Of a stretch of 64,000 nucleotides of DNA, positions 1 to 64,000 are shown piece after piece (the stretch's first letter is position 1; the number at the start of each line of letters is the position of its first letter). The DNA is taken from positions 1 through 64,000 of IMG/VR virus record IMGVR_UViG_3300037067_003400; one strand, 5' to 3'. The notes beneath the pieces were generated by a model. That model was not told where the DNA came from. It did not search any database and saw only the letters and a list, made by a program, of their open reading frames with translations. The translations under genes were made by a program, and so were the position numbers. The stretch is from a virus (taxonomy: Duplodnaviria; Caudoviricetes).

Positions 1-822
1 CATATTATCATAAATCTTCTTTAAATATCCTACATAGAAAGCATGTATATTACTTCCAGAAGGCTTTACAAATGTATTATTACGATAGGTTCCGTAAGTT
101 CCATCATATATCTGAGTAGTTCCTCCACTTAGAAGGCACCCTTGTATTACCCCAGAAGTCATATTCCTTACTATATAACCAGTTCCACCTAATAGTTTTA
201 TGTTGCTATCTATTAGAGCTACTATAGAGTTTACTCTTTTAGTAGCAGCTACAGCCGGGGTTACACTTATAGACGTAGCTGTTACTCCACTACATGTATG
301 ATATACTGTTGGATAACTTTCAGAAAGCTCAGTTACTATAGCTACTGTTTTTCCTACCCACTCTGCTGAAGGAACTGCTGTATTTACTGGTAACTCTACA
401 GCATTTACTGGTGTGGCTGCTGTCAGGTTGCACCATCTCACAGTAGGAGGAGTTCCATAAATGTTGATATGATTACTTGTAGATATATAGATTCCATTAG
501 AGCCGCTAGTTTGAATAGTAAGTAAAGTTTCTTTAGGAAGTGGAACTTCTTCAGTGCCTATACTTATGTAGCCTGTTCCTGTTAGATCTGCGCTTAGTTT
601 TAAGAAATATGGCCCACCTGTAGTTTGACAAGTTAGAGTTCCTACTGCTGATAAAGTTACACCCTGAGTCCAAACTGAGTGGTCCGCATCAAAGGTTACA
701 GTGTGTCCAGCTGCTATTACTACAGTATCCCCAGATGTAGGAACTGCTGACCCAGACCAGGTTAAAGTATTACTCCATAACCCATTTGTTACACTTGTTT
801 TAGATCCAACTGGTCCGGGCAT
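1..822 (-). CDS. Partial virion appendage (tailspike/fibre-like) protein with G8-like N-terminus; paralogue of 822..2993; runs off the window edge
   Basis: Not in the ORF track. The ATG at 822 overlaps the upstream stop (TAATG) and is in frame with an open reading at the window edge. Translation MPGPVGSKTSVTNGLWSNTLTWSGSAVPTSGDTVVIAAGHTVTFD...GGPYFLK...SAEW aligns with the N-terminus of the 723-aa neighbour. Confidence 0.75.
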   Translation of the reverse strand, partial: MPGPVGSKTSVTNGLWSNTLTWSGSAVPTSGDTVVIAAGHTVTFDADHSVWTQGVTLSAVGTLTCQTTGGPYFLKLSADLTGTGYISIGTEEVPLPKETLLTIQTSGSNGIYISTSNHINIYGTPPTVRWCNLTAATPVNAVELPVNTAVPSAEWVGKTVAIVTELSESYPTVYHTCSGVTATSISVTPAVAATKRVNSIVALIDSNIKLLGGTGYIVRNMTSGVIQGCLLSGGTTQIYDGTYGTYRNNTFVKPSGSNIHAFYVGYLKKIYDNM

Positions 823-2993
823 TAGAGTATCATCCTCTCATTGTGAGAAGACTGTTTCTTATACCATAGATAGGAAGATAGTCCTGTAGGGTCATCTGCT
901 AGTATTCTTAGTTTACATGGTATGCTATAAGATTCTGTGTTTGTATAAGTAAGTGTATCCTCTTTCCATAAGGTATCTTCTTCAGCTACCCAAGGTTGTG
1001 CTACACTTCCAGAACAAAACATAAATCCACAGTATTTTACTGTGTCTACTGTAGGGTCTGCTATATTTTCATAGAATATAGGATAGGCATAGTATGAAGA
1101 TGGTGGTGCTGTAAATCCTTCACTTTTTATGTATTGCCAAGATGAAGATGCATCTGCTACAACATAAACTGGGTCACCACATGCACCATATCCAATAGTT
1201 TGCCAACTAATAGCTAATGTAAATGGTCTATTATTTTTTACCCACATACCTACTGAATAAGTGCTACCAGATGTTACTACTATCCTTTGGTCAAAGGATG
1301 TAATTTCACAAGCACCCTGTATAGTACCACTTGTGATACTTAGCGCTGTTGGAAATCCAGGAGCTACATCTGAAGTTTGTATAGTGTATATACAGGTTGG
1401 AGCATTATATAGGTCAGTAGTATTATCCTCTAACATATACTGGTTTCTACTAACTATATTATAATTAGTATCATAGGATAGCTGAGTTTGTGCCAGTATA
1501 CTTTCATCCCCAAATCTCTTAGGGTCTGCTCCTGCTTTGTATAAGTAGGCTGTAGGAGCTGTTATGAATGCTGAGGAGGACTTGCCATATAAAGTAAAGG
1601 TCGCTCTTTCTCCAGGAGCTATAGATTGTGCTTCATCTACCCATACTTCATTATCAATGTTAGTTGAGATAAATTGATGTAACTCCCCTAAGTATGGATG
1701 GGCTACAATAGAAGATACTGCTCTGCCACTGGAAGTCCATGCCTGGTGTACACCATTTGGAGTTATCAAATCAAAAAAGCTGTGGTCTTGCTTATTTCTT
1801 CCTTCCCAAACACCGTTATAATCTGAAGTAGTTCCAACCACTGTGCTATTTGTAGCTGTTATTCTACCTTGATGGCTTATTGTATTCCATGAGCTTAGAA
1901 CACAACTATCTAACTGCATCTCTGATCTATAGGCTCCTTCAGCTACTACTGATATATTACAGTTATTAGCTACTAATGGAGCTCCCATAGAGAACCAGGT
2001 ACACCCATAGTAAGTGCTATCATTGATAGTAGTATTTGTAGCATAGACATTAGCATACCCACTACCATAAAAGAATAGGTTTTCTATCTTATTATTATAG
2101 GAGTAGTATATTCCCTGATTACACCCAGCTGAGATACCGCCAGAGATATATGTATCGACTCCTCCATTAGTTATATTCCCAGTACCAGTAAAAATATTAT
2201 CGTAGAATTTACTAGCAGTGTCTGACCCTATAGCTGTACTTCCTCTATCAAATAAACAACTTGTAAAGGTGCTTCGTATGGAACCATAGAGACAGTTTGT
2301 TGTGCCACTACCATTTAATAAAACATTGGTTAATATCCCGGAGGTTATACCACGTATAAGGTATGAAGTAGAATTTGTTATTGTTATATTTCTATCTGCT
2401 AGGAATACATAGGAACCTAATGCTCTACTGACAGTAAGAGCTGGTGTTATCCCTATAGAGGTAGTAGTTAAACTAGTGCATGTTAGAGTAGTTGCAGAAC
2501 TCCCAGATTGCCAGTTGCATATTCTTATTGTTTTATTAAGCCATTCTGCTGAGGAGACTGCTGTGTCTACTGCTATTGTAGCAGCCCCTATAGCTGCTGT
2601 GGCTGTCATCTTACAGTATGGGTTGGTTGGGGGAGTTCCCTTAAAGTTTATAGCGCTTCCACCAGTCATGTATAGATAACGAGCCCCACCAGTAAAGTCT
2701 ATTGTAAATCTTGGATTATATGTACCAGCCCTTGCGCCAACCGCTGTGAAAGTTCCGGTTCCAGTTATATTGGCCCCCATCTTAAGATAGTAAGGACCAC
2801 CACTAATTAATAAGGCAAGAGAGCCATTAATTACTAAAGCAGCTAATCCAGTAGACCAACTAGACTGATCAACATCAAAGACTACACTATGTCCAGCTGT
2901 TATAGTTACACTATCCCCACTTGTAGGAACAGAGCCACCCCATACTCCAGTAGTGCTCCACGAGCCAGAGTCTATACTAGTCTTAGTAGCCAC
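822..2993 (-). CDS. Virion appendage protein: G8-like N-terminal domain, beta-helix-like repeats, C-terminal CBM-like jelly-roll
   Basis: N-terminal SGSWS...W.G.VP..GD.V.I.AGH.V.FD pattern; Asn/Gly/Cys-rich periodic middle region; position downstream of the head genes. Confidence 0.6.
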   Translation of the reverse strand: MATKTSIDSGSWSTTGVWGGSVPTSGDSVTITAGHSVVFDVDQSSWSTGLAALVINGSLALLISGGPYYLKMGANITGTGTFTAVGARAGTYNPRFTIDFTGGARYLYMTGGSAINFKGTPPTNPYCKMTATAAIGAATIAVDTAVSSAEWLNKTIRICNWQSGSSATTLTCTSLTTTSIGITPALTVSRALGSYVFLADRNITITNSTSYLIRGITSGILTNVLLNGSGTTNCLYGSIRSTFTSCLFDRGSTAIGSDTASKFYDNIFTGTGNITNGGVDTYISGGISAGCNQGIYYSYNNKIENLFFYGSGYANVYATNTTINDSTYYGCTWFSMGAPLVANNCNISVVAEGAYRSEMQLDSCVLSSWNTISHQGRITATNSTVVGTTSDYNGVWEGRNKQDHSFFDLITPNGVHQAWTSSGRAVSSIVAHPYLGELHQFISTNIDNEVWVDEAQSIAPGERATFTLYGKSSSAFITAPTAYLYKAGADPKRFGDESILAQTQLSYDTNYNIVSRNQYMLEDNTTDLYNAPTCIYTIQTSDVAPGFPTALSITSGTIQGACEITSFDQRIVVTSGSTYSVGMWVKNNRPFTLAISWQTIGYGACGDPVYVVADASSSWQYIKSEGFTAPPSSYYAYPIFYENIADPTVDTVKYCGFMFCSGSVAQPWVAEEDTLWKEDTLTYTNTESYSIPCKLRILADDPTGLSSYLWYKKQSSHNERMIL

Positions 2994-3376
2994 TACTTAA
3001 TACCTTCTACCTTTTCATCTATAGGTGGTTTTATAGGCTCTGTTATAGGTTTAGTAGCTAACTCTTCTTTAGCATCGTAGATTATCTTATCAAAAGGTCT
3101 TGTTCCTAAAGTGTTTACTTTAGAGAATGAGTAGTTCTTTGTATATTCTATTTCTGCTTGTATAGGAACTTTGGTAAATCCATAATGCACTATCATCAAA
3201 TCTAAGACTAGCTGCTCATCTATAGTATCAGAGTTGTCTGCTAAAGTTGGAGCTATCTTTCTAACTATGTCTGTAATCATAGTCTCAAACTGAGCTTGTG
3301 TATACACTGTTTTATGCTGAAGTAGAACCTCAGTTTTTATAGTATGCTCTTCTGTTATTATTTTATATATAGCCAT
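2993..3376 (-). CDS. Hypothetical protein of the structural operon
   Basis: Translationally coupled to both neighbours (TAGTG overlap). Confidence 0.6.
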   Translation of the reverse strand: MAIYKIITEEHTIKTEVLLQHKTVYTQAQFETMITDIVRKIAPTLADNSDTIDEQLVLDLMIVHYGFTKVPIQAEIEYTKNYSFSKVNTLGTRPFDKIIYDAKEELATKPITEPIKPPIDEKVEGIK

Positions 3377-3377
3377 G

Positions 3378-4892
3378 TTAGAAAGTCTCCCTTCTTAAGC
3401 TTGCCATAGACTGATCACTATATCTATCTTCAGCATTCCATTGACTGGAACGAACACCTATAGCTGGGGATATTCTATAAAGCATAATATTATTTTCAAG
3501 AATTTTTAACTGATCTTGCAGCCTCTTATAAAGTTTACCTAACTCAGTTAGAGCACCAGCCCCAACATCTACGGTAAAATCTCCCAGAGTCTTTTTAGTA
3601 TCTGCTCTATCTAATAGCTCAAAGTATTTCATTTGAACTATTCCAAATGCGGCTTTTACAGTTACGTACTGCTGCATATCATAAGTTAGAATATCTATAG
3701 CCGCCTGTACTTCTGCTAATGTAGACTCTTCATTAGTTAATCTTAATCTGTTTACATCAAGAGAAGCATTATGTATAAGTAGATTTATTAAATCATCGGT
3801 AAAGTCTGTGCTGAATCCTCCACATATTGCTCTTACTGAGATAGTGTTTACATAAAGAGGAGAGTATTGACTTGTAAAGTATGATTTAGTCACACCAGCC
3901 ATTGTATCTCCATCTGTATTTTTGATACCTGTTATATAAATATCATATCTTGTATTAGTAGCTATAGCATCTGTGGGAGTAAACTGAACTATTGATGAAC
4001 CTATTATTGTTAGAGTTCCATTTACGGTTCCACCAACTAAAGTTCCATTATCTAAAGGTTGGTATAATACATAGAAGTTATTTGCAGATACTGTAGCAGC
4101 ATCTACATTTTCTGAGAAAGTTGCCTGTATAACTGGAAAGATAGTTTGGTTAGTAGCTGCATCCTCTGGTAGTAAAGAAGTTATGCCAAATACCCCAGCG
4201 TGGGGTAGTTCTACACGTGTATCAACAGAAGATTGAATCTCTGCTCCATAGTAGAATGAAATATAATCAGACCATCCACCTATAGCAGCTGTTCCATTAG
4301 CTCTTACTCTCCAGAAGTATTGTGTTCCTTCTGTTAAAGATGCTGCTGCTGGGGAATATTCTGCCGACGTAGGGGTTCCAGTTAATATAATGGTGCCATC
4401 TGTAAATCTTGGGGAAACTGAATACTGTACTGTGTAGGATGTTGCGCTTGGAATAACAGACCAAGTAAATAAAGGTAGGAGTTCATAAGCTGATTCGTCT
4501 GGGGGTGATAATGAGGAAGGTGTAGCTATGCTACTTCCATTTACTGTAAACTGCCATGTATAAGTTCTACCTAAAGACCTTCCAGTAAATGATTCTATGT
4601 CAGATTGAGCCACAAATTGATATAACTCTCCAGCCGTAAGCGATGATGCTGGCTGCAGAGTTAAAATATTATTGCTGGTATCAAATGAATCGTATGTTAA
4701 ATCGTATGGCTTATCTGTTGATAGTTCTACTAAGGAAAATAAGTTATTAAGTGTCCCAGAATTAGAGAACTGAACAGTATCCATCTCTAAGGAGAATGTC
4801 ATCTCAATGTCAGGTAGATTCCCAACATCTGTATCCTCTAACGTAGGAGAAAAACTAAGTAAAACTGGGATACCTATTTGGCTATAGTCCAT
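3378..4892 (-). CDS. Ig-like (Big_5-type) and FN3 domain head/neck protein, possibly with a C-terminal head-tail adaptor region
   Basis: Two domains with I..TFS..MD/VD and L/F.P...L motifs; FN3-like L..GTQYFWRVRA; helical C-terminus with KKTLGDFTV; lies directly downstream of the major capsid gene. Confidence 0.65.
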   Translation of the reverse strand: MDYSQIGIPVLLSFSPTLEDTDVGNLPDIEMTFSLEMDTVQFSNSGTLNNLFSLVELSTDKPYDLTYDSFDTSNNILTLQPASSLTAGELYQFVAQSDIESFTGRSLGRTYTWQFTVNGSSIATPSSLSPPDESAYELLPLFTWSVIPSATSYTVQYSVSPRFTDGTIILTGTPTSAEYSPAAASLTEGTQYFWRVRANGTAAIGGWSDYISFYYGAEIQSSVDTRVELPHAGVFGITSLLPEDAATNQTIFPVIQATFSENVDAATVSANNFYVLYQPLDNGTLVGGTVNGTLTIIGSSIVQFTPTDAIATNTRYDIYITGIKNTDGDTMAGVTKSYFTSQYSPLYVNTISVRAICGGFSTDFTDDLINLLIHNASLDVNRLRLTNEESTLAEVQAAIDILTYDMQQYVTVKAAFGIVQMKYFELLDRADTKKTLGDFTVDVGAGALTELGKLYKRLQDQLKILENNIMLYRISPAIGVRSSQWNAEDRYSDQSMASLRRETF

Positions 4893-4926
4893 TGTTATCT
4901 TCCTTTGGTATTGATGTAACAGAGGG

Positions 4927-4951
4927 AGGGGTAGTTGTATTACCCCTCCTG
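4927..4951 (-). terminator. Stem-loop after the major capsid gene
   Basis: GGAGGGGTA/TACCCCTCC inverted repeat; the T-tract on the minus strand is weak. Confidence 0.5.
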
Positions 4952-4968
4952 TTTTATGTTGTTAGAAC

Positions 4969-6147
4969 TTAGAGAGATTTTGTTCTAACGGTATACATAG
5001 GAGCGAAGTTCTCAGCAATTCTTACATTCTTGAGAACAACAGCACTCCTTCCACCATTTGGAAGTCCAACGCCATACATCTCTTTAACCTTAAGGTATAG
5101 TATGTCTCTTGATGGATCATTGAACTGATCCGGTTGTAGTCCTTCTCTCTGAAGTAGAATTATACCGTTATTCCTATCACAAATATAAATACTTGTGCAG
5201 GGACCTGTATCGTCACCAGTAGCTGCTAAGTTAGTGAGGTGAGTGTTGGTAGAATATGCAACAAAAGGAGTAACATTGACATTCATGCTCCAAGGGAGAT
5301 TCTGTGCAATATTATCTGGTCCTATTGGCCCATAAGTCTGTCCAACTGGTCCATGTGTTAGCAACTGGAACTGTAGACGAGGGTCTTTCATAAAGATAGT
5401 CCATGCCATTGGGTGTAGAACTATATCTGTTGGAGCATATTCATTAGCTAAGAGCATTCCCATTGCATCAATGAGGTCATTAAATGCCAAGGTTCCGTTC
5501 TTATTTAAATCTGTATATGTTCCTGTTGTGTGGTAAGCAGTATCACTATTACTATTGTCGAAAGCTACGATTGCTGTATCTTCGAAGGCTTTGAAGATTT
5601 TCTCTTCTTTCCATCTCATCATAGCATAACCCATAGCTTCTACATGTAGAGCAAGCACGTCCCACATAGAGTTGTTAACTACTTCCTCAGCGATGGAACA
5701 CTTAAGACCAGATTTGGTAACCTTGATCTCAGTTGTTGCTTCACCGAAGGCTAAGTTCATCTCAGGATACTCTTGACCCTGAGCAATATCACCAGCACGT
5801 AGCGCACCAAGTGTTGGGAACTCTACCGATTTCATATCAGTATCAATAGTAACTGTTCTTGCTAAAGTCTTCTGACCAATCATCATTGGCTCCAATGGTC
5901 TCATTAGAACATCAGAGATAACTTTTGGTATAAGAACACTTGCATCAGCAGAGTACAATGTTTCCTTCATATCAAGCTTGAGAGCTGGTCTCTTACTTGC
6001 ATCAGTAACCATTACACTTTTGATAGTTTCTACTGCATCATTGATATACTTAAGATCAATAGATTTATCTGTTCCCGGAATGCTAATATTAACATTCTCA
6101 TCAACTGCTTTATCAAGCAGTTCCTTGAACAATTTTCCGTTGTTCAT
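4969..6147 (-). CDS. Major capsid protein (HK97 fold)
   Basis: LIPKVIS, E.P...L, K.G....I.EE, PTDIVLHP and D.......KE.YG.G patterns; 392 aa; synteny after protease, scaffold and decoration genes. Confidence 0.9.
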   Translation of the reverse strand: MNNGKLFKELLDKAVDENVNISIPGTDKSIDLKYINDAVETIKSVMVTDASKRPALKLDMKETLYSADASVLIPKVISDVLMRPLEPMMIGQKTLARTVTIDTDMKSVEFPTLGALRAGDIAQGQEYPEMNLAFGEATTEIKVTKSGLKCSIAEEVVNNSMWDVLALHVEAMGYAMMRWKEEKIFKAFEDTAIVAFDNSNSDTAYHTTGTYTDLNKNGTLAFNDLIDAMGMLLANEYAPTDIVLHPMAWTIFMKDPRLQFQLLTHGPVGQTYGPIGPDNIAQNLPWSMNVNVTPFVAYSTNTHLTNLAATGDDTGPCTSIYICDRNNGIILLQREGLQPDQFNDPSRDILYLKVKEMYGVGLPNGGRSAVVLKNVRIAENFAPMYTVRTKSL

Positions 6148-6248
6148 TTAATAAAGTCTCCTTACTTTTAGGGAGTTACCCCATTTGTATTATGTAAATC
6201 TAAATATCGGGGGTGTTTCCACCCCCTATTGCTTAGGGCTGATCCCTA

Positions 6249-7604
6249 TTAGTCAACCATTATCTTCATAATACCTACGGAACCCGCAATATCATACGCA
6301 GTTGGCGTACCAGTTGAAAGTCCACTATAGAAAGCGTCTGTAAGCATCATTTGACCACTATCGTATCTAACTCCAGTATCAATATCTTCATAGTAATATG
6401 ACATAGTGATATCGGAAGCTTCAATAGCAGTTCCATCAGCCTGTGCAACACCCCACAACTGGAGGATTCCAGTAATTGGGTTAACACTATAGTTCTTACC
6501 AATGGAGTAGTCTGTAAGATACATGTTTGAGAATCTTGGGAGACTTGTTACTCCAGATGCTGCTGTCCATGTACCAGTGTCTCCATCGAGGTACAGACAA
6601 CCATCGCCAATCTGAACTACTATCTCTTTATAAGCTGCAATTTGATGAGAAGGCCCACCGACTGCGATTTGGAATGCTCCATTTCCTAAGTCAGTAAGTG
6701 TATCTCCTGTGGTTACAGCAGCTGCTGTGCACCAACCAGGCATTTGCATTCTTGGGAGATCCCAAACGCCATAGTTGTCTCTAACCCACTTAAGCCATCC
6801 AGGTAGATCTGAGTCTATAATTTCAAGACCAAGAATTGTTCCAGCAATTTGCTGAATTCCCTGTCCCCAAGTGTAGGAATAAGACTTAACTCCAGATGTA
6901 GCAAATGTTGCTACCCATCCCTGAGCATTACTTTGCCATGCAACTGTTGCGCTTGTAGGTACTCCATCTGCAGTCCATCCAACAACGTTAGTTGGTGTAA
7001 ATGGAGAGAATGTCGCACTTGCTAATCTAATACCAGTAGAAGTTGTAGCTGTTCCAGTATGGACAGTATAACGAGATTTCTCTACCCACTTAACTACTTT
7101 ACCTTTATGACGAGGATCTATAGTACTTGTAGAACCTTTACCTGCATAAGCAGTAATTTTATCTCCCTGTGTAAGATCTCCATAAGCTCCATTACTGAAA
7201 CCAGTAGAACTTGCAACATAAGGAAGAGCAATTAGTTTTTGTTTGAATACAGCTGGAAGAGCTTGCATTCTATCTGCATACCACTGACTATGCATAGTGA
7301 ATCCAGCATAACCTATTGGGCTATATGTAACACCATCAGCCAGTGTGAGAATTGTTTTATGATCCTCTGAAGTACTTGTGTCTAAAGCTGCACCTGTTCC
7401 AGATGTAATAACTTTAGCTGCAACACCTAAGAGTCTTCCTTTTGGGATGACTATAAGATCAGTTGGGAACTTTGGATCCTGTCCCAAAATTGGGAGTGTT
7501 GGATCAAGTTTAAAGTTTTCGGCTGGAGCTTTAAGATCAGAAATTTCCAGCTCTGCAGACCAACGTCTTCCGGTTGGATTGTATCCTATCATACCTCTTG
7601 ACAT
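6249..7604 (-). CDS. Capsid decoration/cement-like structural protein
   Basis: Between scaffold and capsid genes; VIPKGRLLG motif; Gly/Thr-rich beta structure. Confidence 0.6.
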   Translation of the reverse strand: MSRGMIGYNPTGRRWSAELEISDLKAPAENFKLDPTLPILGQDPKFPTDLIVIPKGRLLGVAAKVITSGTGAALDTSTSEDHKTILTLADGVTYSPIGYAGFTMHSQWYADRMQALPAVFKQKLIALPYVASSTGFSNGAYGDLTQGDKITAYAGKGSTSTIDPRHKGKVVKWVEKSRYTVHTGTATTSTGIRLASATFSPFTPTNVVGWTADGVPTSATVAWQSNAQGWVATFATSGVKSYSYTWGQGIQQIAGTILGLEIIDSDLPGWLKWVRDNYGVWDLPRMQMPGWCTAAAVTTGDTLTDLGNGAFQIAVGGPSHQIAAYKEIVVQIGDGCLYLDGDTGTWTAASGVTSLPRFSNMYLTDYSIGKNYSVNPITGILQLWGVAQADGTAIEASDITMSYYYEDIDTGVRYDSGQMMLTDAFYSGLSTGTPTAYDIAGSVGIMKIMVD

Positions 7605-7606
7605 TG

Positions 7607-8719
7607 TTAGTTTGTCTCCTTACCATTAAGATTGAATTTCTTCTTTATATCAGCTTCTCTTTTCTTATCGCCTCCACCTAATACTACTATTAAATTCTCT
7701 TCAGATTCTGTTACCTGAGAGTATAACGTATTTCTTAAGGTCTTTGTATCTGTTTCCAGATCGGTGATTTTTGTAAGAGGAGCAGTATCCTGGGAAACCA
7801 TTGCCGTCTCTTCATGTAAAGTAGGATCTGTAACAGGTTCTACGTTACTTGTTGAGAGGGGTGGTTTCTGTTCCTTAGGGTCACTAACTTCTGGAGTTGT
7901 AGCCTCTTCCATATCTGCAATATGTATTCTAATGTATTCATCAGAACGGCTTACAAACTTAGCTGTTAGTTCTTCTAAGGTCATCGTTTTAGCTAATGGC
8001 CATTGTTTCTCAATAGAAATTCTTGCTGCTTCTTTTGCTAAGAGTCCATGATTCTCTGCACAAGCTGTAGCAAGTTTGGCTTCTAATTCAGCTACTAAAG
8101 AGTTACTATCTTTTTCAACAGCATCTGGTGTCTCCGTTGGAGGTTCAGATGGAGTTGGTGTAGCTTCGGTCGCATCAGCTGATGGAACTGGAGTTTCATC
8201 CACAACTTCGGAAGATTGATCTTTATCTTCGTTCTTTTTGGATTTCTCGAGATCTTCTTTTTCTTTTTCTAATTCAGCTATTCGAATCTTCAATTCGTTT
8301 TCAGTTTTGGCAGACTCTTCTATGAGTTTGTCCATATCTTCTTTTAGAGTTGAGGATTCATCTTTCTTTTGTTGAAGACTTTCATCTTCTTTTGCCTCAT
8401 CTGTTTGCTGGTCAGATAAGAACTTGTAAATAAGAGGATAGTTTTCAGAGGTTATGCTAATGGCATAAGGTTCAGTAGACTCTGCAGGAGTTACACCCTG
8501 AAACAAATCGCTTCGATCTTCGTCGGTAAGCTTCTCCGCCGAGTGGGCCATAATTACTCCCAGAATACCATTAATATCCTCTGGTGTGTGAGCCTCTTTT
8601 CTTATCTCTTTTACAGCATCTATTGTTGACTCTCTTGTAGACAGATCTACTTCATGGAGTAGGAGAGTTACTTTATGCTCTTCATCTACAAGTTTGGTAA
8701 CATAGACAGAATTGCTCAT
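7607..8719 (-). CDS. Probable capsid scaffold protein
   Basis: Acidic coiled-coil with Pro/Thr low-complexity segments, directly after the protease. Confidence 0.6.
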   Translation of the reverse strand: MSNSVYVTKLVDEEHKVTLLLHEVDLSTRESTIDAVKEIRKEAHTPEDINGILGVIMAHSAEKLTDEDRSDLFQGVTPAESTEPYAISITSENYPLIYKFLSDQQTDEAKEDESLQQKKDESSTLKEDMDKLIEESAKTENELKIRIAELEKEKEDLEKSKKNEDKDQSSEVVDETPVPSADATEATPTPSEPPTETPDAVEKDSNSLVAELEAKLATACAENHGLLAKEAARISIEKQWPLAKTMTLEELTAKFVSRSDEYIRIHIADMEEATTPEVSDPKEQKPPLSTSNVEPVTDPTLHEETAMVSQDTAPLTKITDLETDTKTLRNTLYSQVTESEENLIVVLGGGDKKREADIKKKFNLNGKETN

Positions 8720-8720
8720 G

Positions 8721-9590
8721 TTAGTATCCTTTCACTCGCTGTTTGAGTTGTTGTAGGCATTCTTTAGAGAGAATCTTCTGCGAGAATGAGTTGTAATAAT
8801 TCTTTTCTGCTGACTCTAATATAGTATCATAAGTCGCTTTTGTAATGCCCAGTGAATTTTCTCTGTAGCTTTCCTTGGGTATCTTGTCTCCTGAGTTCAG
8901 GTCCAATAAGAATTCACCATCGGTGCCCGCTAAGAGGACCCTTGCTTCAGAGTCACTTAAAGAAGGTTGTACTACTTTAGCATTAATGTCCGAAGGAACA
9001 TTAACAAAACTTATCTCTTTAGCTTTTACGCTTCCAAGAATCCAGTAGCACTCCTTGCCCTCATATATTTGACCTCTGTCATGTTCACAAAAGCCTTCAG
9101 CAGTTAAATTAGTTCCACATATACTACAGACAACAGAGTTTACACTACTACCTATACTAACGGTTAGCCACCTTCCGGTAAGTATTCGGTCTATCGCTTC
9201 TCTATCTGTAATAGCAGCAATTGTTCTTAGGTATCCTCCACCACTTTTAGGGTCACTTACAAAATTACAATTGTAAACTCTTCCAAAAGGTAGTGAAGCT
9301 TCTCCTCCAAACATTCCACCGCTATCATTATGGTCTCTAAGAATAGGAACTGGATAAGGATAGAAGAATGAGATAGCCCCTGTGCCCTCATTCGGATTTC
9401 CCATTAGTTCCCTTGACGGATAATACGTCTTATTCCTAGTTATCCAATCTGCAGTAATTGCATGAATCTCTGTAAATATTACTGCTGGTTCCTCAGCAAT
9501 ACCTTCTGTAATACGTTTAGTATTACGTAATGGTAATGATAAGTTAACTTGTTCTATTTGTGTTTTCAAATCTTTTATATTTTTTTCCAT
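8721..9590 (-). CDS. Prohead (capsid maturation) protease
   Basis: PILRDH (His), PFGRV, TVSIG (Ser), CSICG...CEH Zn insert and EISFVNVPSD: HK97/U35-like protease motifs. Confidence 0.85.
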   Translation of the reverse strand: MEKNIKDLKTQIEQVNLSLPLRNTKRITEGIAEEPAVIFTEIHAITADWITRNKTYYPSRELMGNPNEGTGAISFFYPYPVPILRDHNDSGGMFGGEASLPFGRVYNCNFVSDPKSGGGYLRTIAAITDREAIDRILTGRWLTVSIGSSVNSVVCSICGTNLTAEGFCEHDRGQIYEGKECYWILGSVKAKEISFVNVPSDINAKVVQPSLSDSEARVLLAGTDGEFLLDLNSGDKIPKESYRENSLGITKATYDTILESAEKNYYNSFSQKILSKECLQQLKQRVKGY

Positions 9591-9605
9591 TGTGTCCCAA
9601 CTTTA

Positions 9606-9965
9606 CTAAGTATAGATGTGCACTAATACAGTAGTAGCTATTCCAAGGGTTATTAATAATAATGAGTACCAATAATTACGAACTCTTTTAGATAAGTTTT
9701 GTGTAGTCCTCCTAACTAATAAATTATCATCTAAAGCTTTCTTGTTAGATTTTGCATAAATAGTTAAATCTGATTTCAAATCTTTCACACTTTTATCAAG
9801 CATATCAACTTGTAACTCTATCCTGGCTCTACAAGTTATTTCAGCTTTTGCTATTTCATCTAACTTTGTGCTTATATTAGTTAGACTTGTAACTATAAAG
9901 TTTTCTATTAATTCTACTCGTTTTGTAAGATCTAATACACTAACTTCTAATTCAGCAAGTCCCAT
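9606..9965 (-). CDS. Coiled-coil protein with C-terminal transmembrane helix (XhlA/holin-like)
   Basis: Heptad repeats followed by a hydrophobic C-terminus; resembles its neighbour. Confidence 0.5.
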   Translation of the reverse strand: MGLAELEVSVLDLTKRVELIENFIVTSLTNISTKLDEIAKAEITCRARIELQVDMLDKSVKDLKSDLTIYAKSNKKALDDNLLVRRTTQNLSKRVRNYWYSLLLITLGIATTVLVHIYT

Positions 9966-9976
9966 TTTTTAACCCC

Positions 9977-10339
9977 TTATCCTAGAATATGTTTTATAAC
10001 TGAGCCTATTAAAGCAGTGCTGACTACTACGACAACTGCCCATAGGGCATTTATCATCTTATTAAGTCTTGTATTATCTATAACAACATCCTTTATATCA
10101 CTATCTATGACTTGTACAGAGTGCATACAATCATTTATTTCTTTTTCAATAGATTCTACTCTTTTTTCTATATAACATAATCTCTGCTCATGCCTAATAA
10201 ATACACCAGCATCACCAGACATTATAGATTCTAACTTACCATCAATACTTTTAAGTGCGTCTTTTACTTGAGCTTCTAATACAGCATATTTTAAATTTAG
10301 TTCTTGTAATTGAGCGGTCAGTTGTTCAAGGTCAGCCAT
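9977..10339 (-). CDS. Coiled-coil protein with C-terminal transmembrane helix (XhlA/holin-like)
   Basis: HEQRL..IEKRV coiled coil followed by LWAVVVVVSTALIGSVI. Confidence 0.5.
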   Translation of the reverse strand: MADLEQLTAQLQELNLKYAVLEAQVKDALKSIDGKLESIMSGDAGVFIRHEQRLCYIEKRVESIEKEINDCMHSVQVIDSDIKDVVIDNTRLNKMINALWAVVVVVSTALIGSVIKHILG

Positions 10340-10356
10340 TAGTTTTTTACCCTTTC

Positions 10357-12096
10357 TTAATTATTACCTACCATACTTATTAATCTTGTTTCTAACGAAG
10401 CATGTTTGCCATAGGTTAGAGAGAAATCTTTAGTTTCTCTTGCTGTTGTAATTACTTCTGAAAATATATCTCTTACGTTATTACTATAGTTATCTTTACT
10501 TTCTAACTGCAACAGTGTCCTGTTTAATAATGTATCAAACTCCTCTTCTAAAGCATTTTCTGAAAGTAAATCCATTGTCTCTTCCAGGAGAATAGAGTAG
10601 GTATTAAGAATAGAGTTATTAGAAAGCCCTTCACCATTATGTTGGTTTTTAGGTTTTACTGTATTTTTTAATTTGTTGCCACCACCAGATGGAGCTGTCG
10701 GTCCTTGTTGCCCATCACCACTATTGTTTTGTTGAGCAAAAGCAGAAGCTCTTATTTCAGCTAATGGTATTTGGACTGTGTTTATATATAACCCAGCACG
10801 CTCTTCTTCAGTTAAAGGTTGTAGCTTTAATGCTTGTCTTACTTCATTTTCTGTTAGAACATTATTATTATAAAGAAGAGAAGAATGTGCTTCTTCAGCT
10901 CTTCTACGTTCTGAGTCTACATCATAAAACTTAAATACTACATTGCTATCTGGATCAGCTATTACATCATAACCACCTTCCATTAGTAACTCTCGTATCA
11001 TATAGTTTGTAATAAAGATAGAGAGTTCTTGATGGCTTAATCTTATTTGGTCAAACATTACAGCAGAGAATGTATCTGCTGTTCCAGTAGAAGATGTACC
11101 AGACTCACCCATTATAAGATCATTAACACCGAGCCCTGCAAAGACTCTGTGCTTTAACATCTTGAGATAACCTTCGGCTCTTAGAGCTTTCGATTCAACT
11201 CCCAGAATATGTATCTGATGCCCAGGAGGAGTTACTATATAACCATTAACAGCAGAGATATTATGTTTCTGGGCTACTGCGTCAAGGTCATCTTGTCTTA
11301 CTCCACCTACTCCAGGAATCTCTGGTAGTTCATGATGCAAAATTGGATTCAATGATTTAAAGATTAACTCTACTATCATCTCTTCACACTGTCTTAGAAC
11401 TCTTACGTCATCTAATACAGTTAGAAGCTCAGGTGTTCCCCAGATACCACCTGACTGTTGATTGTGATACATGTGTATTACATCATCAGGTTTAAAGTAT
11501 TCTGCATTACCACTTGATCTCTTGTGTTCCCAGGCTGTAACTAATCCACGGTCATCTAACACAGGAGCCATCATTAGCGGGTTAGCTGTAAAGTATCCAC
11601 CAATTGGTTTCTTACCTTTTATACCTGCTATACTTAATCCTGGGACTGGGTTATTTGTCGTCCAGCGTTTCTTTACAACGAAAGCATTTGCCATCTTGGC
11701 AAAGTCTCTTATTAATTGATGAAACACCAACTGCCATGGTTGCTCAGAAGCTATACTCATTAATTCTAATCGTAGATTAATATAGTCTATAGTCTCTTTA
11801 TTCTTTCCTTCGAGGTACCAACCTTCTTTTAGGATTTTGTTTCCTTTTTCGTTGATACCTCTATGGATATAAGAGTCAACCATATACCCATTTTGAACAT
11901 CTGATAACTTATATGGAGAAGCCTTACCAACCTGCTTAGCTCTTGATCCAGTATTACCTATATCCATTTTGAGAGTTGGATCTTTTACTAAAGGTATCTT
12001 AAGGCTCTGGCGAATCTTTCTCCCAGCCTCAAGTCTATCAATAGTTCGTATGCCAGTTATAGGTTTTGGTATTACATTATTTGATTGTATAACCAT
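10357..12096 (-). CDS. Portal protein
   Basis: ANAFVVK, F.PDDVIH, GIWGTP, T.NEVR..L.L.P portal motifs; 579 aa; synteny. Confidence 0.9.
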   Translation of the reverse strand: MVIQSNNVIPKPITGIRTIDRLEAGRKIRQSLKIPLVKDPTLKMDIGNTGSRAKQVGKASPYKLSDVQNGYMVDSYIHRGINEKGNKILKEGWYLEGKNKETIDYINLRLELMSIASEQPWQLVFHQLIRDFAKMANAFVVKKRWTTNNPVPGLSIAGIKGKKPIGGYFTANPLMMAPVLDDRGLVTAWEHKRSSGNAEYFKPDDVIHMYHNQQSGGIWGTPELLTVLDDVRVLRQCEEMIVELIFKSLNPILHHELPEIPGVGGVRQDDLDAVAQKHNISAVNGYIVTPPGHQIHILGVESKALRAEGYLKMLKHRVFAGLGVNDLIMGESGTSSTGTADTFSAVMFDQIRLSHQELSIFITNYMIRELLMEGGYDVIADPDSNVVFKFYDVDSERRRAEEAHSSLLYNNNVLTENEVRQALKLQPLTEEERAGLYINTVQIPLAEIRASAFAQQNNSGDGQQGPTAPSGGGNKLKNTVKPKNQHNGEGLSNNSILNTYSILLEETMDLLSENALEEEFDTLLNRTLLQLESKDNYSNNVRDIFSEVITTARETKDFSLTYGKHASLETRLISMVGNN

Positions 12097-12101
12097 GTGG
12101 A

Positions 12102-12575
12102 CTACTCTTCAAGGCTTTCTATTAGTGGGCCTATTCTATTTGCTAAAGTGTAATTATCAATAGGGTCATCTGGTGTAATTAATATATTAGGTAACTTTAC
12201 ATGATACCCAATTGTGTTACATATGTAACATACACGTTCTATTTCTTTTCTATACTCTTCCCAATGCTTTTTGTTTTTTGCGTTCTTTTTAAAATAAGCT
12301 GCTTCTGCTATTATGACTGCAAAAGGAGCATCGGGATAAAGTATATCTATAAATATTGGTGTGTCTACATTCCTCCAATGATAAGTACCATTCTCAATAA
12401 AAGGCTCATCTCTAAAGCTTAGCTTTAAAGCTTCTTTTATTTTATCTACTCTATTTCTTTTCCATCTTTTATTACTTAGTCTTTTTAGTGGATATATAGA
12501 GTTTTCAAATAGTCTTATTATAAAGTGGAGTATGTTAACACAATATATTTTTATTTTATTACATATCTGAATCAC
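12102..12575 (-). CDS. Possible degenerate Vsr/DUF559-like nuclease-fold protein
   Basis: FIEN...W...IFIDILYPD..FAV pattern, but the usual catalytic Glu is absent; true start is probably downstream. Confidence 0.35.
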   Translation of the reverse strand: MIQICNKIKIYCVNILHFIIRLFENSIYPLKRLSNKRWKRNRVDKIKEALKLSFRDEPFIENGTYHWRNVDTPIFIDILYPDAPFAVIIAEAAYFKKNAKNKKHWEEYRKEIERVCYICNTIGYHVKLPNILITPDDPIDNYTLANRIGPLIESLEE

Positions 12576-15500
12576 TTAGTATTGTCACTCCCAATTCTTG
12601 TTCTAATTCTGATATACTTAACTTATTTTCTTCATAAGCTATATTATCTGGATTCTTTCCAAACATAAGCATTTCTGCTGATCTTCTTGGCAGAGAATCT
12701 ACTGGATGCCAAGTAACAGAGTTTTCTATTACTACTTCTGCTACATTAGAGGGTGTCTTATTTGCTGGCACTTCTGGAGGAGGTGGCATTACAAGTGATA
12801 GTTCACTGTCTAATTTAGAGGTAGCATCTTCTGGTGTTCTTATAGACTCTACAGCATCTATATCTGTAGTATCTACTGGGAGAGCTGCTGCCGCCACAGG
12901 ATGTTTTAGTATATTGGATTGTTGTAAAGCTGTTTCTATATTACTAAGTTCGAAGTCTCCAGTAGTGAGGGCACTTTCTATCTCTGATATTATAGCATCT
13001 AACAGTGGTATATATTTTCTTGCATATATTAATTGAGAGGTTTTTTTAGTTTGATCTAATTGTAAGGTTGCATAAGTTAATTGTTTCTGACCAAAGTCAG
13101 CTATTAAGTTTCTATACTTACTAACTAAATCATATTGAGAAGATCTAAGCACAGCCATTAAAGAATCAAAAGCTCCACATTCAGTTCTGTTCAAGAAGTT
13201 ATCAAAAAAGTCATCTATTGGATCAGTTATCTGCGCAATAGTTTTAGTATATGCATCTAAAGATAACCGTAAACCCCTGTCTATAAGCATATTATGTATT
13301 TGAGACTTAGCATAATTAGCTAAGTTCTTCCAGTCGATAGACTTTATCATATAATAATGCTTTAGAGCTGACCTCATTGCTCTAAGTGATCTTAGTAATT
13401 TTTCTACACTGGTTCTACCATCATAATATGATCTACTACCAGCATTAGTTCCAAGTAAAAGATTTCTTACTAAGCATCTTTGAATTTCTCGTGCAGCTAT
13501 CTTCAACGATTCTTCTATCTCGCTTCTTAATGTGACAGACGTGTTAGCAGTTTGTTTTGAAATAGATACAATAGGAGAAATTGTAGATGAGAGAGTTGAG
13601 GTATTTGAAGAGGCATTATAGAGGCTACTGAACATATCTGATTCAATATATCCAATAGTATTTAGAAGGCTACGTTGCATAGATTCTAACTGCGAAAGGA
13701 ATAAGATTCCCTCATTAGAGTCGAAATTATTAAAATCACAGTGGTAATTTTCGTATATCTCTTTAATTATACCATTATTTGATATATCTTGTCCACTAAT
13801 TGCGTCAAGATAATCAGAAATATTTATATTATGTTTATTAATTATGCTTTGGTACTCTGTTGGCACAGGCACTAATGCGTTTGTAGTAGTAGAAATTATA
13901 CGTTCTTTTAAATTATCTATTGCTACATATTCGTCAATTAGTTTGTCTTCTGTGTCTTTTAGTTCAAGATCTATGTAGTTAACAACTAATGCTGAACCTA
14001 CTAATACATCTTCTGGTGTAAGATCTGTAGGTATTATTTCTTCTGATGTATACACCAGAGTCTTTTTATGTCCACCTCCAAAAGGTATAGAGATAAAGAT
14101 AGTCTTACTAACTTTAACTCCACCATAGAAGGAGTAGTTAAATGTATGCTTTCCTACTTGTAATTCTCTGTAAATTTCTGGGTATGTAGCAGCTCCTGCT
14201 GTGTCCAGTAGTCCAGAGGTTAATCCGCTTGTGCTTCCAGTAGGTGTTACAGTTGTATTATTGTAAGTCCAAGATGCAGTCCATGGAGTAGACGGCTGAC
14301 CAGCCGCCATAGAAAGGACAAAAGGTTTTTGATACACCGATTTAAATGGAAGTGTTACTGTTGGTGTAGCAACTGTGCCTACTTCCAAGACTGTTACCTG
14401 TACTAATTGACTATCAGTTAATGCACCATCTGATACTACTACATTAAAGTTATAAACTCCAGGTCCTTGTTCTTCAGTCGGTGTCCAGGTGAACGAGCCA
14501 CCTGTTGTCATAACTGCACCAGACGGAGCCCCAGAAAGTGTAAATGTCAATGTATTTACTGGTATATCTGGGTCTGCAGCTGTTGCTGTAAATGATAGTT
14601 GCGCTAATTCATTTATAGTTTTATTTGGTATATAAGTTAAGACTGGAGGAGCAGCTACTTCTCCAACAATCCAGTGGGTAGCTCTCATATCAGTAGCACC
14701 ATAGCTATCTGTAACTATTACATTAAAGGTATAAGTTCCAGCTCCCTGAGCTTCAGTAGGTGTCCAAGTTATAAGACCAGTACTTGGGTCTATTACACAC
14801 CCTGAGGGTTGCCCAGATAATGAGAATGTTAGAGTTTGAGCTGGAATATCTTCATCTGTAGCAGTTATCTGCATACTCATTAATGTACGTTCATTACCAG
14901 TCAGTATTGGGTCTACAGTTATAACTGGTGGAGTGTTAACAAATAAGGTTCCTACTTCTATTGATATATCTGCTGAATCTGTAAGCGCTCCATCTGATAC
15001 AACTACTGTTATAACATAAGTTAACCCTTCTTGAGACTCTGTAGGAGTCCAAGTAAAGACTCCTCCTGTTGTTATACTTGCTCCTGTAGGAGCATTAACT
15101 AATGAGAATGTAAGGGTTTGTGCAGGTACATCAGCGTCTGTAGCCGTAGCTGTAAATGTATATTCAGAGTCTCTATAAATTAATGCACTCTCTGGAACAT
15201 CTGCTATCACTGGGGCTGTATTTACTTCTGTTACAACTATCGTTACAGTTCTTTCAGCATATAGAGGTGGAGTTCCATTGTCAGTCGCTCTTACTATTAT
15301 ATAATATGTTCCAGGTCCCTGTACTTCTGTAGGTGCCCAGCTAAAGCCCCCAGTAGATGGATCTATAGTTGCTCCAGATGGAGCATCCGTTAATGAGTAT
15401 GTTAAAGTCTGAACAGGCACATCAGCATCTGTTGCTACTGCTGTAAATGTCAGTGTAGCCCCTTCAGCTACTGTCTTAGAAATTATTGGAGAAAGTGTAG

Positions 15501-18500
15501 GTGGTGTGTTTACATCTCCTACTGTAACTATTATTGTCTCCATTGCAGATAGTGGGGGAACACCATTATCAGCTACTACTACGTTAAATGTGTAGCTTCC
15601 TGGTCCTTGCACTTCAGTGGGAGTCCAACTAAATATTCCAGTGTCTACTCCAATAGATGTACCAGACGGAGCCCCAGATAAAGAGAATGTTAATATATCT
15701 GGTGGTAAGTTAGCATCAGTAGCAGTTGCTGTGAATGAAAGAGCACTTCCCTCATTAACTGTTTTGTTGCCTATTAATCCAAGCACTGGTGCTATATTAA
15801 CTGCTGATACACTAACCGTAATGGTTTCCATATCAGATAGAGGTGGTACACCATTGTCTGTAACTATTACATTGAAATTATAAACTCCAGGTCCTTGTTC
15901 TTCAGTAGGTGTCCAGGTAAAAGCTCCAGTTGGAACTATACTTGCACCAGTTGGTTCTCCAGATAAACTAAATGTTAGCGTGTTTGCTGGGATATCATCA
16001 TCAGTAGCAGTTGCTGTAAATGATAGTTGTTCTAATTCATTAACTGTCTTATTTCCTATAGAAGCTAATACTGGTGCCTGGTTAACTTCGTTTACCACTA
16101 TATTTACTATCTGAGTATCAGATCCCCATTCTGGAGTATCCGGTAAAAATATACTATCATAGTATGCTTGCGCTGCAGCTAATGAATCAAAAGTTGTGCC
16201 ATTCCAGGTGTTAAGGGTTATATTTATTGGCACAGTTTGCATATACTGCCCAGACTTACTAATTGCTGGGTCTTCTAAGACATACCAGAGTCCGTTGGTA
16301 TTTCTCATAAACATTATCTTTTCAGCTGTTGCTGCAGATAATGTAAGAGCACCAAGACTTGTCATATACGCTGGAGAAGCCACCCACTGGGTAAACTCAT
16401 CTCCATTTACTACATTGTTAAGATCTGCTCTTATATTAGTTGGAGCATAATTAGTCAGTGCAGCAAATCCTATATTTAATACTGGGTTGCTGCCCTCTCC
16501 TTCTTCTGTAATACTACTTGTATCTACTACTCTTACTGTGAAAGAATATGACCCTGGCCCCTGAACTTCAGTAGGTTCCCAGCTAAATTCTCCACTGCTA
16601 TTTAACGTAGCCCCAGAAGGTGCTCCTATTGCAGAAAATGTATAAGGTGTGACTCCTCCTACTGCTGATGCTGTAAATGATAGTGTTGCCAACTCATCAA
16701 CAGTTTTATCTTCGATAGTGGTTAGAGTAAGTATATCATATAATGCTTTACTACTATTATAAAGTGTTGTTATTTCACTACCAGCTAATGCACTATTATA
16801 TAGTCTAACTCTTCCAAGATAACTATTGAAGTAACTTGCAGTTGTGTTAGATGCTCTACCTATAATAAGATTCTGACTATTAGCTGGAGAATGCCCTGTA
16901 CAAGCTACTGTGGAACCTGCTTTAACTCCATTGACATAGTAATCTATACCACTGCCATTAAAGGTTCCTACTAAGTGATACCAATTATCTGGAGTAACTA
17001 TAACAGATTTAGCTTTACCACTTCTTGCTGCATCAAATACTGTTAATCCTACATAGGTAGAACCTGCAGAAGCAGTAGTGTAGAAATACCAGCCGTCATT
17101 AGTAGCACCTGTGCCAGTTCCCTTCATAGCAAGTTGTCTTACTGAATCAGCAGAAGGTATAAATGCCCAGGTTTCAATGGAGAAACTTGACCAAGCTTGC
17201 AGACTTACACCATTACCAGCACTTATATAAGAAGAACTACCATTAAAAGAATAGATATAATCAGTAGTAGGTCCATCAATTCTTGAAGTATTATACGCTG
17301 TACCAGTATTATCAAAACCACTATAATCTGTAATAGAAGGTCCAGCATCTTGTAAGTCATAGTCTAAAACAGCCTCATTAGGTAGTAACGTGTACTTTCT
17401 AACTTCGAAACTTGATAAAGTATCTGTTATAGTTCCTGTAACTACTGGAACTGTGGTAGTTGTTCCTCTTACATTATCTACTGTTACAGATGTAACATAG
17501 TCTTGTGGTATAGTTATTGTATGTTCTTGTGTAGAACTTGTATAGTTAGCAGCTAAACAAACTGGAACACCATTATAATCAAATGTTCTCATTACTATAT
17601 CTGCATTAGAAGTAGTTACTGGATTAGTTGCATAATCGGAGATTAAAATTGGCTCTAACTCTCTTATTTTTGATATTAAGTTTATTAGGTCTGTAGCAGT
17701 ATTAGGATTTCTATTATAAACTGTAGCGGCAGCTTCAGTGTGGAAACCAACAGCATAGAAGGTTAATCCACGAGCTCCACCTATTATAGCTAAGAATGCA
17801 TTTAGTAACATATGGTCATAGGTTAGATGTAATGTATATCCATCAACTAATTCACATGATTCTATTACATGCCATGCTGGCTTTGCTGCTACTACCTTAT
17901 CACTGAATCTCTTATATGTATTATATGCATCTAAATAACTATCATAAATATCAAGTCCACTTCTATTTTTAGAACTTATAGGATATTGATAGTTACCTGA
18001 TATGTCTCCAACATTTATACGATCAACAAAATCAGCATGGTCTCCACTTTGTGGATCAATTATAGGTTTTATAGTATCTAATGCTTTTATTGTATCGTGG
18101 TTTCTTGTCAATTCCTCAGATGCAGAGTCATATTTATCATCTGTTAGTGTATACCCACAAAGAGCTGGATTATCTTTAAATGCTGACACTGCAATTGTAA
18201 TAGCACTAAGAGTAGTAGTGGCTGCTGGTATTCTAGATAGTGCTGCCCTCCATGACAAACTACCATATGTAAATGGGTATATTGGTAAGAATGCTTTTAA
18301 TCCTATACTATCTAAAGACTCTAGATATAATTCAAAGTTTATCTGAATACTAGTAGAATCTGTTGGTATATATAAATTATATACCATAGGTATTACATAG
18401 TTAATATCAAAATCTTGCAGGTATTTTCCACTATAGCTTGTTCCATAAGATGGTGATGCAAGAGAAGCGTAAGAGGTATATCCAATTAATGGAAATATTG

Positions 18501-21500
18501 TTGTTCCATTATCTATCGTTCTACCCTTATCATCAAAGTAAATAGATGGTAATGTAGATCCTGCTGGTTTCACTATAACTGATAAGTCTTTTGTTATTAC
18601 TACTGCAGATGTTGCTTTATCTCTTACTATAGTAGTTACAGTATATTCCCCTGTAGTTGCAGCATTAAATGTAGTGAAGCTATGACTTACATCTCCGGTA
18701 TCTGGAACATCCATAATAGTAGAAGTTTCTATTATAGTATCAGTTGGGCTATATAAAGTAGCATAAGATTCTAAAGTTGATAATGCTACAGAGTTTGCAG
18801 CTGCTGTTAATTTTCCAGTTACCGTTATATTATTAGCATCCCCTTGATACCAGCACTCTAATGTATCTGGGTGTGTTATTTTAAAGTTGTATTCTGGAAT
18901 ATAGTACTCTTCTAATTTACAATCATCAAAATATACTGTGCCACTAAAATCTCCATATAACCCAACTCTATATCCTATACTATCAATGTTTTCATGTGTA
19001 GGTTGAGTTATAACAGTTAGTTCATACCAGGTATTATTAGGTAAATTAGGGTCTGTACAATTATAATAAGCTGAGTTTATAGAGGAAAATCCTTGTGATG
19101 CACTATCAAATTGTATAGGTGACATAGCTATATAACCGGTATTAGCACTGGCTGGTGAAGCTATTGTATCTATAACTTTTACGTACGTTGTTAACTTGTA
19201 TCTATAATTAGGTTGTATACCGTATACTCTGTTTTGCGCATAAGTTGAGCCATCGGCTGTAGCCTTAGTTAAACACATTGAGAAAGAGCCACTGTTATAT
19301 TCTGTGTTTACAATAGCTGTTCTTGCTGCAGTATAATTAGTCCACCCTGATAGTGTCCCTGTTTCAAATCCAGGATTTACTAGTAAGTTTCCTGTTAAAT
19401 CATTGGGTGGCACTAACTCATAAGACCTTGCGCTTAAATCTCTTATAGTATCTGTAAAGTATCCAGCAGATGTAAATAGTGTTCGTATTGAAAAATCCAT
19501 ACCATTATAGGTATCATCTAAAGAACCATACCAGACTCTTATAGTATGCGCTGGTAATCCTTGTAGATTAAATGTTACATTGCTTGTAGTAGTTCTTGTA
19601 CCTACTTTTATCTTTTCCACTGGGAGGTAAGCCTTTGTATTTGGCCATACTGTAGAACCAGTAGCAGAAGTTACAGTAAAAGTAGATGGAGATGGTGTAG
19701 TATCTATTGTGTATACTACTTCACTGTCTATCCATCCAGTAGTAGCTGGGCTATCACCATAAACCTTAGTAGCACCATTTAACCCTCTATTAAACTGTAT
19801 GGTATCCCCCGTGGTTAAGCCATGTGGGTGTGTACAATCATAAACACCAGTGCCAGCTTCAAAATGTCCCCATATAATAGATGATGTATTACCATTAGCT
19901 GCTAATATGTAGTTCTTACCATTATAGGTTCTTGTTAATACTTTTACATCTGATGCATTAGCTGATACTTGAGTAGTAGATGTTAAACCAATAACTGCAT
20001 TAGTAGCCTTAGATACAGCAGTAGCTGCTTTGTGTAATTCTAGTCTCTGCTTTTCTGATAGGTAGCTATATCTAAACCAGTCTATACCACGAGCACCAGT
20101 AATCAAAGCCATATAAGCTTCAAAAATATAATCTTTACTTCTAAGGTTTAATGGTGCTTCGTAGCATTCTAATACTGAAAGATTAGGTTTATTTAATAAC
20201 CAGTTAGTTCTAGCTTGATGGTCAAGATACGTTCTTGTAAAGTGTGGTATGTATCCTGAGGTCTCATAATGAGCATAACTAGAGTAGTAATAGTAGTATG
20301 GATACGCTGTAAATCCAGCAGCATCCATATCCATAAAGTTTCTATCTGAGGTTCTTTCTCTATAACAATGGTCTATAAATACAATGTTTTCTTTATCCCA
20401 ACTCTTAATTTTTGCATATCTATCTTTACAAAAAGCTACTTCATCAGTAGATTCTGGCTCTTCAAATATCATCCAGCCTAGCATAGCTGGATGTGATTTA
20501 AATGTATCTACCATACCAGAGGCTACCATATCAGGGGTAGTCCAGCTTATACCACATGTTGGGTCAGTAAATGAATACTGCATATTTGCTGGGGCCACAA
20601 ATATAGAAGATGGTGAAGCTGCATTAAGACACCATAGATAATCTAATCCAACAGTAGCACATTCATCTAACCTTGTTCTTAGACCAGTTAATCCCTCTCC
20701 CGTATTAGCACTACCATATCTTGAGAAATAGTCATGGATAGCTGTAAAACCAGAATCCTTTAATGTCTGCAACATAGAAACTCTGTTGACTAATGGGAAA
20801 TTTCCTACGTCAGTTGATACCCACTGCACTATTGGGAAGTAAGGTGTGCCACTCTTTAGAAATCTACCATAGCGGTCAATAGAAACCTTTTCTCTGGGTT
20901 GGGTCTTATATTCTATGTTACGTGTGTAACGTTTCTCCGTGCCGTCGTAGCTTGAAACTATACTGCTATCTGCTACATTATAGATATAGGTATCTAAGAT
21001 ATAAGAGGACGCAGATATCCCAGTCATAGGGAGTTCAATATCTATATAGTTAAGCCCATTAGCTATAGAAGTAGTTGCTGAAGATATAACTGTAGATGTG
21101 TTAACATTTTTAAGTAAAAGTGCTAGTCCCAAAGCAGTTGGATTTACTGTATTGGATTGTATAAAGTTTCTTGTATATAAAGAAGATGGTTCATCAGTAT
21201 AAATTCTATTATTATAAGGTAGACTGCATAGAAATACTGGGTCTCCTGGTAGTAGTTGCCCACCCTGAGGGTCTGTTACCCTGAGTTGCACATCATCTAT
21301 TAAAGCTGATCCAACAGTAGATTGATTAAGTCGTATTTTGAAATAGTGCTTAGGAGCTACGATTGTAGGAACTTCATCTACGAAGTTTGCTACATCAGTG
21401 GATCTTTCATTAGATAATGGGACAGAAAGGTAGCACCCAGAGAGCCCTGTAGCTGATCCTGCTATTACATCATAGTAAAAATATGAAGACCATTTGACTT

Positions 21501-23805
21501 GTTGCCAATCTCCAGTTCCAGTTACATTAGGAGTGTTAACTAATTGTGATGCCTGAGAACCTCCAGTTTCACCTAACCATGGCGATATATAATAAAAAGC
21601 CCAGCTTGTTCCAACATTAAGTGATGGTTTTATCCAGTAAGATAATTCTATCTGACTCCCATAAGGTATATCTGTTACAATATGTGTAAGGTCTAACCCA
21701 CCAGTTGCCGTTGAGTCCTTCCTTAACTCAACCATCTGTTTAAAAACGCCATTATGGTCTAAGGCAGAAGTAACATAACCAGTAGCTACAGGTGTAGTTG
21801 AACTACCCGTAAGATACCATGGGAAAGAGTTACCCCTTATTGCTGATAAAGCATCTGTATTTGTAACAAAGTTTTTAGGTATCATTTCGTATAGTTGATA
21901 TCCATATCCTGTAATAGTATCAGTGAAAGTTCCTGTTGTAACCTGCCCAAGATAAGTTGGAACATCTGAAGGTAGTCCTTTCTTAATGTTATATCCGTTT
22001 AAGGAAGAACTTGTAAATGTAACAGTCTTATCTGCTGCACCAAGATTAGCAAGTAGTATATACTTCTGTCCATTAGTACCTATTCTTGTTAATGCACTTA
22101 CGTCTAATGTGTCTACTGTTACTTGAGTAGAAGCGTCTAAACCAAGAGCAACATGTGTAAGGCTATTCATTGCAGTAGCTACTCTATCAATAGAGCTTTG
22201 TCTTACTGTACCTATCTGATAATGGTATGGGTAGAATGCTAAACCACGAGCTCCAGCTATTAGAGCCTGGAAGCACATGTTCATCATTTGAGCAGAAGTT
22301 GGAACATTACCACTATCTACATGCATCTGCCCACATTCTATAATCTGCCATAGTGGTTTATGCTGAAGACCAGAATCATAGATTCTTGCTATTGCTGTGC
22401 TTACACCAGATAGAGCAGTGCTATCGTGCACTGGGTATTTATCGTATCCTACTACTTCTGTAAAGTCATTACTTACTTCTAAGGATTTTACATTATCTGC
22501 ATGAACAGCCCATAGTGGGTGGTTAGGATCGTTAGCTTTTACCCAATCAGCCGCAACTTGTAAAGTGTCATAGTATTCCTGGTTAAAATACTCTTGTCCT
22601 ACTTCTTCACATATATGCCACGCAAGTAACCCAGACATAGTCTTGTTATCTGTAACTGCTGATACATAGGATGTAGTTAATTCTGAGGCTACTGCATTAG
22701 GATATGCATGTTCTACACCATCTTTATATTTATTAGAAGCTTGAGCTAAGTATGGTCCACAGGTGTATCTATAAAGTGGAGCTATATACTTAAGTCCATA
22801 ATTTCTATACTGTGTTTGTAATGCTTCTGTGTCCCTTAGCCAAGAGTAGTACATTAACGTATTAAATTTAGCGGCTATTATTTTGTTAATATTACTTGCT
22901 TCATCTGGTAGATGAGGTGCTTGTGTCCAAGCTATTAGTGGGAAAAATAAATTACCATCAACTACACAACGTTTATATTCATCAAAATAAACCGAAGGCT
23001 TAGTAGAACTTGCACTAATAGTAAAATCATAATCTTTATTTAGAAATAGTGCACTGTTAGCAGCAGTTCCTATTGATAGGTTTACATGATAAGTTCCAGC
23101 TGCTAAAGAAGAGGCATCATGAAGTATTGTTTTGTATCCACTGGTAGCATAAGTAGTAGCATCTCTTGTTACCTGTGTAACATGAGAAGAGTTTTCAATT
23201 CTTGAGTTTACTACTATAGCACTAAGTGGTGTATCTGTTGTTGGGAATAAGTAAAAACCTACTTTAACTTCTTTATCTTCGTCGGAATGTATAATTGCTT
23301 TATAATTAGGCTTTACTAAATCATAGAAAGGAACTACAGTTGGGTCTGCTGATAATGATACACTATCTAACCATACATACCCTCCACTTGTTCCAATACC
23401 ACCACCAAGTTTAAAGTATATCTTTGAGATAGCTGTACTACGGTTATACATATAGGCAGTTATCTGTGTCCAGTCCCCCGTAGCTCCTACATTTCTACAT
23501 TGTATAGAATCTGCATAGCATACTGTGCTATCAGAGGCATCTAGTCCTCTAATATCTGTATAGAATGGGGCATCTGCAGCTCCAGAGGTCTTAACCATAA
23601 AGGAAATTATATACTTACCAGCTACTGGAACAGCAGGAGTTTGATAGATAGATTGTATAGTTCCTACAGTTACACTTAAATCTATTTTGGCACAGCCACC
23701 AGAATATCCTGCTGGGTCTATAGTTATAGCGTCCCAGTTACCTCTACCTGAATTCCATCCAGTAAAGTTAGTATCTAAAGTCCCATTTGTAAGTAATTCT
23801 GCCAT
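12559..23805 (-). CDS. Giant (3748 aa) multidomain protein: 3 x [CBM-like + TIM-barrel glycoside-hydrolase-like + beta-sandwich], LamG, 7 cadherin/putative-Ig repeats, helical C-terminus
   Basis: Three copies of F/ID..GR/KR...G..FP...W/Y..[ED][ED]...YP...A...GARG..F; NLLVNPGFETG CBM-like start; LamG W.HLVGTFNG...Y.NG; repeats TATD.D.P...LTFSL...P.GA.I...G.F.W.PT..QG. Confidence 0.8.
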   Translation of the reverse strand: MAELLTNGTLDTNFTGWNSGRGNWDAITIDPAGYSGGCAKIDLSVTVGTIQSIYQTPAVPVAGKYIISFMVKTSGAADAPFYTDIRGLDASDSTVCYADSIQCRNVGATGDWTQITAYMYNRSTAISKIYFKLGGGIGTSGGYVWLDSVSLSADPTVVPFYDLVKPNYKAIIHSDEDKEVKVGFYLFPTTDTPLSAIVVNSRIENSSHVTQVTRDATTYATSGYKTILHDASSLAAGTYHVNLSIGTAANSALFLNKDYDFTISASSTKPSVYFDEYKRCVVDGNLFFPLIAWTQAPHLPDEASNINKIIAAKFNTLMYYSWLRDTEALQTQYRNYGLKYIAPLYRYTCGPYLAQASNKYKDGVEHAYPNAVASELTTSYVSAVTDNKTMSGLLAWHICEEVGQEYFNQEYYDTLQVAADWVKANDPNHPLWAVHADNVKSLEVSNDFTEVVGYDKYPVHDSTALSGVSTAIARIYDSGLQHKPLWQIIECGQMHVDSGNVPTSAQMMNMCFQALIAGARGLAFYPYHYQIGTVRQSSIDRVATAMNSLTHVALGLDASTQVTVDTLDVSALTRIGTNGQKYILLANLGAADKTVTFTSSSLNGYNIKKGLPSDVPTYLGQVTTGTFTDTITGYGYQLYEMIPKNFVTNTDALSAIRGNSFPWYLTGSSTTPVATGYVTSALDHNGVFKQMVELRKDSTATGGLDLTHIVTDIPYGSQIELSYWIKPSLNVGTSWAFYYISPWLGETGGSQASQLVNTPNVTGTGDWQQVKWSSYFYYDVIAGSATGLSGCYLSVPLSNERSTDVANFVDEVPTIVAPKHYFKIRLNQSTVGSALIDDVQLRVTDPQGGQLLPGDPVFLCSLPYNNRIYTDEPSSLYTRNFIQSNTVNPTALGLALLLKNVNTSTVISSATTSIANGLNYIDIELPMTGISASSYILDTYIYNVADSSIVSSYDGTEKRYTRNIEYKTQPREKVSIDRYGRFLKSGTPYFPIVQWVSTDVGNFPLVNRVSMLQTLKDSGFTAIHDYFSRYGSANTGEGLTGLRTRLDECATVGLDYLWCLNAASPSSIFVAPANMQYSFTDPTCGISWTTPDMVASGMVDTFKSHPAMLGWMIFEEPESTDEVAFCKDRYAKIKSWDKENIVFIDHCYRERTSDRNFMDMDAAGFTAYPYYYYYSSYAHYETSGYIPHFTRTYLDHQARTNWLLNKPNLSVLECYEAPLNLRSKDYIFEAYMALITGARGIDWFRYSYLSEKQRLELHKAATAVSKATNAVIGLTSTTQVSANASDVKVLTRTYNGKNYILAANGNTSSIIWGHFEAGTGVYDCTHPHGLTTGDTIQFNRGLNGATKVYGDSPATTGWIDSEVVYTIDTTPSPSTFTVTSATGSTVWPNTKAYLPVEKIKVGTRTTTSNVTFNLQGLPAHTIRVWYGSLDDTYNGMDFSIRTLFTSAGYFTDTIRDLSARSYELVPPNDLTGNLLVNPGFETGTLSGWTNYTAARTAIVNTEYNSGSFSMCLTKATADGSTYAQNRVYGIQPNYRYKLTTYVKVIDTIASPASANTGYIAMSPIQFDSASQGFSSINSAYYNCTDPNLPNNTWYELTVITQPTHENIDSIGYRVGLYGDFSGTVYFDDCKLEEYYIPEYNFKITHPDTLECWYQGDANNITVTGKLTAAANSVALSTLESYATLYSPTDTIIETSTIMDVPDTGDVSHSFTTFNAATTGEYTVTTIVRDKATSAVVITKDLSVIVKPAGSTLPSIYFDDKGRTIDNGTTIFPLIGYTSYASLASPSYGTSYSGKYLQDFDINYVIPMVYNLYIPTDSTSIQINFELYLESLDSIGLKAFLPIYPFTYGSLSWRAALSRIPAATTTLSAITIAVSAFKDNPALCGYTLTDDKYDSASEELTRNHDTIKALDTIKPIIDPQSGDHADFVDRINVGDISGNYQYPISSKNRSGLDIYDSYLDAYNTYKRFSDKVVAAKPAWHVIESCELVDGYTLHLTYDHMLLNAFLAIIGGARGLTFYAVGFHTEAAATVYNRNPNTATDLINLISKIRELEPILISDYATNPVTTSNADIVMRTFDYNGVPVCLAANYTSSTQEHTITIPQDYVTSVTVDNVRGTTTTVPVVTGTITDTLSSFEVRKYTLLPNEAVLDYDLQDAGPSITDYSGFDNTGTAYNTSRIDGPTTDYIYSFNGSSSYISAGNGVSLQAWSSFSIETWAFIPSADSVRQLAMKGTGTGATNDGWYFYTTASAGSTYVGLTVFDAARSGKAKSVIVTPDNWYHLVGTFNGSGIDYYVNGVKAGSTVACTGHSPANSQNLIIGRASNTTASYFNSYLGRVRLYNSALAGSEITTLYNSSKALYDILTLTTIEDKTVDELATLSFTASAVGGVTPYTFSAIGAPSGATLNSSGEFSWEPTEVQGPGSYSFTVRVVDTSSITEEGEGSNPVLNIGFAALTNYAPTNIRADLNNVVNGDEFTQWVASPAYMTSLGALTLSAATAEKIMFMRNTNGLWYVLEDPAISKSGQYMQTVPINITLNTWNGTTFDSLAAAQAYYDSIFLPDTPEWGSDTQIVNIVVNEVNQAPVLASIGNKTVNELEQLSFTATATDDDIPANTLTFSLSGEPTGASIVPTGAFTWTPTEEQGPGVYNFNVIVTDNGVPPLSDMETITVSVSAVNIAPVLGLIGNKTVNEGSALSFTATATDANLPPDILTFSLSGAPSGTSIGVDTGIFSWTPTEVQGPGSYTFNVVVADNGVPPLSAMETIIVTVGDVNTPPTLSPIISKTVAEGATLTFTAVATDADVPVQTLTYSLTDAPSGATIDPSTGGFSWAPTEVQGPGTYYIIVRATDNGTPPLYAERTVTIVVTEVNTAPVIADVPESALIYRDSEYTFTATATDADVPAQTLTFSLVNAPTGASITTGGVFTWTPTESQEGLTYVITVVVSDGALTDSADISIEVGTLFVNTPPVITVDPILTGNERTLMSMQITATDEDIPAQTLTFSLSGQPSGCVIDPSTGLITWTPTEAQGAGTYTFNVIVTDSYGATDMRATHWIVGEVAAPPVLTYIPNKTINELAQLSFTATAADPDIPVNTLTFTLSGAPSGAVMTTGGSFTWTPTEEQGPGVYNFNVVVSDGALTDSQLVQVTVLEVGTVATPTVTLPFKSVYQKPFVLSMAAGQPSTPWTASWTYNNTTVTPTGSTSGLTSGLLDTAGAATYPEIYRELQVGKHTFNYSFYGGVKVSKTIFISIPFGGGHKKTLVYTSEEIIPTDLTPEDVLVGSALVVNYIDLELKDTEDKLIDEYVAIDNLKERIISTTTNALVPVPTEYQSIINKHNINISDYLDAISGQDISNNGIIKEIYENYHCDFNNFDSNEGILFLSQLESMQRSLLNTIGYIESDMFSSLYNASSNTSTLSSTISPIVSISKQTANTSVTLRSEIEESLKIAAREIQRCLVRNLLLGTNAGSRSYYDGRTSVEKLLRSLRAMRSALKHYYMIKSIDWKNLANYAKSQIHNMLIDRGLRLSLDAYTKTIAQITDPIDDFFDNFLNRTECGAFDSLMAVLRSSQYDLVSKYRNLIADFGQKQLTYATLQLDQTKKTSQLIYARKYIPLLDAIISEIESALTTGDFELSNIETALQQSNILKHPVAAAALPVDTTDIDAVESIRTPEDATSKLDSELSLVMPPPPEVPANKTPSNVAEVVIENSVTWHPVDSLPRRSAEMLMFGKNPDNIAYEENKLSISELEQELGVTILSDSDM

Positions 23806-23909
23806 TATATATCCTTATAATATAGGCCACCCAGACTGATGGGGAGGACTACATCAGCCTGAGTGACATCTGTAACAGCTACCTTACCAAAGATACTTTG
23901 TATCTTCTA

Positions 23910-25571
23910 TTAGAAAGTAGCTCTTCTATTAGTTGTTGGAACAAATGTTCTATGTAAATCTTTCTTTGCTGGTTGTCTTCCTAAGTCATTATCAAGATCA
24001 TAATTTCTTCCAGCATGAACATTTAATGCCCCACGAGGAACATCCTTTTCCTCTAAAAATTCTTTAGTATTTAATACTAAGTAGCTTTGTGTAAGATTAA
24101 GTCTAAATGGATCTGCATAGTTTTTGAACATTGCGTAACAAGCTAAACAAACTGCGTCAATAAGATGTTCATCTACATCAGAATATTTAATACTATTTAC
24201 AGATACACCTACTACCCTATATCCTTGCATTTGTCTTGTTAAACTTTTATCATGCTGGGAGAATATAAACTTGTTTTCCTCTAACCATTTTACCAGTATG
24301 TTTACCATAAAAGGTTTTATTGGTTTAGTAATAAGTCCATCTATTGGATCCATTACTTCTATCTTATCACTAAAGGTAAAGCCTTGCACTTTTTTATCTA
24401 AGTCTGATCCTGGGTGATTTTCTCCGTGCATGTGTAGAAGCTCTATCTGCTGTTCTCCGTAACCCCTATCTACATAGATATGTTTACACTCAAATATTCT
24501 ATCTAAGTCTATTATCCTTTGTACTGTAGAGGAAAGCACATACTTTGCTTTTTCTACTTCTTCTACATAACAGAGTTTATATACACCCAATTCTATATCT
24601 AATTCCAGTATTACAATAGAAGGTCCAGCCTGGTATTTATCCCAGTCTACCCCCATTGTTCTAACAGCTTTTGGAGCTCTAAAGCCAGGAACATTAACTT
24701 CTTCTTTACTATAGTAAAAGTAAGAGCGTTGAGCTCTATCTATATAAGAGTTCTTGAATACACCATCAGATATATCTGGGAAGTCTGCCATCCACTCTAA
24801 TAAGAAGTTAGTTTCAGTTTCAGTAGCTCTTGCAGCATCTATCTTTTCTTGTGGATATTCTGGGTTATCTGTTACTGGTACATGTATTCTATCCCATCTT
24901 TCTGATTCTGGGACATTTGTTTGGTCCATAGTACATATACGATGATAGGTTCCACGGAAAGCTTTAGGTGTTGAAGAAACCATACATGATACTTCTCTTG
25001 TAGCATCTCCAGTTATAATAGCATTAATTGCTTTCCAGTCACCTTCGCCCTCTGTTGTGTCATCAAGATAAGCTGCCTCATCTACTATGACATCATCAGC
25101 AGTGCTTCCTCTTATAGAGTCTGCACCTTTCTTAGCTCTTGCTCCAGTGGTGAAGCCTGAGATTGTAGATCCATTAGTAAATTCTATTACATGGAACGGA
25201 CTTGCCTTAGAGGATTTAACTAACTCTTTTACTAAAGGACTTGCGTTAATAAAATTAGATAGTAACCTAAATAAAACTACAACCTGAGATTCTCCAGGGC
25301 ATATAATAAGAACCTGGTTATTATCTTTAGTTGTACTTTTCCATAACGCTCGGATTAATATTCCCCAAGACTTACCAGCTCTTCTATGAACTCTAATAGC
25401 TATCTTCTTTGATTTAGAAGATAGTATCTTTCTTTGCACATAGTTAAGACGTATGTTTCCTCTGTTAGGGTCTTCGGGATTATTTAATATTAGTTCTGCC
25501 CATCTTATGGGATCGGCAAAAATATCTGCTAATGTATTAAGTTCTTCTTTTGATAGTTCATCTATATTCAT
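23910..25571 (-). CDS. terL: Terminase large subunit
   Basis: Walker A HRRAGKS, Walker B VIVDEA, SSTP coupling motif, nuclease MGVDWD and DEHLIDA. Confidence 0.95.
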   Translation of the reverse strand: MNIDELSKEELNTLADIFADPIRWAELILNNPEDPNRGNIRLNYVQRKILSSKSKKIAIRVHRRAGKSWGILIRALWKSTTKDNNQVLIICPGESQVVVLFRLLSNFINASPLVKELVKSSKASPFHVIEFTNGSTISGFTTGARAKKGADSIRGSTADDVIVDEAAYLDDTTEGEGDWKAINAIITGDATREVSCMVSSTPKAFRGTYHRICTMDQTNVPESERWDRIHVPVTDNPEYPQEKIDAARATETETNFLLEWMADFPDISDGVFKNSYIDRAQRSYFYYSKEEVNVPGFRAPKAVRTMGVDWDKYQAGPSIVILELDIELGVYKLCYVEEVEKAKYVLSSTVQRIIDLDRIFECKHIYVDRGYGEQQIELLHMHGENHPGSDLDKKVQGFTFSDKIEVMDPIDGLITKPIKPFMVNILVKWLEENKFIFSQHDKSLTRQMQGYRVVGVSVNSIKYSDVDEHLIDAVCLACYAMFKNYADPFRLNLTQSYLVLNTKEFLEEKDVPRGALNVHAGRNYDLDNDLGRQPAKKDLHRTFVPTTNRRATF

Positions 25572-25580
25572 AGTTACTTG

Positions 25581-25997
25581 TTACCTTCGGGCATACCTTG
25601 CAGCCATCATACTGGCTTCGCTACCTATAAAACCACGTCCTGCTCCTATTGCTTGCATTCCATATTGTTGTGCTTGAGCAGTTGCATCTGAATGTGTGAA
25701 AGAATGTGAGAAGGGCATCTTTATAGAGCGTTGCCAAACATTAGAAGTTTTGTTATATGCATATAAAGCTTTAGCTCCATTATAAAAAAGACCAGGTCCC
25801 TGTGTGATTAACATTGCAGGAAGTGGCCCCATTGTAGTAAATGCTACTGCGTTTCCTATAGCTTGTGTTGCAGATAGTAATGGATTAACTCCATTCTCTA
25901 CCCTACTTTTATAAGCTGGAAACTCAGAAGCTATTCCTAATCCAGCTATACCTATAGACATAAACCTTTTAGATAGTAGACTTATTACACCAGCCAT
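25581..25997 (-). CDS. Gly/Ala-rich small virion-associated protein
   Basis: Amphipathic Gly-rich sequence upstream of terL. Confidence 0.5.
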   Translation of the reverse strand: MAGVISLLSKRFMSIGIAGLGIASEFPAYKSRVENGVNPLLSATQAIGNAVAFTTMGPLPAMLITQGPGLFYNGAKALYAYNKTSNVWQRSIKMPFSHSFTHSDATAQAQQYGMQAIGAGRGFIGSEASMMAARYARR

Positions 25998-26041
25998 TTA
26001 TTATTCCTTTACGTTATAAGAAGACTATAAATAGTCTTCTG

Positions 26042-26545
26042 CTATTTTCTTCTATGTAATGCTAATGGTAAATCTCCAGTAGCTCCAAGCATATCAGGTC
26101 TCGTTACTTCCATCATCCCAGAAGGAGACATCTCAGCTTGGTAACCAGGATGTTTAGTAGATAAAGCTCCTGCTGCTGCTCCTGCTGCTGCTCCTACACC
26201 CATTCCACCCCAGAATAATTTGTTTTGCATACCTTGTGATAATTGGAAAGCTGCATGATCTGTTGCTCCCCAGATATCATTAGCAAAAATAGGAGTCTGT
26301 CTTTGTGCGTTAAAAGGAGTATACCTTGCACCACGTGCTAATAATATACTTGCACCTAATCCAGCACCTGCTATGGTTCCACCAACTGATAGAACCCCCC
26401 TACCTATACCAAGAGCTGCTGTTCCAACAGCTGGCATAAAAGGTAAAGACCCAGTGCCAATAGCTTTAGCTGCAGAAAGTAATCCTCTTCCAGCAAGTTT
26501 AGCACCAGATCCAGCAATCTTATTTATAGGGCCCCAAAAAGCCAT
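26042..26545 (-). CDS. Gly/Ala-rich protein
   Basis: Glycine-zipper-like hydrophobic segments; clear RBS AAGGA. Confidence 0.55.
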   Translation of the reverse strand: MAFWGPINKIAGSGAKLAGRGLLSAAKAIGTGSLPFMPAVGTAALGIGRGVLSVGGTIAGAGLGASILLARGARYTPFNAQRQTPIFANDIWGATDHAAFQLSQGMQNKLFWGGMGVGAAAGAAAGALSTKHPGYQAEMSPSGMMEVTRPDMLGATGDLPLALHRRK

Positions 26546-26632
26546 TTTTTATATATCCTTTGTATAAAAAGTGGAAGCCATTTTTTATATATCCTTTTCT
26601 TTAATTATAATAAGTGTAATTAAAGTTTTGTA

Positions 26633-27214
26633 TTACCTGAACATACCTTTAAAACCAGCTAATCCAGCTCTTGATATACCATAAGATCCCGCTCCAGCTG
26701 ATATTCCACCACCCATTGCACCCCAGAATCCAGATTTACCCTGTCTTCTTGCATGGAAGGCTCCACCTGCAGCTCCAACACCAGCAGCTATTCCATGTTG
26801 CCACATAGGCATAGACCCCAATCCACCCATACCTATCATAGCTGCTTGTCTTAATCCCTGAATGTTACCTCCTGGAAGTAACGGAGCTCGTGTCATTAGT
26901 TGATCAGCTGCAAATATACTACGATTCATATAGTTTCTAAAACCATAGCTTGCAACAGCACCTGCTCCAAGTCCCATTCCAGCACCAACTAAAGCTCCTT
27001 TAGCAAAGCTTTGATTATTCATTCTGGCACTGACTCCACCAGCTAAAGCACCACCGCCCATATAGGCAGCCATGCGTCCTATGCCACGAGCATTTAGCCC
27101 AGCTAAGAATCCTTCTGTGCTTTTGGTATACATACTACCTAAGGTAGCTTGACCTACAGATTTTCCTACAGCTGCTAATTGTCGTGCAGCTCCAGGTATG
27201 AGACCTAAGTTCAT
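26633..27214 (-). CDS. Gly/Ala-rich glycine-zipper protein
   Basis: GGGALAGG, GALVGAGMGLGAG and GAMGGGISAGAG segments. Confidence 0.55.
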   Translation of the reverse strand: MNLGLIPGAARQLAAVGKSVGQATLGSMYTKSTEGFLAGLNARGIGRMAAYMGGGALAGGVSARMNNQSFAKGALVGAGMGLGAGAVASYGFRNYMNRSIFAADQLMTRAPLLPGGNIQGLRQAAMIGMGGLGSMPMWQHGIAAGVGAAGGAFHARRQGKSGFWGAMGGGISAGAGSYGISRAGLAGFKGMFR

Positions 27215-27245
27215 AGTGTCACCTTACTTCTTTGCTTTTCCTGTA

Positions 27246-28001
27246 TTAGCTGGTGTCATATTCGGAGGAGCCAGTACTGCTGGCAGTGTCTTCGTCTGCG
27301 TCTTCAATGTTCCCACCGGGGAGGCAGGTTTGCTGTTCGTTCCCTTGCTCATTAGTTTCCTTCGCTTTCTTTAATATTTGTGACATAAAGTTACCAGTAT
27401 TAGAGACAACTTTACTTTCTTTAACTGACTTGTCTAACTTATCTTTTCTTGATGCAATAAGTTGTTTATATTTTTCACCTATATCTCTACGAACTTCACG
27501 AGACATTTTAAAACCTAATGATATTTCAGGCTTCAATACTTCAGCACCGGTCTTCTGATTTACACCAGCAGTCACCATATCAAAGATAGGGTGAGACTTC
27601 TGATATAGGTCACAACGTTTCATGTGTATGTGTAACCTTATTAAATCCATTACAAGCTGAAGGTCTGTAAAGTCATCTGGAGATATTTCTAATTCTTTAA
27701 CATATCCTACAAATAATCTTGTAGCTTCCATTAGTTCTATAGGACAAGCTTTGCCTTCAAATTCATTTATACTATCTTCTGGGATAATACATCCGACAGT
27801 GAAGGGACAGCTCTTCCTACCTATACATAAGATAGGTACATCAGTATAGATACCATGTTGACTATTAAGTGTCCTTATAGTCGTAGGTGTCCATGCTCCT
27901 CCAAGTTGATTAGCTATGAGAGTATCTGTTGGGTATGCATTAAGGATATTTTCTATAGGAGTTTTTGTAAAGTCTACACGTAGTGCAGGAAGTTTTGCCA
28001 T
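27246..28001 (-). CDS. Cys-cluster protein heading the packaging operon; candidate terminase small subunit
   Basis: C.....CP....C...CP Zn-like cluster with a helical body; upstream of terL. Function inferred from position only. Confidence 0.4.
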   Translation of the reverse strand: MAKLPALRVDFTKTPIENILNAYPTDTLIANQLGGAWTPTTIRTLNSQHGIYTDVPILCIGRKSCPFTVGCIIPEDSINEFEGKACPIELMEATRLFVGYVKELEISPDDFTDLQLVMDLIRLHIHMKRCDLYQKSHPIFDMVTAGVNQKTGAEVLKPEISLGFKMSREVRRDIGEKYKQLIASRKDKLDKSVKESKVVSNTGNFMSQILKKAKETNEQGNEQQTCLPGGNIEDADEDTASSTGSSEYDTS

Positions 28002-28014
28002 ATTTTATTCCAAA

Positions 28015-28132
28015 GTAGGAATACTTAGTATTCCTGATGTAGAAGAACTAATTAGTTCTTCGGTGTAGAAGATATTATATATCTTCGATGTAGTGGATAT
28101 AGTTATATCCACGTGCGGTAGGGGTCTCCCTA
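28015..28132 (+). repeat. Array of five GTAG-initiated palindromes at about 25-bp period
   Basis: GTAG at 28015, 28039, 28065, 28090 and 28118, each overlapping or followed by an inverted repeat; GRTGT(A) linkers between the first four. Confidence 0.9.
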
Positions 28133-28211
28133 AAAGTGATATAAATTTTCTCTTACATATATAAAAGAGGCATATTAATCACACTAATGAGGAAAGTCTA
28201 TGAAAAAATAG

Positions 28212-29231
28212 TTACAAATTATTTAAGTTTTCTTCTTTTATGTAATCTATTGTTCTTTTAAATCCTTCTGGAATAGTTGTAGTAGGGTTCCAACCTAAAG
28301 CTCGTAGTTTGGAAATATCTGGAATAACTGCTTTTCCAGAACTCTTTAAGTAAGTTGGAGCATGCTCCTTAGATATTACCTTTAAGTTTTTTTCTGGATA
28401 TAATCCTACTAAAGTATTTGCTAATTTTAAGATACTTACTGAGCAGTTTGGATTACTAATATTGTATGCATTATTATCGTCACCTTTTAGTAGTATAGTA
28501 CAGAACCCAATAATTGCGTCAGCTATATAACAAAAAGATCTTATCTCAGTTCCATCGCTTCTTATAGATATGTTCCTGTTATTTACTATATCATAAACAA
28601 AGTCTGCAAATACTCTACCATCATCTTCTCGCATTCCAGGGCCATATATGTGTGCTGGTCTTGCTATAACCACACTATTTCTATTAGTATATGCCCAACT
28701 TATGCATAGATTTTCTCCTGCTCGTTTACCTTCTTCATAACAAGATCTTACCTTCAGAATATCTATATAACCATAATCATCTTCAGTTATATTATCTACG
28801 TAAGGAGTCCCATACACAGCACAAGAACTTATATACATAAACCTTTTATGTGGTATCTGTAGTAGATTTAAAGTACCTACTATATTTGATGTTAATACCT
28901 CTACTGGATTTTTTCCAAAGTAAAGAGGACTTGCTATACTTGCAGCATGTACTATAAAATCAGCATAATCTATATCTATAGGATCCATAATATCCTTTAT
29001 AATAAATACTAAGTCTTTCCCAAATTTATTACTATACTTACTAAATCTATTCTTGGCCTTTTCTATATTTCGTACTATAGCAATAACTTTTATATTTAAA
29101 GTTAGTAATACCTCTACTAAATAAGCCGCAAGCATTCCATATCCACCAGTTATAAGAACAGTTTTATTTTTAAACTGTTCCCATGGTAATGGTTGCTTTA
29201 AGATATATTGTATATCTTCTTCTATTATCAT
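28212..29231 (-). CDS. NAD-dependent nucleotide-sugar epimerase/dehydratase (UDP-glucuronate decarboxylase-like)
   Basis: TGGYGMLA Rossmann motif, HAASIASP, YEEGK (YxxxK), IYGPGM..DDGRV, RSFCYI.D. Confidence 0.9.
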   Translation of the reverse strand: MIIEEDIQYILKQPLPWEQFKNKTVLITGGYGMLAAYLVEVLLTLNIKVIAIVRNIEKAKNRFSKYSNKFGKDLVFIIKDIMDPIDIDYADFIVHAASIASPLYFGKNPVEVLTSNIVGTLNLLQIPHKRFMYISSCAVYGTPYVDNITEDDYGYIDILKVRSCYEEGKRAGENLCISWAYTNRNSVVIARPAHIYGPGMREDDGRVFADFVYDIVNNRNISIRSDGTEIRSFCYIADAIIGFCTILLKGDDNNAYNISNPNCSVSILKLANTLVGLYPEKNLKVISKEHAPTYLKSSGKAVIPDISKLRALGWNPTTTIPEGFKRTIDYIKEENLNNL

Positions 29232-29671
29232 CTTAGTAGTTGACTTCTTATCTTAACTATCACCGATTCTATAGTAGTTATTTCTGTAAGTAAAGTACTT
29301 ATCTGGATATCTGCACCTGTTAGTGTATTAGCTCCTATAGCTGCCTGGTCTTGTCTACTCTCTATTTGTTTTGTAAGTAATTCTATTAGTGCAGACATAT
29401 ATTCATAAAGCATATATATTATATTATAGGTATACTCTATAGTATTCTTATTAGGTTGAACTATTGGAGTTTCTGATATTAAATCAAAATAGTCTACTGC
29501 TCTATGTATTACTTCTTGCTCTGCTGAATCATATACTGTAGATGTATTACTACCAAAGAAAGGCGCACTATTAAAGAATGGTTGCTCTCCATCTGTTACT
29601 AAGTCCTCTGGGGATATTCCTCCGAGCTCATCTTCATACTCTTCATCTTCGTCATGAAAGTCTTTATCCAA
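29228..29671 (-). CDS. Hypothetical acidic protein
   Basis: ORF with upstream GGAGG, coupled to the epimerase gene. Confidence 0.55.
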   Translation of the reverse strand: MDKDFHDEDEEYEDELGGISPEDLVTDGEQPFFNSAPFFGSNTSTVYDSAEQEVIHRAVDYFDLISETPIVQPNKNTIEYTYNIIYMLYEYMSALIELLTKQIESRQDQAAIGANTLTGADIQISTLLTEITTIESVIVKIRSQLLR

Positions 29672-29753
29672 TTAGTAGCCTCCACGTAGGGAAGGGTAAT
29701 ACCCTTCCCGTTACACATGTAAGAGACTTATAAAGTCTCTGTTGTATTTTTTA

Positions 29754-30443
29754 TTATATACCAGTAGGGATTCCCATTATTTCATCTAATTCTGTTGGGT
29801 TAAGTGTCAAAGCCTCATCTCGTGTATTCTCTAATACACTATCTCGTGAGTTTGCTAACTCACTATCTACTGTGGTTTCAGGCTCGAGCTGTTTTTCTGC
29901 AAAGGACATAACACATTCCCAGGAACACATACTTCTCTTTTCATTTCCATATCTTATAAAGATAGCACCTTCTTGTATAGATCTTTCACACTCAGCACAA
30001 GGAACATGCCCATCTATAGCAACCCTATCTTGTGAAGCCATTATCTCATTACGTAGCTGAGATACTGTCCAGTCAGCATCTACTGCCATCTGTATCCACT
30101 CTAAAGGATTATCAGTCCCAGACGCATATCTATAGTGACTCCAACTAAGATGAGTAGCTCTGTTATCCTTAGTAGGAAACTTAGACGACACCCATCTATA
30201 CTGTCTCATTGTGCCAGGCTTTTCTCCAAGCTGTAAAGCAAATGCTGCTAAGCCTTCTGCCCCAAGGTCATGTTCTACCTTTATAGATAAATCTCCTAAT
30301 GCCCACTGGCTACTATTATGAACGTCCTTTATAACAGTACCACGTGATACAAGTTGCTCTAAAGTTTCTGGAGCAAGGTTTTCCTGATCTTCAGGTAACG
30401 GTGCAATTTCCTCTAATGATGCTACTACTTCTTCAATTGTCAT
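29754..30443 (-). CDS. Putative DNA-binding regulator (LmbU/DUF1016-N-like helical domain plus C-terminal Zn finger)
   Basis: WALGD, FA..LG....T...Y..V...FP, LSWSHY, WTV..LR; CAEC...CSWEC. Confidence 0.55.
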   Translation of the reverse strand: MTIEEVVASLEEIAPLPEDQENLAPETLEQLVSRGTVIKDVHNSSQWALGDLSIKVEHDLGAEGLAAFALQLGEKPGTMRQYRWVSSKFPTKDNRATHLSWSHYRYASGTDNPLEWIQMAVDADWTVSQLRNEIMASQDRVAIDGHVPCAECERSIQEGAIFIRYGNEKRSMCSWECVMSFAEKQLEPETTVDSELANSRDSVLENTRDEALTLNPTELDEIMGIPTGI

Positions 30444-30704
30444 TATTTACTCCTCTTAAATTGTAGAAGGTATTAAAAAATATCTTCGTTGTCTACTACA
30501 TAAACTGTATCTTCTGGGCAAGCCGAGGATATAAAAATATCATCTCACTGCAGGTGTAACTACAACTGGCATGTCCAATAATCTAAAAAGTCTATTATCT
30601 CCGTCATGTGCAATTTCTACTCTTGCTCTTCCTTGATGTCTTTCTACTATACCTCGTCTTGGGTCAAAGCCCTCTTCTTGTACACCTTCAGGGCCTATTG
30701 TTAA

Positions 30705-31253
30705 CTACCAATGTGCCATTGGAGAATCTTCTCTTAACTCATTATACGTAGTTTGTAAATCCTCTATAGTTAATGCTTCTGGATGTAAAGTTATCTCTGT
30801 AGGTAATAGATCATGTGTAATTAATTCATGAGTAAGATCATACATATCATCTATTGATATTTCATTACACTGTCTACGCTTTGGAATCAGTGCGTCCATA
30901 CACTCAGAGATAAATGTTACGGCTAATTCATGTAATGTGATATTAGAGTATTGTTTTACCTTTACTACTATATTTATTATAACGTTTTCAATAGCTCTAT
31001 AGTCTTTCTCTTTGTAAAGAGTATCAATAAGCTGAGATACATCTACAGCAGATAAGTCATTATCATCTTGTGTTATGGAAAGTATGTTACAAGTATGCAT
31101 TATAGTTTCTGCTAATACTCCTAATATTTGTCCTCCATTAAGAAACATAGAGAAGCTCTTACAGTTCTTACGTAAGTAAGCTTTTTTCTTTTCGCATGCA
31201 TCATTAAAGACTCTTTCAAAATCTTTTTTTAATATGTAACCTTTCTTAGACAC
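30705..31253 (-). CDS. Hypothetical protein; paralogue of 31246..31737 with a C-terminal capsid-like segment
   Basis: Likely GTG start at 31253 after GGAGG; LAETIMHTCNI resembles LLRTIMKVCNV; PTEITLHPEALTI resembles capsid PTDIVLHPMAWTI. Confidence 0.55.
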   Translation of the reverse strand: MSKKGYILKKDFERVFNDACEKKKAYLRKNCKSFSMFLNGGQILGVLAETIMHTCNILSITQDDNDLSAVDVSQLIDTLYKEKDYRAIENVIINIVVKVKQYSNITLHELAVTFISECMDALIPKRRQCNEISIDDMYDLTHELITHDLLPTEITLHPEALTIEDLQTTYNELREDSPMAHW

Positions 31254-31737
31254 GCCAACTACCTCCAGTAAAAGTAGTGCTTGCATAGACAGGACTCCAC
31301 TCTCTTCGTACTTCTGTCCATGCTCTACCATTAACATTATTAATATCTGAAGAAGTAATATGAGGGAAGAGTAAGTCATTCACAGTCATATCTACCCAGT
31401 CTACAGCAGACTTGGTTACTGGTATAGCTTTTGTCATTATACCAGAAAATATATCATGTATGATATGTTGCCCTCCAGAAATTAGAAGTGACTTCATTAT
31501 ATCTTCTACTTCTGACATAGGTATATCAGAATCTGCATCTGTTTCATTATGTCTTGGTATATGCGATATATGTGTAACATTACATACTTTCATTATAGTT
31601 CTAAGCAAACATATCAACAAATCCACGTTAGAAGCTGTGTATCTTATTCTCGTTCCTGCTCTATTACTTTTATAATCAACCATTGTAGCTATATCTGATT
31701 CATACACAGTCTTTAAAACATTATTAGTTATTACCAT
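31246..31737 (-). CDS. Hypothetical protein, first gene of the left arm
   Basis: GGAGG RBS and a TATAAT hexamer upstream. Confidence 0.6.
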   Translation of the reverse strand: MVITNNVLKTVYESDIATMVDYKSNRAGTRIRYTASNVDLLICLLRTIMKVCNVTHISHIPRHNETDADSDIPMSEVEDIMKSLLISGGQHIIHDIFSGIMTKAIPVTKSAVDWVDMTVNDLLFPHITSSDINNVNGRAWTEVRREWSPVYASTTFTGGSWRV

Positions 31738-32365
31738 ATATCCTCCACTCTATCCTACATATATATTATACCCGCATTCCACTAATTTAAACACTGTTTT
31801 TTGTTACATATGTAACATTTAATTATTTATCTATTTATTATTAAATGTAACATTTAATTAAACTTTGCCTTTTTTACATATAGTCTGTAAGCCAAGGAGG
31901 AAATAATATTCCCAGAAAACAAAAATACTAAGCCCCACCCCCTTTTACATAGTATATAGTAAACAGAGGAAGACTCCTCTTACGTAAGGTCTACCCCCCT
32001 TAATAGAAAGACTATTAAGGTCTGTCCCCTTGGTATAGTCGTAGATACCAAAGGTACCTACTATAGTTACCAAGGTCTGCCTCCTATAAGAGATGCTTTA
32101 TATATAAGGTATCCCTCTATAAGATAACTATTTTTCTTAATACACTTCCGAAGATATTTTTAATATCTTCTATTCCTAACTCTATAGAAAGATCTCAAAA
32201 TTTAATCATTCTTCCAGCACTAGGTATATATTCAAGAAGGTGGGGGTATACTCTTTGTTTAGCCCAACCCGTTGATGATACATCAACGTCTATCCTCTTG
32301 TGTGTATAGCTTTAGTAGACACTCAAAGTAGATTACAGTTACTAAGGCAAAGAAAGGAAAGAACA
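31738..32365. promoter_or_regulatory. Divergent intergenic control region between the two arms
   Basis: Strand switch; contains the palindromic operator (31803), AAGGT repeats, several hairpins and a minus-strand TATAAT near 31765-31770. Confidence 0.7.
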
Positions 32366-32905
32366 ATGTCTTTCAACTTATTCGAAACAATCGGCAATGC
32401 AGTAGCCAACCTGCAAACAACAAAAGTACAGGAAGTCTTAGACTTCGTGTACGATAAGAGTGTTGAGGCTAAAGAAGCCTTAACGCCAAGCTATGATCTT
32501 ATCTACGACAAAGTCGTAGAAGTAAAAGAGTCGATAGTTGACTCTTACTACACTGGCTACAACTCAGTAGTCAAGACAACAGAAGAAGAAGTCAACCCTA
32601 TCATGTGTGGAGTTGACGAGTCAACAGTTAAAGCGTTCTTTAATGCTTACTTAAAGAACAGAGATATAGATGCTACCAAAGCATCATTCATATCTCTTGG
32701 CTTGTTGTCTACTGCACAAGCTGAGTTCATTGCTGCTGCAGTAGCAGCAGATGTGGCCAAGTATGGCAACATACTTGATCCATTAACAGATGAGAAGCCT
32801 GTTAAAACAGAGGCTCCTAAAGAAGGATGTGTTTCTTTAGAAGAAGAATTAGAGTCGGCTTTAGCAGAAGCTAAAGAATACGATTCAAAGAGATTGAAAT
32901 TCTAG
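32366..32905 (+). CDS. Hypothetical early protein (start revised to the ATG at 32366)
   Basis: AAGGA RBS before MSFNLFE; internal repeat YDKSVEAKE / YDKVVEVKE. Confidence 0.65.
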   Translation: MSFNLFETIGNAVANLQTTKVQEVLDFVYDKSVEAKEALTPSYDLIYDKVVEVKESIVDSYYTGYNSVVKTTEEEVNPIMCGVDESTVKAFFNAYLKNRDIDATKASFISLGLLSTAQAEFIAAAVAADVAKYGNILDPLTDEKPVKTEAPKEGCVSLEEELESALAEAKEYDSKRLKF

Positions 32906-33059
32906 TCTCTAGACAGAGCTCTCTGGGTGCATGCTCAGAGGGCTCTACTGTAGGGACTACAGTGAAGAACATAGTTCTTCTACACTTAAGTTAGTTACTA
33001 CTATGCTAGATGACACTCACTCTAACGAGGGGATTACAGAACTAGCAAAGGAGAGATCA

Positions 33060-33341
33060 ATGCTTAGAAGTATCGAACAGGAATTAGACCGCTTAGTCGA
33101 GTTCAAGGAAATCACAAAAGAAGTCAGACATGACTTCTACCTAGTAGCACTTGACATAGCTGCTAGCTGGGCATTAAGCAACTACCCAGCAACAGCTTCA
33201 CTATCCCTCCAAGCCAGTCACGCTGGTGTTGGAGCTACCGCTTGGTCAGATACCAAATGGTTTGGTGTTTGCCCAGTTACTCGCTCTAGAGGACCTAAAC
33301 TCAATGAGCAGCTAACAAAAATTAGAGATAACCAACTCTAA
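33060..33341 (+). CDS. Hypothetical early protein (start revised)
   Basis: AAGGAG RBS before MLRSIEQ; the tracked start at 32931 lies inside a long hairpin. Confidence 0.6.
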   Translation: MLRSIEQELDRLVEFKEITKEVRHDFYLVALDIAASWALSNYPATASLSLQASHAGVGATAWSDTKWFGVCPVTRSRGPKLNEQLTKIRDNQL

Positions 33342-33347
33342 TCTTAA

Positions 33348-33420
33348 AGCCGAAACTAGGGGAGTCACAATACCCCTAGTCTATGCATACTGAGCATATG
33401 CATACTGATGAGGTTACTCA
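33348..33420 (+). ncRNA. Type II hammerhead ribozyme
   Basis: AGCC-GAAA-CTAGGGG/CCCCTAG-TC-TATGCATA/TATGCATA-CTGATGA-GGTT: complete core, GUC cleavage triplet, three stems. Confidence 0.9.
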
Positions 33421-33446
33421 CAGAAAAACACTCAAAGGAGACTGAA

Positions 33447-33779
33447 ATGTTAAGAGCACCTAAGGATTTTTTGTGGGGTTTTCCACAAGAAAAAGTTGAA
33501 GTTACACAAAGTGTTGAACCAGCACAAAGTGTAGGAGATTTTATTGACGAGGCATTTGATTCAATTGATAGGGAAAGTTATAAGAGAGTGACATTTAAGT
33601 CCTCTCAGCTTTCTCTTAGACTTTTAAGAGAATCCCTTTATAAGGGAGATGAGAAAGACATAAAGTATAAAATCGAGGGTTGCCTCGAAGCTTTAGTGGA
33701 AAGATATGAGTATTGGTTACACAAAGACCCAGAGTTTGAGGCTCTTAGGGTTGTTTGTAAACAAATGGCTGAATGCTAA
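33447..33779 (+). CDS. Hypothetical early protein (start revised)
   Basis: AAGGAG RBS before MLRAPKD; the tracked ATG at 33408 is part of the hammerhead CTGATGA. Confidence 0.65.
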   Translation: MLRAPKDFLWGFPQEKVEVTQSVEPAQSVGDFIDEAFDSIDRESYKRVTFKSSQLSLRLLRESLYKGDEKDIKYKIEGCLEALVERYEYWLHKDPEFEALRVVCKQMAEC

Positions 33780-33906
33780 TTAGTTTCTAAAACATTGCTC
33801 CTTTATTATGACCAACTGCATAGAAGATAGTTTTATCTATCTTCGATAATGAAGGGGCTTTGTTGTAGGAATTAAATCATTAACCTACAATTCAAAGGAG
33901 GAAGTT

Positions 33907-36003
33907 ATGAACGTAGTATGTAAGTTGTCTGGAGCTTCTATAGGAGATGCTCCTAATTGGAGAGGTGTATGTGAACTTGTAAAGAAGTATACCTCTGGGG
34001 AACTTCCAAGTCCCCAAATTCTTAGTCTTGGTGCTGGAATTAACTGCACCACATTACTTGCTCGGAACACAAAAGATTCAGTAACTTTTCCTGTGTTCTA
34101 TTTTGAAGTGTATAACAAAGGAGTGAATTAATGGTGCACGTCTCAGAAATTTTAAAGCAACTCATATTAGAAGAGATTGAGGAAAGAACTTCTGGGGGTA
34201 ATTCTTTGACCCCAGATGATTTTGTTTCTATTGTTGAGAGAAAGGTTAATCTCTTAGGAGACAAAGCCTTCTCTCAAGACGTGGTATCTACTGCTCGTGA
34301 AAACAAAAGACAAGCAGAGAAAGCTATCGGAAAGAGGGCGGAAGAATCTTCCCAGTTTACCAGGGAAGCCGCATTGAATATTCTTGCAAGTATAGTTTCT
34401 TTAGGAGGGATGTAAAATGAATAAGTGGATTAAAACATTAGTAGTGTTAGGCGGATTTGTAGTAGTGGACAGAGTTATAGCAAAGGCTATAAATGAAGCT
34501 ACAAAAGCAAGTAATAGAAGAGTCATTGAAAAAATACTTGCTGACTTCCCAGATAGAAACATAATCACATTTGGAGGCAAGAAATGAATAAGGTACTTGG
34601 AATTATTGCTATAGCTATTGCAGCTGTAGCTGGTGAAATTCTGATTGACAAACTAATTGAGGAGCCTTGTAGAAAGGCTCATGAGAGAACAGTCAAACAG
34701 ATTCTGGAAGCATACCCAGAAAGAAAATTCATTGTGTTGGGAGGCAAAGATGAAAAAGGCAATTAAAGTATTACTGGCTGCTGTTGCAGTCATAGGTTTC
34801 CTCTTTCTGCTGGAGTACACAGCAGAATTTGTAGCTACTAAGATACCGGCAGAGGTAGTCATACCTCTGTTTTTTGTAGGGCTCTTCGTAGGGCTCTACA
34901 TCTTCTTTAGCAGAGAAGATAATTAATTCACTGGGGAGCTCTCTTTGGGCTCCCTTAGTTTATTCACCTCTCGATTTGTAAAAGGAGTACATTAAATGGA
35001 ACAGCTTATTGGATTCGTAGGAAAAAACGTAGACCATGAGGTCGGCGACGTTATGGAGCTTGGGACCGTCACAAAAGTAGAATATGATAAAACTACTAAC
35101 GTAACAACTGTTACAATAAAAGAAACTAATCCCTGTGAGGGATGTTATGAAGATGAATGCACAAATATAGCTTGTGCAAACTACATAGCTTAGTTTCTAC
35201 ACCAAGCTCCTTGCCCACACACCGAAGGAGGAATTCTTCTCCGCAGGGGGCTTGGCTGTGGGAATTACCGAAGAATCAATGATTCTTCTACATACCCACT
35301 ATACCCAAAGGAGGGTAACATGAAGAATATAATTGTTTTAGTTAGAGGTGATCCTATTGTTCACCTAACGGAATTGGTATATCGGGAGTGGCTTGTAGAA
35401 TCAGAGCCTTCCGAGGGAACTGGGAATGTAGTTTCCGGCGACGAACTTATAGCTCTATTAAGAGCACTGAGGTCTCAGTATGGGACAGAATTTAAAGTGG
35501 AGAGATATTAAATGAAACAGGAAGCTCAAGCAACAATTATTGAAATGGCAAAAGGTTGTAAGTTTGGTGGAGAAACTTACAATATAAATGATGCTGTATA
35601 CCCAGTGAAAGAAACTATGATAGGTTTAACCTATATGACTATAGGTAAAATTACTGTCATACAGCAAAATATTGCTAAGGATCCAGCAAATAAAAAAGCA
35701 ACCCTGAATAGGTTTGTTGTAAGCTTAGATGCTGGTTCTACCGACGAATACTTCCTCACGAAGACAATAGGGGAAGTCTTTTATACTCGTAAAGGTAATA
35801 TCTTCAAATTCAGTGAATACAAAAACACTGAAGCAAGAAAGACAATGAAGAAAGTTGGACCCAAATCCAGAAGTGCGGATACTTCAATAGCATCCACCGG
35901 GAACTCTGCTAGAGTTCCCTACACTGGGTCCAAGGAGTCGAAGACTCCGGTAGCTGCTAAAGCGTCTGCCAACAAAGATGCTGAGGCTACTAAAGTTGCC
36001 TAA
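33907..36003 (+). CDS. Cluster of small early ORFs (33907, 34131, 34417, 34584, 34750, 34996, 35320, 35512)
   Basis: Most have AGGAG/GGAGG RBSs or are coupled; 34417..34587 (56 aa, not tracked) and 34584..34766 are tandem paralogues. Confidence 0.6.
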
Positions 36004-36356
36004 TCTTAGTAGACAATGGGGAGTAGTTCTTACTCCCCAGGTTACTATTTTCTGTAACCTTCTAATAGAGGGGGTTGAATTTGTAAGAGATATATTTAAT
36101 ATCTCTGGTGTTAGAAGCTATCTTGTAGCTTCTTTAGTTTCCTGGGAGTTTCATCGTAGATATAAAATATCTACTTTATCGAAGTTCTCAGGGACAGCGT
36201 ATGAAGGGGTAGAAGATATTATATATCTTCGTGTAGAAGATACATGTGTATCTTCGGGTGGATGCTTATATTTATGATTTGCTTTAAATTAGTAGGAATA
36301 CTATATAGTGTTACATGTGTAACTTGTTTTGTATATTTTAAAGGAGAGTACTTGAA

Positions 36357-37916
36357 ATGTCAAAGAAAGATTTAAACTATGTCAAATGTGACAACAATGA
36401 GTTGAAAATGGTTACCTTACATGGTGACTATGCTACCTTCGAATTTCGTTTTGGTAGCTGGATCAGTGAAATAAAAGTATCCTGGTCTGTAGGCGGGGAT
36501 ATACAAGTAGATATAGATTTACCTATGAAGTATCTTAAAGAGGGTAAATCATATAGTACAGTAGAAAGTGACTGGGAAGTAAGAACAAGTCCTTTTACTT
36601 TCATCGTTTGTAGACTTACTCCAAGAGAGTACGTTTTCAGACAGATGGTTAGTTCTTTTAGGGAATATTTCCCAGGCGATAGGGGAAGGTTTTGGACAGC
36701 TCCTAAAGAAACACTTAATATGCTTAAAAAGCTGATATTCAAGGCAGCTTTGTCTTTACCACATGACGATGTTTATGACATTCTCAAGGGCCGTGTATTT
36801 AGGCATGGTTGTACTGAGAAACAATGGTACTGGGGGCAGTGTGACCCCAGATTTAAAAGGGTTCTCGCAACTGCAGAGAACATAAATGAAGAGCTCCTTC
36901 CTGATGGGGAGGCTCTGAGATTAGGGCTATGTGAGAAATATAGCCGATATGTTTCTGGTAAAGCATTGTTGGCCAGAGACTTTGAATCAAAAGATAGATG
37001 GGTAGCTTTATTGGTTGCCCACATTTATGGGAGAGGATTTTTTGCAAGAGGCTTAAGTGCTGGGCTTCTTCCTATGTTTAGAAGGATGGATAAGCAGTCT
37101 ATTATAAAGGCTGCTAAAATAGTGAAGGAATATAATAGAAGCAGGATGATAGATCTTGCTGTACGTGTTGACTGTAGGCGACCTAAAGAGGTTGTAAAAA
37201 TGTTAGAGGATATGTTTGATATGCCTGTAAATAAGGTATATTATTCGTTACTTACTTTTGTCAGGGATAGTATTAACTGGCATGAAGCTGAATTAACTGA
37301 AAGGGAGCTTAGAAGAAGACAAGAAAATCAGATAGATAGTATTAGGAAGGATATAGCTTATCCGTTTGCTGCTATGCCAACTCATAAAGAGTTGACTATT
37401 ACTAATATCAATAATACTACTGATCTTTATGAAGAAGGTAGTAAGATGTCTCATTGTTGCTATACGATGAGACATACTTTTGTTGCTGGGAACTATGTAT
37501 TCTTCCATGCAGTACATAGTGATAAATCGGAAGCCACTGCCCACATAGAAGGTTGGGAAGATGGTAAGTGGAGATTTGTTTATGCTAAAGGGCCTCGAAA
37601 TAGTAATAATGCAGCCACTGAGGCTCTTGAGAAATGCTTGTCCAAATTTGTAGTTGGGCTTACACGTGTAACACCTCATAGTGTTACAGTAGATGTAGAA
37701 GGAACTGTTATGTCTTTAGCAGAGTTTGAAGCAATGGTTTCTGGGAAATCTTCTTCCGACACTAAAGATGTAGACTTTGATCCTCTTGCTGATGAGGATG
37801 ATGAGTTTGAGGATCCTATAGTAGGTAATGCCACTATTCCTGCCGATGATGGTAGGACACGACTTATAGATCGTGAGTTGATTCCATTGATAGAAGAGAG
37901 AGCTTTAGAAATATAG
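36357..37916 (+). CDS. PcfJ-domain protein
   Basis: WH...DLYEEGSKMSHCC...G.RN motif of PcfJ-like domains. Confidence 0.7.
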   Translation: MSKKDLNYVKCDNNELKMVTLHGDYATFEFRFGSWISEIKVSWSVGGDIQVDIDLPMKYLKEGKSYSTVESDWEVRTSPFTFIVCRLTPREYVFRQMVSSFREYFPGDRGRFWTAPKETLNMLKKLIFKAALSLPHDDVYDILKGRVFRHGCTEKQWYWGQCDPRFKRVLATAENINEELLPDGEALRLGLCEKYSRYVSGKALLARDFESKDRWVALLVAHIYGRGFFARGLSAGLLPMFRRMDKQSIIKAAKIVKEYNRSRMIDLAVRVDCRRPKEVVKMLEDMFDMPVNKVYYSLLTFVRDSINWHEAELTERELRRRQENQIDSIRKDIAYPFAAMPTHKELTITNINNTTDLYEEGSKMSHCCYTMRHTFVAGNYVFFHAVHSDKSEATAHIEGWEDGKWRFVYAKGPRNSNNAATEALEKCLSKFVVGLTRVTPHSVTVDVEGTVMSLAEFEAMVSGKSSSDTKDVDFDPLADEDDEFEDPIVGNATIPADDGRTRLIDRELIPLIEERALEI

Positions 37917-38589
37917 GAGGAAGCTATGACTAAACAAGAAATAGGTATCCAAGTAAGAAGATTGTGGCAGTTTTATTCTTTGCCACAGGACACAACTGAC
38001 CCAGAACTAAATGAGTTACTGGACTTGATGACTTCTAAGGTTTCTGGTGAAGCCTATGATTCTAATAGGTATTTCTTTCTATTAGATATTTATACTAATA
38101 GTTATCAGTTTTAGTTACACATGTAACAGAAAGTGTTACACATGTAACAAGAATATAGTGTGTTTGGTAGTCTCTATTTGTGGGTGTATTTGTGGGTCAC
38201 TTTTGATCTCAATTGTTTGCTTATTTGTTTGGAAAAGGTGGCCCGCACTTGAGTGTAATAGACTCAAGTAACCTATCAAAAAAAGTGCCTTACTTGCTAT
38301 ATTTTAAATCTCGTTGTTACACATGTAACGGATACTATGTATTCGTGGTGTATTAAAAAGGAGAGTATAATGAATCTGGATATGTTTATCCTATCCCATC
38401 TTAAGAAGGCACAGCAAGCTTTATGTCTTCGAGAGTATTGGGACGTGGTATCAGAAATCTCTGTACTGGGCAAAATAGACCCAGCTTATGGAGTATTACT
38501 ATCTAATACAGAAGAACAGTTAGTTCTTATGTTAAGATGGCAGATTGCTTGTGTAGTAAATAGAATACATATTGAGAAGGGACACTAAA

Positions 38590-39575
38590 ATGGAAGACGT
38601 AAGCTGTAGGGGCTTGCTGGTATAGAGAGAAGAGCAGCTCTTAGTGGTGTGTGGGAAGACGTTTAGATTGTGAAGAGTGTGAACGTTTGTTCACATGTGA
38701 TGCCTTTAACTCCAGGGGTAAACACTAGCACTTTGGTGTCTACCCCTAAGACTATCTTAAGAGTGTGACTATGAAAAGTATGAGGTATGACTATTGATTG
38801 TATCTGTCGTTAAGTTACTGGTAGGTAGTAGACAGGTGATGCTCTCTTTCTTGGAGAGCAGGGTACTGCCGTCCCTACATAGTAGGGGTTAACAGTTTTT
38901 CTGTTATACGTAACTAACCTTGTACGAGTTAGAACATATATTGTGTAACTCTTACTGTTTATTTACTGTTAAAAGTTAATTACTTTTATATTAAATGTGT
39001 TTACTTTATGTTTACAGATACAAAAACTCCAGTAGTTTTGTTCTGATAAATGTTAACTATTTCTTATGTATTTGTGATTACTAACACATATGCCTTCAAA
39101 TAGGTATACATAGGTGCCTTCGGCACCCGTGTTATTGTAGGTATGATGAGTGGTTTATGATACTTGCCCCTACTTTGAGCCTGAGGTGAGCTTATTTCAA
39201 ACGTGAAATGAGTGTCCACGTGTTTTGGTAGGGTTTTTGTAAGAAAAGACAGGTCTTTTAATGGGTAAACACTTGTTTACTTATCTCATTTTCTAAGAGA
39301 AGCTGTTTCTTAGACAATTATAGCTTTAATTTAGAGGCTATTTCTAATTAGACTGTTAAAATTAGAAGCATTTACTACTACTTTGAGCTCAATATAGGTA
39401 ATTCCTTATATAAAGAGCTCATTTATCACTGTAAGGCTTCCTTTAATTATGTTTTATTAATTAAAGGCTTAATCTACTGTTCTATCAGGAATAGTAGGTT
39501 GTCTTATCTTTGTAACTATGTTCAAATCTGGGAAATAATTGCCTCCCGGACTTAACAGGTCTACTTTTAAATTAA
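38590..39575. other. About 1 kb non-coding region packed with short inverted repeats
   Basis: No ORF of 60 aa or more; at least 12 stems visible by eye. Confidence 0.7.
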
Positions 39576-39587
39576 AGGAGTTTTAAA

Positions 39588-40447
39588 ATGAAAAGGTATG
39601 ATTTAATGCGAGACACTTACTTCGGTGACCACACAGATTTCATAAGTGTGGGAGATGTGGATAGCTACGATGAGGCTACCCAAGCTATATACAACTTACT
39701 TGATAGAGAGGATAATCCTCCTAAATCAATTAAGATGAAAGTCATATTCGATGGCGATGACCCAACCGTTACCTTCCATACCTCAGGAGACAAATTTATG
39801 TTGGTGCCTTGTAGGTTTGTTATAAGAAGAGGTATCTACGGTGCAATAGTAGGGTATGCCAGAGACAACGATAGTGGAGCTGTCTATGATAAAATCATCA
39901 CTGATGATATGAACAGGGATAACCCATTGGAAATGGTAAAGGGTGAGCTTGTTCATACAGGTAAGGTTACCATAACCTCTAAACCCTTTATTCCAGATGA
40001 GGGATTGACAGCAGTAGTAGTTGCTTCAAGTCCGTTTGATAATGTCACTTACGAAATTTATGACTTAGATTATAAGGAGTGTGACAATGACGAAGATAGG
40101 GAGTATCCTCTATGAAGAAATCTGATATGGATTTAGTAAGATTTGACGCCCAGATTGATAGATTGGCTATTGAAAACAATCTAGCAGAGCTTGATGTCTT
40201 AGAAATGAAAGAAGAGTTGAGAATGGACATTAAGCCCCAGTATGCCGTAGTAGACTTTGCTTCTCAAGAAAGCATAGGTCACGTCTACTTTCAGGTTGAA
40301 GTCCCTGCGTTAATTAGAGACTACTTAGAACCTGAATTCAAGTCAGTTCCTCTGGTCTTTAAGATAGTGAAAAGAAAAGAGGTTGTTTACCACGCTGTTG
40401 GTTATGATAGTGACGAGAGTAGATTTTTTACTCTTGTGCATCTATAA
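39588..40447 (+). CDS. Two coupled hypothetical proteins (39588..40115, 40112..40447)
   Basis: AAGGAG RBS; ATGA overlap. Confidence 0.65.
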
Positions 40448-40529
40448 ATGTTACATATGTAACCTATAATTCTTTAAATTATAGGAAATCAGATGGTGAA
40501 CCAATCGACATTTCTTAAGGAGATATGGT

Positions 40530-41033
40530 ATGTTTAAAGGAGACCAATTCTTTCTCAGTAACTTCTACCCCGTCAGTATCAATTATGACGGGGACGTTTA
40601 TCCTTCAGTGGAGAATGCTTTTCAGGCGGCTAAAACTGCTAAAGAAAACAGAGCTCCATTTCTTACTTGTCACCCATCTATAGCTAAGAAGCTTGGTAGA
40701 AAAGTTAAGCTTAGAAAAGATTGGGAGAAGAGTAAAAAAGACTTGTTGCTTTACTTATTGAAAGTAAAGTTTATGCATCCAGAGCTACGTAAAAGGTTAT
40801 TGTCTACTGGTAATACAATACTGGTAGAAGAGAATACGTGGCACGATAACTTTTGGGGAAAATGTATTTGTCCCCTATGTGATAGTGTCTCACATCTTAA
40901 TGTTCTTGGTGACTTGCTTATGCAGGTTAGGGAGTCTATGAAACAGCTTCAAGTTAAAACTCAAGGCTCTAAAAAACCTACTTATTATTATATCAAAGGA
41001 GATACTGAAAGTATCACCGTCAAAGGAGATTGA
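40530..41033 (+). CDS. NADAR (YbiA-like) family protein
   Basis: FLSNFY, SVENAFQAAK, KKLGR..W, KF...LL.TG...LVE, D.FWG, N.LG.LLM.VR. Confidence 0.9.
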   Translation: MFKGDQFFLSNFYPVSINYDGDVYPSVENAFQAAKTAKENRAPFLTCHPSIAKKLGRKVKLRKDWEKSKKDLLLYLLKVKFMHPELRKRLLSTGNTILVEENTWHDNFWGKCICPLCDSVSHLNVLGDLLMQVRESMKQLQVKTQGSKKPTYYYIKGDTESITVKGD

Positions 41034-41034
41034 T

Positions 41035-41688
41035 ATGAAAATCTATACAGATGGTTCTTATGACGTTGCCCGAGAAATGGGTTCGTGGGCATATGTAACT
41101 GAAGCTGGAGAATCTGCCTCCGGCATTATAGCTTATCCAGAGGCTCGTAACATTGATGGAGAGATTTTAGCTGTGATAATGGCTATAGACAAATATCCAG
41201 AAGCTCAAATCTTCACAGACTTACAGGGTATACCAAGATGGGTTTCCAAAAAGTGGAAAGCCAATACACTTGTATCACAGAACTTGCAGAATTTTATGAC
41301 TGGAAGAAAGAATGTTATCACGTGGGTTAAAGGACACAGTGGAAACCCAACCAACGAGCAAGTGCACAAGTTAGCATCTTCGATTCTAAAGTCAGAAGAA
41401 GCTACCAAGATATACAACCGTAAAAAGTGCAGGGCTCAATACTCCCCAGAGTTTAATACTCTACCTGATACTTTTAAAAAGACTATAATAGGTGATGTAG
41501 TCCAAGAGGCTATAGCAAATAATATAGTCTTCAACTTCGAGAGACCAGATTATGGTATCACTGAATTTCTTGCTGATTATGGCTTAGAGTTTATGAGTGG
41601 CAAAACCAATTTCATAGGCACTAAAGATATGTCAGTAGAGACACAGCTTATTATAGTCAAGAAGCTTGTTAATGCTCTTGTCTTGTGA
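41035..41688 (+). CDS. rnhA: Ribonuclease HI-like protein
   Basis: IYTDGS, GEILA, IFTD, WVKGHSG..NE; the last catalytic Asp appears replaced by His (NEQVHKLA). Confidence 0.85.
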   Translation: MKIYTDGSYDVAREMGSWAYVTEAGESASGIIAYPEARNIDGEILAVIMAIDKYPEAQIFTDLQGIPRWVSKKWKANTLVSQNLQNFMTGRKNVITWVKGHSGNPTNEQVHKLASSILKSEEATKIYNRKKCRAQYSPEFNTLPDTFKKTIIGDVVQEAIANNIVFNFERPDYGITEFLADYGLEFMSGKTNFIGTKDMSVETQLIIVKKLVNALVL

Positions 41689-41775
41689 TTTATGCCCTGC
41701 GACCTTTTCTGAGTGGATCCCTATGCTCCAATATGCTTAGTGGATCCCTCTTAACTTTTTAACTCTTGCTATGGT

Positions 41776-43311
41776 ATGGATATTCTTTCCATAGCTATTC
41801 CTGTTATCAGTAAGCTACAACAATACTTAGTATGCTTACTTAAGGGGAGTAATTCCCAGAAAGAGAGAGTTAAGTTGGACACTGAATCTAAATCTTCAGT
41901 AGTTCGAACAGGCTTTGAGGTTACAAGCCAGTTGCAAACAATGGGCGGAGTCTCATCATCCGAATTTGTTTGGAATAGAAAAAACCTAAGGAATACTATC
42001 TTTGACCCTTGTTTTATGGGCAAAGATGTATACATTGACCTTCTCAAAGTGTCGAATGGCACTGGTTTCCCAATGTATGAGGATGGTATTCCTCTTCAGC
42101 TAATACTTATTCCTTGGGATTTACGCAAGGACTTAAAGAAGAACTATAATGGAACCTATCTGCTTAGTGGGTTGTTAGCATCTGCTAATGAGCTTGCAGG
42201 TGAGGTTTCAAAGGCTAAAGTTTCTGGTGATATAAAGAGAGTTCAATCTTTAGTAACCAGAACTTGTTGCGCTTATGCTGAAGAACTATTGAGAACTCTC
42301 AATATAGATTTAGCACGACCAAGAAATAAATTATCTGGGAACCTTGTTGCCGTCCCAGATATAAGACACGATATCTTCTCGAGTTTAACTGCCTTTAAGA
42401 GAGGCTTGATTTCAGACTTGAGACCTGGTGAGATAGGTGTCTCTACTAAGGTTCTTAACAAAATTAATAACGGGAGAGACGTTCCAAAACGTATTGTTAA
42501 GAATGGTGACTATTTCATCACGAGTCGTTGGCCGTGCACTGATGTGCGTCCAATGAAGATTGTTGAACGGAATGAACATTCCTTTGTTGCTTACGTGTCA
42601 GCTGATTGGTTTACAACTACAGAGCACGAAGCTCCTATTCAACAGATGAAACTCTTCGAAGGAGACAACGACGGAGACACATTATTCTTCAACTTTGTTA
42701 CACATGTAGCAGAGGTGATGGATATATATGATAAGTTTATGGACGACGTAACCGTAGTTCCATTTACTCCAATGTCTTTAACTTATTTAGACCACGAGGT
42801 CTTAGATTGTAACGAGTTGCAGATAGCAACTGATAAGGCAGACCAGAAGAACTGGATTATGCCTTTAAGTGCAGCTATGTATGCTGGTTATGCTTTTATG
42901 GAGAACCGTGAACAACAAGGTCTCCCAGTCAATATGACTAAGCTTGAGTGGTGTGAAACTATGACTCAGGCTTTAGAGTTGTGCTTTGATAAAAAGCATA
43001 ATAATAATTCTAACCCTCGTCCTTTATATGGTATGCTCCAAGCAAAAGAGGGTTATACGTGGAATGCTGTTGTTAAGTTGCTGGAAGTCCAGAATCTTAA
43101 CATTGACATCCTTTACAAAATGCACGAAATGCTTGACGGTCAATCCCTAAGAGAAGCCGCAAGTGCTAATCTTCCGTTTAAAGTCGTGCACCAAATGCGT
43201 GGTGCTGATACTAAGAAACGCTTACAAACCATAGAAGCTTTGCTTCAGCAACCTGAACTTTGTAAGTGGTTTGTTTCTAACCTAGTTCCATCTTTACAAG
43301 GAGAGTGTTAA
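41776..43311 (+). CDS. Minimal RNA polymerase beta'-like (catalytic double-psi barrel) subunit
   Basis: FEGDNDGD ~ NADFDGD; SRWP ~ NRAP; LIPWDLR ~ VLPPDLR; SGNLVAVPD ~ SGRSVIVVG. Start codon uncertain. Confidence 0.8.
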   Translation: MDILSIAIPVISKLQQYLVCLLKGSNSQKERVKLDTESKSSVVRTGFEVTSQLQTMGGVSSSEFVWNRKNLRNTIFDPCFMGKDVYIDLLKVSNGTGFPMYEDGIPLQLILIPWDLRKDLKKNYNGTYLLSGLLASANELAGEVSKAKVSGDIKRVQSLVTRTCCAYAEELLRTLNIDLARPRNKLSGNLVAVPDIRHDIFSSLTAFKRGLISDLRPGEIGVSTKVLNKINNGRDVPKRIVKNGDYFITSRWPCTDVRPMKIVERNEHSFVAYVSADWFTTTEHEAPIQQMKLFEGDNDGDTLFFNFVTHVAEVMDIYDKFMDDVTVVPFTPMSLTYLDHEVLDCNELQIATDKADQKNWIMPLSAAMYAGYAFMENREQQGLPVNMTKLEWCETMTQALELCFDKKHNNNSNPRPLYGMLQAKEGYTWNAVVKLLEVQNLNIDILYKMHEMLDGQSLREAASANLPFKVVHQMRGADTKKRLQTIEALLQQPELCKWFVSNLVPSLQGEC

Positions 43312-43312
43312 T

Positions 43313-45271
43313 ATGGAATTTGCATATGAAATCGAGAAAGACCTATTTGAAATATATAAAATAGGTTTAGAGAAGTTCCTTGTTCTAAACTATAAGGGCA
43401 AGGAATATAAGACCAGAATTCCTATCACAAGTGATGGTAGGATAATACTGCCTTCAGGTTCTCAGCCTGTGTTTAGAAAGACTGTCGAAATCACATATGA
43501 TGATTTCAAGCCAGAAGTCAAGATGTATCAGAACATTGAGCAGTGGATTATAAAAGACTGCCAAGACCCTAAACTTCAGGGTTATATAGTTAGTATGCTG
43601 AAGCAGTCAGAGGGTGATGTCTCTGCTTGTGAAAACTTAGTTCGTGGTTTGCTTCTTAAATCATTGAATAAGTTTTATAAGTCTACTACGGTTTGGGAAG
43701 ACCCTGGTTCAGATTTTGAGTGTTTTGCTCAGAAGCTAACCTATGTCTTAGCAGATGGTGTGCCTCCTACTCGTAGAGGCGGATTCTTCCCTGATTCAGT
43801 AACTAAACACAGATTGACATTTCTCCGAGCTTTAGAAAATCAGGGAGTGTCTTCCTTGTGTGCAACTCAGCCCGGTGACCCGGGCACAACAGCTGATTGG
43901 GTTGATAAAGCAACTGGACTTCCTGTTTATATGGGAATTCAGCCGATGGCTTTAGAATGTCATCCTATGCGTTATGCTATTCAGAGAGGCTTAACGCATT
44001 TTGTTAAGTTACAAAACTCTGAAGCTCCATTTGTTAATGTAGAAGAGACATTAAAGTATCCGTCTCTTCAGACTGTGAATGCTAATGTCATTTGCGGAGA
44101 CTTAGGTCTTAACGATTCGGTGATTATTTCCCAGGACTTAGCAGATAGACTTACTGGTCTTGAGGATGAGGTTCACACCCATACTCTTGACGGTTTGATA
44201 ACTTGCAGAGGTGAAAGTGAGCCTTTAACTTTCCCAAGCGTCGTGAAGAGAAGTATGCTTCAGAAGACTGAAACTGCTTATGATGTCTTTGTGAGATATC
44301 GCAGACTATGGCTCTCCAAGTATGGGGATGAGAGCAAGGTTAGCCAAGTTCGTAAGAAACATCTTCTTAGTGTGATGAAAACGTGCCCGCTATTAAGTGT
44401 GGTATGTCCTGATGTTCAGGAACGTATCCACTTGAATATGTATAACTGTGAGTATGGAGAAAATAGCTCCGAGAGTTTTACTAAGTTTCGCAGATGGTTA
44501 CAACTTAATGACAAATATGCGACAGATATGTTGCCTTTTAACCATCTTAATCAGCCTGTGTCAAGAAGATTTCCCGGTGTGGGAATTGATAGACTTATAG
44601 CTGAATCTAATTCCGGTAGAAGTGTTCTTTATAAAGAATTTCACGGAATTGACAAGAATAAATGCCGAGTCGGTGCTAAGTTACAGACCGACGCAGACTT
44701 AGCAAAAGGTGTTTGTAACATCTTTGAGAATGAGCGTATGCCATTTATCAAGAGAGCTGATGGCACTATGGTTAGAGCAGATTTAGTCGTTGATATGGCT
44801 AAATCGACCAAGAAACACGGTTCTCTTCGTTTTGCTCATCTAACTATGGCTTTATATGCTATAGGACAAGCTAAAGGCGGTATAACCGTAAAGGTTTCTG
44901 AGCCGTGGAGTGATGAGAAGATTGTTGCAACTGGTAAGAGATTGGGTATCTATGATGATGAGTCTCTTACTTGTGAGATGTGGAATGATACACAGACTCA
45001 CGTTCTTGGGAAATTTCCTGCCGGCGTTATCCGTATAGGTAGACATCGTCAAGACCCTGATATTCAGGGCGGTGTCGTTGGTGAGTTAGGCAAGAAAGAG
45101 TTAACTGCAAGAAACGTTCTTAAAGAATCTGGAGTTAGAGATGGTTTTATTGATACTAACGTTCAGATGGCTTTTGGTTTCATAGAGTCAGCTAAAGAAC
45201 TCAGGCGTGTAACTCCCAGTGCAAAGAAGAAAGTTAATGCACTTGAGAGAGTTTTAGTGTTCAATAACTAA
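43313..45271 (+). CDS. Minimal RNA polymerase beta-like subunit
   Basis: NDSVIISQDL ~ EDAILISERL; GAKL...KGVC....RMPF...DG...DLVV ~ GDKL...KGVV....DMPF..DG..VDIV; SGVRDG.....MAFG ~ GGQRFG.....EAYG; SEAPFV ~ AEAPIV. Confidence 0.85.
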   Translation: MEFAYEIEKDLFEIYKIGLEKFLVLNYKGKEYKTRIPITSDGRIILPSGSQPVFRKTVEITYDDFKPEVKMYQNIEQWIIKDCQDPKLQGYIVSMLKQSEGDVSACENLVRGLLLKSLNKFYKSTTVWEDPGSDFECFAQKLTYVLADGVPPTRRGGFFPDSVTKHRLTFLRALENQGVSSLCATQPGDPGTTADWVDKATGLPVYMGIQPMALECHPMRYAIQRGLTHFVKLQNSEAPFVNVEETLKYPSLQTVNANVICGDLGLNDSVIISQDLADRLTGLEDEVHTHTLDGLITCRGESEPLTFPSVVKRSMLQKTETAYDVFVRYRRLWLSKYGDESKVSQVRKKHLLSVMKTCPLLSVVCPDVQERIHLNMYNCEYGENSSESFTKFRRWLQLNDKYATDMLPFNHLNQPVSRRFPGVGIDRLIAESNSGRSVLYKEFHGIDKNKCRVGAKLQTDADLAKGVCNIFENERMPFIKRADGTMVRADLVVDMAKSTKKHGSLRFAHLTMALYAIGQAKGGITVKVSEPWSDEKIVATGKRLGIYDDESLTCEMWNDTQTHVLGKFPAGVIRIGRHRQDPDIQGGVVGELGKKELTARNVLKESGVRDGFIDTNVQMAFGFIESAKELRRVTPSAKKKVNALERVLVFNN

Positions 45272-45340
45272 GGTACGGCCTTCGGCCTACCTACTACGAC
45301 TTACTTTACCACACTTTATATCTCTCGAGTTGATGGGATT

Positions 45341-45377
45341 GGGAGCCTGCCCTTAGCGGGGTGGGCTCCCCCTTTTT
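45341..45377 (+). terminator. Intrinsic terminator after the RNAP genes
   Basis: GGGAGCCTGCCC/GGGTGGGCTCCC stem (with G-U pairs) followed by CCTTTTT. Confidence 0.75.
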
Positions 45378-45415
45378 GGCTTCTGAAAGCCATATCACAA
45401 TTCCCGTCAGAAAAG

Positions 45416-46678
45416 GTGAGAGCTATGCGAGTTAGGAATGCTAAAGGTGAAGAATACGAAGTCATTCGTTACACAGGTAACAATGACAAAGAGGTTTTAA
45501 GTTTCATGGCTGAATGTGCTAAGCCACATTGGAAAGACCCGTTAGAGGAAGGTTCTTGGTTACTTAAGAGCCATTTTAGTCCTAAAGCAGGTGTTGTGCA
45601 TCCTACTGTCATGCGTATTAAAAGTGACGTTTTTGACAAGAATTTCACACTAATTGATATGGATATGTCCGTGTTTTCTAAAGGTTGTAACAATTGCGGC
45701 ACAAGTGTGGGCTGTGATGACAAGATGGTATGCAAAGGCTGTTATGATGACCTTAGCCATCTGTTCCATAGTATGTGTGAGCAAAATAGTAGCCTTATCA
45801 AGAGAAATAAAGACCTTGAAGGTAGCCATACATTTGTTGAGGGTAGACTTACTACTCTTCAAGCTAAGTATGCTGAACTTTGTGAAGACTATAGAGAATT
45901 AACACGTATAGAGAATTCTCAACGTGTTGAACTTTCTAAGCTTCATGATAAAATACCACCTATTACAAATAATGGTGTTCCTCCCATTGGTGAGGTTTAC
46001 AACCATCTTATAGAGCTTACTGAAAGCTTAGTGACTCATAAGGCGCATCGTGTTAGTTATAATGGCACTACAGCTGTAAAAGAAGCTGATGTTTTAGCTA
46101 TCTACGTTACTGAAGAAAATGAAGAGATAGCTAATCACATTATTCATAGGGATACCGATTGTGAGCAAGATATTAAGCCAGGGTTCTGGTTTATAATTGA
46201 GGGAGACAAGTGGGCTTCTACAAATAATTCTACTTACTTCCATCAGTTCTACCATCTCCTCACACCGGACTCAAAAGGTTTCCCAGAACCAGGTTTACAG
46301 TTAGATAAAGTAGTAGAGTCTTTCAAGCCTGAAGTCTTAAAGGTTGAAGACCTTGTATTAGAACCTTCGGTTCCAAAGGTCAAGAGCTCTATGACTATCT
46401 CTGGTGAGACTATGAGAGATATATACGGCGGTGTTGTAGTAGCTACTGTATATAAGAAGACTAGAAATGGAACCTTAGATTACGATAAGCCTTTTAGGGC
46501 TATTCGAGTTATGGGTCTTAACTATGAAAAGGCTTGTGAGATAGTAAAGAAGTGCTGTCCTACTTGCCATGTAAAACCAGCCAAGTTCTCTTGGTTTGTG
46601 TGGGATGAGAATGGATGGTTCCAAACTATCTTTACACACAAAGACTTTCATGGTCGTTATCACATAGAGGATAACTAA
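45416..46678 (+). CDS. Hypothetical protein with three diverged copies of one small domain, a CxxC/CxxC cluster and a coiled coil
   Basis: Repeated [VA]I.[YV]...N...W[LF]...F...[FY] pattern. Confidence 0.6.
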   Translation: MRAMRVRNAKGEEYEVIRYTGNNDKEVLSFMAECAKPHWKDPLEEGSWLLKSHFSPKAGVVHPTVMRIKSDVFDKNFTLIDMDMSVFSKGCNNCGTSVGCDDKMVCKGCYDDLSHLFHSMCEQNSSLIKRNKDLEGSHTFVEGRLTTLQAKYAELCEDYRELTRIENSQRVELSKLHDKIPPITNNGVPPIGEVYNHLIELTESLVTHKAHRVSYNGTTAVKEADVLAIYVTEENEEIANHIIHRDTDCEQDIKPGFWFIIEGDKWASTNNSTYFHQFYHLLTPDSKGFPEPGLQLDKVVESFKPEVLKVEDLVLEPSVPKVKSSMTISGETMRDIYGGVVVATVYKKTRNGTLDYDKPFRAIRVMGLNYEKACEIVKKCCPTCHVKPAKFSWFVWDENGWFQTIFTHKDFHGRYHIEDN

Positions 46679-47217
46679 AAAATTTTGTCTCCTGAAAGCT
46701 ATACTCGGGCTACTTAGAGGAAGATACTCTTCTTCTATAGGTAGCCCCTCTTTATTTTTTACCTGAAGGTAGGTGATGTGTTGAAAGCTAATTGGATTGT
46801 GTTGTTTATTATATTGGCTGTCATCTGTGCTATCTTTGGACCGGGAGCTGCCTTGATAGTTCTTGGCATACTCTTGTTTGCCAGATGGTGTGCGTATGAT
46901 GATGAACAACAAAGAAAGAATAAGCAGTAGGTGTTGGGAGGCTGCGCCCCTTCGGGGCTTGCCTTCTCTTGGACGGGGCGTGTCGTCATCACGGAGTAGA
47001 AGATACGTTCGTATCTTCGGAGTGATACGGACTTCGTCCTACCTACTACGGCTTACGCGCCGTTTACTATTTATCTCTTTTTGTGAGGGATTCAGAGAGT
47101 GTTTCCTTCTATGAGGCAACAAACCTCAACAAGAACTATGTAGGTTAATTGCCTTCGTATCTTCTATTGTTGTTCGAGGTTGACGAGACCTCTATTCTAT
47201 ATCTTAGGAGTATACTA

Positions 47218-47862
47218 ATGTCTAAAACGCAAACACCAGCAGATACTGCTGAAGACCTTGGCACTATTGTTTCTTTAGAAGAAGTTAAAGAAGCAGTTGC
47301 CAATGTAAAACCAGAAATCCTTGCAATTTCTGATTTAGATTTAGGAAGTGATACGGTCGATACCAAACTTCCAAGATTTGAACGTGCGATGGTCAAGAAG
47401 TATAAATACTTCGCAGAATTAGACGGCATTAAAGCCTTCTATTCCCTTGTTTTTGTTAAAACAGAAACAGGTGTGGTCAAGACCAATCCACAGGGTAAGC
47501 CAATTATTAGTGGCTTGCAGGTTGGGATTATCTTCGATGTTTTAGGTTCTCCAGGTATGCTTGATAGCATATACATAAAGAAGAACCCAAGTGGCAACTT
47601 CTTCTGGATTGTCGGTGACGCTCAACAGACTATAACCGGCAAGATAAAAGACGTTGACTATGAACAAGTCGTGTCAAATATGTCAGCTGTTGGAACAGGC
47701 GACTCCGTCAAATACTTTGATGAATGCCGTTTCAATAAGCTCACACCAGCTAAAGAGGGAAGACCTAAAGGCGGTATCTACCCTGTCTTCGCATTGAATA
47801 TGAAAGAACTTGCTCCTGTGTTATGGGCAGGGCTTTCAAAAGCAGAACCTATAGTTATATAA
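47218..47862 (+). CDS. Hypothetical protein, possibly nucleic-acid binding (start revised)
   Basis: AGGAG RBS before MSKTQTP; followed by a strong hairpin near 47878-47907. Confidence 0.6.
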   Translation: MSKTQTPADTAEDLGTIVSLEEVKEAVANVKPEILAISDLDLGSDTVDTKLPRFERAMVKKYKYFAELDGIKAFYSLVFVKTETGVVKTNPQGKPIISGLQVGIIFDVLGSPGMLDSIYIKKNPSGNFFWIVGDAQQTITGKIKDVDYEQVVSNMSAVGTGDSVKYFDECRFNKLTPAKEGRPKGGIYPVFALNMKELAPVLWAGLSKAEPIVI

Positions 47863-48159
47863 GTGTTTTTTTTGTGGTATGGGGAATAGTTAAACTATTC
47901 CCTATGCCTATTTCTGTTAATTTTTTACATTAATTTTTTAAGATGTGGGAGCTTTGGTAGCTTTTATTCACCTCGTAACCAAAGCTCCTGCTTTAAATTC
48001 TTGCTATTATAAAGTATATCTGATGAGATACTCGTTATCTCAATCATTGAGGTAGTCTACGGTTTCTCTCTCTCCTTTACGTAGGCTACCTCTAAATTAA
48101 AACAATATGATTTAGAGGCTACCTCTAAATTATTAAATTTATATTTAGAGGGTTGTATT

Positions 48160-51100
48160 ATGTATCTACTATTTTTGATTTACCACATATTTGTTTTAGT
48201 ATTAGCCACTGCTCTTGTAGCTTATTCTATTAAGCAACAGGGTAACACTATCTTTAGTAAGATGAACTTACTATTCTACCTTGTAGGTATTGGGGCTATC
48301 GTTAAGATAGTTTATAATATTTATATGCTATTAGGTAAATAATTCTGGGATAGTTTTTTAGTCCTCTTTACTTTAGTGAGTTATAGTTATGATAAAGCAA
48401 AGATTAAATAGAGTTATTTTAAGGGCTGATAATGCTTCTGGTAGAAGACTTGTTAACAAGAAGCTTAAGAAGGTAAAACGACATTATGCCCATCTTAGGA
48501 ATTTACTATGGAAAAATTATACAAAGTCACATGGTATCCAGACGGTAAGAGCAGCAACCCAGTAACTGTTAGGACAGCAGAAGTTTTTGCCGATTTTGAT
48601 TGGCGGGCTGAATTTAAGGCTTGGGAACGTTTTAGTGGTCACGACGGTAAGTTCAGTGATTGGGTTGATGATACGAACGCAGAAACTGAGCTGTGTGTTT
48701 TTAGTGAAAAAGAAAGACGAGACAGACTGTGGCAATTGCAAAGTAGACTTGAAGATTTGAAGATGGAGCATAGCTTTATAACCTCTGAAATTGGTAAATA
48801 TAGAAAGTATATAGCTTACTGGAAGAAAGAGGTAGGTGAAGAATGATAGAGTCTATTATTACAGTTTTAGTAGTTCTTGCTTTGGTAACTGTGTTTTATG
48901 TTACCTTTTTACCATATAAGTTTAAACCTGTTACTGGAATAATTTTATTAATTATATCTTGGGTTACAGTAGCAAACGGTGTATGGTTTATATTGGACAA
49001 GGTTTTTGGTAGAATATAGGGATTAAGTAGGTATACCATGAAAAAGTTACTTACATATTTAGTGATTGGTTTTATACCAATTATTATAGTTTTAGTGCTG
49101 GGTTTTCTTATCTGGTTTCCTCTGGGTGCTCTTACTTATGAAGCTCCGGGGTCTCTTTTGTATAGTTTTGGCATAGTAGTAGGGATTATAGACATTTTAT
49201 TAGTTGCCCTTTTCTTTGGGTGGCTAATATGTGGTGGTATGGTTTCAGATTGAGGTGATACTATGAGTTTATTTAACTGGGGATTTGTTACATGTGTAAC
49301 AGGGTGTATAGTTTTCTTTATGACTCTATGGTTAGAGGAAAAGTTAACCTTAGACTCTGCTATTATATGGATGCTGGTAGCATTCATTGTAGTTATTATA
49401 GGTGCCTGTATTATGTTGGGGAGCCTTGTAGTTCCAGGTATAATCCACCTTGTAAGACAGTTATAGGTGATGATATGATGGAAAAAGATAATGGCTCTGG
49501 GTTAGATATTTTACTATGTATCTTAGTATTCTTAGCCCTTTTAGCTATTCCAGTAATTCTTGTAGAAACAGGTAAATAATATGGTAGAGTGGGGAATTAA
49601 TGATGATTGGGCTATTCGTATACTAACTGAGAATCATATTATAGCTACTGAATACAATGGGTTTAATGTGAAGATAGTTAGTGCTTCTTTAAAAGAAGTT
49701 AAGCTACTGTTAGATAATGGTAAACAAGTTGTGTTAAGTTTAAATCCGTCTCTGTCTTTTAATGAGGCAGCACGTTGTTATCTGGATAATGCTCTTGAAG
49801 AGTATGCTGTTTTAAAGATACGAACTAAAAAGGGGTGCTTAACTGTAAAGCATAAAAGTAGGTTATATGATGGAAAGTATGGAAAAAATTCAGGACATAA
49901 TTAGGAACTATGCCAGAGCTAAGGGTGTGGATGTTGATATAAATGGTATTAAGGGTGGTTTTTCTGTTAAGTTAGATGAACCCTATGGTTCTGGTTTTCC
50001 TCGTTTTGGTGACTTTCTCCTGGATGATTATGCAGATAGTTTGAAAGAAATAAAGAAAAACATTGACAAGTATGTTGATGATAACCCAGTTATTCAGGGT
50101 GAAATACTTGCTAGAGAGTTGTTTGGGTATTAGTATTATGGAAAAGTTTGCTCATGATTTGACTTATCTTGCAGCTTATGGTGGGGAGCTTGTAGAAATA
50201 AAGAAGCTTCCTATATGTTGTGAGAACTTTGACTATGAGGATGAGAAAAATCCCCAGTGTAAAGAAGATGCAGCTTATGCATTTTCTTATGAGACCCACA
50301 CTAAATACTTTTGTGCTAAGCATGCAGAAGAGTATGCTAAGAAGAATTTTATAGAGTGAGTATGATGATAATAAAATGGACTAAAGGAACCATTACAGTT
50401 GATGTAGATGGTGAAGAAGTTGAAGTCATCCAGTATGAGGGTAAGTTCTCATCTGCCAGCTTCTATATAATGGAAGTCGGAGATAACTTTTACCCAGAGT
50501 ATTGCTTACATGGTGTTAGTCTCAGTAGAAATCCCCTTAATACTTTAGAGGAAGCACAACAGATTTGTGAAAATTTCCTTGTAACGATGGGTCTTAGTAA
50601 ACAACTACGTAAGGTAAAAGTTGCTTAAGTTATAGAGAGTTGGTAGAACAATGGGTGAGAATCTTTATCTACTATATAATAAAGACACTAAGGAATGTGA
50701 CTACCAGATTAGTTTTAGCGTAGCCAAAGTAGTACCTCTTTCAGATTTCTATAGCTGTGGTATTTTAGTGTTTAGAGATTCCTCAGTTAGTTACGTTAGT
50801 TCTTTATACAACAAGTATAACGAGTCTAATGTGCATGAGGAGTATACATTTGAAACTTTCCTTCGTATGAGACATTGTGATATTAGGTTTGTCAATTATC
50901 GTTATATTGATGAAGTCTCTCTTAAGGATAAAACCATTTGTTTTTGTGATGGAAGTAAAATAGGTACTTATGAAGACCTTGGATTGTCCAGTTGCAAAAA
51001 GTATATAAGTAGTATTCGAAATAGTAGAGGGAACACAGTACTTTTTGAATGTTGTGATACTTACGAACTTATTGAAGAATGTAGGGTAGCCAATATATGT

Positions 51101-54100
51101 TGTGAGGGTAAAGCTTATTTTAACCATAAGTATAGCTATGCGTGTGTTTATAAGGTTAAAGACAATAGTGATAAACTATTCTATATTTTAGTTGAAGCTA
51201 GTCAGTGTCCTGATTCAAGTAGTATTGTTAGTATACATACTGATTTTAATGAATGCTTAGATTTCTGTGTATATGATGCTGTTAGAGCGTCCAGACATAG
51301 TAATTGTTTTGATGATGTAGCCAGAGAGAGACTGGTTGAGTGTTTTAAGTAGGTGTAAATAATGGAAGCATTGATGACAGTAACTACTGCTTTATATGTA
51401 GCAAGCACAGTTTTTTTAGTTGCAATGTGTTTACGTTTTTTAAAACGTATTAAAGATGAGCAACAGCGATGAATGCATTAGATGTTATAGACTATGTTGA
51501 GTGGTTTAATAGGCAGTATCCCTATACGTCGTTGGGTTTTGAGTTAGAACTTGATGATATGCTTGAGATACTTTACCTTGTTAATACTAAGACCAATAAA
51601 TTTAATGCCAGCTTTATTTTATGTGACTTTAAAAGTCTCGATAGTTTAAAGAATACCATTATTCATTATCTACTTCGTAGATATATAGAGCTTGAGAAGT
51701 TCTTGCATTCTGTGCAGAATTACATAGAGGAGAATATTGATGGACAAAGTGGAAGTTACGAAGAGATTAACTGAGATTACTGAGTCAGTAGACTATAAGA
51801 CTATGCATGCAGTTTCAGAGGCTTTAGAAGAGTTTCTTCAGAAGACTTATGAGAATTCATGCAGAAAATATGGTTGTAGGTCATATTCTTTTCAGGCTAT
51901 AGTCTATGATATTTGTAGTGTGCTAAAAGCTGATTATAATGACATAGAAAAGAGAATCTTTGGTAGACCTGTTACTATAACTGTCAAGGAATTAGTAGAG
52001 GTTTTCGATGCACTGGGGTTTGATTTAATTATAACCCCTAAGTTGAGGAAATAATATGAATAGTGATGATATTCGTATAACAAGGTTTATTGATCTTTGG
52101 AAGTCTACCTTTGGCAAAGAATCTAAGTATGATATACAGCATTTTTATGGAGAAAAGTGGTCAACTACTAATAGGTTATCTATTCGTTGGAAGGATTCCT
52201 ACGATTATATAGTAGAGGTTGACCTTAATTATGTGCACAGTTTATTACAACTTGTAGAACTTGTTCACAGAAAATTCGTAAATAATGTATCTTGTGTATG
52301 TTGGAAAAAGAAAGAGGATTTCTCTCCATATGCTGCTGATGTAGCTAATATGTCTAATATTCTTTCTAATATCCAACGGGTAGCAGTCTTTGATGATACT
52401 ATACTTGAAGAGCAGGTTCATGCGTTTATTAATAGTTTTCAGAAAGAATTTGGGAATGCTTGGACTGGTGGGTATAATATTTATCGGGAGGACAACGAGA
52501 GATATGGTCTTTGCGTTGTTATAACTCCTGAGCAGAAGAATCGTGAAGAATATTTTCCATTCTCTCTTGGTATTGATAAAATAATAAGTCATATATCTAA
52601 GTGGGTAGAAGCTGATATACAACAGACTATTGAAAGAGCTAAGAGAACTTTAGAAATTAAAGAATCTCAGGTTGGTCTTGTTGGTAAGATTAAAGACACT
52701 ATGCTAAAGCTGGGGTGGTTGAAAAGTTATGAACCTAAACAAGAAGAGGATATCGTTTAAGAAGTTTCATAATATAACGAGAGACTTTTACTATGTAAAT
52801 GTTTCTGTTAATATGGACCTTCAGGACAATTTATACCCAGAGATAATAGACTATCTTTGGGAAAAAGATGGGCACTTAATAAGGTACATTTTCCATATAT
52901 GGACTGCTGTTACTGATGATTCTATGAGTCGTATAGATTTCGTACCTGAGTATGGTGATAGAAGAGGTAAAGTGTTGTCTATCCCTGGGTGTCTCGATTT
53001 GAAGTTCTATTTATCTACAGTGTCACATGATACTTTTTATGTACACTTAGATGATGATGTCTTTTTAACTTTACATTTTTATTAATCTTGTTACACAGGT
53101 AACAGATTGAGTGGTATAACTATGGCAAATCATAATTGGTGTTGGGAAGGGGAGTGTGAAGATCATTGGTGTGTTTCTTGCGCTCATGGTAAAGATGACT
53201 ATTTTGTATGTGCTCCCGTTTGTGTAGAGTGTGGTGGTCATGGGAGTCATGACTTTGCTGTTAGGGGTTCTCTTCCATGTCATTGGGTGCCTGAAGTAAC
53301 TATAAAACCTATAGAATATGAGTAGGTGTTGTAATGCGAGGGTGGACTAAGAAAGTTAGAAAGATTATTATACTACCTCTATTTAAAAGGGGCGGAATAA
53401 TTTACCCAGAGAAAGGTAAGGGTAGTAAGTATAGTAGAAAGATAAAGCATCGTGGATTAGATGATTTACAGTATAAGGATGAGAGTGATGGTTGAAATAA
53501 ATTCTGTTACAAAGAAAATATATGGTATGTTTTACCCTAAAAACAATATGCTTTTTATAGACAGGATATACAAATTTATAACAGATACAATTCCTGCAGA
53601 AGCATATGACCAACCTATTAGAGACACTAATATTGGTAGTGGCATGATGCCTTACTTTTTTAGGCAAGCTAAAGGAATACCTTCTGATGATTATCATTGG
53701 AAAGGGTATGATATAGTAGGTAGCTCTGCTTTAAATCCAGCGTTGGGAGTGCATGTTACTGTTGTAGAGCAGGATAATCTTATGGGTGGGGGAGCTAAGT
53801 TTCCTGGGCATGCTATGTTTGCTGTTAGCACTCCTCCATTTAATGCTCATTTTGAGAACATAGCTCATTTATCTTATCTTATTGGAGCGGATGGTGAAGT
53901 TCATAAAGATATTTATTTATCTTGTTTGTCTCATGATATAGCAAATGCAGATTATGTTTTAGCTATAGTTCCAGCTCAATTTGCTAGTGAAGGTTTATTT
54001 ACTGATAGGTTATTGGAAGTTGTTAATATACCAGGTATATATTCTCGTAGTGTTAAGTTAGCTATATGTGCAGCCCTATTTGTTCCAGCAGATGTTAAGT

Positions 54101-57100
54101 TGAAGTTGACTGGAGATCAGTATAAGTTTTCTGTATGGGATTGTGCAACAGGTTCTACTATTAGTACATTATCCGGTGTGTGTTCTATAAAAGATCCTAA
54201 CTTTGATAGAATTAAAAGGTTTGCTGATAAGCACAACCGTAAAAGTAATTCTCCTTTTAATAGATTTGGTATCATGAGTGGTCTTAAAGATTACCGTGGT
54301 AGAAGACACATAGTTTTTTTGAGACACTATATAAATTATGGCAAGCATTTTTGTACGTCTGCGGAGTTTGATAAGATGTCTAATGCATTTGCTTATGGAG
54401 CTTATTGTAGGATTTGTGCGGACTATCCTGATTATAGTGATGAGGAGATAGTAAATCACTGTAATGCTGCTTTTACTTTATTTAGTAGAAGGTATCCTAA
54501 TTTTAGACATTATAATGATGCTTATGTTAATGGTAAGCCTTATACATTTAAATATAAAGTAGGGGTTGCTCTTAGCTTTGTATATGAACAGTTTGAGAGG
54601 GGTTGGTTATTTTGATACGACTACCTGAAGATGACTTTGAAGCTAAAGAGTATGAGATGTCTCTTCTAGATATACTAAAGATGTTTAAGACTTCTCCTGA
54701 TAGTATAGCTATTCTTTCTTATAAGAAAGAGAAAGATGAAGAAGCTATAGTTATTAGAACTAATATATGTGTTGTATTAGATACTACACTTATAAAATCT
54801 ACTGTTTCTGGGAATCCTTTGTACCGTGTAGAGTATAACTGTTCTGATGATACTGTTATGTTTTATCCAAGTTTAGAAGGTACTAAGAAGATACTTGAGA
54901 ATCTTTTTTATGCTATTGGTTTAGTAGATTCTGTAGCTTGCGATGCTTTTAAGAGGTCTTTTTATGGATAATAATACATATGTAGCAATTGTAGTAGATC
55001 GTAATGAGTGGGCTATAATTCTTTTTGAGATGTGTAAGACTCATGCCAGTGCCAGAGACTCTATTTATGAATGGGTTGTTGATCATTGGGATGATGTTGA
55101 AGATGAGTTAGGCTCCATTGATGATCATGGTGATACTGATAATGTTATCACTGCATACTTCGAAATAGAAAATTGTAATCTTTGGTGGGAAATAAAGACT
55201 ATTCCTGGAAAGTTTATATCTCCGATAAGTTATGAGTAGGTATAAGTTATGTATATTTCTTGTTACTATAGACCTGTTAATGATTACTGTGGTGACTTAG
55301 CTATATTTAATACTAAAGCTGCTGCAGATGAACATGCTATTGCTGTGGCTATGCGTAATAATGTTACATGTGATGGTGAGGATATTGCTTTAGTTTTAAA
55401 AGAGCGATATAACTTAACCTATGTGTGTAAATACTTTAGTGGCACTATCATTGAGGAGACTTCTAATCCTGATAGTATTTATCCTTATCTTATTTCTAAT
55501 GCTGAAACATCAGAGATAGTAGAACTTAACTATATTGTTCATCGTGATGTAATCTTTGCTTCTGAATTATTAGATAAAAAAATCTGGGAGTTTGTAAGAA
55601 ATAGGTGGGCGGAATATTTCCCAGGAAGAGATTGCCGCTATAATGATACCGATATAGATGATTTCTTTGATAAGAGTCCTTTTGATTATGACTATGTTAA
55701 GAAGCTTTATCGTTTTATACCAGCTCCAACGTATGAGTAGACTATTCTACATATGAGTAGGTGATTAAATGTATCTTTGTTTTGTTTGGGTTAAGCAGTC
55801 TCACACTCTTTATGATACATACTATGCTAATGATAAAGAGACTATAGATGGCTGGTGTAAAGGGTATGCTGGTTCTGATAAGTATGTCGTTGTTCTTCAC
55901 GAATTTCCTGGTAAGTGTATACAAAGAAGTATGGAAAATAGTTACTTTAATTTCTTTTGTGTTATGCGTAGAAGTGACTACAAAGTAATCCACGTAAGTC
56001 GTGGTAAAGCATCAGGTAATCTTTCTTATAAGTATGTTTCAGATAACTGGGATAGTTTTATGAATATCCCAATGGAATCTGTGAAAAATGCAGCAGATGC
56101 ATATTTTTGGGATGTAGCAACCCACCAGTTATGTAGAACTAATATTACTGCATATGGTAAGTATCAATACTTAGAATACGAGTGAGTTGTAAACAATTAA
56201 CATGTGAATAGGATATGAACATTATGATAAAAGAAATTATAATATGTGCTATACTTGGATTTTTTATTGGGTATGGTTTAGTATCTTTTGTAAAGGATAT
56301 CTGTAAAAGATCCTTGTGAGGTAGCTATGAAATTTGAAAACCGTAAGGGCGAGATTGTTGATGTAAAAGATTTGGAAACTTCTTTTCTAAAGCATCAATT
56401 GTCTTATTTTAGAAACAGATGTAGAGAAGATGAGAACTACATTGAAGCTTTTGAGAATGAGTTGAACTGTAGAAATGGGTTGCCTAATAATACTGAAAGG
56501 TGTTATCCCACAACGTGGAAGTCTAAGACTGGGGATATTCTTATCTACCAGATGAGTACAGACCATATACAAAAATGCATATCATATTTAAAGACTAATG
56601 TATCAAAAGATAAAGAGGCTATTGCTTTAATGGCTGCTGAATTTGAAACAAGAACTGATGACCATGAGTATGAGCACCCCAGTAACGGTAGCGGTGGTTA
56701 TCCATATATAGATGAGGATAACGCTGACTGTATAGACCCAATGGTTAATTGGGGTGACTAAAAGGAGGTAGTATATGCTTTCTGAAACAATAAATGCAGA
56801 CTCTTTATATCTTATAAATGGTACCTATATAAAAGTTAGTAATGTAGGGTATGAAGCAGAAACAGATACTTATTCTGTTATGCATACTTTTTGTGGTAAG
56901 ACACAGAAACTTATTATCCCAGCGAGGTCTGTGCTATACTTTGTATTAGAACAAGATAAAGCTGAGGTGAGTTAATATGCGTTGGTGGCTTCATAAAAGA
57001 AAAAAGATGTATCGTTATAAGGCTATGCTTTTGAGACCATGTAAACCAGACCCAGAAGGTTATTGTAAGACTGAAAGTTTGGCAGTGGTAATTGAGACTG

Positions 57101-57174
57101 ATATGGAAAATTTTAAGTCTTTTAAAGATGATGTCTATGGCAAGTGGATAGTAGGTGCTGTAGCAAAGATATAA
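48160..57174 (+). CDS. Dense array of about 25 small hypothetical and membrane ORFs
   Basis: Co-oriented, abutting ORFs; several are hydrophobic (48160, 49038, 49263); no recognisable enzyme motifs. Confidence 0.6.
56327..56761 (+). CDS. Protein with a tandemly duplicated small phage domain
   Basis: G.IVDVKDLETSFLKHQLSYF...AFENELNCR resembles GDILIYQMSTDHIQKCISYL...LMAAEFETR. Confidence 0.65.
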   Translation: MKFENRKGEIVDVKDLETSFLKHQLSYFRNRCREDENYIEAFENELNCRNGLPNNTERCYPTTWKSKTGDILIYQMSTDHIQKCISYLKTNVSKDKEAIALMAAEFETRTDDHEYEHPSNGSGGYPYIDEDNADCIDPMVNWGD

Positions 57175-57609
57175 AAAGTAAGTAAAGACGCACAAACAGA
57201 GGGAAGTGAAAAGATATTTAGTAGTTGTTCCTTAATTCTCATGGCATGCAACTGTCAGGACTGGAGGAGTGTATGTAGTATGTATGGTTGTACCTCAACT
57301 TATTTTTTTTGGTTCGCTTTTTAATTGAATCTTTTTTGTAGGGAGGTTAGCATGTTAGACAGTATCCTCTCTTGGCTTGGTGATTTTGATTGGTATGACT
57401 TCGATAGACCGTACTATTGTAACGGAGACATTAAGGTTTATGTCCGTAGTTTGGAAGCTACATACCTTAAATCTAAAATAGTTATCAAGTTGAGTAAAGT
57501 TGTGCTTGTAACAATAGCTGCTGTTAAACAATCTATATTAACAGCAAGCAATGCATTGAAATGCAACTCGCCTCCGGTGATGAAAACTATATAGAATAAT
57601 TATTAATTA

Positions 57610-58056
57610 GGGTTTGGCAAGAAAGGTTTACATGCCTTTGCTGTGCCAAGTGGGGTTCTTACTACCCAGGGATTAGGATTAACCCGAAGATACTTAGTAT
57701 CTTCTATATGACTGTTCTTGAAATAAGAGTGTGTCTATGCACAGATATCTCCTCATAGGCTTAGGAAGCTTGGCTTCTGTGACGGTAGCAAGATTGTAAT
57801 TGCTAACTACAATTATATACTAAACCTCTGTTAGTAGCTACCGAGACTTGGAGACCTTGTAATACAGAAACAATGCCTTAAATAGTGGCTCCCTTAGCAA
57901 CGGAGTATGCTACGTGTGTCAGTCTTGCTCGAGAATGTAGACTGTGGTTAGGGTAGAGTCGCTGTGGTGCGTACACAGACCGTAGAGATACATAACAAAC
58001 ATCTCTACCGAGATAAAGAGCTGGTTGGATTCCAGTGCTCTATCGTCAACCATATA
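57610..58056 (+). ncRNA. Large structured ncRNA candidate (unassigned)
   Basis: ORF-free, relatively GC-rich, with at least 11 helices including a three-way junction and a 3' T-loop-like hairpin. Confidence 0.65.
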
Positions 58057-58872
58057 CTTTGCAATTATTGTTAACAAATTTTGTTAAGGATGGTGTATGT
58101 TATGAGAGAACATAAAGGTTTTTGGTGGCATGTGTTAAGAGCACAAGCTATGCTATTTGGTTATGGTGCATTGATAGTAGGTGGATTTATTGCCTTAGTG
58201 CTATTTGTTACTTGGGCTTCTACGTTACATGGTATAGCTGCTCTTATATTCTGGGTATCAGTACTTCTACTAATAGGTTTAGTAGCTGGTATTATAAGCT
58301 ACATAATGCAAGATTTGTAGGGTTATAATGATGGGTAGATTAAGTGACCCAGATGTTTTAATATTGATTGCTGTAGTAGTAATAGCTATTGTTATCTTTG
58401 GCTTCTTTGCTATGTATGAGCGAGTGAATACTGAGTATATAGTAGTTATAAGGCATACTCCTAATGGGAATGTTTCTACTACATATTCTGGGTATAAACA
58501 TTCTGATATTTCTTGGGAATATAATGTCCTGTCTTTAGATTACGGCAGGGATACTTGTTATCATGAGATAAAGGGTTGTGATGTTAAGGTATACAATGAA
58601 GGTTGTGGATATCTAAAGAGAAAGTAAGGAGCATGATATGGAAAGAATAATCTGTAAAGAATGTGGTACTTGCCATGAAGAAGAGAATGGTAGCAAAGAA
58701 GTTACTGAACAGTCTGGTTTTCTTTGTGGTAGTTGCTACGAAAAACTAAGAACTATTAAGCAAGCTCAAGATACAGTTGCTTATAAAACGAGAAGCTAAT
58801 ATTTTTAGGTTATAGTGTGATGGCTTATGCCTATATCACTAATGGGTGTTACTGTTTAAAGTTTTTTTATTT

Positions 58873-58999
58873 GGGTGGCTGGACTGGTATTCTAGTGTTA
58901 GACTAGTGGGAAACTTAGGTGAGCTAATCATACTCGGATTTTTGCCCAAGGAGCTGTCCCTAAGTACTGTAGGCTCGCAATATACAGGGAACCCCACCC
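58873..58999 (+). ncRNA. About 127-nt multi-stem structured RNA candidate
   Basis: GGGTGG/CCACCC closing stem followed by a T run; internal CTAGT/ACTAG, ACTTAGG/CCTAAGT and CTGTA/TACAG stems. Confidence 0.5.
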
Positions 59000-59027
59000 T
59001 TTTACACCCATCTATAGGAGGTTAATT

Positions 59028-59489
59028 ATGAAATCGTTTATTGGTATTGCATTAGTTTTTATTGTAGTATTTGCTGTAATTAGTGGCATCTTCTCTGTAG
59101 TAGGGTGGCTTACTAAAGCATCCAAGGTAGTAGAGAAAGAGGTTGACCCAGCGAATCTACAGAGGAAATATGAGTGGTTTAAAGACCAGTCTGCTGCCCT
59201 TACCCAATTAAATGCAGACATCAAGGTATACTATACTAATGTGTCTGAGATGAAGTCTGACTACAAGGGTATTCATAGAAGTAAGTGGACTAGAGATGAT
59301 AGGAACCAGTATGCACAGTGGAGAGCTGAGTGTGCTGGTGTAGTAGCTAAGTATAATGAGCTGGCTGCTGAATACAATAGCCAGATGGCTAAGTGGAATT
59401 GGAAGTTTTGTAATGTGGGTAGTCTTCCCAAGGGAGCCAGTGAGGTTTTACCTAAAGCTTATGCTCCTTATAAGACAGATTTGGAGTAA
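59028..59489 (+). CDS. Membrane-anchored helical protein
   Basis: N-terminal TM helix; YEWFK...YN..AAEYN. Confidence 0.7.
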   Translation: MKSFIGIALVFIVVFAVISGIFSVVGWLTKASKVVEKEVDPANLQRKYEWFKDQSAALTQLNADIKVYYTNVSEMKSDYKGIHRSKWTRDDRNQYAQWRAECAGVVAKYNELAAEYNSQMAKWNWKFCNVGSLPKGASEVLPKAYAPYKTDLE

Positions 59490-59492
59490 CCT

Positions 59493-60041
59493 GTGAAAAT
59501 TCTATTAAGTTTTTGTGTAGTATTAATGATACTACTTAGTGGTTGTGAGTCTCAACCTGTAGAGACTGCTATAGATTCTCCTAAGAGAGTTCAGGTAAAA
59601 GTAAAGACAGATTCCGATGGGTTAACTGTAGAGCAGAAGAATATATCCAGGAGACTTACAGAAGATAATAAACCTGGGGCTGTTAAACATTTATACCTTA
59701 TTTCACCGTATTCTGGACAAGCTATAATGTATTCTACTGTCAATGGTAAAGTTACTTCCTCTGAGAAGAGGCTTACTCCTAAGACTGTTGGATGCACTGG
59801 TGGAGAATATGTATATAGGGAGAATAGGGGTATTGCGGTTGCACTACCTAATGAAGGCACTAAAAATACCCCAGAGGTATTAGGTGATGATGGTACTTAT
59901 GGAGATAGCTACCAGTATATTTACTGGTGGGATACTAAAGGAAGATATCATCAAGTTATTCCTGGGAATTGTATAGTCCTGATTACAGATAAGCCGCTGG
60001 TAACTAATAAGGTTACTATTGATTTGAGGAATGTGCAATAA
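59493..60041 (+). CDS. Lipoprotein
   Basis: Signal peptide with LSGC lipobox; HLYLIS, GKVTS, DDGTYG motifs. Confidence 0.7.
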   Translation: MKILLSFCVVLMILLSGCESQPVETAIDSPKRVQVKVKTDSDGLTVEQKNISRRLTEDNKPGAVKHLYLISPYSGQAIMYSTVNGKVTSSEKRLTPKTVGCTGGEYVYRENRGIAVALPNEGTKNTPEVLGDDGTYGDSYQYIYWWDTKGRYHQVIPGNCIVLITDKPLVTNKVTIDLRNVQ

Positions 60042-60096
60042 AACAAGAAGAGATAGATGAACTCTTTACTATAGAAATAGAATAGTTGGTGCTAAT

Positions 60097-61077
60097 ATGG
60101 AAATCATAGAAAGAATACCAGTTCCTACAGGGGACATTTTAATAGTCGAAGGTGAACATGGTAAGTTAGAATGTTTATCACTGGGTGACTATGGCAAAGA
60201 TGTTAATGTACACTCTGATGCTCTTGGTTTATCAAGAGATATAGAAAAAGTAGAGCATACTAAACTGCTTCCTTTAGAACACAAGTGGGTAGTAACTATA
60301 TCTACTCAGTATGGGTGTTCTATGAAGTGTAAGATATGTGATGTTCCTAAAGTAGGTCCCGGAGTAAATGCTACCTGTGATGATCTTGTGAACCAAGTAA
60401 GAGTGGCTATGAGTATTCACCCAGAGGTAGTATACTCCAAGAGACTTAATGTACATTATGCCAGAATGGGTGAGGCTACTTGGAATCCAGAAGTTCTTGA
60501 TGCGACAGTTGTTTTACATAGTCATCTTCCTAAGGAGTTTCTTTTTCATCCTGTGGTATCTACTATGATGCCTAAGACTAATAAAAATTTGTATGAGTTT
60601 TTATCTCAGTGGATCTTTTTAAAGAACCAAGTTCTAAATGGTGAGGCTGGGCTACAGTTATCTATAAACTCTACTGATGAGGAAGAGCGTGTACACTTGT
60701 TTGGTGGCAGTGCTCTCTCATTAGATAAAGTTGGGAAGCTGATGTCTCGATTTGATTCTAGACCCCTGATAGGTAGGAAGTATACACTCAACTTTGCAGT
60801 TGCTGGATGGGAAATATCCCCAGAGATTTTATTAAGATACTTTAATCCTGAGAGGTACATTATTAAGTTGACTCCTATGCATAAGACTATAACTGCATTG
60901 GAGAATGATATTAAAACATCAGGAGACTATACTACTTTCCATCCTTATAAAGAAGTTGAGGAAGAACTAACAGCTGCTGGGTATGATGTACTTGTGTTCA
61001 TTGCTTCCAAAGAGGAAGACATGGGAAGAATTACCTGTGGAAATGCTATACTTTCTGGAACGAGACCAGAATTGTAG
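60097..61077 (+). CDS. RlmN/Cfr-like radical SAM enzyme
   Basis: STQYGCSMKCKIC (CxxxCxxC); RMGE ~ MGMGEP; LQLSINS ~ LAISLHA; ITCGN ~ AACGQ. Confidence 0.85.
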   Translation: MEIIERIPVPTGDILIVEGEHGKLECLSLGDYGKDVNVHSDALGLSRDIEKVEHTKLLPLEHKWVVTISTQYGCSMKCKICDVPKVGPGVNATCDDLVNQVRVAMSIHPEVVYSKRLNVHYARMGEATWNPEVLDATVVLHSHLPKEFLFHPVVSTMMPKTNKNLYEFLSQWIFLKNQVLNGEAGLQLSINSTDEEERVHLFGGSALSLDKVGKLMSRFDSRPLIGRKYTLNFAVAGWEISPEILLRYFNPERYIIKLTPMHKTITALENDIKTSGDYTTFHPYKEVEEELTAAGYDVLVFIASKEEDMGRITCGNAILSGTRPEL

Positions 61078-61093
61078 ATAATAGGAGAGTCTT

Positions 61094-63867
61094 ATGGATA
61101 GGGCTATTATAGTTGATAATGAGAATAGATGCTCTTACTATTATCCTTATGAGGTAACTCTTGAGGATGGGGAGCTTGAGTTAGCTATCAGGTTCGCCAA
61201 TCCTATGATGCTGCTCTATAAGATCACGAAGAGTGGGACTACTTATATAAAGTTTGATTCTAATAAGGAATTCTATGATAGAGTAGCAAATAATATAACT
61301 TCTGGGAAAGCTAAACTTGAAAATGATGGAGGGCTTACTGGTTATAAATACCCTATATACTCTATAGTTACTCGTGAAGAGAGTGAGTTTATAGAGCAGG
61401 TTACTATATCAGTGTGTGCTCTACCCTCTTATAGGGATGGAGAACCAGACAGATACAGAATCTTCATAGACCAAGGAGACTACCATATGGGGTGCCATAC
61501 TTACCATCAGAAGTCCAAGATAGGTAAGAGACTAAAGGCTCTCTATGATGCTATGGTTAAGAAGCATGCTATCCAGGAGGTAGTCCCTGTTGAGAGGAAA
61601 GGTCTTGGAGAAGTGTTGTTTGGGGAGGTGAGCTGATGTATGGAGAACCCTTAAATCCAGGAGCTATTGTCGCTATGACTTGGATATCTAATATATGTTT
61701 CTATTTATGCGTGCCTTTAGTTGCCTTGGCTATCTTAGACAAGTATGAGCATGAGTTTCTATGGGTATCAGTAGCTGGTCTTGCATTTATGTGGATCAAC
61801 TTTGAGGGTGGGTATGTTGCAAAGACAGGGGATTTCTCTGTGATACTTACACAATTCTTATTCCTGTTGGGGTGCTCTATCCCTATAGGTATCCATTACG
61901 TTATTATGCGCCTACTTAGAGTCAGGAGACCTTACCATGGGTTTTAGTGAATATAATTATGCTTTTTATCTAGGGTATGCTCTTTTAGTATTATCTATAG
62001 TTATGATGTGGGCTGCAGTGGTAAGTAAGATTGAGTTGCTTGGAGTTTATGCTCTAGGTGTAGTGTTTCTTCCAGCTACAGCTTTCCTAGGATTATATTA
62101 TGAGTATGGAGACAGGTCCATACTGATAAATCATGTATCCTTCCTAGTAGGGTGTGGTATCACTGGATATATTGCTCTTGTTATATGGCTATTGTGTATA
62201 GGTAAGGAGAGTTATCATGAGTATTAGTTATCTATTCTGGGGCTTTGTTATAAGCTCCTCTATTTATGTGGTATATCTTATTGCTCCACACGTGCGTCGC
62301 TTTAAGAAGCGAGATTCTTGGGATTTGTAGGTATTGCAATGAGAGTTGATAAACAAATTGATAAGAAGCTAAGAGAGATAAACTCGAGATGTAAACCTAA
62401 TCAAGCAAAGAAGATAGTTAAACTTGCTAAGAAAAGTTCAAGCTCCAAGCGAGAACTAATAACTAAGCTTTGGTTCTATGATATAATGAGGCATACTAAA
62501 TGAAAAGTATTGTATTAGTAATTGTTATCTTGGTGGTATCTTCTTCTTGTTTTGCTGGTGTATTAGAGGAAGCAGATAAGTTATCCTCTGAGAATAAGAG
62601 TATACAGGCTCAACTTGATGATTTACTCCACAGGGGGTTCTTTGGATATAGTAACAATGAGGATGTAGCTAAGGAACTTACTCTGAGGTATAAGTATAAC
62701 AGGGAACGTTATGAGGAGTTGAGGAAAACCAAGGAGGGTTCATCTCTATACCCTATGCCTATTGTTCAAGCTGCTTTCGGGGATGATGACATGCCTCGTA
62801 CCAAGTTAGAGATTGCTAAGATTAAGAAAGATGAAGAGAAAGTTGCTAAAGAGTTTGATAGGATAGCTTGGGATGTAATGGTAGTTATATGTGCTATTGT
62901 TATCTTTACTCTATTCTTTATGGGATGTAGATATTTAATAATTGCTGCTTGTGATAGCGTTGCTAATGCAGCAGCTAAAGAGAAGAAGCCTAATAAGTTT
63001 GATTATTGAGGTAGTTATGAAAGAATTTGATGTGATAGTTAAAGCAACAATGGAGTTTAGGTTTACATGTAAAGCTAAATCAAAGAAAGCTATTCGTGAT
63101 ATGGATAATGATGATGATAGTTTACTTGATGGAGCAAGTTATATGTATACTGAATCTAATGGGTATGACTGGAAACATGCTGACATAATAGAAAAAGGCA
63201 AAGACTAATGAAAAAGTTTTATATTAAGTACAAAAGAACTATTCAAATTGTAGCTTTTGTTTTGATTATGATAGTAACTATATTTATAGCTTGGTTTATG
63301 CACCATATAGGTTTGAGGTATTAGCATGTATTATATCATAGGTGTTGCTATTCTTATAGTAGGTGTGGTAGTATTAGATAGGGGTTATCCTAAGGTTTCC
63401 CTTGCATGCGTAGTATTATTATTGGGATGGACTATCTTTTGCCACTTCTATTCTCCTGGTAAGGTTACTCGTGTAACAGATACTACTTACCTGGGTGAAA
63501 TTGCCCTCCAAAAATCTGTTAAGTTACGAACTGGGTGGTGGGTAGATGTAATGGGAATCGAAAAATACCCCAGAGTTGAGTACTACCTTCGTGTTGATGG
63601 TGAAAACATAAGAGTAGATAAAGAAAGCTATGATTTTCTGAAAGATTACTATACTAAGTAGGTAATATAATGAGTGATAAAGAATATGTTAAAGCTCTTG
63701 AAGAAGAGAATACCAGACTTAGAGCCAAGTTAAAGGCTAAACAACAGGCTAACTGTAGTCATGATGATTATAGTCTTTATTGTAGTAGCTATGAAAATAG
63801 AGCCCCTTATACCACATATAAGTGTAACAAATGCGGGTATATATGGGATGAGAGCATTAGTTGCTAA
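61094..63867 (+). CDS. Small hypothetical and membrane proteins, including paralogous membrane pair 61636..61947 and 61937..62227
   Basis: GDFSVILTQFLFLLGC resembles GDRSILINHVSFLVGC; co-oriented, coupled ORFs. Confidence 0.6.
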
Positions 63868-64000
63868 TAGGAGAGTGTTATGGATAATAGTTGGAAAGAA
63901 ACTTCTTGGAAAGTAACTATAGATGGTAACTTAGCGTTTACTGTTCACAAAATGGTTCCGTGGTATATTTATGAAGAAGAATGGTGGAGAGAGAACGAAA

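Follow-up and report, generated by a model that had tools for sequence, protein, structure and literature searches.

In bacterial chromosomes, tagged hairpins of the REP type are a known class of high-copy repeat, dependent on a domesticated HUH nuclease. The early regions of phages T4 and T7 use intercistronic hairpins as stabilizer, processing or translation-control elements. The non-virion RNA polymerase (RNAP) of phage AR9, a sigma-less multisubunit enzyme, reads a short promoter motif on the template strand; it requires uracil-containing DNA as well as a fifth subunit that confers specificity, and makes no use of a hairpin. Bacterial REPs bear GTAG at one end, form subfamilies with complementary stem changes, contain G·T pairs, and are also found as dimers 1 to 5 bp apart and as intragenic copies (PMC3733652). 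Promoters P1 to P3 of phage N4 are three co-oriented early promoters with stems of 5 to 7 bp and a conserved purine triloop, used by the virion RNAP, a T7-like single-subunit enzyme (PMC4496689). In T4-type phages, the PeSL elements, repeated short hairpin motifs between small early genes, combine a terminator hairpin with a co-oriented sigma-70 early promoter (PMC2839356, PMC4122927).

The DNA analyzed here was a window of 64,000 nucleotides from the 211-kb genome of an uncultured jumbo phage from groundwater. This genome contains about 23 short DNA hairpins, each of 22 to 26 nt, with the same flanking letters and variable stems. Perfect hairpins of the pattern TAG-stem-CG (stem of at least 7 bp, loop of 2 to 9 nt) occurred 15 times in the window, compared to 0.14 ± 0.35 expected from 100 dinucleotide shuffles, and perfect hairpins flanked by TA and G with a stem of at least 8 bp also numbered 15, versus 0.37 ± 0.66 in shuffles. 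This enrichment bears out the family that an earlier sequence-only reading had proposed, and all 15 sites that it listed exist, correctly placed and on the right strand. The list was incomplete, however, lacking the plus-strand copies at 26016, 28016, 29719, ∼36080 and ∼38322 and the minus-strand copies at 29821, 29845, 32036, 35898 and 36151, and two of its entries (45276 and 47028) belong to a separate repeat (see below). A covariance search of the whole genome returned about 23 members, all of them between 23.9 and 57.7 kb; members scored 23.8 to 33.4 bits, whereas scores in the remaining 147 kb did not exceed 19.9 bits.

The refined unit consists of t-R-T-A, a stem of 7 to 9 bp starting with GRRGA, a free loop of 3 to 6 nt with no conserved base, and the 3′ box G-N-TGT. 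The flanks had been described as (G/A)TAG and CG; shared flanks do exist, but their constant part comprises R-T-A 5′ of the stem and G 3′ of it; the fourth letter of the tag is already the first base of the stem, where A is also possible. Among 22 tags there were 11 GTAG, 7 ATAG, 3 GTAA and 1 ATAA, with any purine at positions 1 and 4, while the flanking T, A and G were nearly invariant across the family. The stems vary while staying paired, as had been claimed, with compensatory double-sided changes at 8 of 8 stem pairs and 100% of the cells paired. They are not free, however, since every 5′ arm begins purine-rich (GRRGA) and most stems share the core GAAGATA..TATCTTC. By this behavior, with covarying stem pairs and invariant flanks, the hairpins may be taken, as had been suggested, for structure-specific, strand-oriented recognition sites. 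In each of the four copies with an imperfect stem, the tagged strand has G·T and never A·C. Lengthening of the helix by wobble pairs between TGT/GTG flanks was weakly supported (62% paired, covariation absent). Several copies are perfect AT-rich palindromes. Either strand yields the same stem, 5′-GAAGAUA..UAUCUUC-3′.

The leftmost member, at 23888 to 23910 on the minus strand, is sense oriented, lies at the stop codon of the gene for the large terminase, has a G·T at the base of its stem, ends in TG and scored 27.6 bits. The copy at 26016 to 26041 (plus strand, ATA-AGAAGACTA..TAGTCTTCT-G) is template oriented and stands 19 nt before the start codon at 25997. Four plus-strand, template-oriented members (28016, 28039, 28065 and 28090) form a head-to-tail array at 28016 to 28113, with four different stems, spacers of 1 to 4 nt and units 25 nt apart, which ends 15 nt from the start codon at 28001. 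Members 29686 (stem GGGAAGGGT) and 29719 (stem AGAGACTT), occupying 29686 to 29741 (plus strand, template), lie 15 nt before the TTG start at 29671 and have a GTTACA-NN-TGTAA palindrome between them. Two adjacent minus-strand members at 29821 to 29866 (stems GTGTATT and GTGAGTT) are found in sense orientation within the 3′ end of the open reading frame (ORF) at 29754 to 30443. The plus-strand member at 30463 to 30487, 20 nt before the start codon at 30443, carries one G·T on its tagged strand, which here is the template and hence non-mRNA strand, so that it would read C·A in mRNA.

The divergent intergenic region contains a weaker minus-strand member at 32036 to 32067 (one G·T, 18.8 bits) and another at 32149 to 32173 (minus strand), template oriented for the rightward arm and 194 nt before the ATG at 32366; copies are found at the heads of both divergent arms (30463, and 32036 with 32149). 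Further to the right, the sense-oriented member at 33820 to 33845 (plus strand) occupies the apex of a long hairpin (33780 to 33875), while that at 35269 to 35291 (minus strand, template) starts 2 nt past another (35191 to 35267) and lies 29 nt before the ATG at 35320. A minus-strand, template-oriented member with the stem GGGAACTCT (35898 to 35922) is placed inside the 3′ part of the ORF at 35512 to 36003. The 354-nt gap before the gene start at 36357 holds a cluster in both orientations at 36083 to 36256, formed by 36083 (plus), 36151 to 36180 (minus), 36209 (plus) and 36233 (plus); the second of these, at the apex of a long hairpin (36139 to 36194), is template oriented and is followed by two sense-oriented copies before its would-be target gene. 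Copies of opposite orientation sit at the apex of homologous long hairpins. The identity of 28065 to 28087 with 36209 to 36231, noticed earlier, was confirmed over 23 bp, the two copies being on different arms. The sense-oriented member at 38325 to 38347 (plus strand, one G·T) overlaps the right half of a palindrome at 38317 and precedes the ATG at 38370 by 22 nt, that at 46996 to 47019 (plus strand, sense) lies in a gap of 540 nt that precedes the start codon at 47218, and an outlying member is found at 57685 to 57707 (minus strand). The long hairpins beside or under copies are RNase III-like, with G·U pairs on the sense strand.

As had been stated, the family is mostly intergenic (19 of 23 copies by a crude gene call), with few copies within ORFs. 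Its span represents 16% of the genome, about one-sixth, and holds ∼37% of the intergenic DNA, so that available space does not explain the confinement. Twenty-one of the 23 copies lie within 8.2 kb of the divergent region at 31.7 to 32.4 kb, which contains an AT-rich block and four iteron-like repeats and coincides with a turn of the GC skew. There was no orientation bias: relative to local gene direction, 14 copies were template oriented and 9 sense (9 versus 7 with arrays counted once), as expected of inserted repeats and not of signals that follow the direction of transcription. By strand, 8 plus and 3 minus copies lie to the left of 32 kb, and 6 of each to the right. Five template-oriented copies end 15 to 29 nt before start codons preceded by a ribosome-binding site, which suggests a role in expression.

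The hairpins look most like bacterial REPs and much less like gene start signals, and their function is putative. The likeness to GTAG-tagged REPs (PMC3733652, PMC3479197, PMC2817692), already pointed out from the sequence, is real in anatomy: both are stem-loops of 20 to 26 nt with a (G/A)TAG tag at one end, subfamilies set apart by complementary changes in the stem, G·T pairs in the tagged strand, copies in both orientations, a mainly intergenic location with few intragenic copies, arrays with a spacing of 1 to 5 bp, and species specificity. However, REPs are spread genome-wide and are usually GC rich, whereas the phage hairpins are AT rich and form about 23 copies in 16% of the genome. Their stems are of 8 to 9 bp, perfect and without bulges, their tag is RTAR and not strictly GTAG, they have the extra 3′ box G-N-TGT, and their arrays run head to tail, whereas BIMEs alternate. 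In contrast to REP/RAYT systems, they reside in a phage genome without a RAYT or other HUH gene. No RAYT had been seen in the window, and a search of the 98%-complete genome with PF01797 gave no match at an E value of ≤1 while the controls matched; PF02486 and PF05840 (Rep_trans and phage GPA-type HUH) gave nothing in the same genome. Among 27 neighboring proteins, Pfam and PHROG recognized only terminase, epimerase, PcfJ-like, NADAR and RNase H proteins, and no candidate hairpin-binding protein.

We tentatively regard the family, at somewhat less than an even chance, as a lineage-specific REP-like element composed of a tag and a hairpin, which would be read on a single strand and copied in both orientations. 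One protein would recognize a hairpin on one strand, either folded from single-stranded DNA or extruded, and read it at the stem base; such reading would keep the tag, the first stem pairs and the 3′ G fixed and let the distal stem and the loop drift by compensation. The family would have expanded within the early region that surrounds the divergent switch at 32 kb and is rich in hairpins, by copying in either orientation, beside existing copies (which yields head-to-tail arrays) and into loops of long hairpins that were there before. The four different stems of the four-unit array argue against local duplication, and the 23-bp identical pair on different arms counts as a sign of copying, as do the oppositely oriented copies at the apex of homologous long hairpins. 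Once placed, a copy would fold in any transcript crossing it and would probably act as a boundary or stabilizer hairpin, as proposed for bacterial REPs. Against this reading count the lack of a HUH gene and of any genome or contig with more than one copy of the core pattern (see below), the AT richness and confinement of the copies, the tags, only 11 of 22 of which are GTAG, and the copies located 15 to 29 nt before starts.

The hairpin region also contains the genes for a miniature two-subunit RNAP (41776 to 45271, plus strand), with a β′-like subunit of 511 amino acids followed by a β-like subunit of 652 (1,163 in total). The sigma-less RNAP pair reported from the sequence does exist. The 511-amino-acid protein folds like an RNAP β′ subunit; its top 50 PDB matches were all RNAP largest subunits, and the closest solved structure was that of the AR9 non-virion RNAP (PDB 7s00/7s01). 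For its part, the 652-amino-acid ORF gave β-subunit leads only. A single-sequence AlphaFold model of the 511-amino-acid protein (pLDDT of 33) was of no use. The sole DxDGD polymerase of the phage is of the two-barrel multisubunit type, and PF00940 (T7-like single-subunit RNAP) found no match, although its controls likewise remained unmatched. The phage also encodes a sigma factor.

It is rather doubtful that the hairpins are transcription signals, promoters or pause sites, of this polymerase. In template orientation the extruded hairpin would be the promoter, with the start at the conserved T-A beside the stem; in the other orientation, a hairpin in the nontemplate strand or nascent RNA would cause pausing or termination, or else serve as an antisense promoter. 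Confinement to one region would suit a temporal gene class, and the copies heading both divergent arms, the five template copies close to start codons and the G·T on the template strand of 30463 speak in its favor, as does the polymerase itself with its match to the AR9 enzyme. In addition, TATAAT −10 boxes are nearly absent upstream of genes at 32 to 63 kb and common elsewhere. Nevertheless, the proposal that the hairpins are promoters of the sigma-less RNAP was weakened, since promoters should be co-oriented and 9 of 23 copies point in the wrong direction. Moreover, 36151 would fire into the two sense-oriented copies ahead of its gene, the distance between array units is only 25 nt, the RNAP would have to transcribe the very region that contains its own genes, a phage sigma factor is available, and relatives with the same RNAP lack a comparable hairpin family. 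That the polymerase starts at the folded template-strand hairpin and pauses or releases at the same hairpin in the nontemplate strand or nascent RNA is unlikely.

As with N4 promoters, the proposed signal would be a template-strand hairpin upstream of early genes, with a partly free stem, and a start ∼11 to 12 nt from the loop center would land on the conserved T-A of the tag. The N4 analogy drawn earlier fails, however, on loop conservation, stem length and, apparently, enzyme type. N4-type hairpin promoters have a 3-nt purine loop centered at −11 (PMC4496689), whereas the loops here are free and of 3 to 6 nt; the stems are of 7 to 9 bp, 40% of the copies run against the genes, and the only RNAP recognized in the phage is multisubunit. 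An N4-like genome was also rejected, as the 3,748-amino-acid ORF has only Ig and lectin domains and is a fiber protein. The link between the hairpins and the 511/652-amino-acid enzyme is putative.

Like the PeSL elements, the hairpins recur as a short motif between the small early genes of a large phage, in a plastic part of the genome where a shuffling role has been proposed. PeSL elements carry a sigma-70 promoter in a fixed orientation, whereas the orientation of the phage hairpins is mixed and no −35/−10 element was found to accompany them. Sigma-70-like sites were not enriched (55 versus 57.7 and 57 versus 63.1 in shuffles), and none consistently adjoined a hairpin; k-mer searches of upstream regions in the 23- to 66-kb subset gave no further promoter-like motif. 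The CTACA flank was rejected as a −35 box because a −10 box would not fit ahead of the ribosome-binding site at 29686 and 30463. A dimeric double-strand operator was discarded as well, since the total length varies (19 to 22 bp) and the sequences of several stems bear no relation to one another. A mini-CRISPR array was rejected because spacers are absent.

There is little probability that the hairpins act only in RNA, as stabilizer, processing or translation-control elements in polycistronic early transcripts, where an RNA-binding protein of host or phage would bind or cut them. A palindromic stem would work in either orientation, in agreement with the identical GAAGAUA..UAUCUUC stem obtained from both strands; copies stand at gene boundaries, beside or atop long RNase III-like hairpins with sense-strand G·U, several abut ribosome-binding sites, and the T4 and T7 early regions provide a parallel. 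However, conservation of the asymmetric flanks (5′ TA, 3′ G) exceeds that of the stems whether copies are sense or template oriented, which in RNA would call for two modes of recognition. Furthermore, the G·T of 30463 turns into C·A in mRNA, stems of 8 to 9 bp are too short for RNase III, the U-tract of intrinsic termination is absent, and an Rfam search over 23 to 59 kb gave no match at an E value of ≤1. Still less probable are structural DNA sites linked to the divergent switch or probable origin at ∼32 kb, such as supercoil-absorbing cruciforms or sites for gyrase or nucleoid proteins, priming or packaging. The proximity of 21 of 23 copies (≤8.2 kb) to a region with an AT-rich block, four iteron-like repeats and a GC-skew turn would fit such sites, as would the easily extruded perfect AT-rich palindromes. 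But the copies at 47 and 57.7 kb are distant from the switch, plain cruciforms need no conserved asymmetric flanks, the change of coding strand explains the skew turn equally well, and the strand counts show no bias for a fork leaving 32 kb, on which ground primosome-type sites were also rejected. Intrinsic terminators were rejected separately: the hairpins are not GC rich with a U-tract, their 3′ flank being G-N-TGT and not T rich, and among family members only 26019 and 29722 were picked up by a terminator scan.

Two related phages (∼35 to 43% protein identity) have the miniature RNAP in common with this phage, and neither contained a family member or an analogous family of flank-sharing hairpins. 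The core pattern TAGAAGATA-N2-8-TATCTTCG matched 95 IMG/VR contigs and a stricter version matched 76 bacterial or archaeal contigs, with a single match in each, and no species-representative bacterial genome or IMG/VR contig held more than one copy. One match per contig is the chance level, and thus these searches gave no second carrier and no clue to the host. No phage record matched in a DNA search at near identity, no close relative of the 652-amino-acid protein was found in IMG/VR, and we found no description in the literature of tagged REP-type hairpins in phage genomes.

A family of this type in the early region of a phage without the nuclease raises the possibility that such elements spread or persist where no RAYT is resident, perhaps by means of a host enzyme, an unrecognized phage protein or recombination; alternatively, the phage may have recruited the tag-plus-hairpin design for its own regulation. 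Should the hairpins be signals of the 1,163-amino-acid RNAP, they would provide the first promoter and terminator logic for miniature viral polymerases of this class, a compact orthogonal transcription system and a case of the hairpin-promoter logic for which the unrelated single-subunit enzyme of N4 is the only known example to date. Either way, with about 23 naturally occurring variants of one recognition site, the family makes a clean set for tests.

The two sites removed from the family, at 45276 to 45305 and 47028 to 47057 (both minus strand), are copies of a distinct 30-bp repeat, composed of GGTA-GGCC-GAA-GGCC-GTA and a conserved box. Its flanks follow the same TA..G logic as the hairpin family, but its stem has only 4 bp, and the GAA triloop (GAA/TTC) occurs only in these two boxes. 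The second copy shows a compensatory stem change (GGAC/GTCC), and the first is followed by an intrinsic terminator at 45341 to 45375. Finally, a doubtful GC-rich hairpin at 6208 to 6228 (minus strand, 17.9 bits), located after the gene ending at 6249, fits TAG..CG and is probably an ordinary 3′ hairpin.

Hairpins made up of TAG, a perfect stem of 7 bp or more, a loop of 2 to 9 nt and CG numbered 15 over the window, compared with 0.14 ± 0.35 in 100 dinucleotide shuffles. A looser pattern (TA, a stem of at least 8 bp and G, on either strand) also gave 15 in the window versus 0.37 ± 0.66 in shuffles, while perfect hairpins of the latter size with any flank numbered 45 versus 7.4 ± 2.7. A covariance model built on 17 sites and searched with filters off matched the window 15 times (23.8 to 33.4 bits), always inside 23.9 to 57.7 kb, and no match above 19.9 bits was found in the remaining 147 kb of the genome. 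All the sites listed in the sequence-only reading, which had proposed REP-like elements or hairpin promoters, were found present, including the 23-bp identity between 28065-28087 and 36209-36231. With the copies added by relaxed scans the family comprises about 23 members, ten of which were absent from that list (26016, 28016, 29719, 29821, 29845, 32036, 35898, 36080, 36151 and 38322, the last also placed at 38325). Conversely, 45276 and 47028 (minus strand), which had been counted as members, are two copies of a separate repeat, 30 bp long, whose stem is 4 bp and whose triloop is GAA; a compensatory change sets them apart, and a terminator-like hairpin comes after each.

Aligned on the stem, the unit reads t-R-T-A, a stem of 7 to 9 bp, a loop of 3 to 6 nt without any conserved base, G and usually N-TGT. 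Of 22 copies, 17 open the stem with a G-C pair and 4 with A-T, and every 5' arm has a purine-rich start (GAAGA, GGGAA, GTGGA, AGAGA, etc.). Double-sided changes occur at all eight stem pairs, and 100% of cells pair, a value inflated by selection since most members were initially recognised by a perfect stem. The flanking T, A and G played no part in that selection and are nearly invariant; thus, the flanks are under tighter constraint than most of the stem. An unbiased one-mismatch scan rendered four credible imperfect members (23888, 30463, 32036 and 38325), with G·T on the tagged strand in all four and A·C in none; mismatches in chance matches elsewhere in the genome were random. In 30463 the tagged strand is non-coding, and its mRNA would therefore carry C·A. 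A candidate wobble extension that lengthens the helix by three pairs (TRT with RTR), 62% paired and without covariation, is unproven. DNA folding energies of the members are modest (-2.2 to -8.8 kcal/mol).

Crude ORF picks made for this analysis place 19 of the 23 copies between genes, in a region of which 20% is intergenic (P ~2e-10), and 38325 also becomes intergenic if a better start codon is used. With respect to local gene direction, the tagged strand, previously taken as the template strand at many sites, is so in 14 copies, against 9 copies in sense orientation (9 versus 7 with arrays counted once). Five template-oriented loci (26016, 28016, 29686, 30463 and 35269) stop 15 to 29 nt short of a start codon that has a ribosome-binding site in front of it, the distance to the next start being 135 to 400 nt for the others. 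Sense-oriented copies mostly follow stop codons, and one of them, 38325, lies 22 nt upstream of a start codon. The array at 28016-28113 contains four units with four different stems and spacers of 1 to 4 nt; the different stems rule out local tandem duplication as its source. Members 33820 and 36151, in opposite orientations, each occupy the apex of a long hairpin starting with TAGTTTC, and 35269 directly follows another. These long hairpins, four in number and homologous (32903-32959, 33780-33875, 35191-35267 and 36139-36194, plus strand), lie at early-gene ends and have unrelated apexes. As sense RNA they fold strongly (z -5.5 to -7.6), and they resemble RNase III-type processing sites.

The window makes up the opening 64 kb of one virus contig, which is 210,951 bp long and of 98% completeness (CheckV). 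Genes run leftward from ~31.7 kb and rightward from ~32.3 kb up to 125 kb, so that the family straddles a divergent switch. The intergenic region between both arms (31737-32366), with which the GC-skew turn coincides, bears an AT-rich block in which the 16-mer ATGTAACATTTAATTA is duplicated, as well as four iteron-like repeats, TAAGGTCTNCCCC, 31 to 56 nt apart, and could be an origin or master regulatory region. The genome is not N4-like: the major capsid protein is ~35% identical to its counterparts in the 0305phi8-36 group of Bacillus jumbo phages, and a 3748-aa ORF contains only Ig-like, lectin and carbohydrate-binding domains.

The sigma-less RNA polymerase pair invoked in the sequence-only reading is real, judging from fold, motif and beta-subunit leads. 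It is encoded at 41776-45271 (plus strand) by ORFs of 511 and 652 aa. Only 14 homologues of the 511-aa ORF were found among 1.8 billion representative proteins, all sharing an invariant R-x-P-x-T and, 46 residues on, an invariant G-D-x-D-G-D; no other ORF carries the RNAP-type DxDGD motif. With the family profile, 13 of the top 15 PDB matches were RNAP largest subunits at the NADFDGD loop, at non-significant E values of 0.3 to 2.5. An alignment-based AlphaFold model (pLDDT 76.6) confirmed the protein as beta'-like by fold: the best 50 Foldseek matches were all RNAP beta' or largest subunits, at low TM-scores (0.2 to 0.25), headed by the non-virion polymerase of phage AR9 (E 9e-6). For its part, the 652-aa ORF yielded beta-subunit (Rpb2_6) leads only, from the ESM Atlas. 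Directly upstream of both genes come those for a NADAR-domain protein and an RNase H (40530-41688, plus strand), and two copies of the 11-mer AGTGGATCCCT, spaced by 28 nt, lie just before the beta'-like gene (41690-41775). GTGGAT is also found 3' of hairpins 35898 and 36233, as GGTGGATGCT. Beyond the window, a 240-aa ORF contains a sigma-70 region-2 domain (genome 78994-79152, plus strand), and the phage therefore probably redirects the host polymerase too.

We tentatively regard the family as REP-like in build and behaviour, rather than as a member of a REP/RAYT system. Bacterial REPs have a GTAG tag at one end, sub-families set apart by complementary stem residues, common G·T pairing, a spacing of 1 to 5 bp between units, intragenic copies and a patchy, species-specific distribution (PMC3733652). 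All these traits are seen here, although GTAG is exact in only half of the tags. The lack of orientation bias and the insertion-like positions in loops of older hairpins fit copied repeats rather than signals bound to the direction of transcription. That the copies might instead form the promoter set of the miniature polymerase is doubtful. They head both arms, adjoin ribosome-binding sites and are confined to one region, and 30463 has its G·T on the template strand; in addition, TATAAT boxes, common upstream of genes at 71-103 and 142-192 kb of the whole genome, are nearly absent at 32-63 kb, a distribution that suggests at least two promoter classes. However, 40% of the copies point in the wrong direction, units within arrays are just 25 nt apart, the polymerase genes sit inside the region itself, and in the 354-nt gap preceding the 36357 gene template-oriented 36151 is followed by two sense-oriented copies. 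Furthermore, one would expect a conserved enzyme to retain its promoter type, but two relatives (216,899 and 212,668 bp) that share the polymerase at 32 to 43% identity gave no match to the covariance model and no flank-sharing hairpin family of any kind, only a mildly raised hairpin density near the polymerase genes; the nearest relatives are too distant for intergenic DNA to be compared.

A role of the hairpins solely in RNA is unlikely: it would accord with the same stem arising from either strand and with copies intermixed with the RNase III-like long hairpins, but it leaves unexplained the asymmetric flanks kept in both orientation classes and the C·A of the 30463 mRNA. A structural role linked to an origin or to supercoiling would suit the clustering around 32 kb, but with strand bias absent and a conserved tag that fits poorly it seems very improbable. 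As to REP/RAYT membership, the 98%-complete genome contains no RAYT, Rep_trans or GPA-type HUH gene, which extends to the whole genome the earlier remark that no RAYT is visible in the window. Moreover, the family is AT-rich and wholly restricted to 16% of the genome, a portion that has only ~37% of the intergenic DNA. In IMG/VR and 185,579 species genomes the core pattern occurred at chance level, one per contig, with no second carrier or host family. The family, REP-like in build but HUH-less, AT-rich and confined, is thus called REP-like, short of REP/RAYT membership.

In one of the relatives (G001, locus L001, 12205-12260), the beta-like gene and its terminator are followed by a perfect palindrome, AGAGTTCC-TT-GGAACTCT, which lies ~35 nt short of the next start codon; its 8-mers are those of the 35898 stem with the arms swapped, which may be a coincidence. 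Another palindrome, tGTTACA-NN-TGTAACa (14 to 16 bp), has 28 copies across the genome, every one with a 2-nt spacer: those at 29711, 31804, 36311, 38115, 38136, 38317, 40451 and 49288 in the window, plus 20 further sites. The relative G002 has 14 copies and G001 none. The palindrome resembles the parS consensus, but the genome encodes no ParB N-domain. It is probably the operator of a putative dimeric regulator, and hairpins 29719 and 38325 use its right half as their 5' tag.

Follow-up and report, generated by a model that had tools for sequence, protein, structure and literature searches.

A probable type II hammerhead ribozyme between two orphan genes of an uncultured phage

We analyzed a 64,000-nucleotide stretch of DNA, hereafter the window, which represents the first 64 kb of a 211-kb, ~98% complete record from an uncultured phage. 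The window carries a terminase gene, and its coding strand switches around 31.7-32.3 kb. A candidate hammerhead ribozyme lies in sense orientation 3' of the second plus-strand gene, within a 105-nt spacer (33342-33446), bounded by the stop codon of the upstream open reading frame (33339-33341) and by the start codon of a small downstream gene (Table 1). No promoter-like or terminator-like site was found in this spacer. An in-frame ATG at 33408 falls inside the catalytic core and is devoid of a ribosome-binding site, and the public gene call also begins at 33447. That the flanking genes are early, as the original prediction had called them, we infer only from their position by the strand switch, among small orphan genes. 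The neighbouring junctions feature stable hairpins (32903-32959, 33781-33874 and 35191-35267; -36 to -40 kcal/mol, with z-scores of -4.6 to -6.4), all of which overlap or directly follow stop codons and may be terminators or sites of RNase III-type processing.

The genes around the ribozyme are poorly connected to known sequences. A blastn search with 2.2 kb around the site against GenBank phages gave no match, and no IMG/VR relatives were found for either flanking protein or for a 519-aa protein encoded 3 kb downstream. Comparison of the neighbouring genes with Pfam and PHROGs returned nothing informative, and an atlas look-up of both flanking proteins led only to unnamed clusters. The downstream 110-aa protein matched only itself in a word-based search of 5.8 billion proteins and in a HMMER search of 1.84 billion representatives; its only other record is an identical copy, with the same gene order, on a 16.9-kb contig from a sequencing run. 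The nearest terminase relatives (~50% identity; records L009 and L011) are syntenic with the window on the packaging side and have two small downstream genes in common with it. Both lack the three genes around the ribozyme, and no hammerhead was detected anywhere in their records, which indicates that the element sits in a variable region. An orthologous locus was not found, and the window copy hence has no locus-specific conservation or covariation of its own, covariation being available at the family level only.

Direct reading of positions 33200-33560 recovered each component of the type II hammerhead that the original prediction had proposed, at the place where it had been put, and the 7-bp stem III described there becomes 8 bp once the A15.1-U16.1 pair is counted. 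GAAA at 33352-33355 supplies G12, A13, A14 and A15.1, and A33355 pairs with T33380 in a stem III made of 33355-33362 and 33373-33380, whose hairpin reaches -11.7 kcal/mol in a constrained fold. The cleavage triplet GTC occupies 33379-33381, with C33381 as the single non-G base separating the stem III and stem I hairpins. Stem I is formed by TATGCATA (33382-33389) and TATGCATA (33397-33404), while stem II includes one G-U pair (G33349-T33414) among its 4 bp and is closed by G10.1-C11.1 (G33412/C33351). All the invariant core bases of the hammerhead are present (~13 constrained positions). Their order, 11.x-GAA-III-H17-I-CUGANGA-10.x, is that of the type II permutation, with descriptor stems of 8, 8 and 4 bp, stem II being open and stems III and I being capped by loops. 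In addition, the loop I bases TGAG (33391-33394) could pair without mismatch with CTCA (33417-33420), from which a pseudoknot between loop I and the 3' tail is predicted.

Table 1. Coordinates of the hammerhead motif and its flanking genes in the window, and of the single hammerheads in three distant phage records.
Feature	Position	Strand	Basis or remark
Stem II, 11.x strand AGCC; C33351 = C11.1	33348-33351	+	Pairs with GGTT 33412-33415, 4 bp
Core G12 A13 A14	33352-33354	+	Direct read; falls on the invariant GAA when aligned with model R1
Stem III hairpin, 8 bp including A15.1-U16.1, 10-nt loop	33355-33380	+	Read, fold, descriptor
C17, predicted cleavage site (C33381/U33382)	33381	+	Hammerhead numbering of the GUC triplet
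Stem I hairpin, 8 bp, 7-nt loop CUGAGCA	33382-33404	+	Read, fold, descriptor
Core C3 U4 G5 A6 U7 G8 A9	33405-33411	+	CTGATGA by direct read; aligned to the R1 invariant block
Stem II, 10.x strand GGUU; G33412 = G10.1	33412-33415	+	Read, descriptor
3' tail CUCA, predicted pseudoknot partner of loop I UGAG (33391-33394)	33417-33420	+	4 Watson-Crick pairs, offset 5 from G10.1
Competing hairpin CUG/CAG + UGAG/CUCA	33405-33423	+	In the minimum-energy fold
Upstream gene, 136 aa, orphan	32931-33341	+	Stop codon 6 nt 5' of the ribozyme
Downstream gene, 110 aa, orphan	33447-33779	+	Shine-Dalgarno AGGAG 33437-33441
L019 hammerhead, type II	115-164	-	Stem I of 8 bp with 7-nt loop and pseudoknot offset as in the window
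L029 hammerhead, type III	2988-3046	-	Rfam, 48.5 bits
L058 hammerhead, type III	2971-3029	-	Rfam, 40.2 bits

The probability of encountering such a motif fortuitously was evaluated with a loose descriptor covering types I, II and III, which required a perfect core but stems of only 4, 3 and 2 bp. Applied to both strands of the 210,951-bp genome, it returned the flagged site as its sole match. Sixty dinucleotide-preserving shuffles of the genome yielded seven loose type II matches, that is 0.12 per genome, none of which combined two stems longer than 5 bp and most of which had very long loops. The fold of the intergenic spacer has a z-score of -3.4. A chance origin of the motif is excluded. When degenerate hammerheads were sought with relaxed, energy-based criteria, both in the genome and in 51 loci related by terminase, the additional candidates were all long and implausible.

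The search with hammerhead models advocated in the original prediction was negative with the Rfam Hammerhead_II model (RF02276) and positive with a model trained on other sequences. At the gathering score, Rfam had no match over the whole window, and Hammerhead_II had none at E<=10 on a 271-nt slice, on an 85-nt slice or on the whole genome. The only Rfam match to the slices at E<=10 was a partial one to Hammerhead_3 (13-14.5 bits), which reuses stem I and CUGAUGA. The flagged site does not reach the RF02276 gathering cut-off of 37 bits, and the same holds for four other clear viral type II hammerheads (L059, L060, L061 and L062; records G001 and G002), to which this model gives 26-34 bits. 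We also report the outcome of a covariance model, R1, derived from an alignment (A1) of 66 other viral type II hammerheads from which the window sequence was left out. R1 aligned over its full length (model positions 1-69) to the site with 48.9 bits and an E-value of 1.5e-11, part of this score stemming from construction, since the training set was picked by a 17-base signature taken from the window's sequence. No other match was found in the genome, and the next one in the window obtained 10.3 bits. In the same contigs that supplied its training set, R1 also finds ~40 more hammerheads lacking the signature, at 29-58 bits.

Since no orthologue was available, ribozymes of the same build were sought with the signature GTCTAT-N15-19-ATACTGATGAG, whose fixed bases are limited to the core strand, the cleavage triplet and both ends of stem I. 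In the viral contigs of IMG/VR, it was encountered in 103 stretches, with 109 matches. In 87 of these, the other parts of a complete type II hammerhead are correctly placed as well, namely GAAA, the stem III hairpin and a stem II strand able to pair. A pattern in which the window's own stem II was fixed (AGCC...GGTT) gave six matches, only one of them a real hammerhead, and an unrelated one; it was discarded.

The 67 distinct sequences of the resulting family provide a frame for the dimensions of the window copy. Stem I with its loop measures ~23 nt, the combination of 8 bp and a 7-nt loop occurring in five of the 67. Stem II ranges from 1 to 6 bp, with 3 bp as the commonest length and 4 bp in nine sequences. 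The stem III hairpin spans 12-45 nt, and the 26 nt of the window copy (8 bp and a 10-nt loop), long in comparison with known type II hammerheads, lie in the upper part of this range. Pairing holds in 96.7% of the cells of a 114-member alignment, and both partners vary in 11 of the 13 pairs. The covariation score of this alignment reaches 0.78, whereas shuffled pairs give 0.18 and slid partners no more than 0.09, with the proviso that the 114 sequences were fitted to the model and that the structure is thereby favoured in these statistics.

The complementarity between loop I and the tail averages 4.18 bp in the family, as compared with 3.07 bp when the loops are shuffled, and the 3' strand of the putative pseudoknot starts 3-5 nt past G10.1. 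The window, with 4 bp and an offset of 5, resembles L127, L128 and L086 in this respect. Judged from sequence complementarity, the predicted loop I/tail pseudoknot is a feature of the family and the window copy is typical in both length and offset, in agreement with the work of Perreault et al. (2011, PMC3088659), who described such pseudoknots, 4 bp or longer and immediately 3' of stem II, in the majority of type II hammerheads and demonstrated by mutation that rapid cleavage depends on them. In Desulfovibrio vulgaris, predicted type II hammerheads in the vicinity of phage-like genes have been found to self-cleave in vivo (PMC8782182).

The position of the ribozyme relative to its neighbours is also shared. 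In the family, the stop codon of a same-strand open reading frame precedes the ribozyme by a median of 5 nt (60 of 67 sequences), and a start codon with a Shine-Dalgarno sequence is found 3' of G10.1 in 56 of 67, at a median distance of 34.5 nt; the corresponding values are 6 nt and, for ATG 33447, 35 nt in the window. On these spacings, the placement of the window copy is the standard intercistronic layout of the family. The downstream leader contains ACUCA twice (33416-33420 and 33430-33434); the second copy lies just 5' of the Shine-Dalgarno sequence and could also pair with the UGAG of loop I or with the UGAG of the core. With a complete core, a non-chance origin, 48.9 bits in an outside-trained model, and dimensions and a layout typical of more than 100 viral type II hammerheads, the proposal that this site is an intact type II hammerhead, with a pseudoknot predicted between loop I and the 3' tail, is strongly supported.

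Type II hammerheads already described in bacteria, prophages and phages (PMC3088659; RF02276) share with the window copy the permutation, the invariant core and the G10.1-C11.1 pair, as well as a sense orientation between small phage genes and a pseudoknot, predicted in the window, in which 4 bp or more join loop I to the nucleotides just 3' of stem II. The window copy differs in scoring below any reportable threshold of RF02276 and in being single in a 211-kb genome rather than part of a gene-flanking array. It also resembles the viral "GUC/UAU...AUA-CUGAUGAG" subclass from IMG/VR (alignments A1 and A2), exemplified by L128 (6534-6600, minus strand) and L127/L019, in which stem I and its loop measure 23 nt. 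L127 and L128 have the same 8-bp stem I with a 7-nt loop and the same start of the putative pseudoknot 3' strand, 5 nt past G10.1, and stem I of L128 opens with TATGCA, as does that of the window. The subclass also shows the same succession of stop codon, ribozyme and then ~35 nt to the next start. In contrast, stem II has 4 bp in the window whereas 3 bp is the commonest length in the subclass, and the loop and tail sequences and the host genomes are unrelated. Members of the subclass often occur in arrays, with up to nine per contig. Such type II arrays, within a few kb of IMG/VR contigs, comprise nine hammerheads in L163, five in L111 and four each in L139, L092, L152 and L104.

A different kind of likeness emerged from three records with more distant terminases (32-36% identity) and partial synteny, L019, L029 and L058, each of which contains exactly one hammerhead (Table 1). 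These three ribozymes are sense-oriented and follow either the first gene or the second in an operon that diverges from the packaging module. L029 and L058 share their type III hammerhead, with compensatory changes between the two copies. As in the window, it is the only hammerhead of the record and follows the second gene in sense orientation, just 5' of the next ribosome-binding site; unlike in the window, stem III is open, and there is no sequence similarity beyond the core. The proteins flanking the hammerheads in L019, L029, L058 and the window are not homologous. At the equivalent position of 12 other related loci, no ribozyme was found, nor any other class at the Rfam gathering score. 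A search for further relatives of the L029/L058 type III ribozyme gave 12 matching stretches, and the only contigs above 60 kb among them were those two jumbo-phage records. In L058, a terminator-like hairpin (AGAAGCT...AGCTTCT, followed by eight T; ~3030-3085, minus strand) lies directly 5' of the type III hammerhead. The recurrence of lone hammerheads is no more than suggestive, as few as two or three independent events perhaps underlying it. We consider doubtful the idea that a jumbo-phage clade has a conserved "ribozyme slot", filled by a lone hammerhead in four records (type II in two, type III in two).

The tail that would form the pseudoknot in the window has another potential partner. 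CUCACAG can pair with C3-G5 and U7-G10.1 in a hairpin of -7.2 kcal/mol that uses the same CUCA as the pseudoknot, and in a nearest-neighbour model the fold containing this hairpin attains -26.3 kcal/mol, whereas the active secondary structure has -20.8 kcal/mol, to which the pseudoknot would add about -2 kcal/mol. A real hammerhead could on these energies reside mostly in an inactive fold and cleave slowly or conditionally, as a switch instead of a constitutive cutter, the switch being relieved by, for example, a factor, ions or events in the downstream leader. The competing hairpin belongs to the minimum-energy fold and is equalled in only 19 of 2000 shuffled tails (~1%), and slower phage variants may be regulated according to Perreault et al. 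(2011, PMC3088659). Similar core-sequestering tails are seen in two related hammerheads, L072 (1432-1500, minus strand) and L108 (3138-3206, plus strand), which both keep a core-sequestering 3' hairpin in differing registers, CUGA/UCAG + GAGG/CCUC in L072 and CUG/CAG + UGAG/CUCA, as in the window, in L108. Across the family, however, hairpins of this sort amount to five of 67 sequences (7.5%), compared with 8.5% when tails are shuffled. A core-sequestering tail as a family-wide switch was rejected on this basis, and we treat the switch in the window as a minority explanation. Nearest-neighbour energies moreover leave out the tertiary contacts of the hammerhead, alternative folds are common among active natural hammerheads, and no ligand or partner is evident. 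Such a switch thus appears unlikely to us.

The remaining alternatives question the role of the ribozyme or its very nature. An intact ribozyme might have been brought in as a passenger of a variable gene cassette, in which case it may or may not cleave and would have no selected role. The absence of the ribozyme and its three surrounding genes from the syntenic region of L011, the orphan status of the flanking genes and the single copy in this genome, whereas many other phages carry arrays, are all compatible with this scenario; a neutral relic, however, would soon lose the ~13 core positions, the three perfect stems and the predicted pseudoknot that are intact here, and the spacing to the neighbouring genes fits the family optimum, so that we regard a mere passenger as improbable. 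It is hardly credible that the site is no ribozyme at all but a pair of adjacent hairpins with another function, such as a promoter, a terminator or a site acting in the DNA, that lie between GAAA and CTGATGA by accident, even if Rfam has no significant match and the operon contains other intergenic hairpins. Given two hairpins, finding the exact core words together with a one-base junction and stem II strands able to pair has a joint probability of ~1e-7 by direct reckoning, nothing comparable ever appeared in the shuffles, no T-run follows either the stem III or the stem I hairpin, and the outside-trained model returns an E-value of ~1e-11.

We consider it likely that the site is a genuine type II hammerhead in a plus-strand operon starting near 31.7-32.3 kb, where cleavage would split the transcript. 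Transcription, cleavage and effects on RNA stability at the site are what we infer from this reading. Stems III and I would fold locally as the RNA emerges, after which GGUU (33412-33415) would pair back with AGCC (33348-33351) and close the three-way junction, and CUCA (33417-33420) would pair with the UGAG of loop I (33391-33394) and hold stems I and II side by side. The 2'-OH of C33381 would then attack the C33381/U33382 phosphodiester, so that C33381 would end in a 2',3'-cyclic phosphate and U33382 would begin with a 5'-OH. The upstream message, with genes 32300-32905 and 32931-33341, would end in the GC-rich 8-bp stem III hairpin plus UC, while the downstream message would start with its 5'-OH directly on the 8-bp stem I hairpin, 65 nt before ATG 33447. 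By virtue of the type II topology, which places the cut between two hairpins, both products would have hairpin-protected ends. After cleavage the tail may, more speculatively, refold into the 33405-33423 hairpin and promote product release. The original proposal that self-cleavage processes the polycistron and provides gene 33447 with an mRNA beginning with a 5'-OH hairpin would fit hammerhead chemistry and the topology of the motif.

Exonucleases and 5'-monophosphate-dependent decay generally act poorly on RNA ends of this type. Splitting the message would also uncouple the fate of the first two cistrons from that of the rest of the operon. In T7-like phages, RNase III hairpins located between early genes cut the polycistronic transcript and leave hairpin-stabilised ends. 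There, the cut is made by a protein enzyme of the host and generates 5'-phosphate and 3'-OH ends, whereas the window RNA would cut itself and leave 5'-OH and 2',3'-cyclic phosphate ends. The likeness extends to the long hairpins at the neighbouring operon junctions, which could be sites of the RNase III type.

For the annotation of viral genomes, the Rfam Hammerhead_II model misses a viral subclass, whose clear members obtain 26-34 bits or nothing, and annotation pipelines consequently undercount such ribozymes. As an individual case, the window copy is one further clean instance beside the several hundred type II hammerheads known between phage genes, which is a modest gain. A single ribozyme amid junctions with long hairpins nevertheless offers a simple system in which to ask what a hammerhead adds over a protein-cut hairpin. 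The ribozyme slot, if true, would mean that an RNA end generated by the transcript itself is selected for at this place in the (presumed early) message, and in this phage the timing of the cut might in addition be set by the tail, which can pair with either loop I or the catalytic core. Lone hammerheads at the same operon position in distant jumbo phages give a testable hint on the biological role of bacterial and phage hammerheads.

Follow-up and report, generated by a model that had tools for sequence, protein, structure and literature searches.

We identified in an uncultured phage two adjacent genes that probably encode the two halves of a single DNA-dependent, beta/beta'-type two-barrel RNA polymerase (RNAP) of about 1,100-1,160 residues. 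This reading rests on homology, fold, conservation of the catalytic residues, a predicted heterodimer and relatives in which both halves are fused, and from these we infer RNAP activity and the use of a DNA template. The genes lie in the window (the whole stretch of 64,000 nucleotides analysed), within a plus-strand non-structural block of a 211-kb genome that is 98% complete. The pair is genuine and represents a new lineage and a new architecture within a known kind of enzyme, and the initial annotation of it as a reduced two-subunit RNAP is supported. The genes and the signals around them are:

41776..43311, plus strand: gene for the beta'-like catalytic subunit (ORF, 511 aa as called)
43298..43303, plus strand: AAGGAG, the ribosome-binding site serving the beta-like ORF, lying within the beta' gene near its 3' end (from sequence)
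43313..45271, plus strand: gene for the beta-like subunit (ORF, 652 aa)
45341..45380, plus strand: intrinsic-terminator-like hairpin and T-run, 13-bp stem with 9 G-C pairs (from sequence)

The two ORFs, the 1-nt gap between them, the AAGGAG and a DNDGD motif at 42664-42678 had all been annotated initially and were confirmed. The beta' stop codon TAA occupies 43309-43311 and the beta-like ATG follows at 43313, with 9 nt between AAGGAG and this start; judging from the sequence, the two genes are translationally coupled, and the terminator-like hairpin probably closes the two-gene unit. The pair totals ~1,160 aa as called. No ribosome-binding site is present before the ATG at 41776, and the first ~44 residues of the beta'-like ORF are unconserved and modelled with pLDDT <50. 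An in-frame TTG at 41875 has AGAAAGAGAGAG ahead of it. A start there better matches the N-termini of the homologues, and the beta'-like protein is possibly ~478 aa long.

The profile of the beta'-like family matched archaeal Rpo1N (E 6e-4) across the RxRxxxSG (switch 2), GDxVxxxRxP and DxDGD blocks, and also Pol IV NRPD1 and Pol II Rpb1. Residues 111-308 align collinearly with E. coli beta' 244-471 through NADFDGD (hhalign E 0.0024), LIPWDLR pairing with VLPPDLRP (244-251). Elements of beta' beyond the barrel are present, namely LPxxLR, the clamp coiled coil and switch 2. R183, G296, D297, D299 and G300 are invariant in the 23 homologues, and D301 is found in 22. The features of this subunit are:

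42322..42339, plus strand: switch-2-like R183-N-K-L-S-G188 (alignment to GRFRGNLSGKR of archaeal Rpo1N)
42526..42534, plus strand: R251-W-P253, equivalent of Rpb1 R446/P448 (alignment to NRQPSLH; invariant, 23/23)
42664..42678, plus strand: metal-binding D297-N-D-G-D301 (conservation; predicted to face the lysine loop of the beta-like subunit)
42814..43308, plus strand: C-terminal helical region, ~residues 347-511 (secondary structure, conservation)

For the second protein, the family profile matched chain C of the AR9 non-virion RNAP (nvRNAP; 7S00) with E 1.3e-6, and bacterial beta was also matched. LNDSVIIS, GAK(456)...K(465)G and MPF...DG pair with both beta-barrel halves of the AR9 chain, and the motifs align collinearly with E. 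coli beta 1057-1152 (hhalign). The following features were delineated:

44111..44116, plus strand: N267-D268, first half of the beta barrel (alignment to AR9 LEDAIVISES)
44186..44557, plus strand: all-helical insert, ~residues 292-415 (alignment, model DSSP)
44678..44707, plus strand: barrel lysines K456...K465-G466 (both K in 16/16; hhalign; predicted interface)
45125..45268, plus strand: C-terminal tail, residues 605-652 (complex prediction; weak alignment to beta GGQRFGEME)

K456 and K465 correspond to E. coli beta K1065 and K1073 and to Rpb2 K979 and K987. D268 is the equivalent of Rpb2 D837 and is an Asp in 16 of 17 homologues; position 267, equivalent to Rpb2 E836, is variable (N/M/D/T/K/E/Q/L). 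The collinear beta' and beta motifs of the initial annotation were thus recovered in alignments to E. coli, Rpo1N and AR9, and are invariant over 17-23 homologues. Among the beta motifs, the barrel lysines and MPF..DG stood, but the GQRFG-like C-terminal motif gave only a weak hhalign match (606-633 to E. coli beta 1266-1293, E 0.4), in which G607 and G611 are conserved.

Two-barrel RNAPs share eight invariant residues: R446, P448 and three Asp of Rpb1, and D837, K979 and K987 of Rpb2 (PMC2919709). All eight are conserved among the 17-23 divergent homologues counted (R251, P253, D297 and D299 in 23/23, D301 in 22/23, D268 in 16/17, K456 and K465 in 16/16). Extreme divergence and heavy domain loss might also suggest a decayed, non-catalytic RNAP remnant that now binds DNA or RNA or acts as a decoy. 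We consider this extremely improbable: the universal catalytic residues are all retained across homologues that share 16-47% identity, and many independent contigs carry the two ORFs uninterrupted.

The initial proposal of a beta'-then-beta two-subunit enzyme was borne out by structure prediction, as each model matched only its cognate large subunits. The top 50 Foldseek matches were exclusively beta'/Rpb1/A' chains for the beta'-like AF2 model (pLDDT 83.5) and exclusively beta/Rpb2 chains for the beta-like one (pLDDT 77.7). The former aligned with human Pol I A190 (VIA Z 12.4, rmsd 5.0, 394 aligned) and M. tuberculosis beta' (Z 10.2, 411 residues), and its residues 40-511 match full-length beta' 16-1257; AR9 N-beta' covers 42-336 only, whereas full-length beta'/Rpb1 chains reach residue 511. 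The beta-like model matched beta/Rpb2 at VIA Z 18.5-23.6, against 5.7 for the next unrelated fold and 5.0 for QDE-1. Plastid beta gave Z 23.6, and Xanthomonas beta 55-1304 aligned with residues 8-603 (Z 21.4, rmsd 4.1, 381 residues); AR9 chain C (Z 19.1, rmsd 2.9, 210 aligned) covers only 198-586. Both models also yielded double-psi-barrel (DPBB) and RNAP-barrel matches. Residues 184-327 of the beta'-like model match RNAP barrels and isolated DPBBs, including the designed 7DWW (Z 9.2, rmsd 1.9), VAT-N and CDC48-N, and ~250-290 plus 417-580 of the beta-like model match the same isolated DPBBs at Z ~5.

Prediction of the heterodimer passed with an ipSAE of 0.85 (runs 0.86, 0.84 and 0.85), the best of three controls reaching 0.00. 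Partner pLDDT was at least 68, and at least 90% of contacts were common to the runs. Of 80 solved complexes, 58 attain the mark used by the tool, as do 2 of 110 mismatched pairs; this calibration is only roughly valid here because custom alignments were used, and the pass may be partly owed to the resemblance of the two proteins to RNAPs of solved structure. In the predicted interface, beta'-like 297-300 faces beta-like 452-456 and 465-469, so that the barrels are predicted to stand face to face around one active site. The beta-like tail (605-652), of low pLDDT when modelled alone, confidently contacts beta' 105-116 and 164-175 in the predicted complex. The barrel matches, the eight residues and the predicted facing barrels together place the pair in the two-barrel superfamily.

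We propose that the beta'-like protein would contribute the barrel with Mg-binding D297/D299/D301, together with R251 and P253, as well as switch-2 R183 and helices 132-180, which form a clamp-like coiled coil. From the beta-like protein would come the other barrel, in which K456 and K465 would make substrate and 3'-end contacts and D268 would serve the second metal. Packed face to face, the barrels would form a single active site, and the beta-like C-terminal tail may wrap the beta'-like clamp and hold the heterodimer together, in an assembly that would do without alpha or omega subunits. By analogy with YonO and the AR9/phiKZ non-virion enzymes, the pair is most likely made post-infection and then transcribes a later class of phage genes.

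The beta'-like chain runs on for ~185-210 aa beyond the barrel. There, a 34-residue helix (347-380) carries conserved Q357-K358, and a block E401..D405-x-K407-H/K408, initially suggested as a possible remodelled trigger element, is strongly conserved. According to the model, this ~347-511 helical region may replace the entire C-terminal half of beta'. Archaeal A' aligns with model residues 22-387, and a weak hhalign match reaches E. coli beta' 615-657 (E 0.57); parts of the region might be equivalent to the bridge helix and trigger loop. In the beta-like protein, the helical insert sits between the barrel halves, where cellular beta has its flap. Enzymes of the beta/beta' type carry an SBHM flap domain within the beta barrel (Iyer and Aravind; PMC7824862). 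This domain is absent here: the 292-415 insert of the split forms is all-helical, and the fused relatives have no insert (profile positions ~277-403 skipped).

The pair is kept in ~10 metagenomic phage contigs, several of 210-217 kb, and the two genes are adjacent in every locus of sufficient extent. All relatives are metagenomic. Nine of them are fusions of 931-1045 aa that contain both modules, beta' then beta, and one branch separates split from fused forms (support 100/98). Because relatives of this size fuse the same two modules, the pair looks self-contained. The family is rare and undescribed. Neither protein matched Pfam at E up to 1 or any PHROG, Pfam RNA_pol_Rpb1_2 and RNA_pol_Rpb2_6 gave no match in the genome up to E 10, tblastn detected no similarity in 50,697 phage records, and the literature searched holds no description of it; the pair thus falls outside any phage clade described in these sources. 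ESM Atlas searches, with language-model features and Atlas structure models, led to Rpb2 and Rpb1/LEF-9 clusters.

A six-frame HMM search of the 98%-complete genome revealed no beta/beta' paralogues elsewhere, and Pfam searches with matching positive controls revealed no Rpb1_2, Rpb2_6, Rpb1_5 or Rpb2_1 pieces. With a cut-off of E 10, neither alpha (PF01000) nor omega (PF01192) was found genome-wide, although the controls matched in 14/14 genomes, and no conserved third gene accompanies the pair across loci. The lack of recognisable alpha and omega, initially noted for the window, extends to the genome, but that of sigma does not, as a complete sigma-70-family gene lies at ~79 kb, outside the 64-kb window. 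No candidate promoter motif was found, and any mode of promoter recognition is conjectural.

The closest characterised enzymes are the nvRNAPs of AR9 and phiKZ (7S00/7S01, 7OGP), which are likewise encoded by jumbo phages and lack alpha or omega; AR9 7S00 chain C is the best sequence match and 7S01 chain d the best Foldseek match of the beta'-like model. Since these pieces give the best sequence and low-rmsd structure matches and the host is a jumbo phage, the pair could be the barrel pieces of a split enzyme of this kind that needs further subunits, either beta/beta'-derived or accessory, from elsewhere in the genome. The known jumbo-phage enzymes comprise four beta/beta' pieces of roughly bacterial total size and require a fifth, unrelated subunit (PMC7598289), and divergent extra pieces could escape Pfam because it misses even both known proteins. 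However, the fused relatives hold just these two modules, and full-length beta and beta' align with both models in their N-terminal as well as their C-terminal parts, so the 'missing' halves are already present, reduced, in the two chains. Given this, and the failure to find paralogues, canonical domains elsewhere or a conserved neighbour gene, we regard a split enzyme as unlikely. The four-polypeptide layout was rejected: AR9/phiKZ beta' is split straight after the barrel (PMC7598289), whereas the present enzyme has two chains that each retain both halves in reduced form, and no further pieces were found. The beta' then beta order, the helical insert in place of the SBHM flap and the lack of recognition by Pfam also differ. 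The two-chain enzyme may still use accessory non-homologous subunits like phiKZ gp68 or AR9 gp226.

YonO of Bacillus prophage SPbeta (PMC5467207) is also a small phage two-barrel RNAP without alpha, omega or flap. It shares the DNDGD metal motif and is a single chain, as are the fused relatives; a canonical trigger loop is probably missing from YonO and may be missing here too. Its motif lies at ~531-535 of 838 residues, which places the beta-like module before the beta'-like one, opposite to the order here. With the single YonO sequence as target, which limits sensitivity, hhalign aligned only 17 columns around the metal motif (probability <=0.25%). The reversed module order and the lack of profile similarity past the metal motif rule against a YonO-like RNAP. 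Outside the barrels YonO is described in the literature as resembling RNA-dependent RNA polymerases (RdRPs), whereas the present beta-like model scores Z 19-24 with beta/Rpb2 but no more than Z 5 with QDE-1. The pair might instead use another template or make another product, as a QDE-1/RDR-like RdRP or an archaeal PolD-like DNA polymerase. The beta'-like model resembles both QDE-1 and maize RDR2 (Z ~9), and no conserved carboxylate occupies the Rpb2 E836 position, as in RdRPs and YonO-like proteins. Yet the beta-like model favours DNA-dependent beta/Rpb2 (Z 19-24 versus 5.0), and the family arranges its domains in the reverse order from QDE-1 and YonO. The family also conserves switch 2, a reported hallmark of DNA-dependent enzymes (PMC2919709), and never varies at R183. 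Such an activity is therefore very doubtful.

Baculovirus and nudivirus LEF-9/LEF-8 (PMC2919709) are also separate, reduced beta'-like (~500 aa) and beta-like subunits that retain the barrels and switch 2. A LEF-9 cluster was the top ESM Atlas structural neighbour of the beta'-like protein (TM 0.36, from a poor Atlas model), LEF-8-type proteins gave weak BFVD matches, and no sequence similarity to LEF-9/LEF-8 was detected. These insect-virus proteins differ in their presumed eukaryotic ancestry and act with p47 and LEF-4. P23-45 gp96/gp64, P74-26 gp62, crAss-like phi14:2 gp66 and QDE-1 (PMC10770324) are likewise minimal two-barrel cores, but are single chains, some of them smaller (P74-26 gp62, ~592 residues). 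The beta'-like model matched gp96 and QDE-1 at Z ~9 and gp62 at Z 7.0; of these enzymes, only QDE-1 (Z 5.0) ranked in the top 50 for the beta-like model. The enzyme, initially called near-minimal, is small for the beta/beta' type but is not the smallest two-barrel RNAP, as YonO (839 aa) and gp62 illustrate, and baculovirus LEF-9 is about as large as the beta'-like subunit.

Like cellular beta and beta', the proteins fold well past the barrels (367-419 and 337-411 aligned residues) and share LPxxLR, the clamp coiled coil, switch 2, a NADFDGD-type loop, GxK...KG and MP..DG. Unlike them, each subunit is less than half the size, the gene order is reversed, and there is no SBHM flap, alpha2/omega platform or recognition by Pfam RNAP models. 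The pair could be a minimal model for the workings of cell-type RNAPs.

An RNase H gene (41035-41688) lies directly upstream of the pair, and in loci L001, L003, L007 and L025 RNase H is again found no more than a few kb from the RNAP genes. The enzyme might alternatively make primers or R-loops at phage origins, to be processed by this RNase H, as RNAP priming has been raised for jumbo phages with RNase H1 and without primase (Iyer et al., PMC7824862). We consider this role improbable. The loci come from related phages and their synteny may be plain inheritance, and to our knowledge all characterised phage two-barrel RNAPs transcribe genes. No clear DnaG/AEP primase was found among ORFs of at least 300 aa in the 64-124 kb replication region, to which the primase scan was limited; the sole primase-like find among them is a DUF3854/Toprim-like protein.

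The window, 64 kb long, opens a 210,951-bp IMG/VR phage contig with an estimated completeness of 98%. It encodes a very small two-subunit RNA polymerase (RNAP), beta' then beta; this observation of the initial annotation is confirmed and its main inference supported, and the motif D297-N-D-G-D301 lies at 42664-42678, as it had claimed. The pair and its immediate signals are as follows:

41776-43311, plus strand, beta'-like ORF (511 aa)
43313-45271, plus strand, beta-like ORF (652 aa)
9 nt upstream of the beta-like ATG, plus strand, AAGGAG
45341-45380, 3' of the RNAP pair, strong intrinsic-terminator-like hairpin

One base separates the beta'-like stop from the beta-like ATG. The annotated beta'-like start, ATG 41776, is doubtful because residues 1-44 are unconserved and poorly modelled, and TTG 41875, preceded by a purine-rich stretch, agrees better with the N-termini of the homologues. 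The 87-nt gap between the stop of an RNase H gene and the beta' gene start contains both copies of an 11-nt direct repeat, AGTGGATCCCT (41712-41722 and 41739-41749, 27 nt apart), which could be an operator or promoter element. An imperfect hairpin, GGTAC-GGCC-TTC-GGCC-TACC (45272-45293), directly follows the beta-like stop, upstream of the classical terminator, and belongs to a family of GTAG-palindrome-CG hairpins.

Structure prediction assigned both proteins to the double-psi-barrel RNAP fold. The AlphaFold2 models (pLDDT 83.5 and pTM 0.77 for the beta'-like protein; 77.7 and 0.70 for the beta-like protein) matched their cognate chains in Foldseek searches of the PDB: all 50 of the top matches were beta'/Rpb1/A' chains for the former (best AR9 7S01 chain d, 1e-5) and beta/Rpb2 chains for the latter (1e-11). 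BFVD and ESM Atlas searches agree with these assignments, the nearest ESM Atlas structural cluster of the beta'-like protein being baculovirus LEF-9 (TM 0.36, poor model). In a structural alignment independent of Foldseek, the beta'-like model reached Z scores of 12.4 with human Pol I A190 (rmsd 5.0, 394 residues) and 10.2 with M. tuberculosis beta' (411 residues, model 40-511 to chain 16-1257). AR9 N-beta' scored 9.1, covering model 42-336 only, P23-45 gp96 9.0, QDE-1 8.9 and P74-26 gp62 7.0. The beta-like model aligned to seven cellular or large-virus beta/Rpb2 chains at Z 23.6-19.1, its residues 8-603 matching Xanthomonas beta 55-1304. AR9 chain C (Z 19.1, rmsd 2.9) and a phiKZ piece (Z 18.5) cover only model residues ~198-586; the next unrelated fold scores 5.7 and QDE-1 5.0. 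Each small chain thus contains, in reduced form, both the N-terminal and the C-terminal half of the corresponding cellular subunit. Judged by its model, the beta-like protein clearly belongs with the DNA-dependent beta/Rpb2 enzymes rather than with the RdRPs.

Profile comparisons agree at the sequence level. A PDB search with the earlier five-sequence beta'-like alignment (A1) found no match, and matches appeared only with the enriched alignment of 23 sequences (A3): archaeal Rpo1N (E 6e-4), then plant Pol IV and Pol II largest subunits, over a span that includes the RxRxxxSG, GDxVxxxRxP and DxDGD blocks. For the beta-like protein (A4, 17 sequences), AR9 non-virion RNAP chain C was the best match (E 1.3e-6), with bacterial beta next. 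Using hhalign, beta'-like 111-308 was placed on E. coli beta' 244-471, with LIPWDLR on VLPPDLRP, the clamp helices and NADFDGD in order; beta-like 448-545 fell on E. coli beta 1057-1152, with K456/K465 on K1065/K1073, and 606-633 aligned weakly with the GGQRFGEME region. Eight residues are invariant in two-barrel RNAPs (PMC2919709). Their equivalents, R251, P253, D297, D299 and D301 in the beta'-like protein and D268, K456 and K465 in the beta-like protein, are all kept in 16/17 to 23/23 homologues, at homologue identities of only 16-47%. The switch-2 arginine R183 of the beta'-like protein and H502, H578 and Q580 of the beta-like protein are also invariant. The beta-like family varies at the position corresponding to Rpb2 E836, as do RdRPs and YonO-like proteins.

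A heterodimer of beta' 42-511 and beta 198-652 was predicted with an ipSAE of 0.85 (0.86, 0.84 and 0.85 in separate runs) versus 0.00 for the best of three controls, with partner pLDDT of 68 or more and 90% or more of the contacts common to the runs. Among solved complexes, 58 of 80 attain the mark applied by the complex tool, as do 2 of 110 mismatched pairs; the pass may be due in part to the resemblance to solved RNAPs, and so indicates likeness rather than binding. In the predicted interface, beta' 297-300 faces beta 452-456 and 465-469, and the beta tail (605-652), disordered when modelled alone, lies on beta' 105-116 and 164-175.

The family is rare. Pfam and PHROGs gave no match for either protein, and tblastn of both, together with a fused relative (P0018), matched none of 50,697 phage records. 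A word-indexed search of 5.8 billion proteins found two relatives of each protein, and when 1.84 billion cluster representatives were searched exhaustively with a HMMER profile, the beta'-like family had only 25 matches. Among 185,579 prokaryotic species genomes the A1 profile detected no relative, and the single beta-like protein used as a query in viral contigs found no related loci. On all contigs that extend sufficiently, the genes sit side by side with their order unchanged (loci L001/L006, 217 kb; L003; L004; L005; L007, 213 kb; L009, 121 kb; L010; L011; L012). In L005 the beta-like gene is split into ORFs of 426 aa (1549-2829) and 235 aa (2848-3555), the break lying just after the helical insert; this enzyme would be three polypeptides, unless the split is an assembly or frameshift artefact.

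Nine of the 25 matches are fused proteins of 931-1045 aa. The beta'-like profile matches their N-terminal ~400-490 residues; the beta-like profile matches their C-terminal ~450-540 residues (E 1e-21 to 1e-53), with its positions ~277-403 passed over. Pfam found nothing meaningful in any of them. The gene for one fused protein, P0027, sits on a phage contig of 210 kb and has comparable neighbours (RNase H, YpsA, Macro and radical SAM genes). That such fusions occur in nature is the best reason to regard the products of the two window genes as a single enzyme and the pair as complete. When the beta' module was analysed by maximum likelihood, a single branch (100/98 support) separated fused from split forms; the tree is unrooted and so compatible with either fusion or fission.

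No further beta or beta' subunit was found elsewhere in the phage genome by HMM or Pfam: a six-frame HMM search detected no paralogue, and Pfam models for the beta' and beta barrels, the beta' C-terminal half, the beta N-terminal half, alpha and omega had no match (controls positive in 14/14 genomes). PF00940 (T7-like RNAP) was also without a match, though its control was equally silent, and all-against-all BLASTP of neighbour genes revealed no conserved third gene flanking the pair. Between the two barrel halves, beta-like ~292-415 is modelled as all-helical, not as the SBHM flap, and is absent from the fused forms; in the scheme of Iyer and Aravind (PMC7824862), this flap sets the beta subunits of cells and jumbo phages apart from enzymes of the YonO/RdRP type. 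After the beta'-like barrel comes a 34-residue helix (347-380) with conserved Q357-K358 and, C-terminal to it, a strongly conserved block, E401..D405-x-K407-H/K408. The alignment with archaeal A' reaches model residue 387. Archaeal A' ends just after the bridge helix, which hints that the modelled helix 347-380 may be the bridge helix; it could equally be a funnel element. The 397-408 block is a candidate trigger-like element; matches of the bridge helix and trigger loop to beta' by hhalign were insignificant.

YonO, at 839 aa as annotated (L015), carries its DNDGD at ~531-535 and thus has the order beta-like then beta'-like, whereas the present family is beta' then beta in split and fused forms alike. 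Neither family profile aligns to YonO beyond the metal motif. Opposite domain order and lack of profile similarity rule out membership in the YonO group and define a separate architecture. The suggestion of a near-minimal two-barrel lineage holds for a distinct, reduced beta/beta' lineage but not for smallest size, since YonO, the P74-26 gp62 chain (~592 residues) and a bacterial cluster of ~1,006-aa proteins are already smaller. We found no account of the family in the literature searched, whose incomplete coverage makes this no proof of absence. This lineage of beta/beta'-type two-barrel RNAP in two small chains is real and, as far as our searches reach, undescribed. It is possible, if not probable, that the heterodimer and its fused relatives constitute a self-sufficient minimal cellular-type core for promoter-specific phage transcription, lacking alpha/omega, flap and canonical trigger loop, and forming a deep lineage apart from the cellular, phiKZ/AR9, YonO/RdRP and crAss/P23-45 enzymes.

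Acinetobacter phage vB_AbaM_ME3 (KU935715, locus L021) encodes a hypothetical protein, ME3_309 (798 aa, 224453-226849), that matches the beta-like model at the fold level (BFVD E 6e-9, 659 aligned columns). Just downstream on the same strand, after ME3_308 and an unannotated gap of 460 nt, ME3_307 (222114-223115) has DVDGD at residues ~34-38. Going by the fold match, ME3_309 and ME3_307 may together form a cryptic RNAP, ordered beta then beta', in this cultured jumbo phage. It is not a sequence relative, as the A3 and A4 profiles find nothing in the ME3 genome and hhalign is insignificant. The bacterial cluster of ~1,006-aa proteins, found in the ESM Atlas and including Chloroflexota, has both Rpb2_6 and Rpb1_2 and is another compact fused beta/beta' enzyme class.

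Cellular RNA polymerases are ~400 kDa, and inference about the parts needed for DNA-templated processive transcription has relied largely on a handful of unusual viral enzymes. Here the beta/beta' architecture is kept in ~1,100 residues, including the clamp coiled coil, switch 2, both barrels and the beta C-terminal clamp segment. The natural split and fused forms offer a compact, expressible system for studying barrel assembly without alpha/omega, substitutes for the flap and trigger loop, and promoter finding, and the family gives structure-based phylogenies of two-barrel enzymes a further branch. It also shows that cryptic RNAPs, which Pfam, PHROGs and BLAST do not detect, exist in jumbo phages beyond the phiKZ group. 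Surveys that rely on such profile models, such as the COG0085/0086 HMMs of one study (PMC7481178), would likely overlook them, and phage transcription autonomy would be undercounted.

Minus-strand structural genes (portal, terminase and a 3,748-aa Ig/lectin protein) occupy 1-31.7 kb, and a plus-strand block from ~32.3 kb contains the RNAP pair. Relevant genes are:

12559-23805, minus strand, 3,748-aa ORF between portal/terminase genes, with He_PIG/Big_9 Ig repeats, Laminin_G_3 and CBM_4_9
40530-41033, NADAR-domain gene just upstream of the RNAP pair
41035-41688, RNase H gene just upstream of the RNAP pair
78862-79581 of the phage contig (G000:C1; L014:1369-2088), outside the window, complete 239-aa sigma-70-family protein with regions 2, 3 and 4 above Pfam cut-offs

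The 3,748-aa ORF was considered as a virion RNAP and rejected, since it has Ig, lectin and CBM domains; its product is a very large structural protein resembling a fibre or adhesin. We infer that the RNAP would be made after infection and transcribe a later gene class, on the model of YonO (PMC5467207) and of the non-virion enzymes of AR9 and phiKZ (PMC7598289). A role in replication priming is a minor alternative, in keeping with the recurrence of an RNase H gene within a few kb of the RNAP genes in the window, L001, L003, L007 and L025.

If the enzyme is the self-sufficient minimal core considered above, promoter specificity might be provided by a phage sigma-70-family factor docking on the retained clamp coiled coil. 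The initial annotation recognised no alpha, omega or sigma in the window; by Pfam, alpha and omega are absent genome-wide, but the sigma-70-family gene lies outside the window. Redirecting the host RNAP is one role that its product could have; conceivably, it could serve the small enzyme, whose beta'-like subunit keeps a clamp-type coiled coil. A dedicated sigma is unsupported by co-occurrence, Sigma70_r2 being found in one of two searchable relatives (G001, and not G002, which is 84% complete). Enrichment of k-mers in intergenic and upstream regions yielded no distinctive motif, only sigma-70-like words (TGGGTATA, GTATAAT), and matches to the sigma-70 consensus were about as frequent as chance predicts (22 found versus 21.1 expected).

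Downstream, beyond the window, the genome also encodes RNA ligase, Ro60, an intein-containing RNR, RecA, UDG, clamp loader, clamp, a UvrD-type helicase and PolA, besides the sigma-70-family protein. The RNR large subunit (1,164 aa; G000:C1:87639-91133, L023:3639-7130) contains a LAGLIDADG homing-endonuclease (intein-like) insert, and the Ro60/TROVE gene (85403-86998) lies just upstream of it.

What the first reader, a model, noticed from the sequence alone, without database searches (positions are those of the whole stretch)
57610..58056. Roughly 450-nt ornate non-coding RNA candidate
Seen helices in order: TTGGCA/TGCCAA enclosing AAAGG/CCTTT; TGGG/CCCA; GAAGATAC/GTATCTTC; GAAGC/GCTTC; a three-way junction CGGTAGC(57783)/GCTACCG(57837) enclosing ATTGTA/TACAAT and TACTAA/TTAGTA; TTGT-AATACAGAA-ACAA; CTCC/GGAG; CAGTCT/AGACTG; CTGTG/CACAG; GTAGAGAT/ATCTCTAC; and a terminal GATA..GAGC-TGG-TTGGATT-CCA..GCTC-TATC with a T-loop-like apex, followed by CAACCA. 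TGTATGGTTG near 57281 could pair with CAACCATATA near 58047, extending the RNA to about 780 nt across the doubtful ORF at 57325. Known: phages carry large ncRNAs of unknown function (GOLLD, ROOL). Inference: a diverged member of one of these or a new class; I cannot match it to tmRNA, RNase P or an intron.
Basis: partly seen in the sequence, partly recalled or inferred. Interest (0 to 1): 0.78.

Follow-up and report, generated by a model that had tools for sequence, protein, structure and literature searches.

The report
New tRNA-shaped structured phage RNA
The ORF-free stretch at 57607-58053 of this 211-kb uncultivated jumbo phage encodes a previously undescribed, heavily base-paired RNA of about 320-450 nt, ending in a tRNA-shaped four-way junction, whose folds are kept by many compensatory mutations in a distant relative phage; its function is unknown.

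Summary
The candidate is real. 57596-58080 has no ORF under three genetic codes, is GC-enriched, and matches no Rfam family. Folding energy alone is not distinctive (z -1.5 to -1.8).

The decisive evidence is comparative. Covariance models built from the window hit one distant jumbo phage (G025, terminase 49% identical) at 92.5 and 62.4 bits. Across 73 homologous base pairs, 17 changed on both sides and stayed paired, 5 changed on one side compatibly, and none broke. Near relatives add two more compensatory pairs and several wobble changes that work only on the + strand.

The conserved core (about 57729-58053) contains:
- a pseudoknotted hairpin;
- a three-way junction;
- two hairpins, one predicted to kiss a junction loop;
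- a tRNA-shaped four-way junction closed by a 14-bp stem.

The 5' 120 nt vary between lineages.

"CAACCA" is the 3' strand of the closing stem, not a CCA end.

It is not tRNA, tmRNA, Y RNA, GOLLD or ROOL, so I treat it as a new, rare RNA class. In both phages it lies within 3.7 kb of an RlmN/Cfr-like radical-SAM gene and a small conserved ORF. A role as their tRNA-mimic partner is my leading hypothesis, and it is unproven.

The parts
57607..57727 (+). Lineage-specific 5' extension. Its hairpins are 57614-19/57644-49 enclosing 57622-26/57635-39; 57651-54/57665-68; a weak 57669-71/57683-85; and 57686-93/57697-704.
   Evidence: Homology with the X3 contig begins at 57607. The first hairpin covaries in L077 and X3. 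In the ENA variant L079 the whole block is replaced by about 27 nt, and in G025 by one unrelated hairpin. X3 carries a 25-nt hairpin insertion in the first loop.
57729..57760 (+). P0 hairpin (57729-32/57739-42, loop GUCUAU at 57733-38) and a predicted pseudoknot of that loop with AUAGGC at 57755-60.
   Evidence: U57730-A57741 becomes G-C in G025. The loop is invariant. Its 6-nt complement is kept in both clades, with G57759 versus A giving G.U or A-U.
57749..57853 (+). P1 (CUCC 57749-52 with GGAG 57850-53), enclosing the three-way junction domain.
   Evidence: The four pairs are identical in the window, L079 and G025. They are invariant, so they are consistent with the helix but do not prove it.
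57764..57778 (+). Lineage-specific hairpin GGAAGC/GCUUCU.
   Evidence: In L079, G57765-C57777 becomes A-U. In L079, X3, X4 and X7, G.U57778 becomes G-C. The hairpin is absent in G025.
57783..57843 (+). Three-way junction: H3 57783-89/57837-43, H4 57793-98/57808-13 (loop AUUGCUAAC), H5 57818-23/57831-36 (loop ACCUCUG).
   Evidence: Model R1 scores 62.4 bits in G025. All cells are paired, 8 pairs are compensatory against G025, and 0 of 500 shuffles reach the observed score. RNAalifold predicts the same helices independently. C57841 to U and G57785 to A occur in near relatives.
57883..57912 (+). P6 bulged hairpin: 57883-87/57908-12, bulged A57907, 57888-92/57902-06. Its loop (57893-901) is predicted to kiss the H4 loop, UUAGCAA (57894-900) with UUGCUAA (57800-06).
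   Evidence: There are two compensatory pairs and one compatible pair against G025. X3's G57887 to A turns G.U into A-U. The kissing complementarity is 7 bp in the window and 5 bp in G025; 6 of 20000 loop shuffles reach 7 bp.
57920..57944 (+). P7 hairpin CAGUCU/AGACUG.
   Evidence: U57925-A57939 becomes C-G in G025. X3's changes at 57936/57937 fall in the loop.
57945..58053 (+). tRNA-shaped four-way junction. Closing stem: P8a 57945-50 with 58046 and 58048-52, plus P8b 57952-59/58037-44. D-like arm 57962-66/57974-78. Long arm 57982-89/58001-08. An 11-nt single strand CGAGAUAAAGA. T-like arm 58020-24/58032-36 with a 7-nt loop.
   Evidence: Model R2 scores 92.5 bits in G025. Of the cells, 98.4% are paired and 5 pairs are compensatory, against 27-45% paired when partners are slid. 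RNAalifold recovers the fold and adds P8a. The only Rfam similarity is tRNA-Sec at 16.3 bits, E 4.9.
57352..57594 (+). ORF80, a small conserved protein gene that co-occurs with the RNA. It is context and not part of the RNA.
   Evidence: It has a good Shine-Dalgarno sequence. Across 5.8 billion proteins its only homologues are in the RNA-bearing lineages: L077 at 76% and G025 at 46-66%. In G025 it directly follows the radical-SAM gene.
60097..61077 (+). RlmN/Cfr-like radical-SAM gene. It is context and a candidate partner.
   Evidence: The best PDB and NCBIfam similarities are Cfr and RlmN, all far below the family cut-offs. G025 has a 29-31% identical homologue two genes downstream of its RNA copy.

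Best explanation
This is the gene for a discrete, + strand, highly structured non-coding RNA of a new family. So far the family is confined to a small group of uncultivated jumbo phages of about 210-217 kb.

Shown:
- The conserved core (about 57729-58053, 320 nt) folds into a pseudoknotted 5' hairpin, a P1-enclosed three-way junction, two hairpins, and a 3' four-way junction.
- The four-way junction's arm order, connector lengths (2 nt after the closing stem, 0 nt between the T-like arm and the closing stem) and its 5-bp/7-nt T-like arm copy a tRNA cloverleaf.
- It differs from a tRNA in having a 14-bp closing stem instead of a free acceptor end, and an 8-bp arm with an 11-12-nt loop in place of the anticodon arm.
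- The 5' 120 nt are a variable hairpin extension.

Inferred:
- The RNA acts in trans as a folded particle. Its immediate neighbour genes differ between the two phages while the RNA itself is about 75% identical, against 49% amino-acid identity for the terminase.
- It uses its tRNA-shaped module to engage a tRNA/rRNA-binding protein.
- The best candidate partners are the phage's own RlmN/Cfr-like radical-SAM enzyme and the small ORF80 protein. In both phages these lie within 3.7 kb of the RNA despite rearrangement.

My odds:
- Real selected RNA structure: about 0.95.
- Trans-acting RNA rather than a cis leader: about 0.6.
- tRNA mimicry is functionally relevant: about 0.5.
- Functional link to the radical-SAM/ORF80 pair: about 0.3.
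For: - No ORF under three codes, and raised GC.
- Models built from the window alone find a single strong homologue among about 90 related viral records, in an ORF-free gap of G025: R2 92.5 bits and R1 62.4 bits.
- Window versus G025, hand-anchored helices: 67 pairs, of which 46 are the same, 5 are compatible on one side, 16 are compensatory and 0 are broken. Adding P8a gives 6 more pairs with 1 compensatory.
- Tool counts: 100% of cells paired, 9 double changes and 0 of 500 shuffles for the junction region. For the four-way junction, 98.4% paired and 5 double changes. Slid controls give 25-52% paired and at most 1 double change.
- RNAalifold recovers the same helices.
- Near relatives (X3, X4, X7, L077, L079) add 2 compensatory pairs and 5-6 one-sided changes. 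All of these are wobble-compatible on the + strand only. Most other substitutions fall in loops.
- Long single-stranded blocks are identical between clades: AAG, UAUA, CCGAGAC, UUAGGGUAG, ACCG, CCGAGAUAAAGAG.
- Context: in G025 the order is RNA, a 208-aa ORF, the radical-SAM gene, then ORF80-like. In the window it is ORF80, RNA, six small genes, then the radical-SAM gene.
- ORF80 homologues exist only where the RNA exists.
- Related sequence is present in a metatranscriptome and in RNA-seq-labelled libraries. This is weak evidence, because DNA carry-over is possible.
Against: - Only two clades are known, so covariation rests essentially on one deep comparison plus shallow variants. No R-scape-type significance can be computed.
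- The model-guided alignments lean towards the model structure, although the stems are bracketed by invariant blocks.
- Folding energy is not better than shuffled sequence.
- No transcript ends, promoter or terminator were identified.
- Twenty-four other phages carry closer radical-SAM homologues (51-64% identical) without the RNA or ORF80. The enzyme therefore does not need this RNA.
- G025 and the window phage are related, so shared neighbourhood may be residual synteny.
- In G025 the closing stem touches the Shine-Dalgarno sequence of the next gene, which fits a cis role.
- One short 5' helix (57669-71/57683-85) changes G-C to A.A in X3 and X7.
Confidence: 0.55

Rival explanations
1. Cis-regulatory leader. 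The RNA would be the 5' untranslated region of the downstream operon, which in both phages eventually includes the RlmN/Cfr-like gene. It would regulate the operon by substrate mimicry: the encoded RNA-binding enzyme would bind the tRNA-shaped domain and repress translation, as ThrRS does on the thrS leader or ribosomal proteins do on their own mRNAs.
For: It is on the same strand as all the neighbouring genes. No terminator-like site lies between the RNA and the next gene. In G025 the 3' strand of P8a overlaps the first two bases of the AAGGAGG ribosome-binding site of the next gene, and that gene heads a tight three-gene cluster containing the radical-SAM gene.
Against: The genes immediately downstream are unrelated in the two phages: a 76-aa membrane protein versus a 208-aa protein with no match in the window genome. 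In the window the radical-SAM gene is 2 kb and six genes away. The H5 loop's complementarity to the ribosome-binding site is not conserved (5 bp in G025, 3 bp in the window, by inspection). No alternative terminator/antiterminator fold was seen. A 320-nt core with a pseudoknot and a kissing loop is far larger than known operators.
Confidence: 0.2
2. RNA-only assembly. Like ROOL and GOLLD, the RNA would multimerise through intermolecular kissing loops into a scaffold or cage that acts on tRNAs or ribosomes during infection.
For: It is phage-encoded, large and ornate. It has a conserved 3' part and a variable 5' part, as described for GOLLD, and ROOL and GOLLD use kissing loops as intermolecular bridges (paper 10.1101/2024.12.08.627333). 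The H4 and P6 loops are 7-nt (window) or 5-nt (G025) complementary and could pair within or between molecules.
Against: There is no sequence or structure match to the ROOL or GOLLD models, even at E up to 10. The RNA is smaller (320-450 nt). Nothing here distinguishes intra- from intermolecular pairing. It does not sit in the phage's tRNA islands, which lie at 85-96 and 148-156 kb.
Confidence: 0.15
3. Relic of tandem tRNA genes, or a diverged tRNA, tmRNA or Y RNA. The three-way junction and the four-way junction would be decayed or specialised members of known tRNA-like families.
For: The four-way junction has tRNA arm order, and the tRNA-Sec model aligns end to end at 16.3 bits. The three-way junction has the layout of a D-armless tRNA. 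The phage encodes 9 tRNAs, a Ro60/TROVE protein and tRNA mimics elsewhere.
Against: ARAGORN finds no tRNA or tmRNA here. The Rfam tRNA, tmRNA and other models are far below threshold. The loop in the anticodon position has 11-12 nt. The closing stem is 14 bp with no free end, and the CCA is part of a covarying helix. No reading frame is conserved between the clades. G025 has the RNA but no TROVE gene. Intense compensatory change shows current selection, not decay.
Confidence: 0.05
4. DNA-level element, such as a replication origin, a packaging site or a cluster of protein-binding inverted repeats, rather than an RNA.
For: It is an intergenic stretch with many inverted repeats. The minus strand folds with a slightly better z-score of -3.15.
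Against: At least 10 stem changes pass through or end in G.U pairs that would be A.C mismatches on the other strand. The bulged-A hairpin, pseudoknot and loop-loop complementarities are RNA-type features. No iterons or tandem repeats were seen by inspection.
Confidence: 0.03

Closest known systems
GOLLD and ROOL (large ornate phage/prophage RNAs of unknown function; Rfam RF01998, RF03087)
   Same: Phage-encoded, several hundred nucleotides, many helices, tertiary loop-loop contacts, unknown function, and an association with tRNA biology. As in GOLLD, the 3' region is conserved and the 5' region varies, and GOLLD sometimes carries a tRNA in its linker.
   Different: There is no match to either covariance model, even at E up to 10, in the window or in G025. 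The RNA is shorter (320-450 nt, versus more than 800 nt in many GOLLD members), its helix layout differs, and it is not located next to the phage's tRNA islands.
tRNA-like structures embedded in larger RNAs (tmRNA tRNA-like domain, bacterial Y RNA YrlA, MALAT1 mascRNA, plant-virus 3' TLS)
   Same: A cloverleaf-type four-way junction with tRNA arm order, a 2-nt connector after the closing stem, and a 5-bp T-like stem with a 7-nt loop that keeps U at position 1 and A at position 5 and stacks directly on the closing stem.
   Different: The closing stem is 14 bp and has no free NCCA end. The arm in the anticodon position is 7-8 bp with an 11-12-nt loop. There is no G3.U70, no tag reading frame and no Ro-binding stem. 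The T-loop reads UUGGAUU or UAGAAAU rather than UUCRANY. The scores are far below every Rfam threshold, and ARAGORN is negative.
phi29 pRNA (phage packaging RNA built on a three-way junction with interlocking loops)
   Same: A phage RNA with a central three-way junction and complementary loops.
   Different: No Rfam match. It is located mid-genome among early/lysis-like genes rather than at a genome end. It is a much larger multi-domain RNA, and the host phage is a terminase-packaging jumbo phage.

Membership tests
tRNA | Recognised by tRNA detectors or the Rfam tRNA model at threshold | tested here: not met
   ARAGORN finds 0 genes in the window. The best clan hit is tRNA-Sec at 16.3 bits, against a gathering score of 47.
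tRNA | 5-bp anticodon stem with a 7-nt loop, and a 7-bp acceptor stem with a free 3' end | tested here: not met
   The arm in the anticodon position is 7-8 bp with an 11-12-nt loop. The closing stem is 8+6 bp, and its 3' strand includes the supposed CCA.
tmRNA | The 5' and 3' termini pair to form the acceptor stem with G3.U70, and there is no anticodon arm | tested here: not met
   The closing stem is formed locally (57945-59 with 58037-52). The third pair of the acceptor-like stem P8b (57954-58042) is U-A, and a long third arm is present.
tmRNA | A conserved tag reading frame with a resume codon and a stop | tested here: not met
   The only GCU-initiated frame (57802 onwards) has a different length and end in G025, and it lies in covarying stems (inspection). 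ARAGORN's tmRNA search is negative, and the Rfam tmRNA model does not appear at E up to 10.
GOLLD / ROOL / OLE | Match to the family covariance model | tested here: not met
   cmscan finds nothing at gathering score over the whole window, and nothing at E up to 10 on 57000-58300 or on the G025 copy.
Bacterial Y RNA (YrlA type) | Encoded next to, and dependent on, a Ro60/TROVE gene, with a Ro-binding terminal stem | tested here: not met
   The phage's TROVE gene is 27 kb away, at 85475-86356 or beyond, and has its own tRNA-like cluster. G025 carries the RNA but no TROVE gene. Ro binding itself cannot be tested here.
Group I/II intron, RNase P RNA, riboswitches, known ribozymes | Match to the family covariance model; for introns, an interrupted host gene | tested here: not met
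   There are no Rfam hits. The flanking ORFs are complete, and they are unrelated in the two phages.
New family proposed here | Homologues share 14 helices (P0, P1, H3-H5, P6a/b, P7, P8a/b, D-, AC- and T-like arms) with conserved junction sequences | tested here: met
   Met in the window lineage and in G025: 73 pairs, 17 compensatory, 0 broken. Only two clades are available.

The most novel reading that the evidence does not exclude
A new class of ornate phage RNA built from two tRNA-derived modules: a D-armless-like three-way junction and a full cloverleaf with a sealed acceptor stem. It would work as the dedicated RNA partner of a phage RlmN/Cfr-like radical-SAM enzyme. Both phages' enzymes lack a cysteine at the spacing of RlmN's crosslink-resolving Cys118 while keeping the C-terminal methyl-carrier cysteine. 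The enzyme could therefore become covalently trapped on the RNA (or the RNA could titrate it), giving a programmed RNA-protein conjugate or an RNA antidote that controls an RNA-crosslinking enzyme during infection.
Probability: 0.12. Interest if true: 0.92.

Novelty: categorically new. Interest (0 to 1): 0.72.

Why it matters
Large, intricately folded non-coding RNAs of unknown function are rare. OLE, GOLLD, ROOL and raiA are the main examples, and each one found has opened new RNA structural biology. This adds a phage-specific RNA with no relative in Rfam, and its secondary structure can already be drawn from covariation.

It combines a pseudoknot, a three-way junction, a predicted kissing loop and a tRNA-shaped four-way junction whose acceptor end is sealed. 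It sits in a jumbo phage that also carries tRNAs, a Ro60 orthologue with tRNA mimics, and an RlmN/Cfr-like enzyme. This points to heavy investment in manipulating host tRNA and ribosome biology.

The RNA is short enough for in-vitro transcription, chemical probing and cryo-EM. Its candidate protein partners are named, so the hypothesis can be tested directly.

The caveat is rarity. Only two clades are known, no host is known, and no function has been shown.

Tried and rejected
**Homologue searches that found nothing**
- blastn of the region, and of the G025 copy, against 50,697 phage records gave no match.
- blastn and nhmmer against 24 loci around radical-SAM homologues found nothing, and there is no synteny there.
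- Exact or degenerate DNA patterns in IMG/VR found nothing.
- The 17-mer CCGAGATAAAGAGCTGG found G025 plus three chance hits inside coding regions.
- The two-block pattern found G025 only among 28 metagenome hits, and nothing real among 20 genome hits.
- A protein search for ORF80 in metagenome contigs found nothing.
- The downstream 76-aa protein has no relatives beyond identical copies.
- Translating the minus-strand 52-aa ORF to fish for mis-called genes gave only a repetitive false hit.
- A profile of the 180-aa neighbour found only G025.

**Weak model hits rejected**
- Hits of 12-18 bits in G041, G064 and G038 were rejected. They lie in coding sequence or have many non-pairs.

**Structure ideas rejected**
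- The 7-bp pairing of 57736-42 with the D-like loop 57967-73, which appears in the minimum-energy fold, fails because A57741 to C in G025 breaks it while fitting hairpin P0.
- The 17-bp minimum-energy helix 57882-98/57947-65 is hit by three disruptive X3 changes and is replaced by P6 and P8.
- My own closing-helix idea, UGACG (57780-84) with CGUCA (58044-48), was superseded by P8a, which covaries.
- A tmRNA-like tag reading (ANYNYILNLC) was rejected, as was sequestration of the ribosome-binding site by the H5 loop. Neither is conserved.

**Evidence not used**
- Minimum-energy z-scores are not informative.
- The promoter/terminator scan found nothing above shuffles.
- RNA-library contigs cover only the RNA and not its flanks. 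I did not count this, because the runs were selected with this stretch, diverged flanks may not lay on it, and DNA carry-over is possible.

**Other leads dropped**
- A Ro60 link: G025 lacks TROVE.
- A CCA-adding enzyme gene: there is none in the phage.
- The protein atlas and Pfam/PHROGs searches on ORF80 returned nothing.
Full report
**Setting**

The window is the first 64 kb of a 210,951-bp IMG/VR virus record from groundwater. The record is about 98% complete, has GC 0.358, and carries nine tRNA genes elsewhere. The nearest cultured phages are jumbo phages such as Moorella phage MTATph1 and Bacillus phage 0305phi8-36, with only 29-35% terminase identity. All genes around the target are on the + strand.

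**Observation**

The stretch 57596-58080 has no ORF of 30 aa or more on the + strand under code 11, code 4 or TAG=Q. Its GC is 0.40-0.43, against 0.33-0.37 in the flanks.

Rfam gives no hit at gathering score anywhere in the window. With E up to 10, the region returns only a 16.3-bit tRNA-Sec alignment at 57952-58044. ARAGORN finds nothing. Minimum-energy folding is not better than shuffled sequence: z is -1.84 for the + strand, -1.45 for the core and -3.15 for the minus strand. Thermodynamics therefore does not settle the question.

**Near relatives**

Public runs hold the stretch in landfill, wastewater, biofilm and aquatic samples as well as in groundwater. Laying contigs on the window and fetching two ENA contigs through the flanking proteins gave these variants:
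- X3, a 487-nt contig, is about 96% identical over 57607-58021 and carries a 25-nt hairpin insertion in the first loop. The ORF80 C-terminus just 5' of 57607 does not align with the window's.
- L077 covers ORF80 (76% amino-acid identity) and the first 50 nt of the RNA.
- L079 is identical to the window on both sides, but 57602-57727 is replaced by about 27 nt and it has eight differences in 57744-57789.

The stem changes in these variants are:
- A57624-U57637 becomes G-C.
- G57765-C57777 becomes A-U.
- One-sided changes at 57623, 57649, 57778, 57789, 57841 and 57887 all keep a pair through G.U on the + strand. On the minus strand they would be A.C mismatches.

Most other substitutions fall in hairpin loops (57696, 57893, 57901, 57936/7, 57970). 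One small helix (57669-71/57683-85) goes from G-C to A.A.

**Distant relative**

R1 covers 57745-57860 and R2 covers 57944-58056. Searching 42 viral records related through the terminase or the radical-SAM gene gave one strong hit, in G025 (IMGVR_UViG_3300029288_004596, 216,899 bp, terminase 49% identical). R2 scored 92.5 bits and R1 62.4 bits. Both hits lie in one ORF-free gap of about 340 nt.

Every later search returned only G025 again or chance hits in coding DNA: patterns in IMG/VR, metagenome and genome collections, an improved model R3 over 50 records, and ORF80 and neighbour-protein profiles. The family is therefore rare, with two clades known.

**Covariation**

On the model-guided alignments, the junction region has 100% of cells paired and 9 pairs changed on both sides, and 0 of 500 shuffles reach this. 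Slid controls give 25-52% paired and at most one double change. The four-way junction including its extended stem has 98.4% paired and 5 double changes, against 27-45% paired when slid. RNAalifold predicts the same helices on its own and adds P8a.

A hand-anchored comparison of 13 helices gives 67 pairs: 46 identical, 5 compatible on one side, 16 compensatory and none broken. P8a adds 6 pairs with one compensatory. The stems are bracketed by invariant single-stranded blocks, so alignment freedom is small. Even so, this is one deep comparison, not a statistical sample.

**Architecture (window coordinates)**

- Variable 5' extension, 57607-57727, with four hairpins. It is absent from L079 and G025.
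- P0, 57729-32/57739-42. Its invariant loop GUCUAU can pair with 57755-60, and this is conserved in both clades; G57759 versus A gives G.U or A-U.
- P1, 57749-52/57850-53. It encloses a lineage-specific hairpin (57764-78) and the three-way junction H3, H4 and H5 (57783-57843).
- A variable linker.
- P6, 57883-57912, with bulged A57907. Its loop is complementary to the H4 loop over 7 nt in the window and 5 nt in G025; 6 of 20000 loop shuffles reach 7 bp.
- P7, 57920-44.
- The four-way junction, 57945-58053. It has a 6+8-bp closing stem, a D-like arm, an 8-bp arm with an 11-nt loop (shared motif AUAACAA), an invariant 11-nt strand CGAGAUAAAGA, and a T-like arm of 5 bp with a 7-nt loop.

- GCTCTATC pairs with GGTAGAGT (57952-59), not with GATA...GAGC.
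- CAACCA pairs with TGGTTA (57945-50). In G025 it reads CAATCA, compensated by TGATTA, so it is not a CCA end.
- TGTATGGTTG at 57281 is not conserved in L077, so the 780-nt extension fails.

**What it is not**

- tRNA: the detectors are negative and the arm sizes are wrong.
- tmRNA: no terminal acceptor stem, no G3.U70 and no conserved tag frame.
- Y RNA: the phage's Ro60/TROVE gene is 27 kb away with its own tRNA-like cluster, and G025 has no TROVE gene.
- GOLLD, ROOL, OLE, RNase P, introns: no model match in either copy.

**Context and mechanism**

The genes directly flanking the RNA differ between the phages. Two genes stay nearby, however.
- One is an RlmN/Cfr-like radical-SAM gene, at window 60097-61077. 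G025's homologue is 29-31% identical and lies two genes downstream of its RNA copy. Its best PDB and NCBIfam similarities are to Cfr and RlmN, far below the family cut-offs.
- The other is ORF80, whose only homologues among 5.8 billion proteins are in the RNA-bearing lineages. In G025 the ORF80-like gene overlaps the stop of the radical-SAM gene.

Both radical-SAM proteins have Thr or Asn seven residues before the CxxxCxxC motif, where E. coli RlmN has Cys118. The E. coli numbering is from memory; the spacing was checked. Both keep a C-terminal Cys.

I therefore favour a trans-acting, tRNA-shaped RNA particle that engages a tRNA/rRNA-binding factor, with this enzyme and ORF80 as the leading candidates. 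The link is weak for three reasons:
- 24 phages have closer radical-SAM homologues without the RNA or ORF80.
- The two RNA-bearing phages are related, so the shared neighbourhood may be residual synteny.
- In G025 the closing stem abuts the next gene's ribosome-binding site, which keeps a cis-leader model alive.

An RNA-only assembly in the manner of ROOL and GOLLD is also open.

**Verdict**

This is a real, new and rare structured phage RNA whose secondary structure is now largely defined. Its function is not shown. This scan had noted the same stretch once before, on an overlapping window (e1-5658561). No look-alike was noted on other DNA.

Noticed in passing
Same genome, outside the window: G000 85475-86356 and beyond (L139/L140); tRNA-like cluster at about 84410-85128: The phage encodes a 534-aa Ro60/TROVE orthologue (79 and 59 bits). 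Directly upstream are four Rfam tRNA-model hits. One is a 60-nt element with acceptor, D and T arms but no anticodon arm (L139 917-976), which makes it a YrlA-type Y RNA candidate. ARAGORN also calls a 'tRNA-???' with a 4-base anticodon at 84957-85033.
   Followed up: partly
window 60097-61077; L084 3519-4466 (G025): Both phages' RlmN/Cfr-like radical-SAM proteins have Thr67 or Asn62 seven residues before the CxxxCxxC motif, at the spacing of RlmN's crosslink-resolving Cys118. Both keep a C-terminal Cys (ITCGN / LCCGQL). This was checked by spacing only, not by a structural alignment.
   Followed up: partly
window 57175-57300: The non-coding stretch upstream of ORF80 has blocks conserved with the ENA contig L077 (for example ACAAACAGAGGGAA and GGACTGGAGGAGTGTATGTAGTA). 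It is followed by a weak hairpin plus a T-run at about 57288-57315. It may be a promoter/leader or a second small RNA.
   Followed up: no
window 57602-57790 versus L079; window 57631-57638 versus X3: Mosaic variation within otherwise identical phages. L079 swaps the 5' 125 nt of the RNA for about 27 nt, with eight further differences in 57744-57789. X3 has a 25-nt hairpin inserted in the first loop; the insert resembles the window's own hairpin at 57686-57704 and is flanked by a TTACA repeat.
   Followed up: partly
window 58090-60041: A run of small genes lies between the RNA and the radical-SAM gene. It includes two predicted membrane proteins (58090-58320, 58328-58627) and a weak Rz-like spanin hit (59493-60041, phrog_456, E 3e-4). 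This may be a lysis cassette.
   Followed up: no
window 31738-32299, 38589-39063, 39220-39587: Other ORF-free gaps of 370-560 nt in the window. The first lies at the switch from minus- to plus-strand genes. None matches Rfam at gathering score.
   Followed up: no

Follow-up and report, generated by a model that had tools for sequence, protein, structure and literature searches.

The gene at positions 60097 to 61077 of the window (by which we mean the whole stretch of DNA analysed, 64 kb from the start of a jumbo-phage record that is 210,951 bp long and an estimated 98% complete) encodes a member of a family that is distinct from RlmN and Cfr, stands to them as a sister group and is carried mostly by phages. 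In the sequences compared, the lack of a counterpart of RlmN Cys118 is a trait of this family rather than an accident of this phage, and conservation points to no substitute cysteine. Tentatively, and with somewhat less than even confidence, we propose that the product (P0001) would be a turnover enzyme whose substrate is not 23S rRNA but a small anionic metabolite from within or alongside the salvage of pyridine nucleotides (NAD+).

The gene and its product

The open reading frame is uninterrupted and, based on the list of open reading frames and its translation, encodes a radical SAM protein of 326 aa; translation starts at an ATG with a weak GGTG upstream. The features of the gene are the following:

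60097..61077, plus strand: complete RlmN/Cfr-like radical SAM gene (P0001), stop codon counted in the end coordinate (ORF list, phrog_24834, RlmN/Cfr profile match, AlphaFold2 model, Foldseek)
60097..60276, plus strand: beta-strand region at the N terminus (aa 1-60), including the GDYGK segment specific to the family (DSSP, conservation)
60295..60297, plus strand: codon of Thr67, which takes the place of RlmN Cys118 seven residues ahead of the first cluster cysteine (HMMER/profile alignment)
60316..60342, plus strand: CSMKCKIC-D, comprising the three cysteines of the [4Fe-4S] motif (Cys74, Cys78 and Cys81) and then Asp82, which is specific to the family and nearly invariant (partial Pfam Radical_SAM match, conservation)
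60463..60486, plus strand: RMGEATWN (aa 123-130), aligned to the MGMGEP block of RlmN/Cfr (alignments, conservation)
61036..61038, plus strand: codon of Cys314 in RITCGNAI, equivalent of RlmN Cys355 and of the cysteine of Cfr ACGQL (profile alignment, conservation)

Codons 60295-60342 encode TISTQYGCSMKCKICD and codons 61027-61050 encode RITCGNAI; around the cluster motif, the sequence of P0001 is VVTISTQYGCSMKCKICD. We take RMGEATWN to be the SAM-binding motif of the 'GGE' type. The protein has six cysteines, at positions 26, 74, 78, 81, 94 and 314, and it is acidic, with a pI of 5.7 and a net charge of -10. The AlphaFold2 model of P0001, built from a 64-sequence alignment, has a mean pLDDT of 95.1 and a pTM of 0.93; DSSP assigns strands to residues 3-9, 12-19 and 22-29 of this model, and the N-terminal 60 residues are mostly beta strands.

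Relationship to RlmN and Cfr

To our knowledge, no class A radical SAM methylase other than RlmN and Cfr has been characterised, and the mechanism of these two, which employs a pair of cysteines, is the one given in textbooks. P0001 scores far below the curated cut-offs of both families: the NCBIfam models of RlmN (TIGR00048, cut-off 290 bits) and Cfr (TIGR04432, cut-off 550 bits) give about 31 bits, over residues 50-140 only, and the Pfam Radical_SAM model gives a partial match of 17 bits against a cut-off of 29.5. Using P0001 as a single phmmer query against the PDB, Cfr and E. coli RlmN were retrieved at E-values from 8e-4 to 9e-3. A profile made from 16 diverse family members aligned over nearly its full length with RlmN 6FZ6 (E 3.8e-19) and Cfr 9P0P (E 1.9e-15), and matched the E. 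coli RlmN chains at E 3e-15 to 9e-15. Apart from RlmN and Cfr, no PDB chain fell below E 1e-4 in this profile search, which up to E 10 listed just RlmN, Cfr and generic radical SAM chains and no further named family. Foldseek comparison of the model also placed RlmN chains at the top (E about 1e-10, TM 0.60-0.67, with about 15% identity in the structural alignment) and Cfr second (E 2.8e-6, TM 0.56), followed by the many other radical SAM folds that match from E 4e-5 upward. Based on these rankings, RlmN and Cfr are the closest characterised relatives of P0001, though distant ones. Since Cys74, Cys78 and Cys81 are invariant, RMGE(A/P) is conserved and the fold matches, P0001 is best explained as a functional radical SAM enzyme, its activity being putative.

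RlmN (PDB 3RFA, 4PL1, 5HR6/5HR7 and 6FZ6) is a dual-specificity C2-methyl synthase of 23S rRNA A2503 and tRNA A37. P0001 shares with it the core fold, the order of the motifs, the pattern S-x-Q-x-G-C-x3-C-x2-C, the MGEP block and the C-terminal Cys-Gly loop. Unlike RlmN, the family lacks Cys118 throughout, with Thr in its place in P0001 and most members, has Asp after the third cluster cysteine and carries about 35 extra conserved residues, which include the GDYGK segment, between the N-terminal strands and strand beta1. RlmN also has a helical, RNA-binding N-terminal accessory domain, formed by roughly its first 60 residues, and P0001 has no domain of this type. The profile alignment onto RlmN begins at RlmN residue 86-104, and it revealed no equivalent of the first 85-100 or so residues of RlmN in P0001 or its family; in line with this, P0001 is shorter (326 aa) than the RlmN chains in the PDB (359-404 aa) and Cfr (349 aa). 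With Cfr (PDB 9P0P), the C8-methyltransferase of 23S rRNA A2503, the family shares the class A radical SAM methylase fold and a cysteine of the ACGQL type that aligns with Cys314. The differences from Cfr are the same as those from RlmN, with 31 bits scored against the 550-bit cut-off, and nothing in the data of this analysis links the P0001 gene to antibiotic resistance.

Cysteine pattern and other family traits

In RlmN, Cys355 forms a covalent intermediate with the RNA, which Cys118 resolves. The first-pass annotation of this DNA had placed Thr67 at the position of Cys118 and Cys314 (in ITCGN) at that of the methyl carrier Cys355, and our alignments show that it was correct on both points. 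In E. coli RlmN (chains 4PL1 and 5HR6), the segment that HMMER pairs with VVTISTQYGCSMKCKIC is TLAVSSQVGCALECKFC. The Thr of 'VVTIS' is thereby paired with an Ala in these two chains, because, according to the Foldseek titles, both entries are of the C118A mutant; in RlmN 6FZ6, its partner is the Cys of 'CVSCQVGC'. In the family profile, TCGN aligns with 'ACGQL' of RlmN (6FZ6) and Cfr (9P0P). Thus, on HMMER and profile alignments together, Thr67 corresponds to Cys118 and Cys314 to Cys355.

The loss of the first of these cysteines extends across the clade. Among the 372 family sequences with the cluster motif, the residue seven positions before the cluster is never Cys: it is Thr in 313, Ile in 15, Asn in 11 and Met in 8, with Val, Ala, Leu, Ser and others in the remainder. 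Cellular, operon-encoded members lack the Cys118 equivalent as well. In 20 close homologues (63-67% identity), Thr67 is invariant, and Cys74, Cys78, Cys81 and Cys314 are the only invariant cysteines, while Cys26 is often replaced by Met and Cys94 is variable; the total cysteine count is only four in two of the 119 close homologues. Neither Cys26 nor Cys94 can accordingly be retained as a replacement resolving residue. The suggestion that the cysteine of KLECLS (Cys26) might stand in for Cys118 falls for this reason, as no non-cluster cysteine other than Cys314 is conserved.

A C-G motif occupies the place of Cys314 in 314 of 324 family sequences. The cysteine itself is replaced in some of the proteins in which the radical SAM domain is fused to an ECF membrane domain and an MTA/SAH nucleosidase (ECF-rSAM-MTAN fusions, described below), where TNGN, TSGH or APGQ is found, so that it may be dispensable in that clade. 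These Cys314-less fusions suggest, at the sequence level, that one obligatory methyl-carrier mechanism does not hold across the whole family.

Other positions set the family apart. In a set of 64 diverse relatives, at least 90% keep Asp82, at which position RlmN and Cfr have Ala or Ser, and Arg123, Met124, Gly125, Glu126 and Asn130 are nearly invariant in the same set. Additionally, Gly30, Asp31, Tyr32, Gly33 and Lys34 of the GDYGK segment are invariant among close homologues.

Size and distribution of the family

P0001 matches the profile of phrog_24834, a family of unknown function, with an E-value of 1.6e-109, residues 1-324 being aligned to positions 1-327 of the profile, whose length is 336. 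In a 90%-clustered database, P0001 has more than 6,600 matching proteins, and most of the best 120 of these matches are 62-68% identical to it; at 50% clustering, the family has 529 representatives. The Atlas clusters of the family are 73-92% viral, and one of them consists of 288-aa proteins that align to residues 2-289 of P0001. Among cultured phages, relatives are found in Bacteroides phage Versailles (52%) and, more distantly, in the crAss-like Kehishuvirus and several jumbo phages. We confirmed 467 family loci in IMG/VR and recorded 538 in species-representative genomes; the surroundings of many genome loci look phage-like, and at several of these loci the gene copy is identical to one found on a viral contig of IMG/VR. 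In a FastTree phylogeny built from 154 sequences, a mainly gut-bacterial clade is separated from a mainly viral clade that contains P0001.

One public source calls many homologues '23S rRNA (adenine2503-C2)-methyltransferase', an automatic label that is unsupported whether the enzyme acts on a metabolite or on tRNA. Full-text literature searches found no published description of the phrog_24834 family or of DUF5662, a domain encoded in several of the neighbourhoods described below.

Domain fusions among relatives

In Bacillota, family members occur as fusion proteins of about 810-940 aa that combine a QueT-type ECF substrate-binding membrane domain, the family radical SAM domain and a nucleosidase of the MtnN type. 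Their radical SAM domain is 31-35% identical to P0001 and keeps all the motifs, and their C-terminal domain exceeds the equivalog cut-off of the MTA/SAH nucleosidase MtnN (228 bits against 169). Radical SAM enzymes are inhibited by 5'-deoxyadenosine and by SAH, and MtnN clears both compounds. The joining of this nucleosidase to an ECF importer domain thus points to an enzyme that is catalytic and acts on an imported small molecule. The genes around the ECF-rSAM-MTAN fusion genes had no common theme. In further members, the fusion partner is an isochorismatase-type amidase or a pyridine-nucleotide-disulphide reductase. Those with an isochorismatase partner fall in a distant clade, 27-28% identical, and stand in a non-NAD context.

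Gene neighbourhoods of relatives

Eight genome loci, from gut Alphaproteobacteria and two MAGs (one of Firmicutes, the other unclassified), encode a radical SAM protein that is 43-45% identical to P0001 over the full length, in the gene order NAPRTase, nicotinamidase-like isochorismatase (PncA), radical SAM, NadE, DUF5662 and NrtR-type Nudix regulator. Similar sets are found in phages. Locus L116 has the order radical SAM, PncA, DUF5662, NAPRTase, NadD-like nucleotidyltransferase and NadE; in L111, PncA lies two genes from the radical SAM gene; and in L004/5 the latter stands amid genes for Nudix/NrtR, isochorismatase, NAPRTase, PARG and MazG. In L119/120, the order is NAPRTase, a 310-aa gene, one further gene and radical SAM, the product of the 310-aa gene having a weak Pribosyltran match (E 6.5e-4) under the Pfam cut-off. 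On the tree of 154 sequences, adjacency to NAD genes requires at least five changes and is present in both major clades. Across 50 carrier phage records, any NAPRTase was found in five (adjacent to the radical SAM gene in three) and any isochorismatase in four (adjacent in two), and NAD-salvage genes were absent from 45.

These clusters resemble NARP1, NARP2 and NARP3, phage gene sets that rebuild NAD+ after its defence-driven depletion, in that the radical SAM gene of the relatives lies inside sets of NAPRTase, PncA, NadD-like and NadE genes; the clusters described here follow the nicotinate (Preiss-Handler) route. Within the accessible part of their descriptions, NARP1-3 are presented without a radical SAM component. 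The phage under study differs from the NARP carriers in having no NAD genes.

RNA-repair genes recur a few kb from the radical SAM gene in about 20% of the carrier phages. RtcB was identified in 10 of the 50 records, mostly 4-12 kb away, and genes for a CCA-adding enzyme and RlaP are present at several family loci. In locus L019, a metallophosphoesterase, the radical SAM protein, RlaP and the CCA-adding enzyme are encoded by directly adjoining genes, and in L002 the distance from the radical SAM gene to those for an RNA ligase and PNKP is 1-2 kb. NAD and RNA-repair sets are both typical of the accessory or counter-defence regions of phages, so adjacency to either may reflect the organisation of such islands rather than a shared pathway. 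In five gut Alphaproteobacteria, we also observed a cassette of a PDT-fold gene, the radical SAM gene and a serine recombinase gene.

The gene in its own phage

We tested ten ORFs around the gene, from 41.7 to 63 kb, and these are orphans, except for a weak match to a DNA-methyltransferase PHROG and a weak match to an Rz-like spanin PHROG; one further neighbouring ORF has a sub-threshold match to Pfam DUF948. It had been proposed that the enzyme might act on nearby phage RNAs, and this finds no support within the window: there is no tRNA gene or Rfam match within the 64-kb window, and the nine tRNA genes of the phage are located at 85-156 kb of the genome, that is, 24-96 kb downstream of the radical SAM gene. 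Searches of this phage by tblastn with proteins from the related loci revealed no NAD-salvage or RNA-repair genes, and no TGT/DpdA, QueC or QueD was found in it. As no partner genes were detected in this phage, the P0001 gene would work without phage-encoded partners. A promoter scan of the window gave results level with those of shuffled sequence. Terminator-like sites numbered four, against 1.6 expected.

Proposed function and alternative explanations

Besides the takeover by another cysteine rejected above, the first-pass annotation had offered two outcomes of the missing residue, permanent attachment of the enzyme to its target or different chemistry on a non-RNA substrate, and it is the last that we favour, on the ECF and amidase fusions and the repeated NAD clusters. 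The substrate would be a small, probably anionic metabolite, such as a pyridine or purine base, nucleoside or nucleotide. The [4Fe-4S] cluster would cleave SAM to the 5'-deoxyadenosyl radical, and Cys314 could then act in one of two ways: as a methyl carrier in the style of RlmN, with the adduct resolved by another group (Asp82 being a candidate) or through the acidity of the substrate itself, or, if the reaction is not a methylation, as the donor of a hydrogen atom. Because the P0001 gene stands alone among orphan genes, the substrate of the enzyme would be a metabolite present in all host cells, and such an activity might plausibly aid the phage when host defences drain NAD+. The motifs shared across the family, the acidity of P0001 and the late start of its alignment onto RlmN (residue 86-104) are consistent with this proposal, together with the fusions and the repeated adjacency to NAD genes. 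Several observations weigh against it. The closest characterised relatives all act on RNA. NAD-salvage genes are missing from this phage and from most carrier records, in which RNA-repair genes, such as RtcB, are the commoner companions, and the adjacency may be a matter of island organisation. Additionally, the isochorismatase-fused clade is distant and has no NAD context, and the importer domain is nearest to QueT, which is described as importing queuosine precursors, not niacin.

The main alternative is an RNA substrate, which we regard as unlikely. P0001 would then be an adenine C-methyl synthase of tRNA (or rRNA), with a Cys314-CH2-RNA adduct resolved without a second cysteine, and would form part of a tRNA repair or protection toolkit directed to host or phage tRNAs. 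RlmN and Cfr are by far the nearest proteins in sequence and fold, and the mobile C-terminal loop of the methyl-carrier cysteine and the SAM motifs are kept. The frequency of RtcB, the recurrence of CCA-adding enzyme, RlaP, metallophosphoesterase, RNA ligase and PNKP genes nearby (as direct flanks in L019) and the nine tRNA genes of the phage all fit such a function, and a fused MTA/SAH nucleosidase would equally serve an enzyme with both SAH and 5'-deoxyadenosine among its products. However, the protein is acidic, has no equivalent of the N-terminal residues of RlmN and scores far under the RlmN/Cfr cut-offs. RNA-repair genes mostly lie several kb away rather than adjacent, and this phage has no tRNA, Rfam RNA or RNA-repair gene near the radical SAM gene. 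Membrane importer and amidase fusions and operons with NrtR-type regulators of NAD metabolism are likewise hard to reconcile with an RNA substrate; unlike RlmN, which has a housekeeping context, the family sits in NAD-salvage clusters, importer fusions and phage accessory regions. Permanent attachment would make P0001 a single-turnover 'suicide' enzyme that, without a resolving residue, becomes cross-linked through Cys314 to a nucleic-acid target and so blocks or marks host RNA. This idea derives from established enzymology: C118 mutants of RlmN, which lack the residue that is Thr in P0001, accumulate the protein-RNA cross-link, and by their Foldseek titles PDB entries 5HR6 and 5HR7 are such complexes. 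It seems very improbable for P0001, since the cysteine is absent in all 372 members examined, chromosomal operon-encoded and transporter-fused bacterial enzymes included, and some fusions lack even the Cys314 equivalent. The very strong conservation, which includes the family-specific Asp82, fits an alternative catalytic solution, and the nucleosidase fusions suggest repeated turnover rather than self-trapping.

The importer domain raises a further alternative, the salvage of 7-deazapurines (queuosine precursors), in which P0001 would process an imported deazaguanine base as a functional analogue of QueL. The radical SAM queuine lyase QueL acts in queuine salvage (PMC11130926; 10.1101/2023.12.05.570228) and provides a precedent for radical SAM chemistry in this pathway. 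The likeness to the queK-qrtT-queL operon of Clostridioides difficile, which combines a radical SAM enzyme, an imported base and an ECF substrate-binding component, makes the fusions superficially similar; two of the four fusion proteins have an importer domain that passes the Pfam QueT cut-off of 33.7 bits, with 39.8 and 37 bits, and 83% of one Atlas cluster carries a QueT annotation. Membership in the QueL family, which the fusions to QueT and PNP_UDP_1 domains had raised, was nonetheless dropped: the fused 'phosphorylase' is a nucleosidase of the MtnN type and not a queuosine hydrolase, no preQ1 riboswitch was found upstream of the ECF-rSAM-MTAN fusion genes, TGT gave no match above the cut-off in the 50 carrier phage records, and QueL did not appear in the PDB profile search up to E 10. 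As no sequence relationship to QueL was detected and this phage lacks TGT/DpdA, QueC and QueD, we retain at most a functional analogy, which we consider improbable.

Implications

The metabolite reading can be taken further, to a proposal that we put forward as doubtful: the family would represent an undescribed radical SAM step in pyridine-nucleotide metabolism, carried out by a one-cysteine mechanism of the RlmN type and spread by phages against defences that deplete NAD+ and perhaps cleave tRNA. Such a step would be, for example, a C-methylation or the cleavage of a C-X bond on nicotinamide, nicotinate or an adenine nucleotide.

The family adds to RlmN and Cfr a sister group of thousands of mostly viral sequences, which keeps about 65% identity across very different phages and retains one of the two RlmN cysteines. 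If the substrate is a tRNA, the family would hold a second way of resolving the covalent intermediate. If it is a metabolite, the chemistry of RlmN and Cfr would extend beyond RNA, and the family may add a missing step to the NAD+ counter-defence of phages.

Genomic surroundings in the source phage

The gene for the radical SAM protein P0001 lies in the second of two long runs of co-directional ORFs, in neither of which did the tested ORFs give any other Pfam or PHROG match beyond weak ones; among the ORFs tested, P0001 was the only strong family match in this part of the window. By eye, several small ORFs in these runs resemble membrane proteins. Outside the window, ARAGORN identified nine tRNA genes in the phage, one of which has a four-base anticodon (tgaa) and received no amino-acid assignment.

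Window 41776-46678 and 58081-63661: co-directional ORF runs
Full phage record (G000:C1) 84957-85033: tRNA gene, anticodon tgaa

Relatives lacking the C-terminal cysteine

In some fusions of a QueT-type ECF importer domain, a radical SAM domain and an MTA/SAH nucleosidase, the TCGN motif is replaced by TNGN, TSGH or APGQ, so that the C-terminal Cys is also gone; the remaining radical SAM domain appears intact.

L010:4041-6527, L060:4077-6500 and protein P0233: fusions without the C-terminal Cys

Bacterial and MAG loci

In gut Alphaproteobacteria, the radical SAM gene forms part of a three-gene cassette that may be a mobile unit. The copies on MAG contigs L083, L085 and L063, labelled Patescibacteria, Dehalococcoidia and Leyella, are identical or nearly identical to those on IMG/VR viral contigs L142, L136 and L164; these MAG contigs are probably binned phage contigs or prophages. 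The distant radical SAM-isochorismatase fusion P0220 is followed by GDT1, a tocopherol-cyclase-like gene, a GMC oxidoreductase and PAP2, a context unrelated to NAD.

L026, L044, L047, L055 and L056, ~4180-6520 in each: short prephenate-dehydratase-fold gene, radical SAM gene, serine recombinase
L166:59-7693 (GCA_016207685.1): co-directional gene row headed by P0220

NAD-salvage clusters

Phage contig L116 carries a full nicotinamide-to-NAD (Preiss-Handler) set, which differs from the phage NAD+ reconstitution pathways NARP1-3 as these are described in published abstracts.

L116:7980-12953 (IMGVR_UViG_3300006217_000018): radical SAM, PncA, DUF5662, NAPRTase, NadD-like, NadE
L116:9619-10161: DUF5662 (PF18907) gene
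L034:4864-5361, + strand: DUF5662 gene

DUF5662, whose Atlas automatic name is 'catalase', is a mostly viral family of ~165-180 aa proteins, also present in L035, L042, L046, L050 and L062. It accompanies the radical SAM gene in the NAD-salvage clusters and is their second uncharacterised component beside it.
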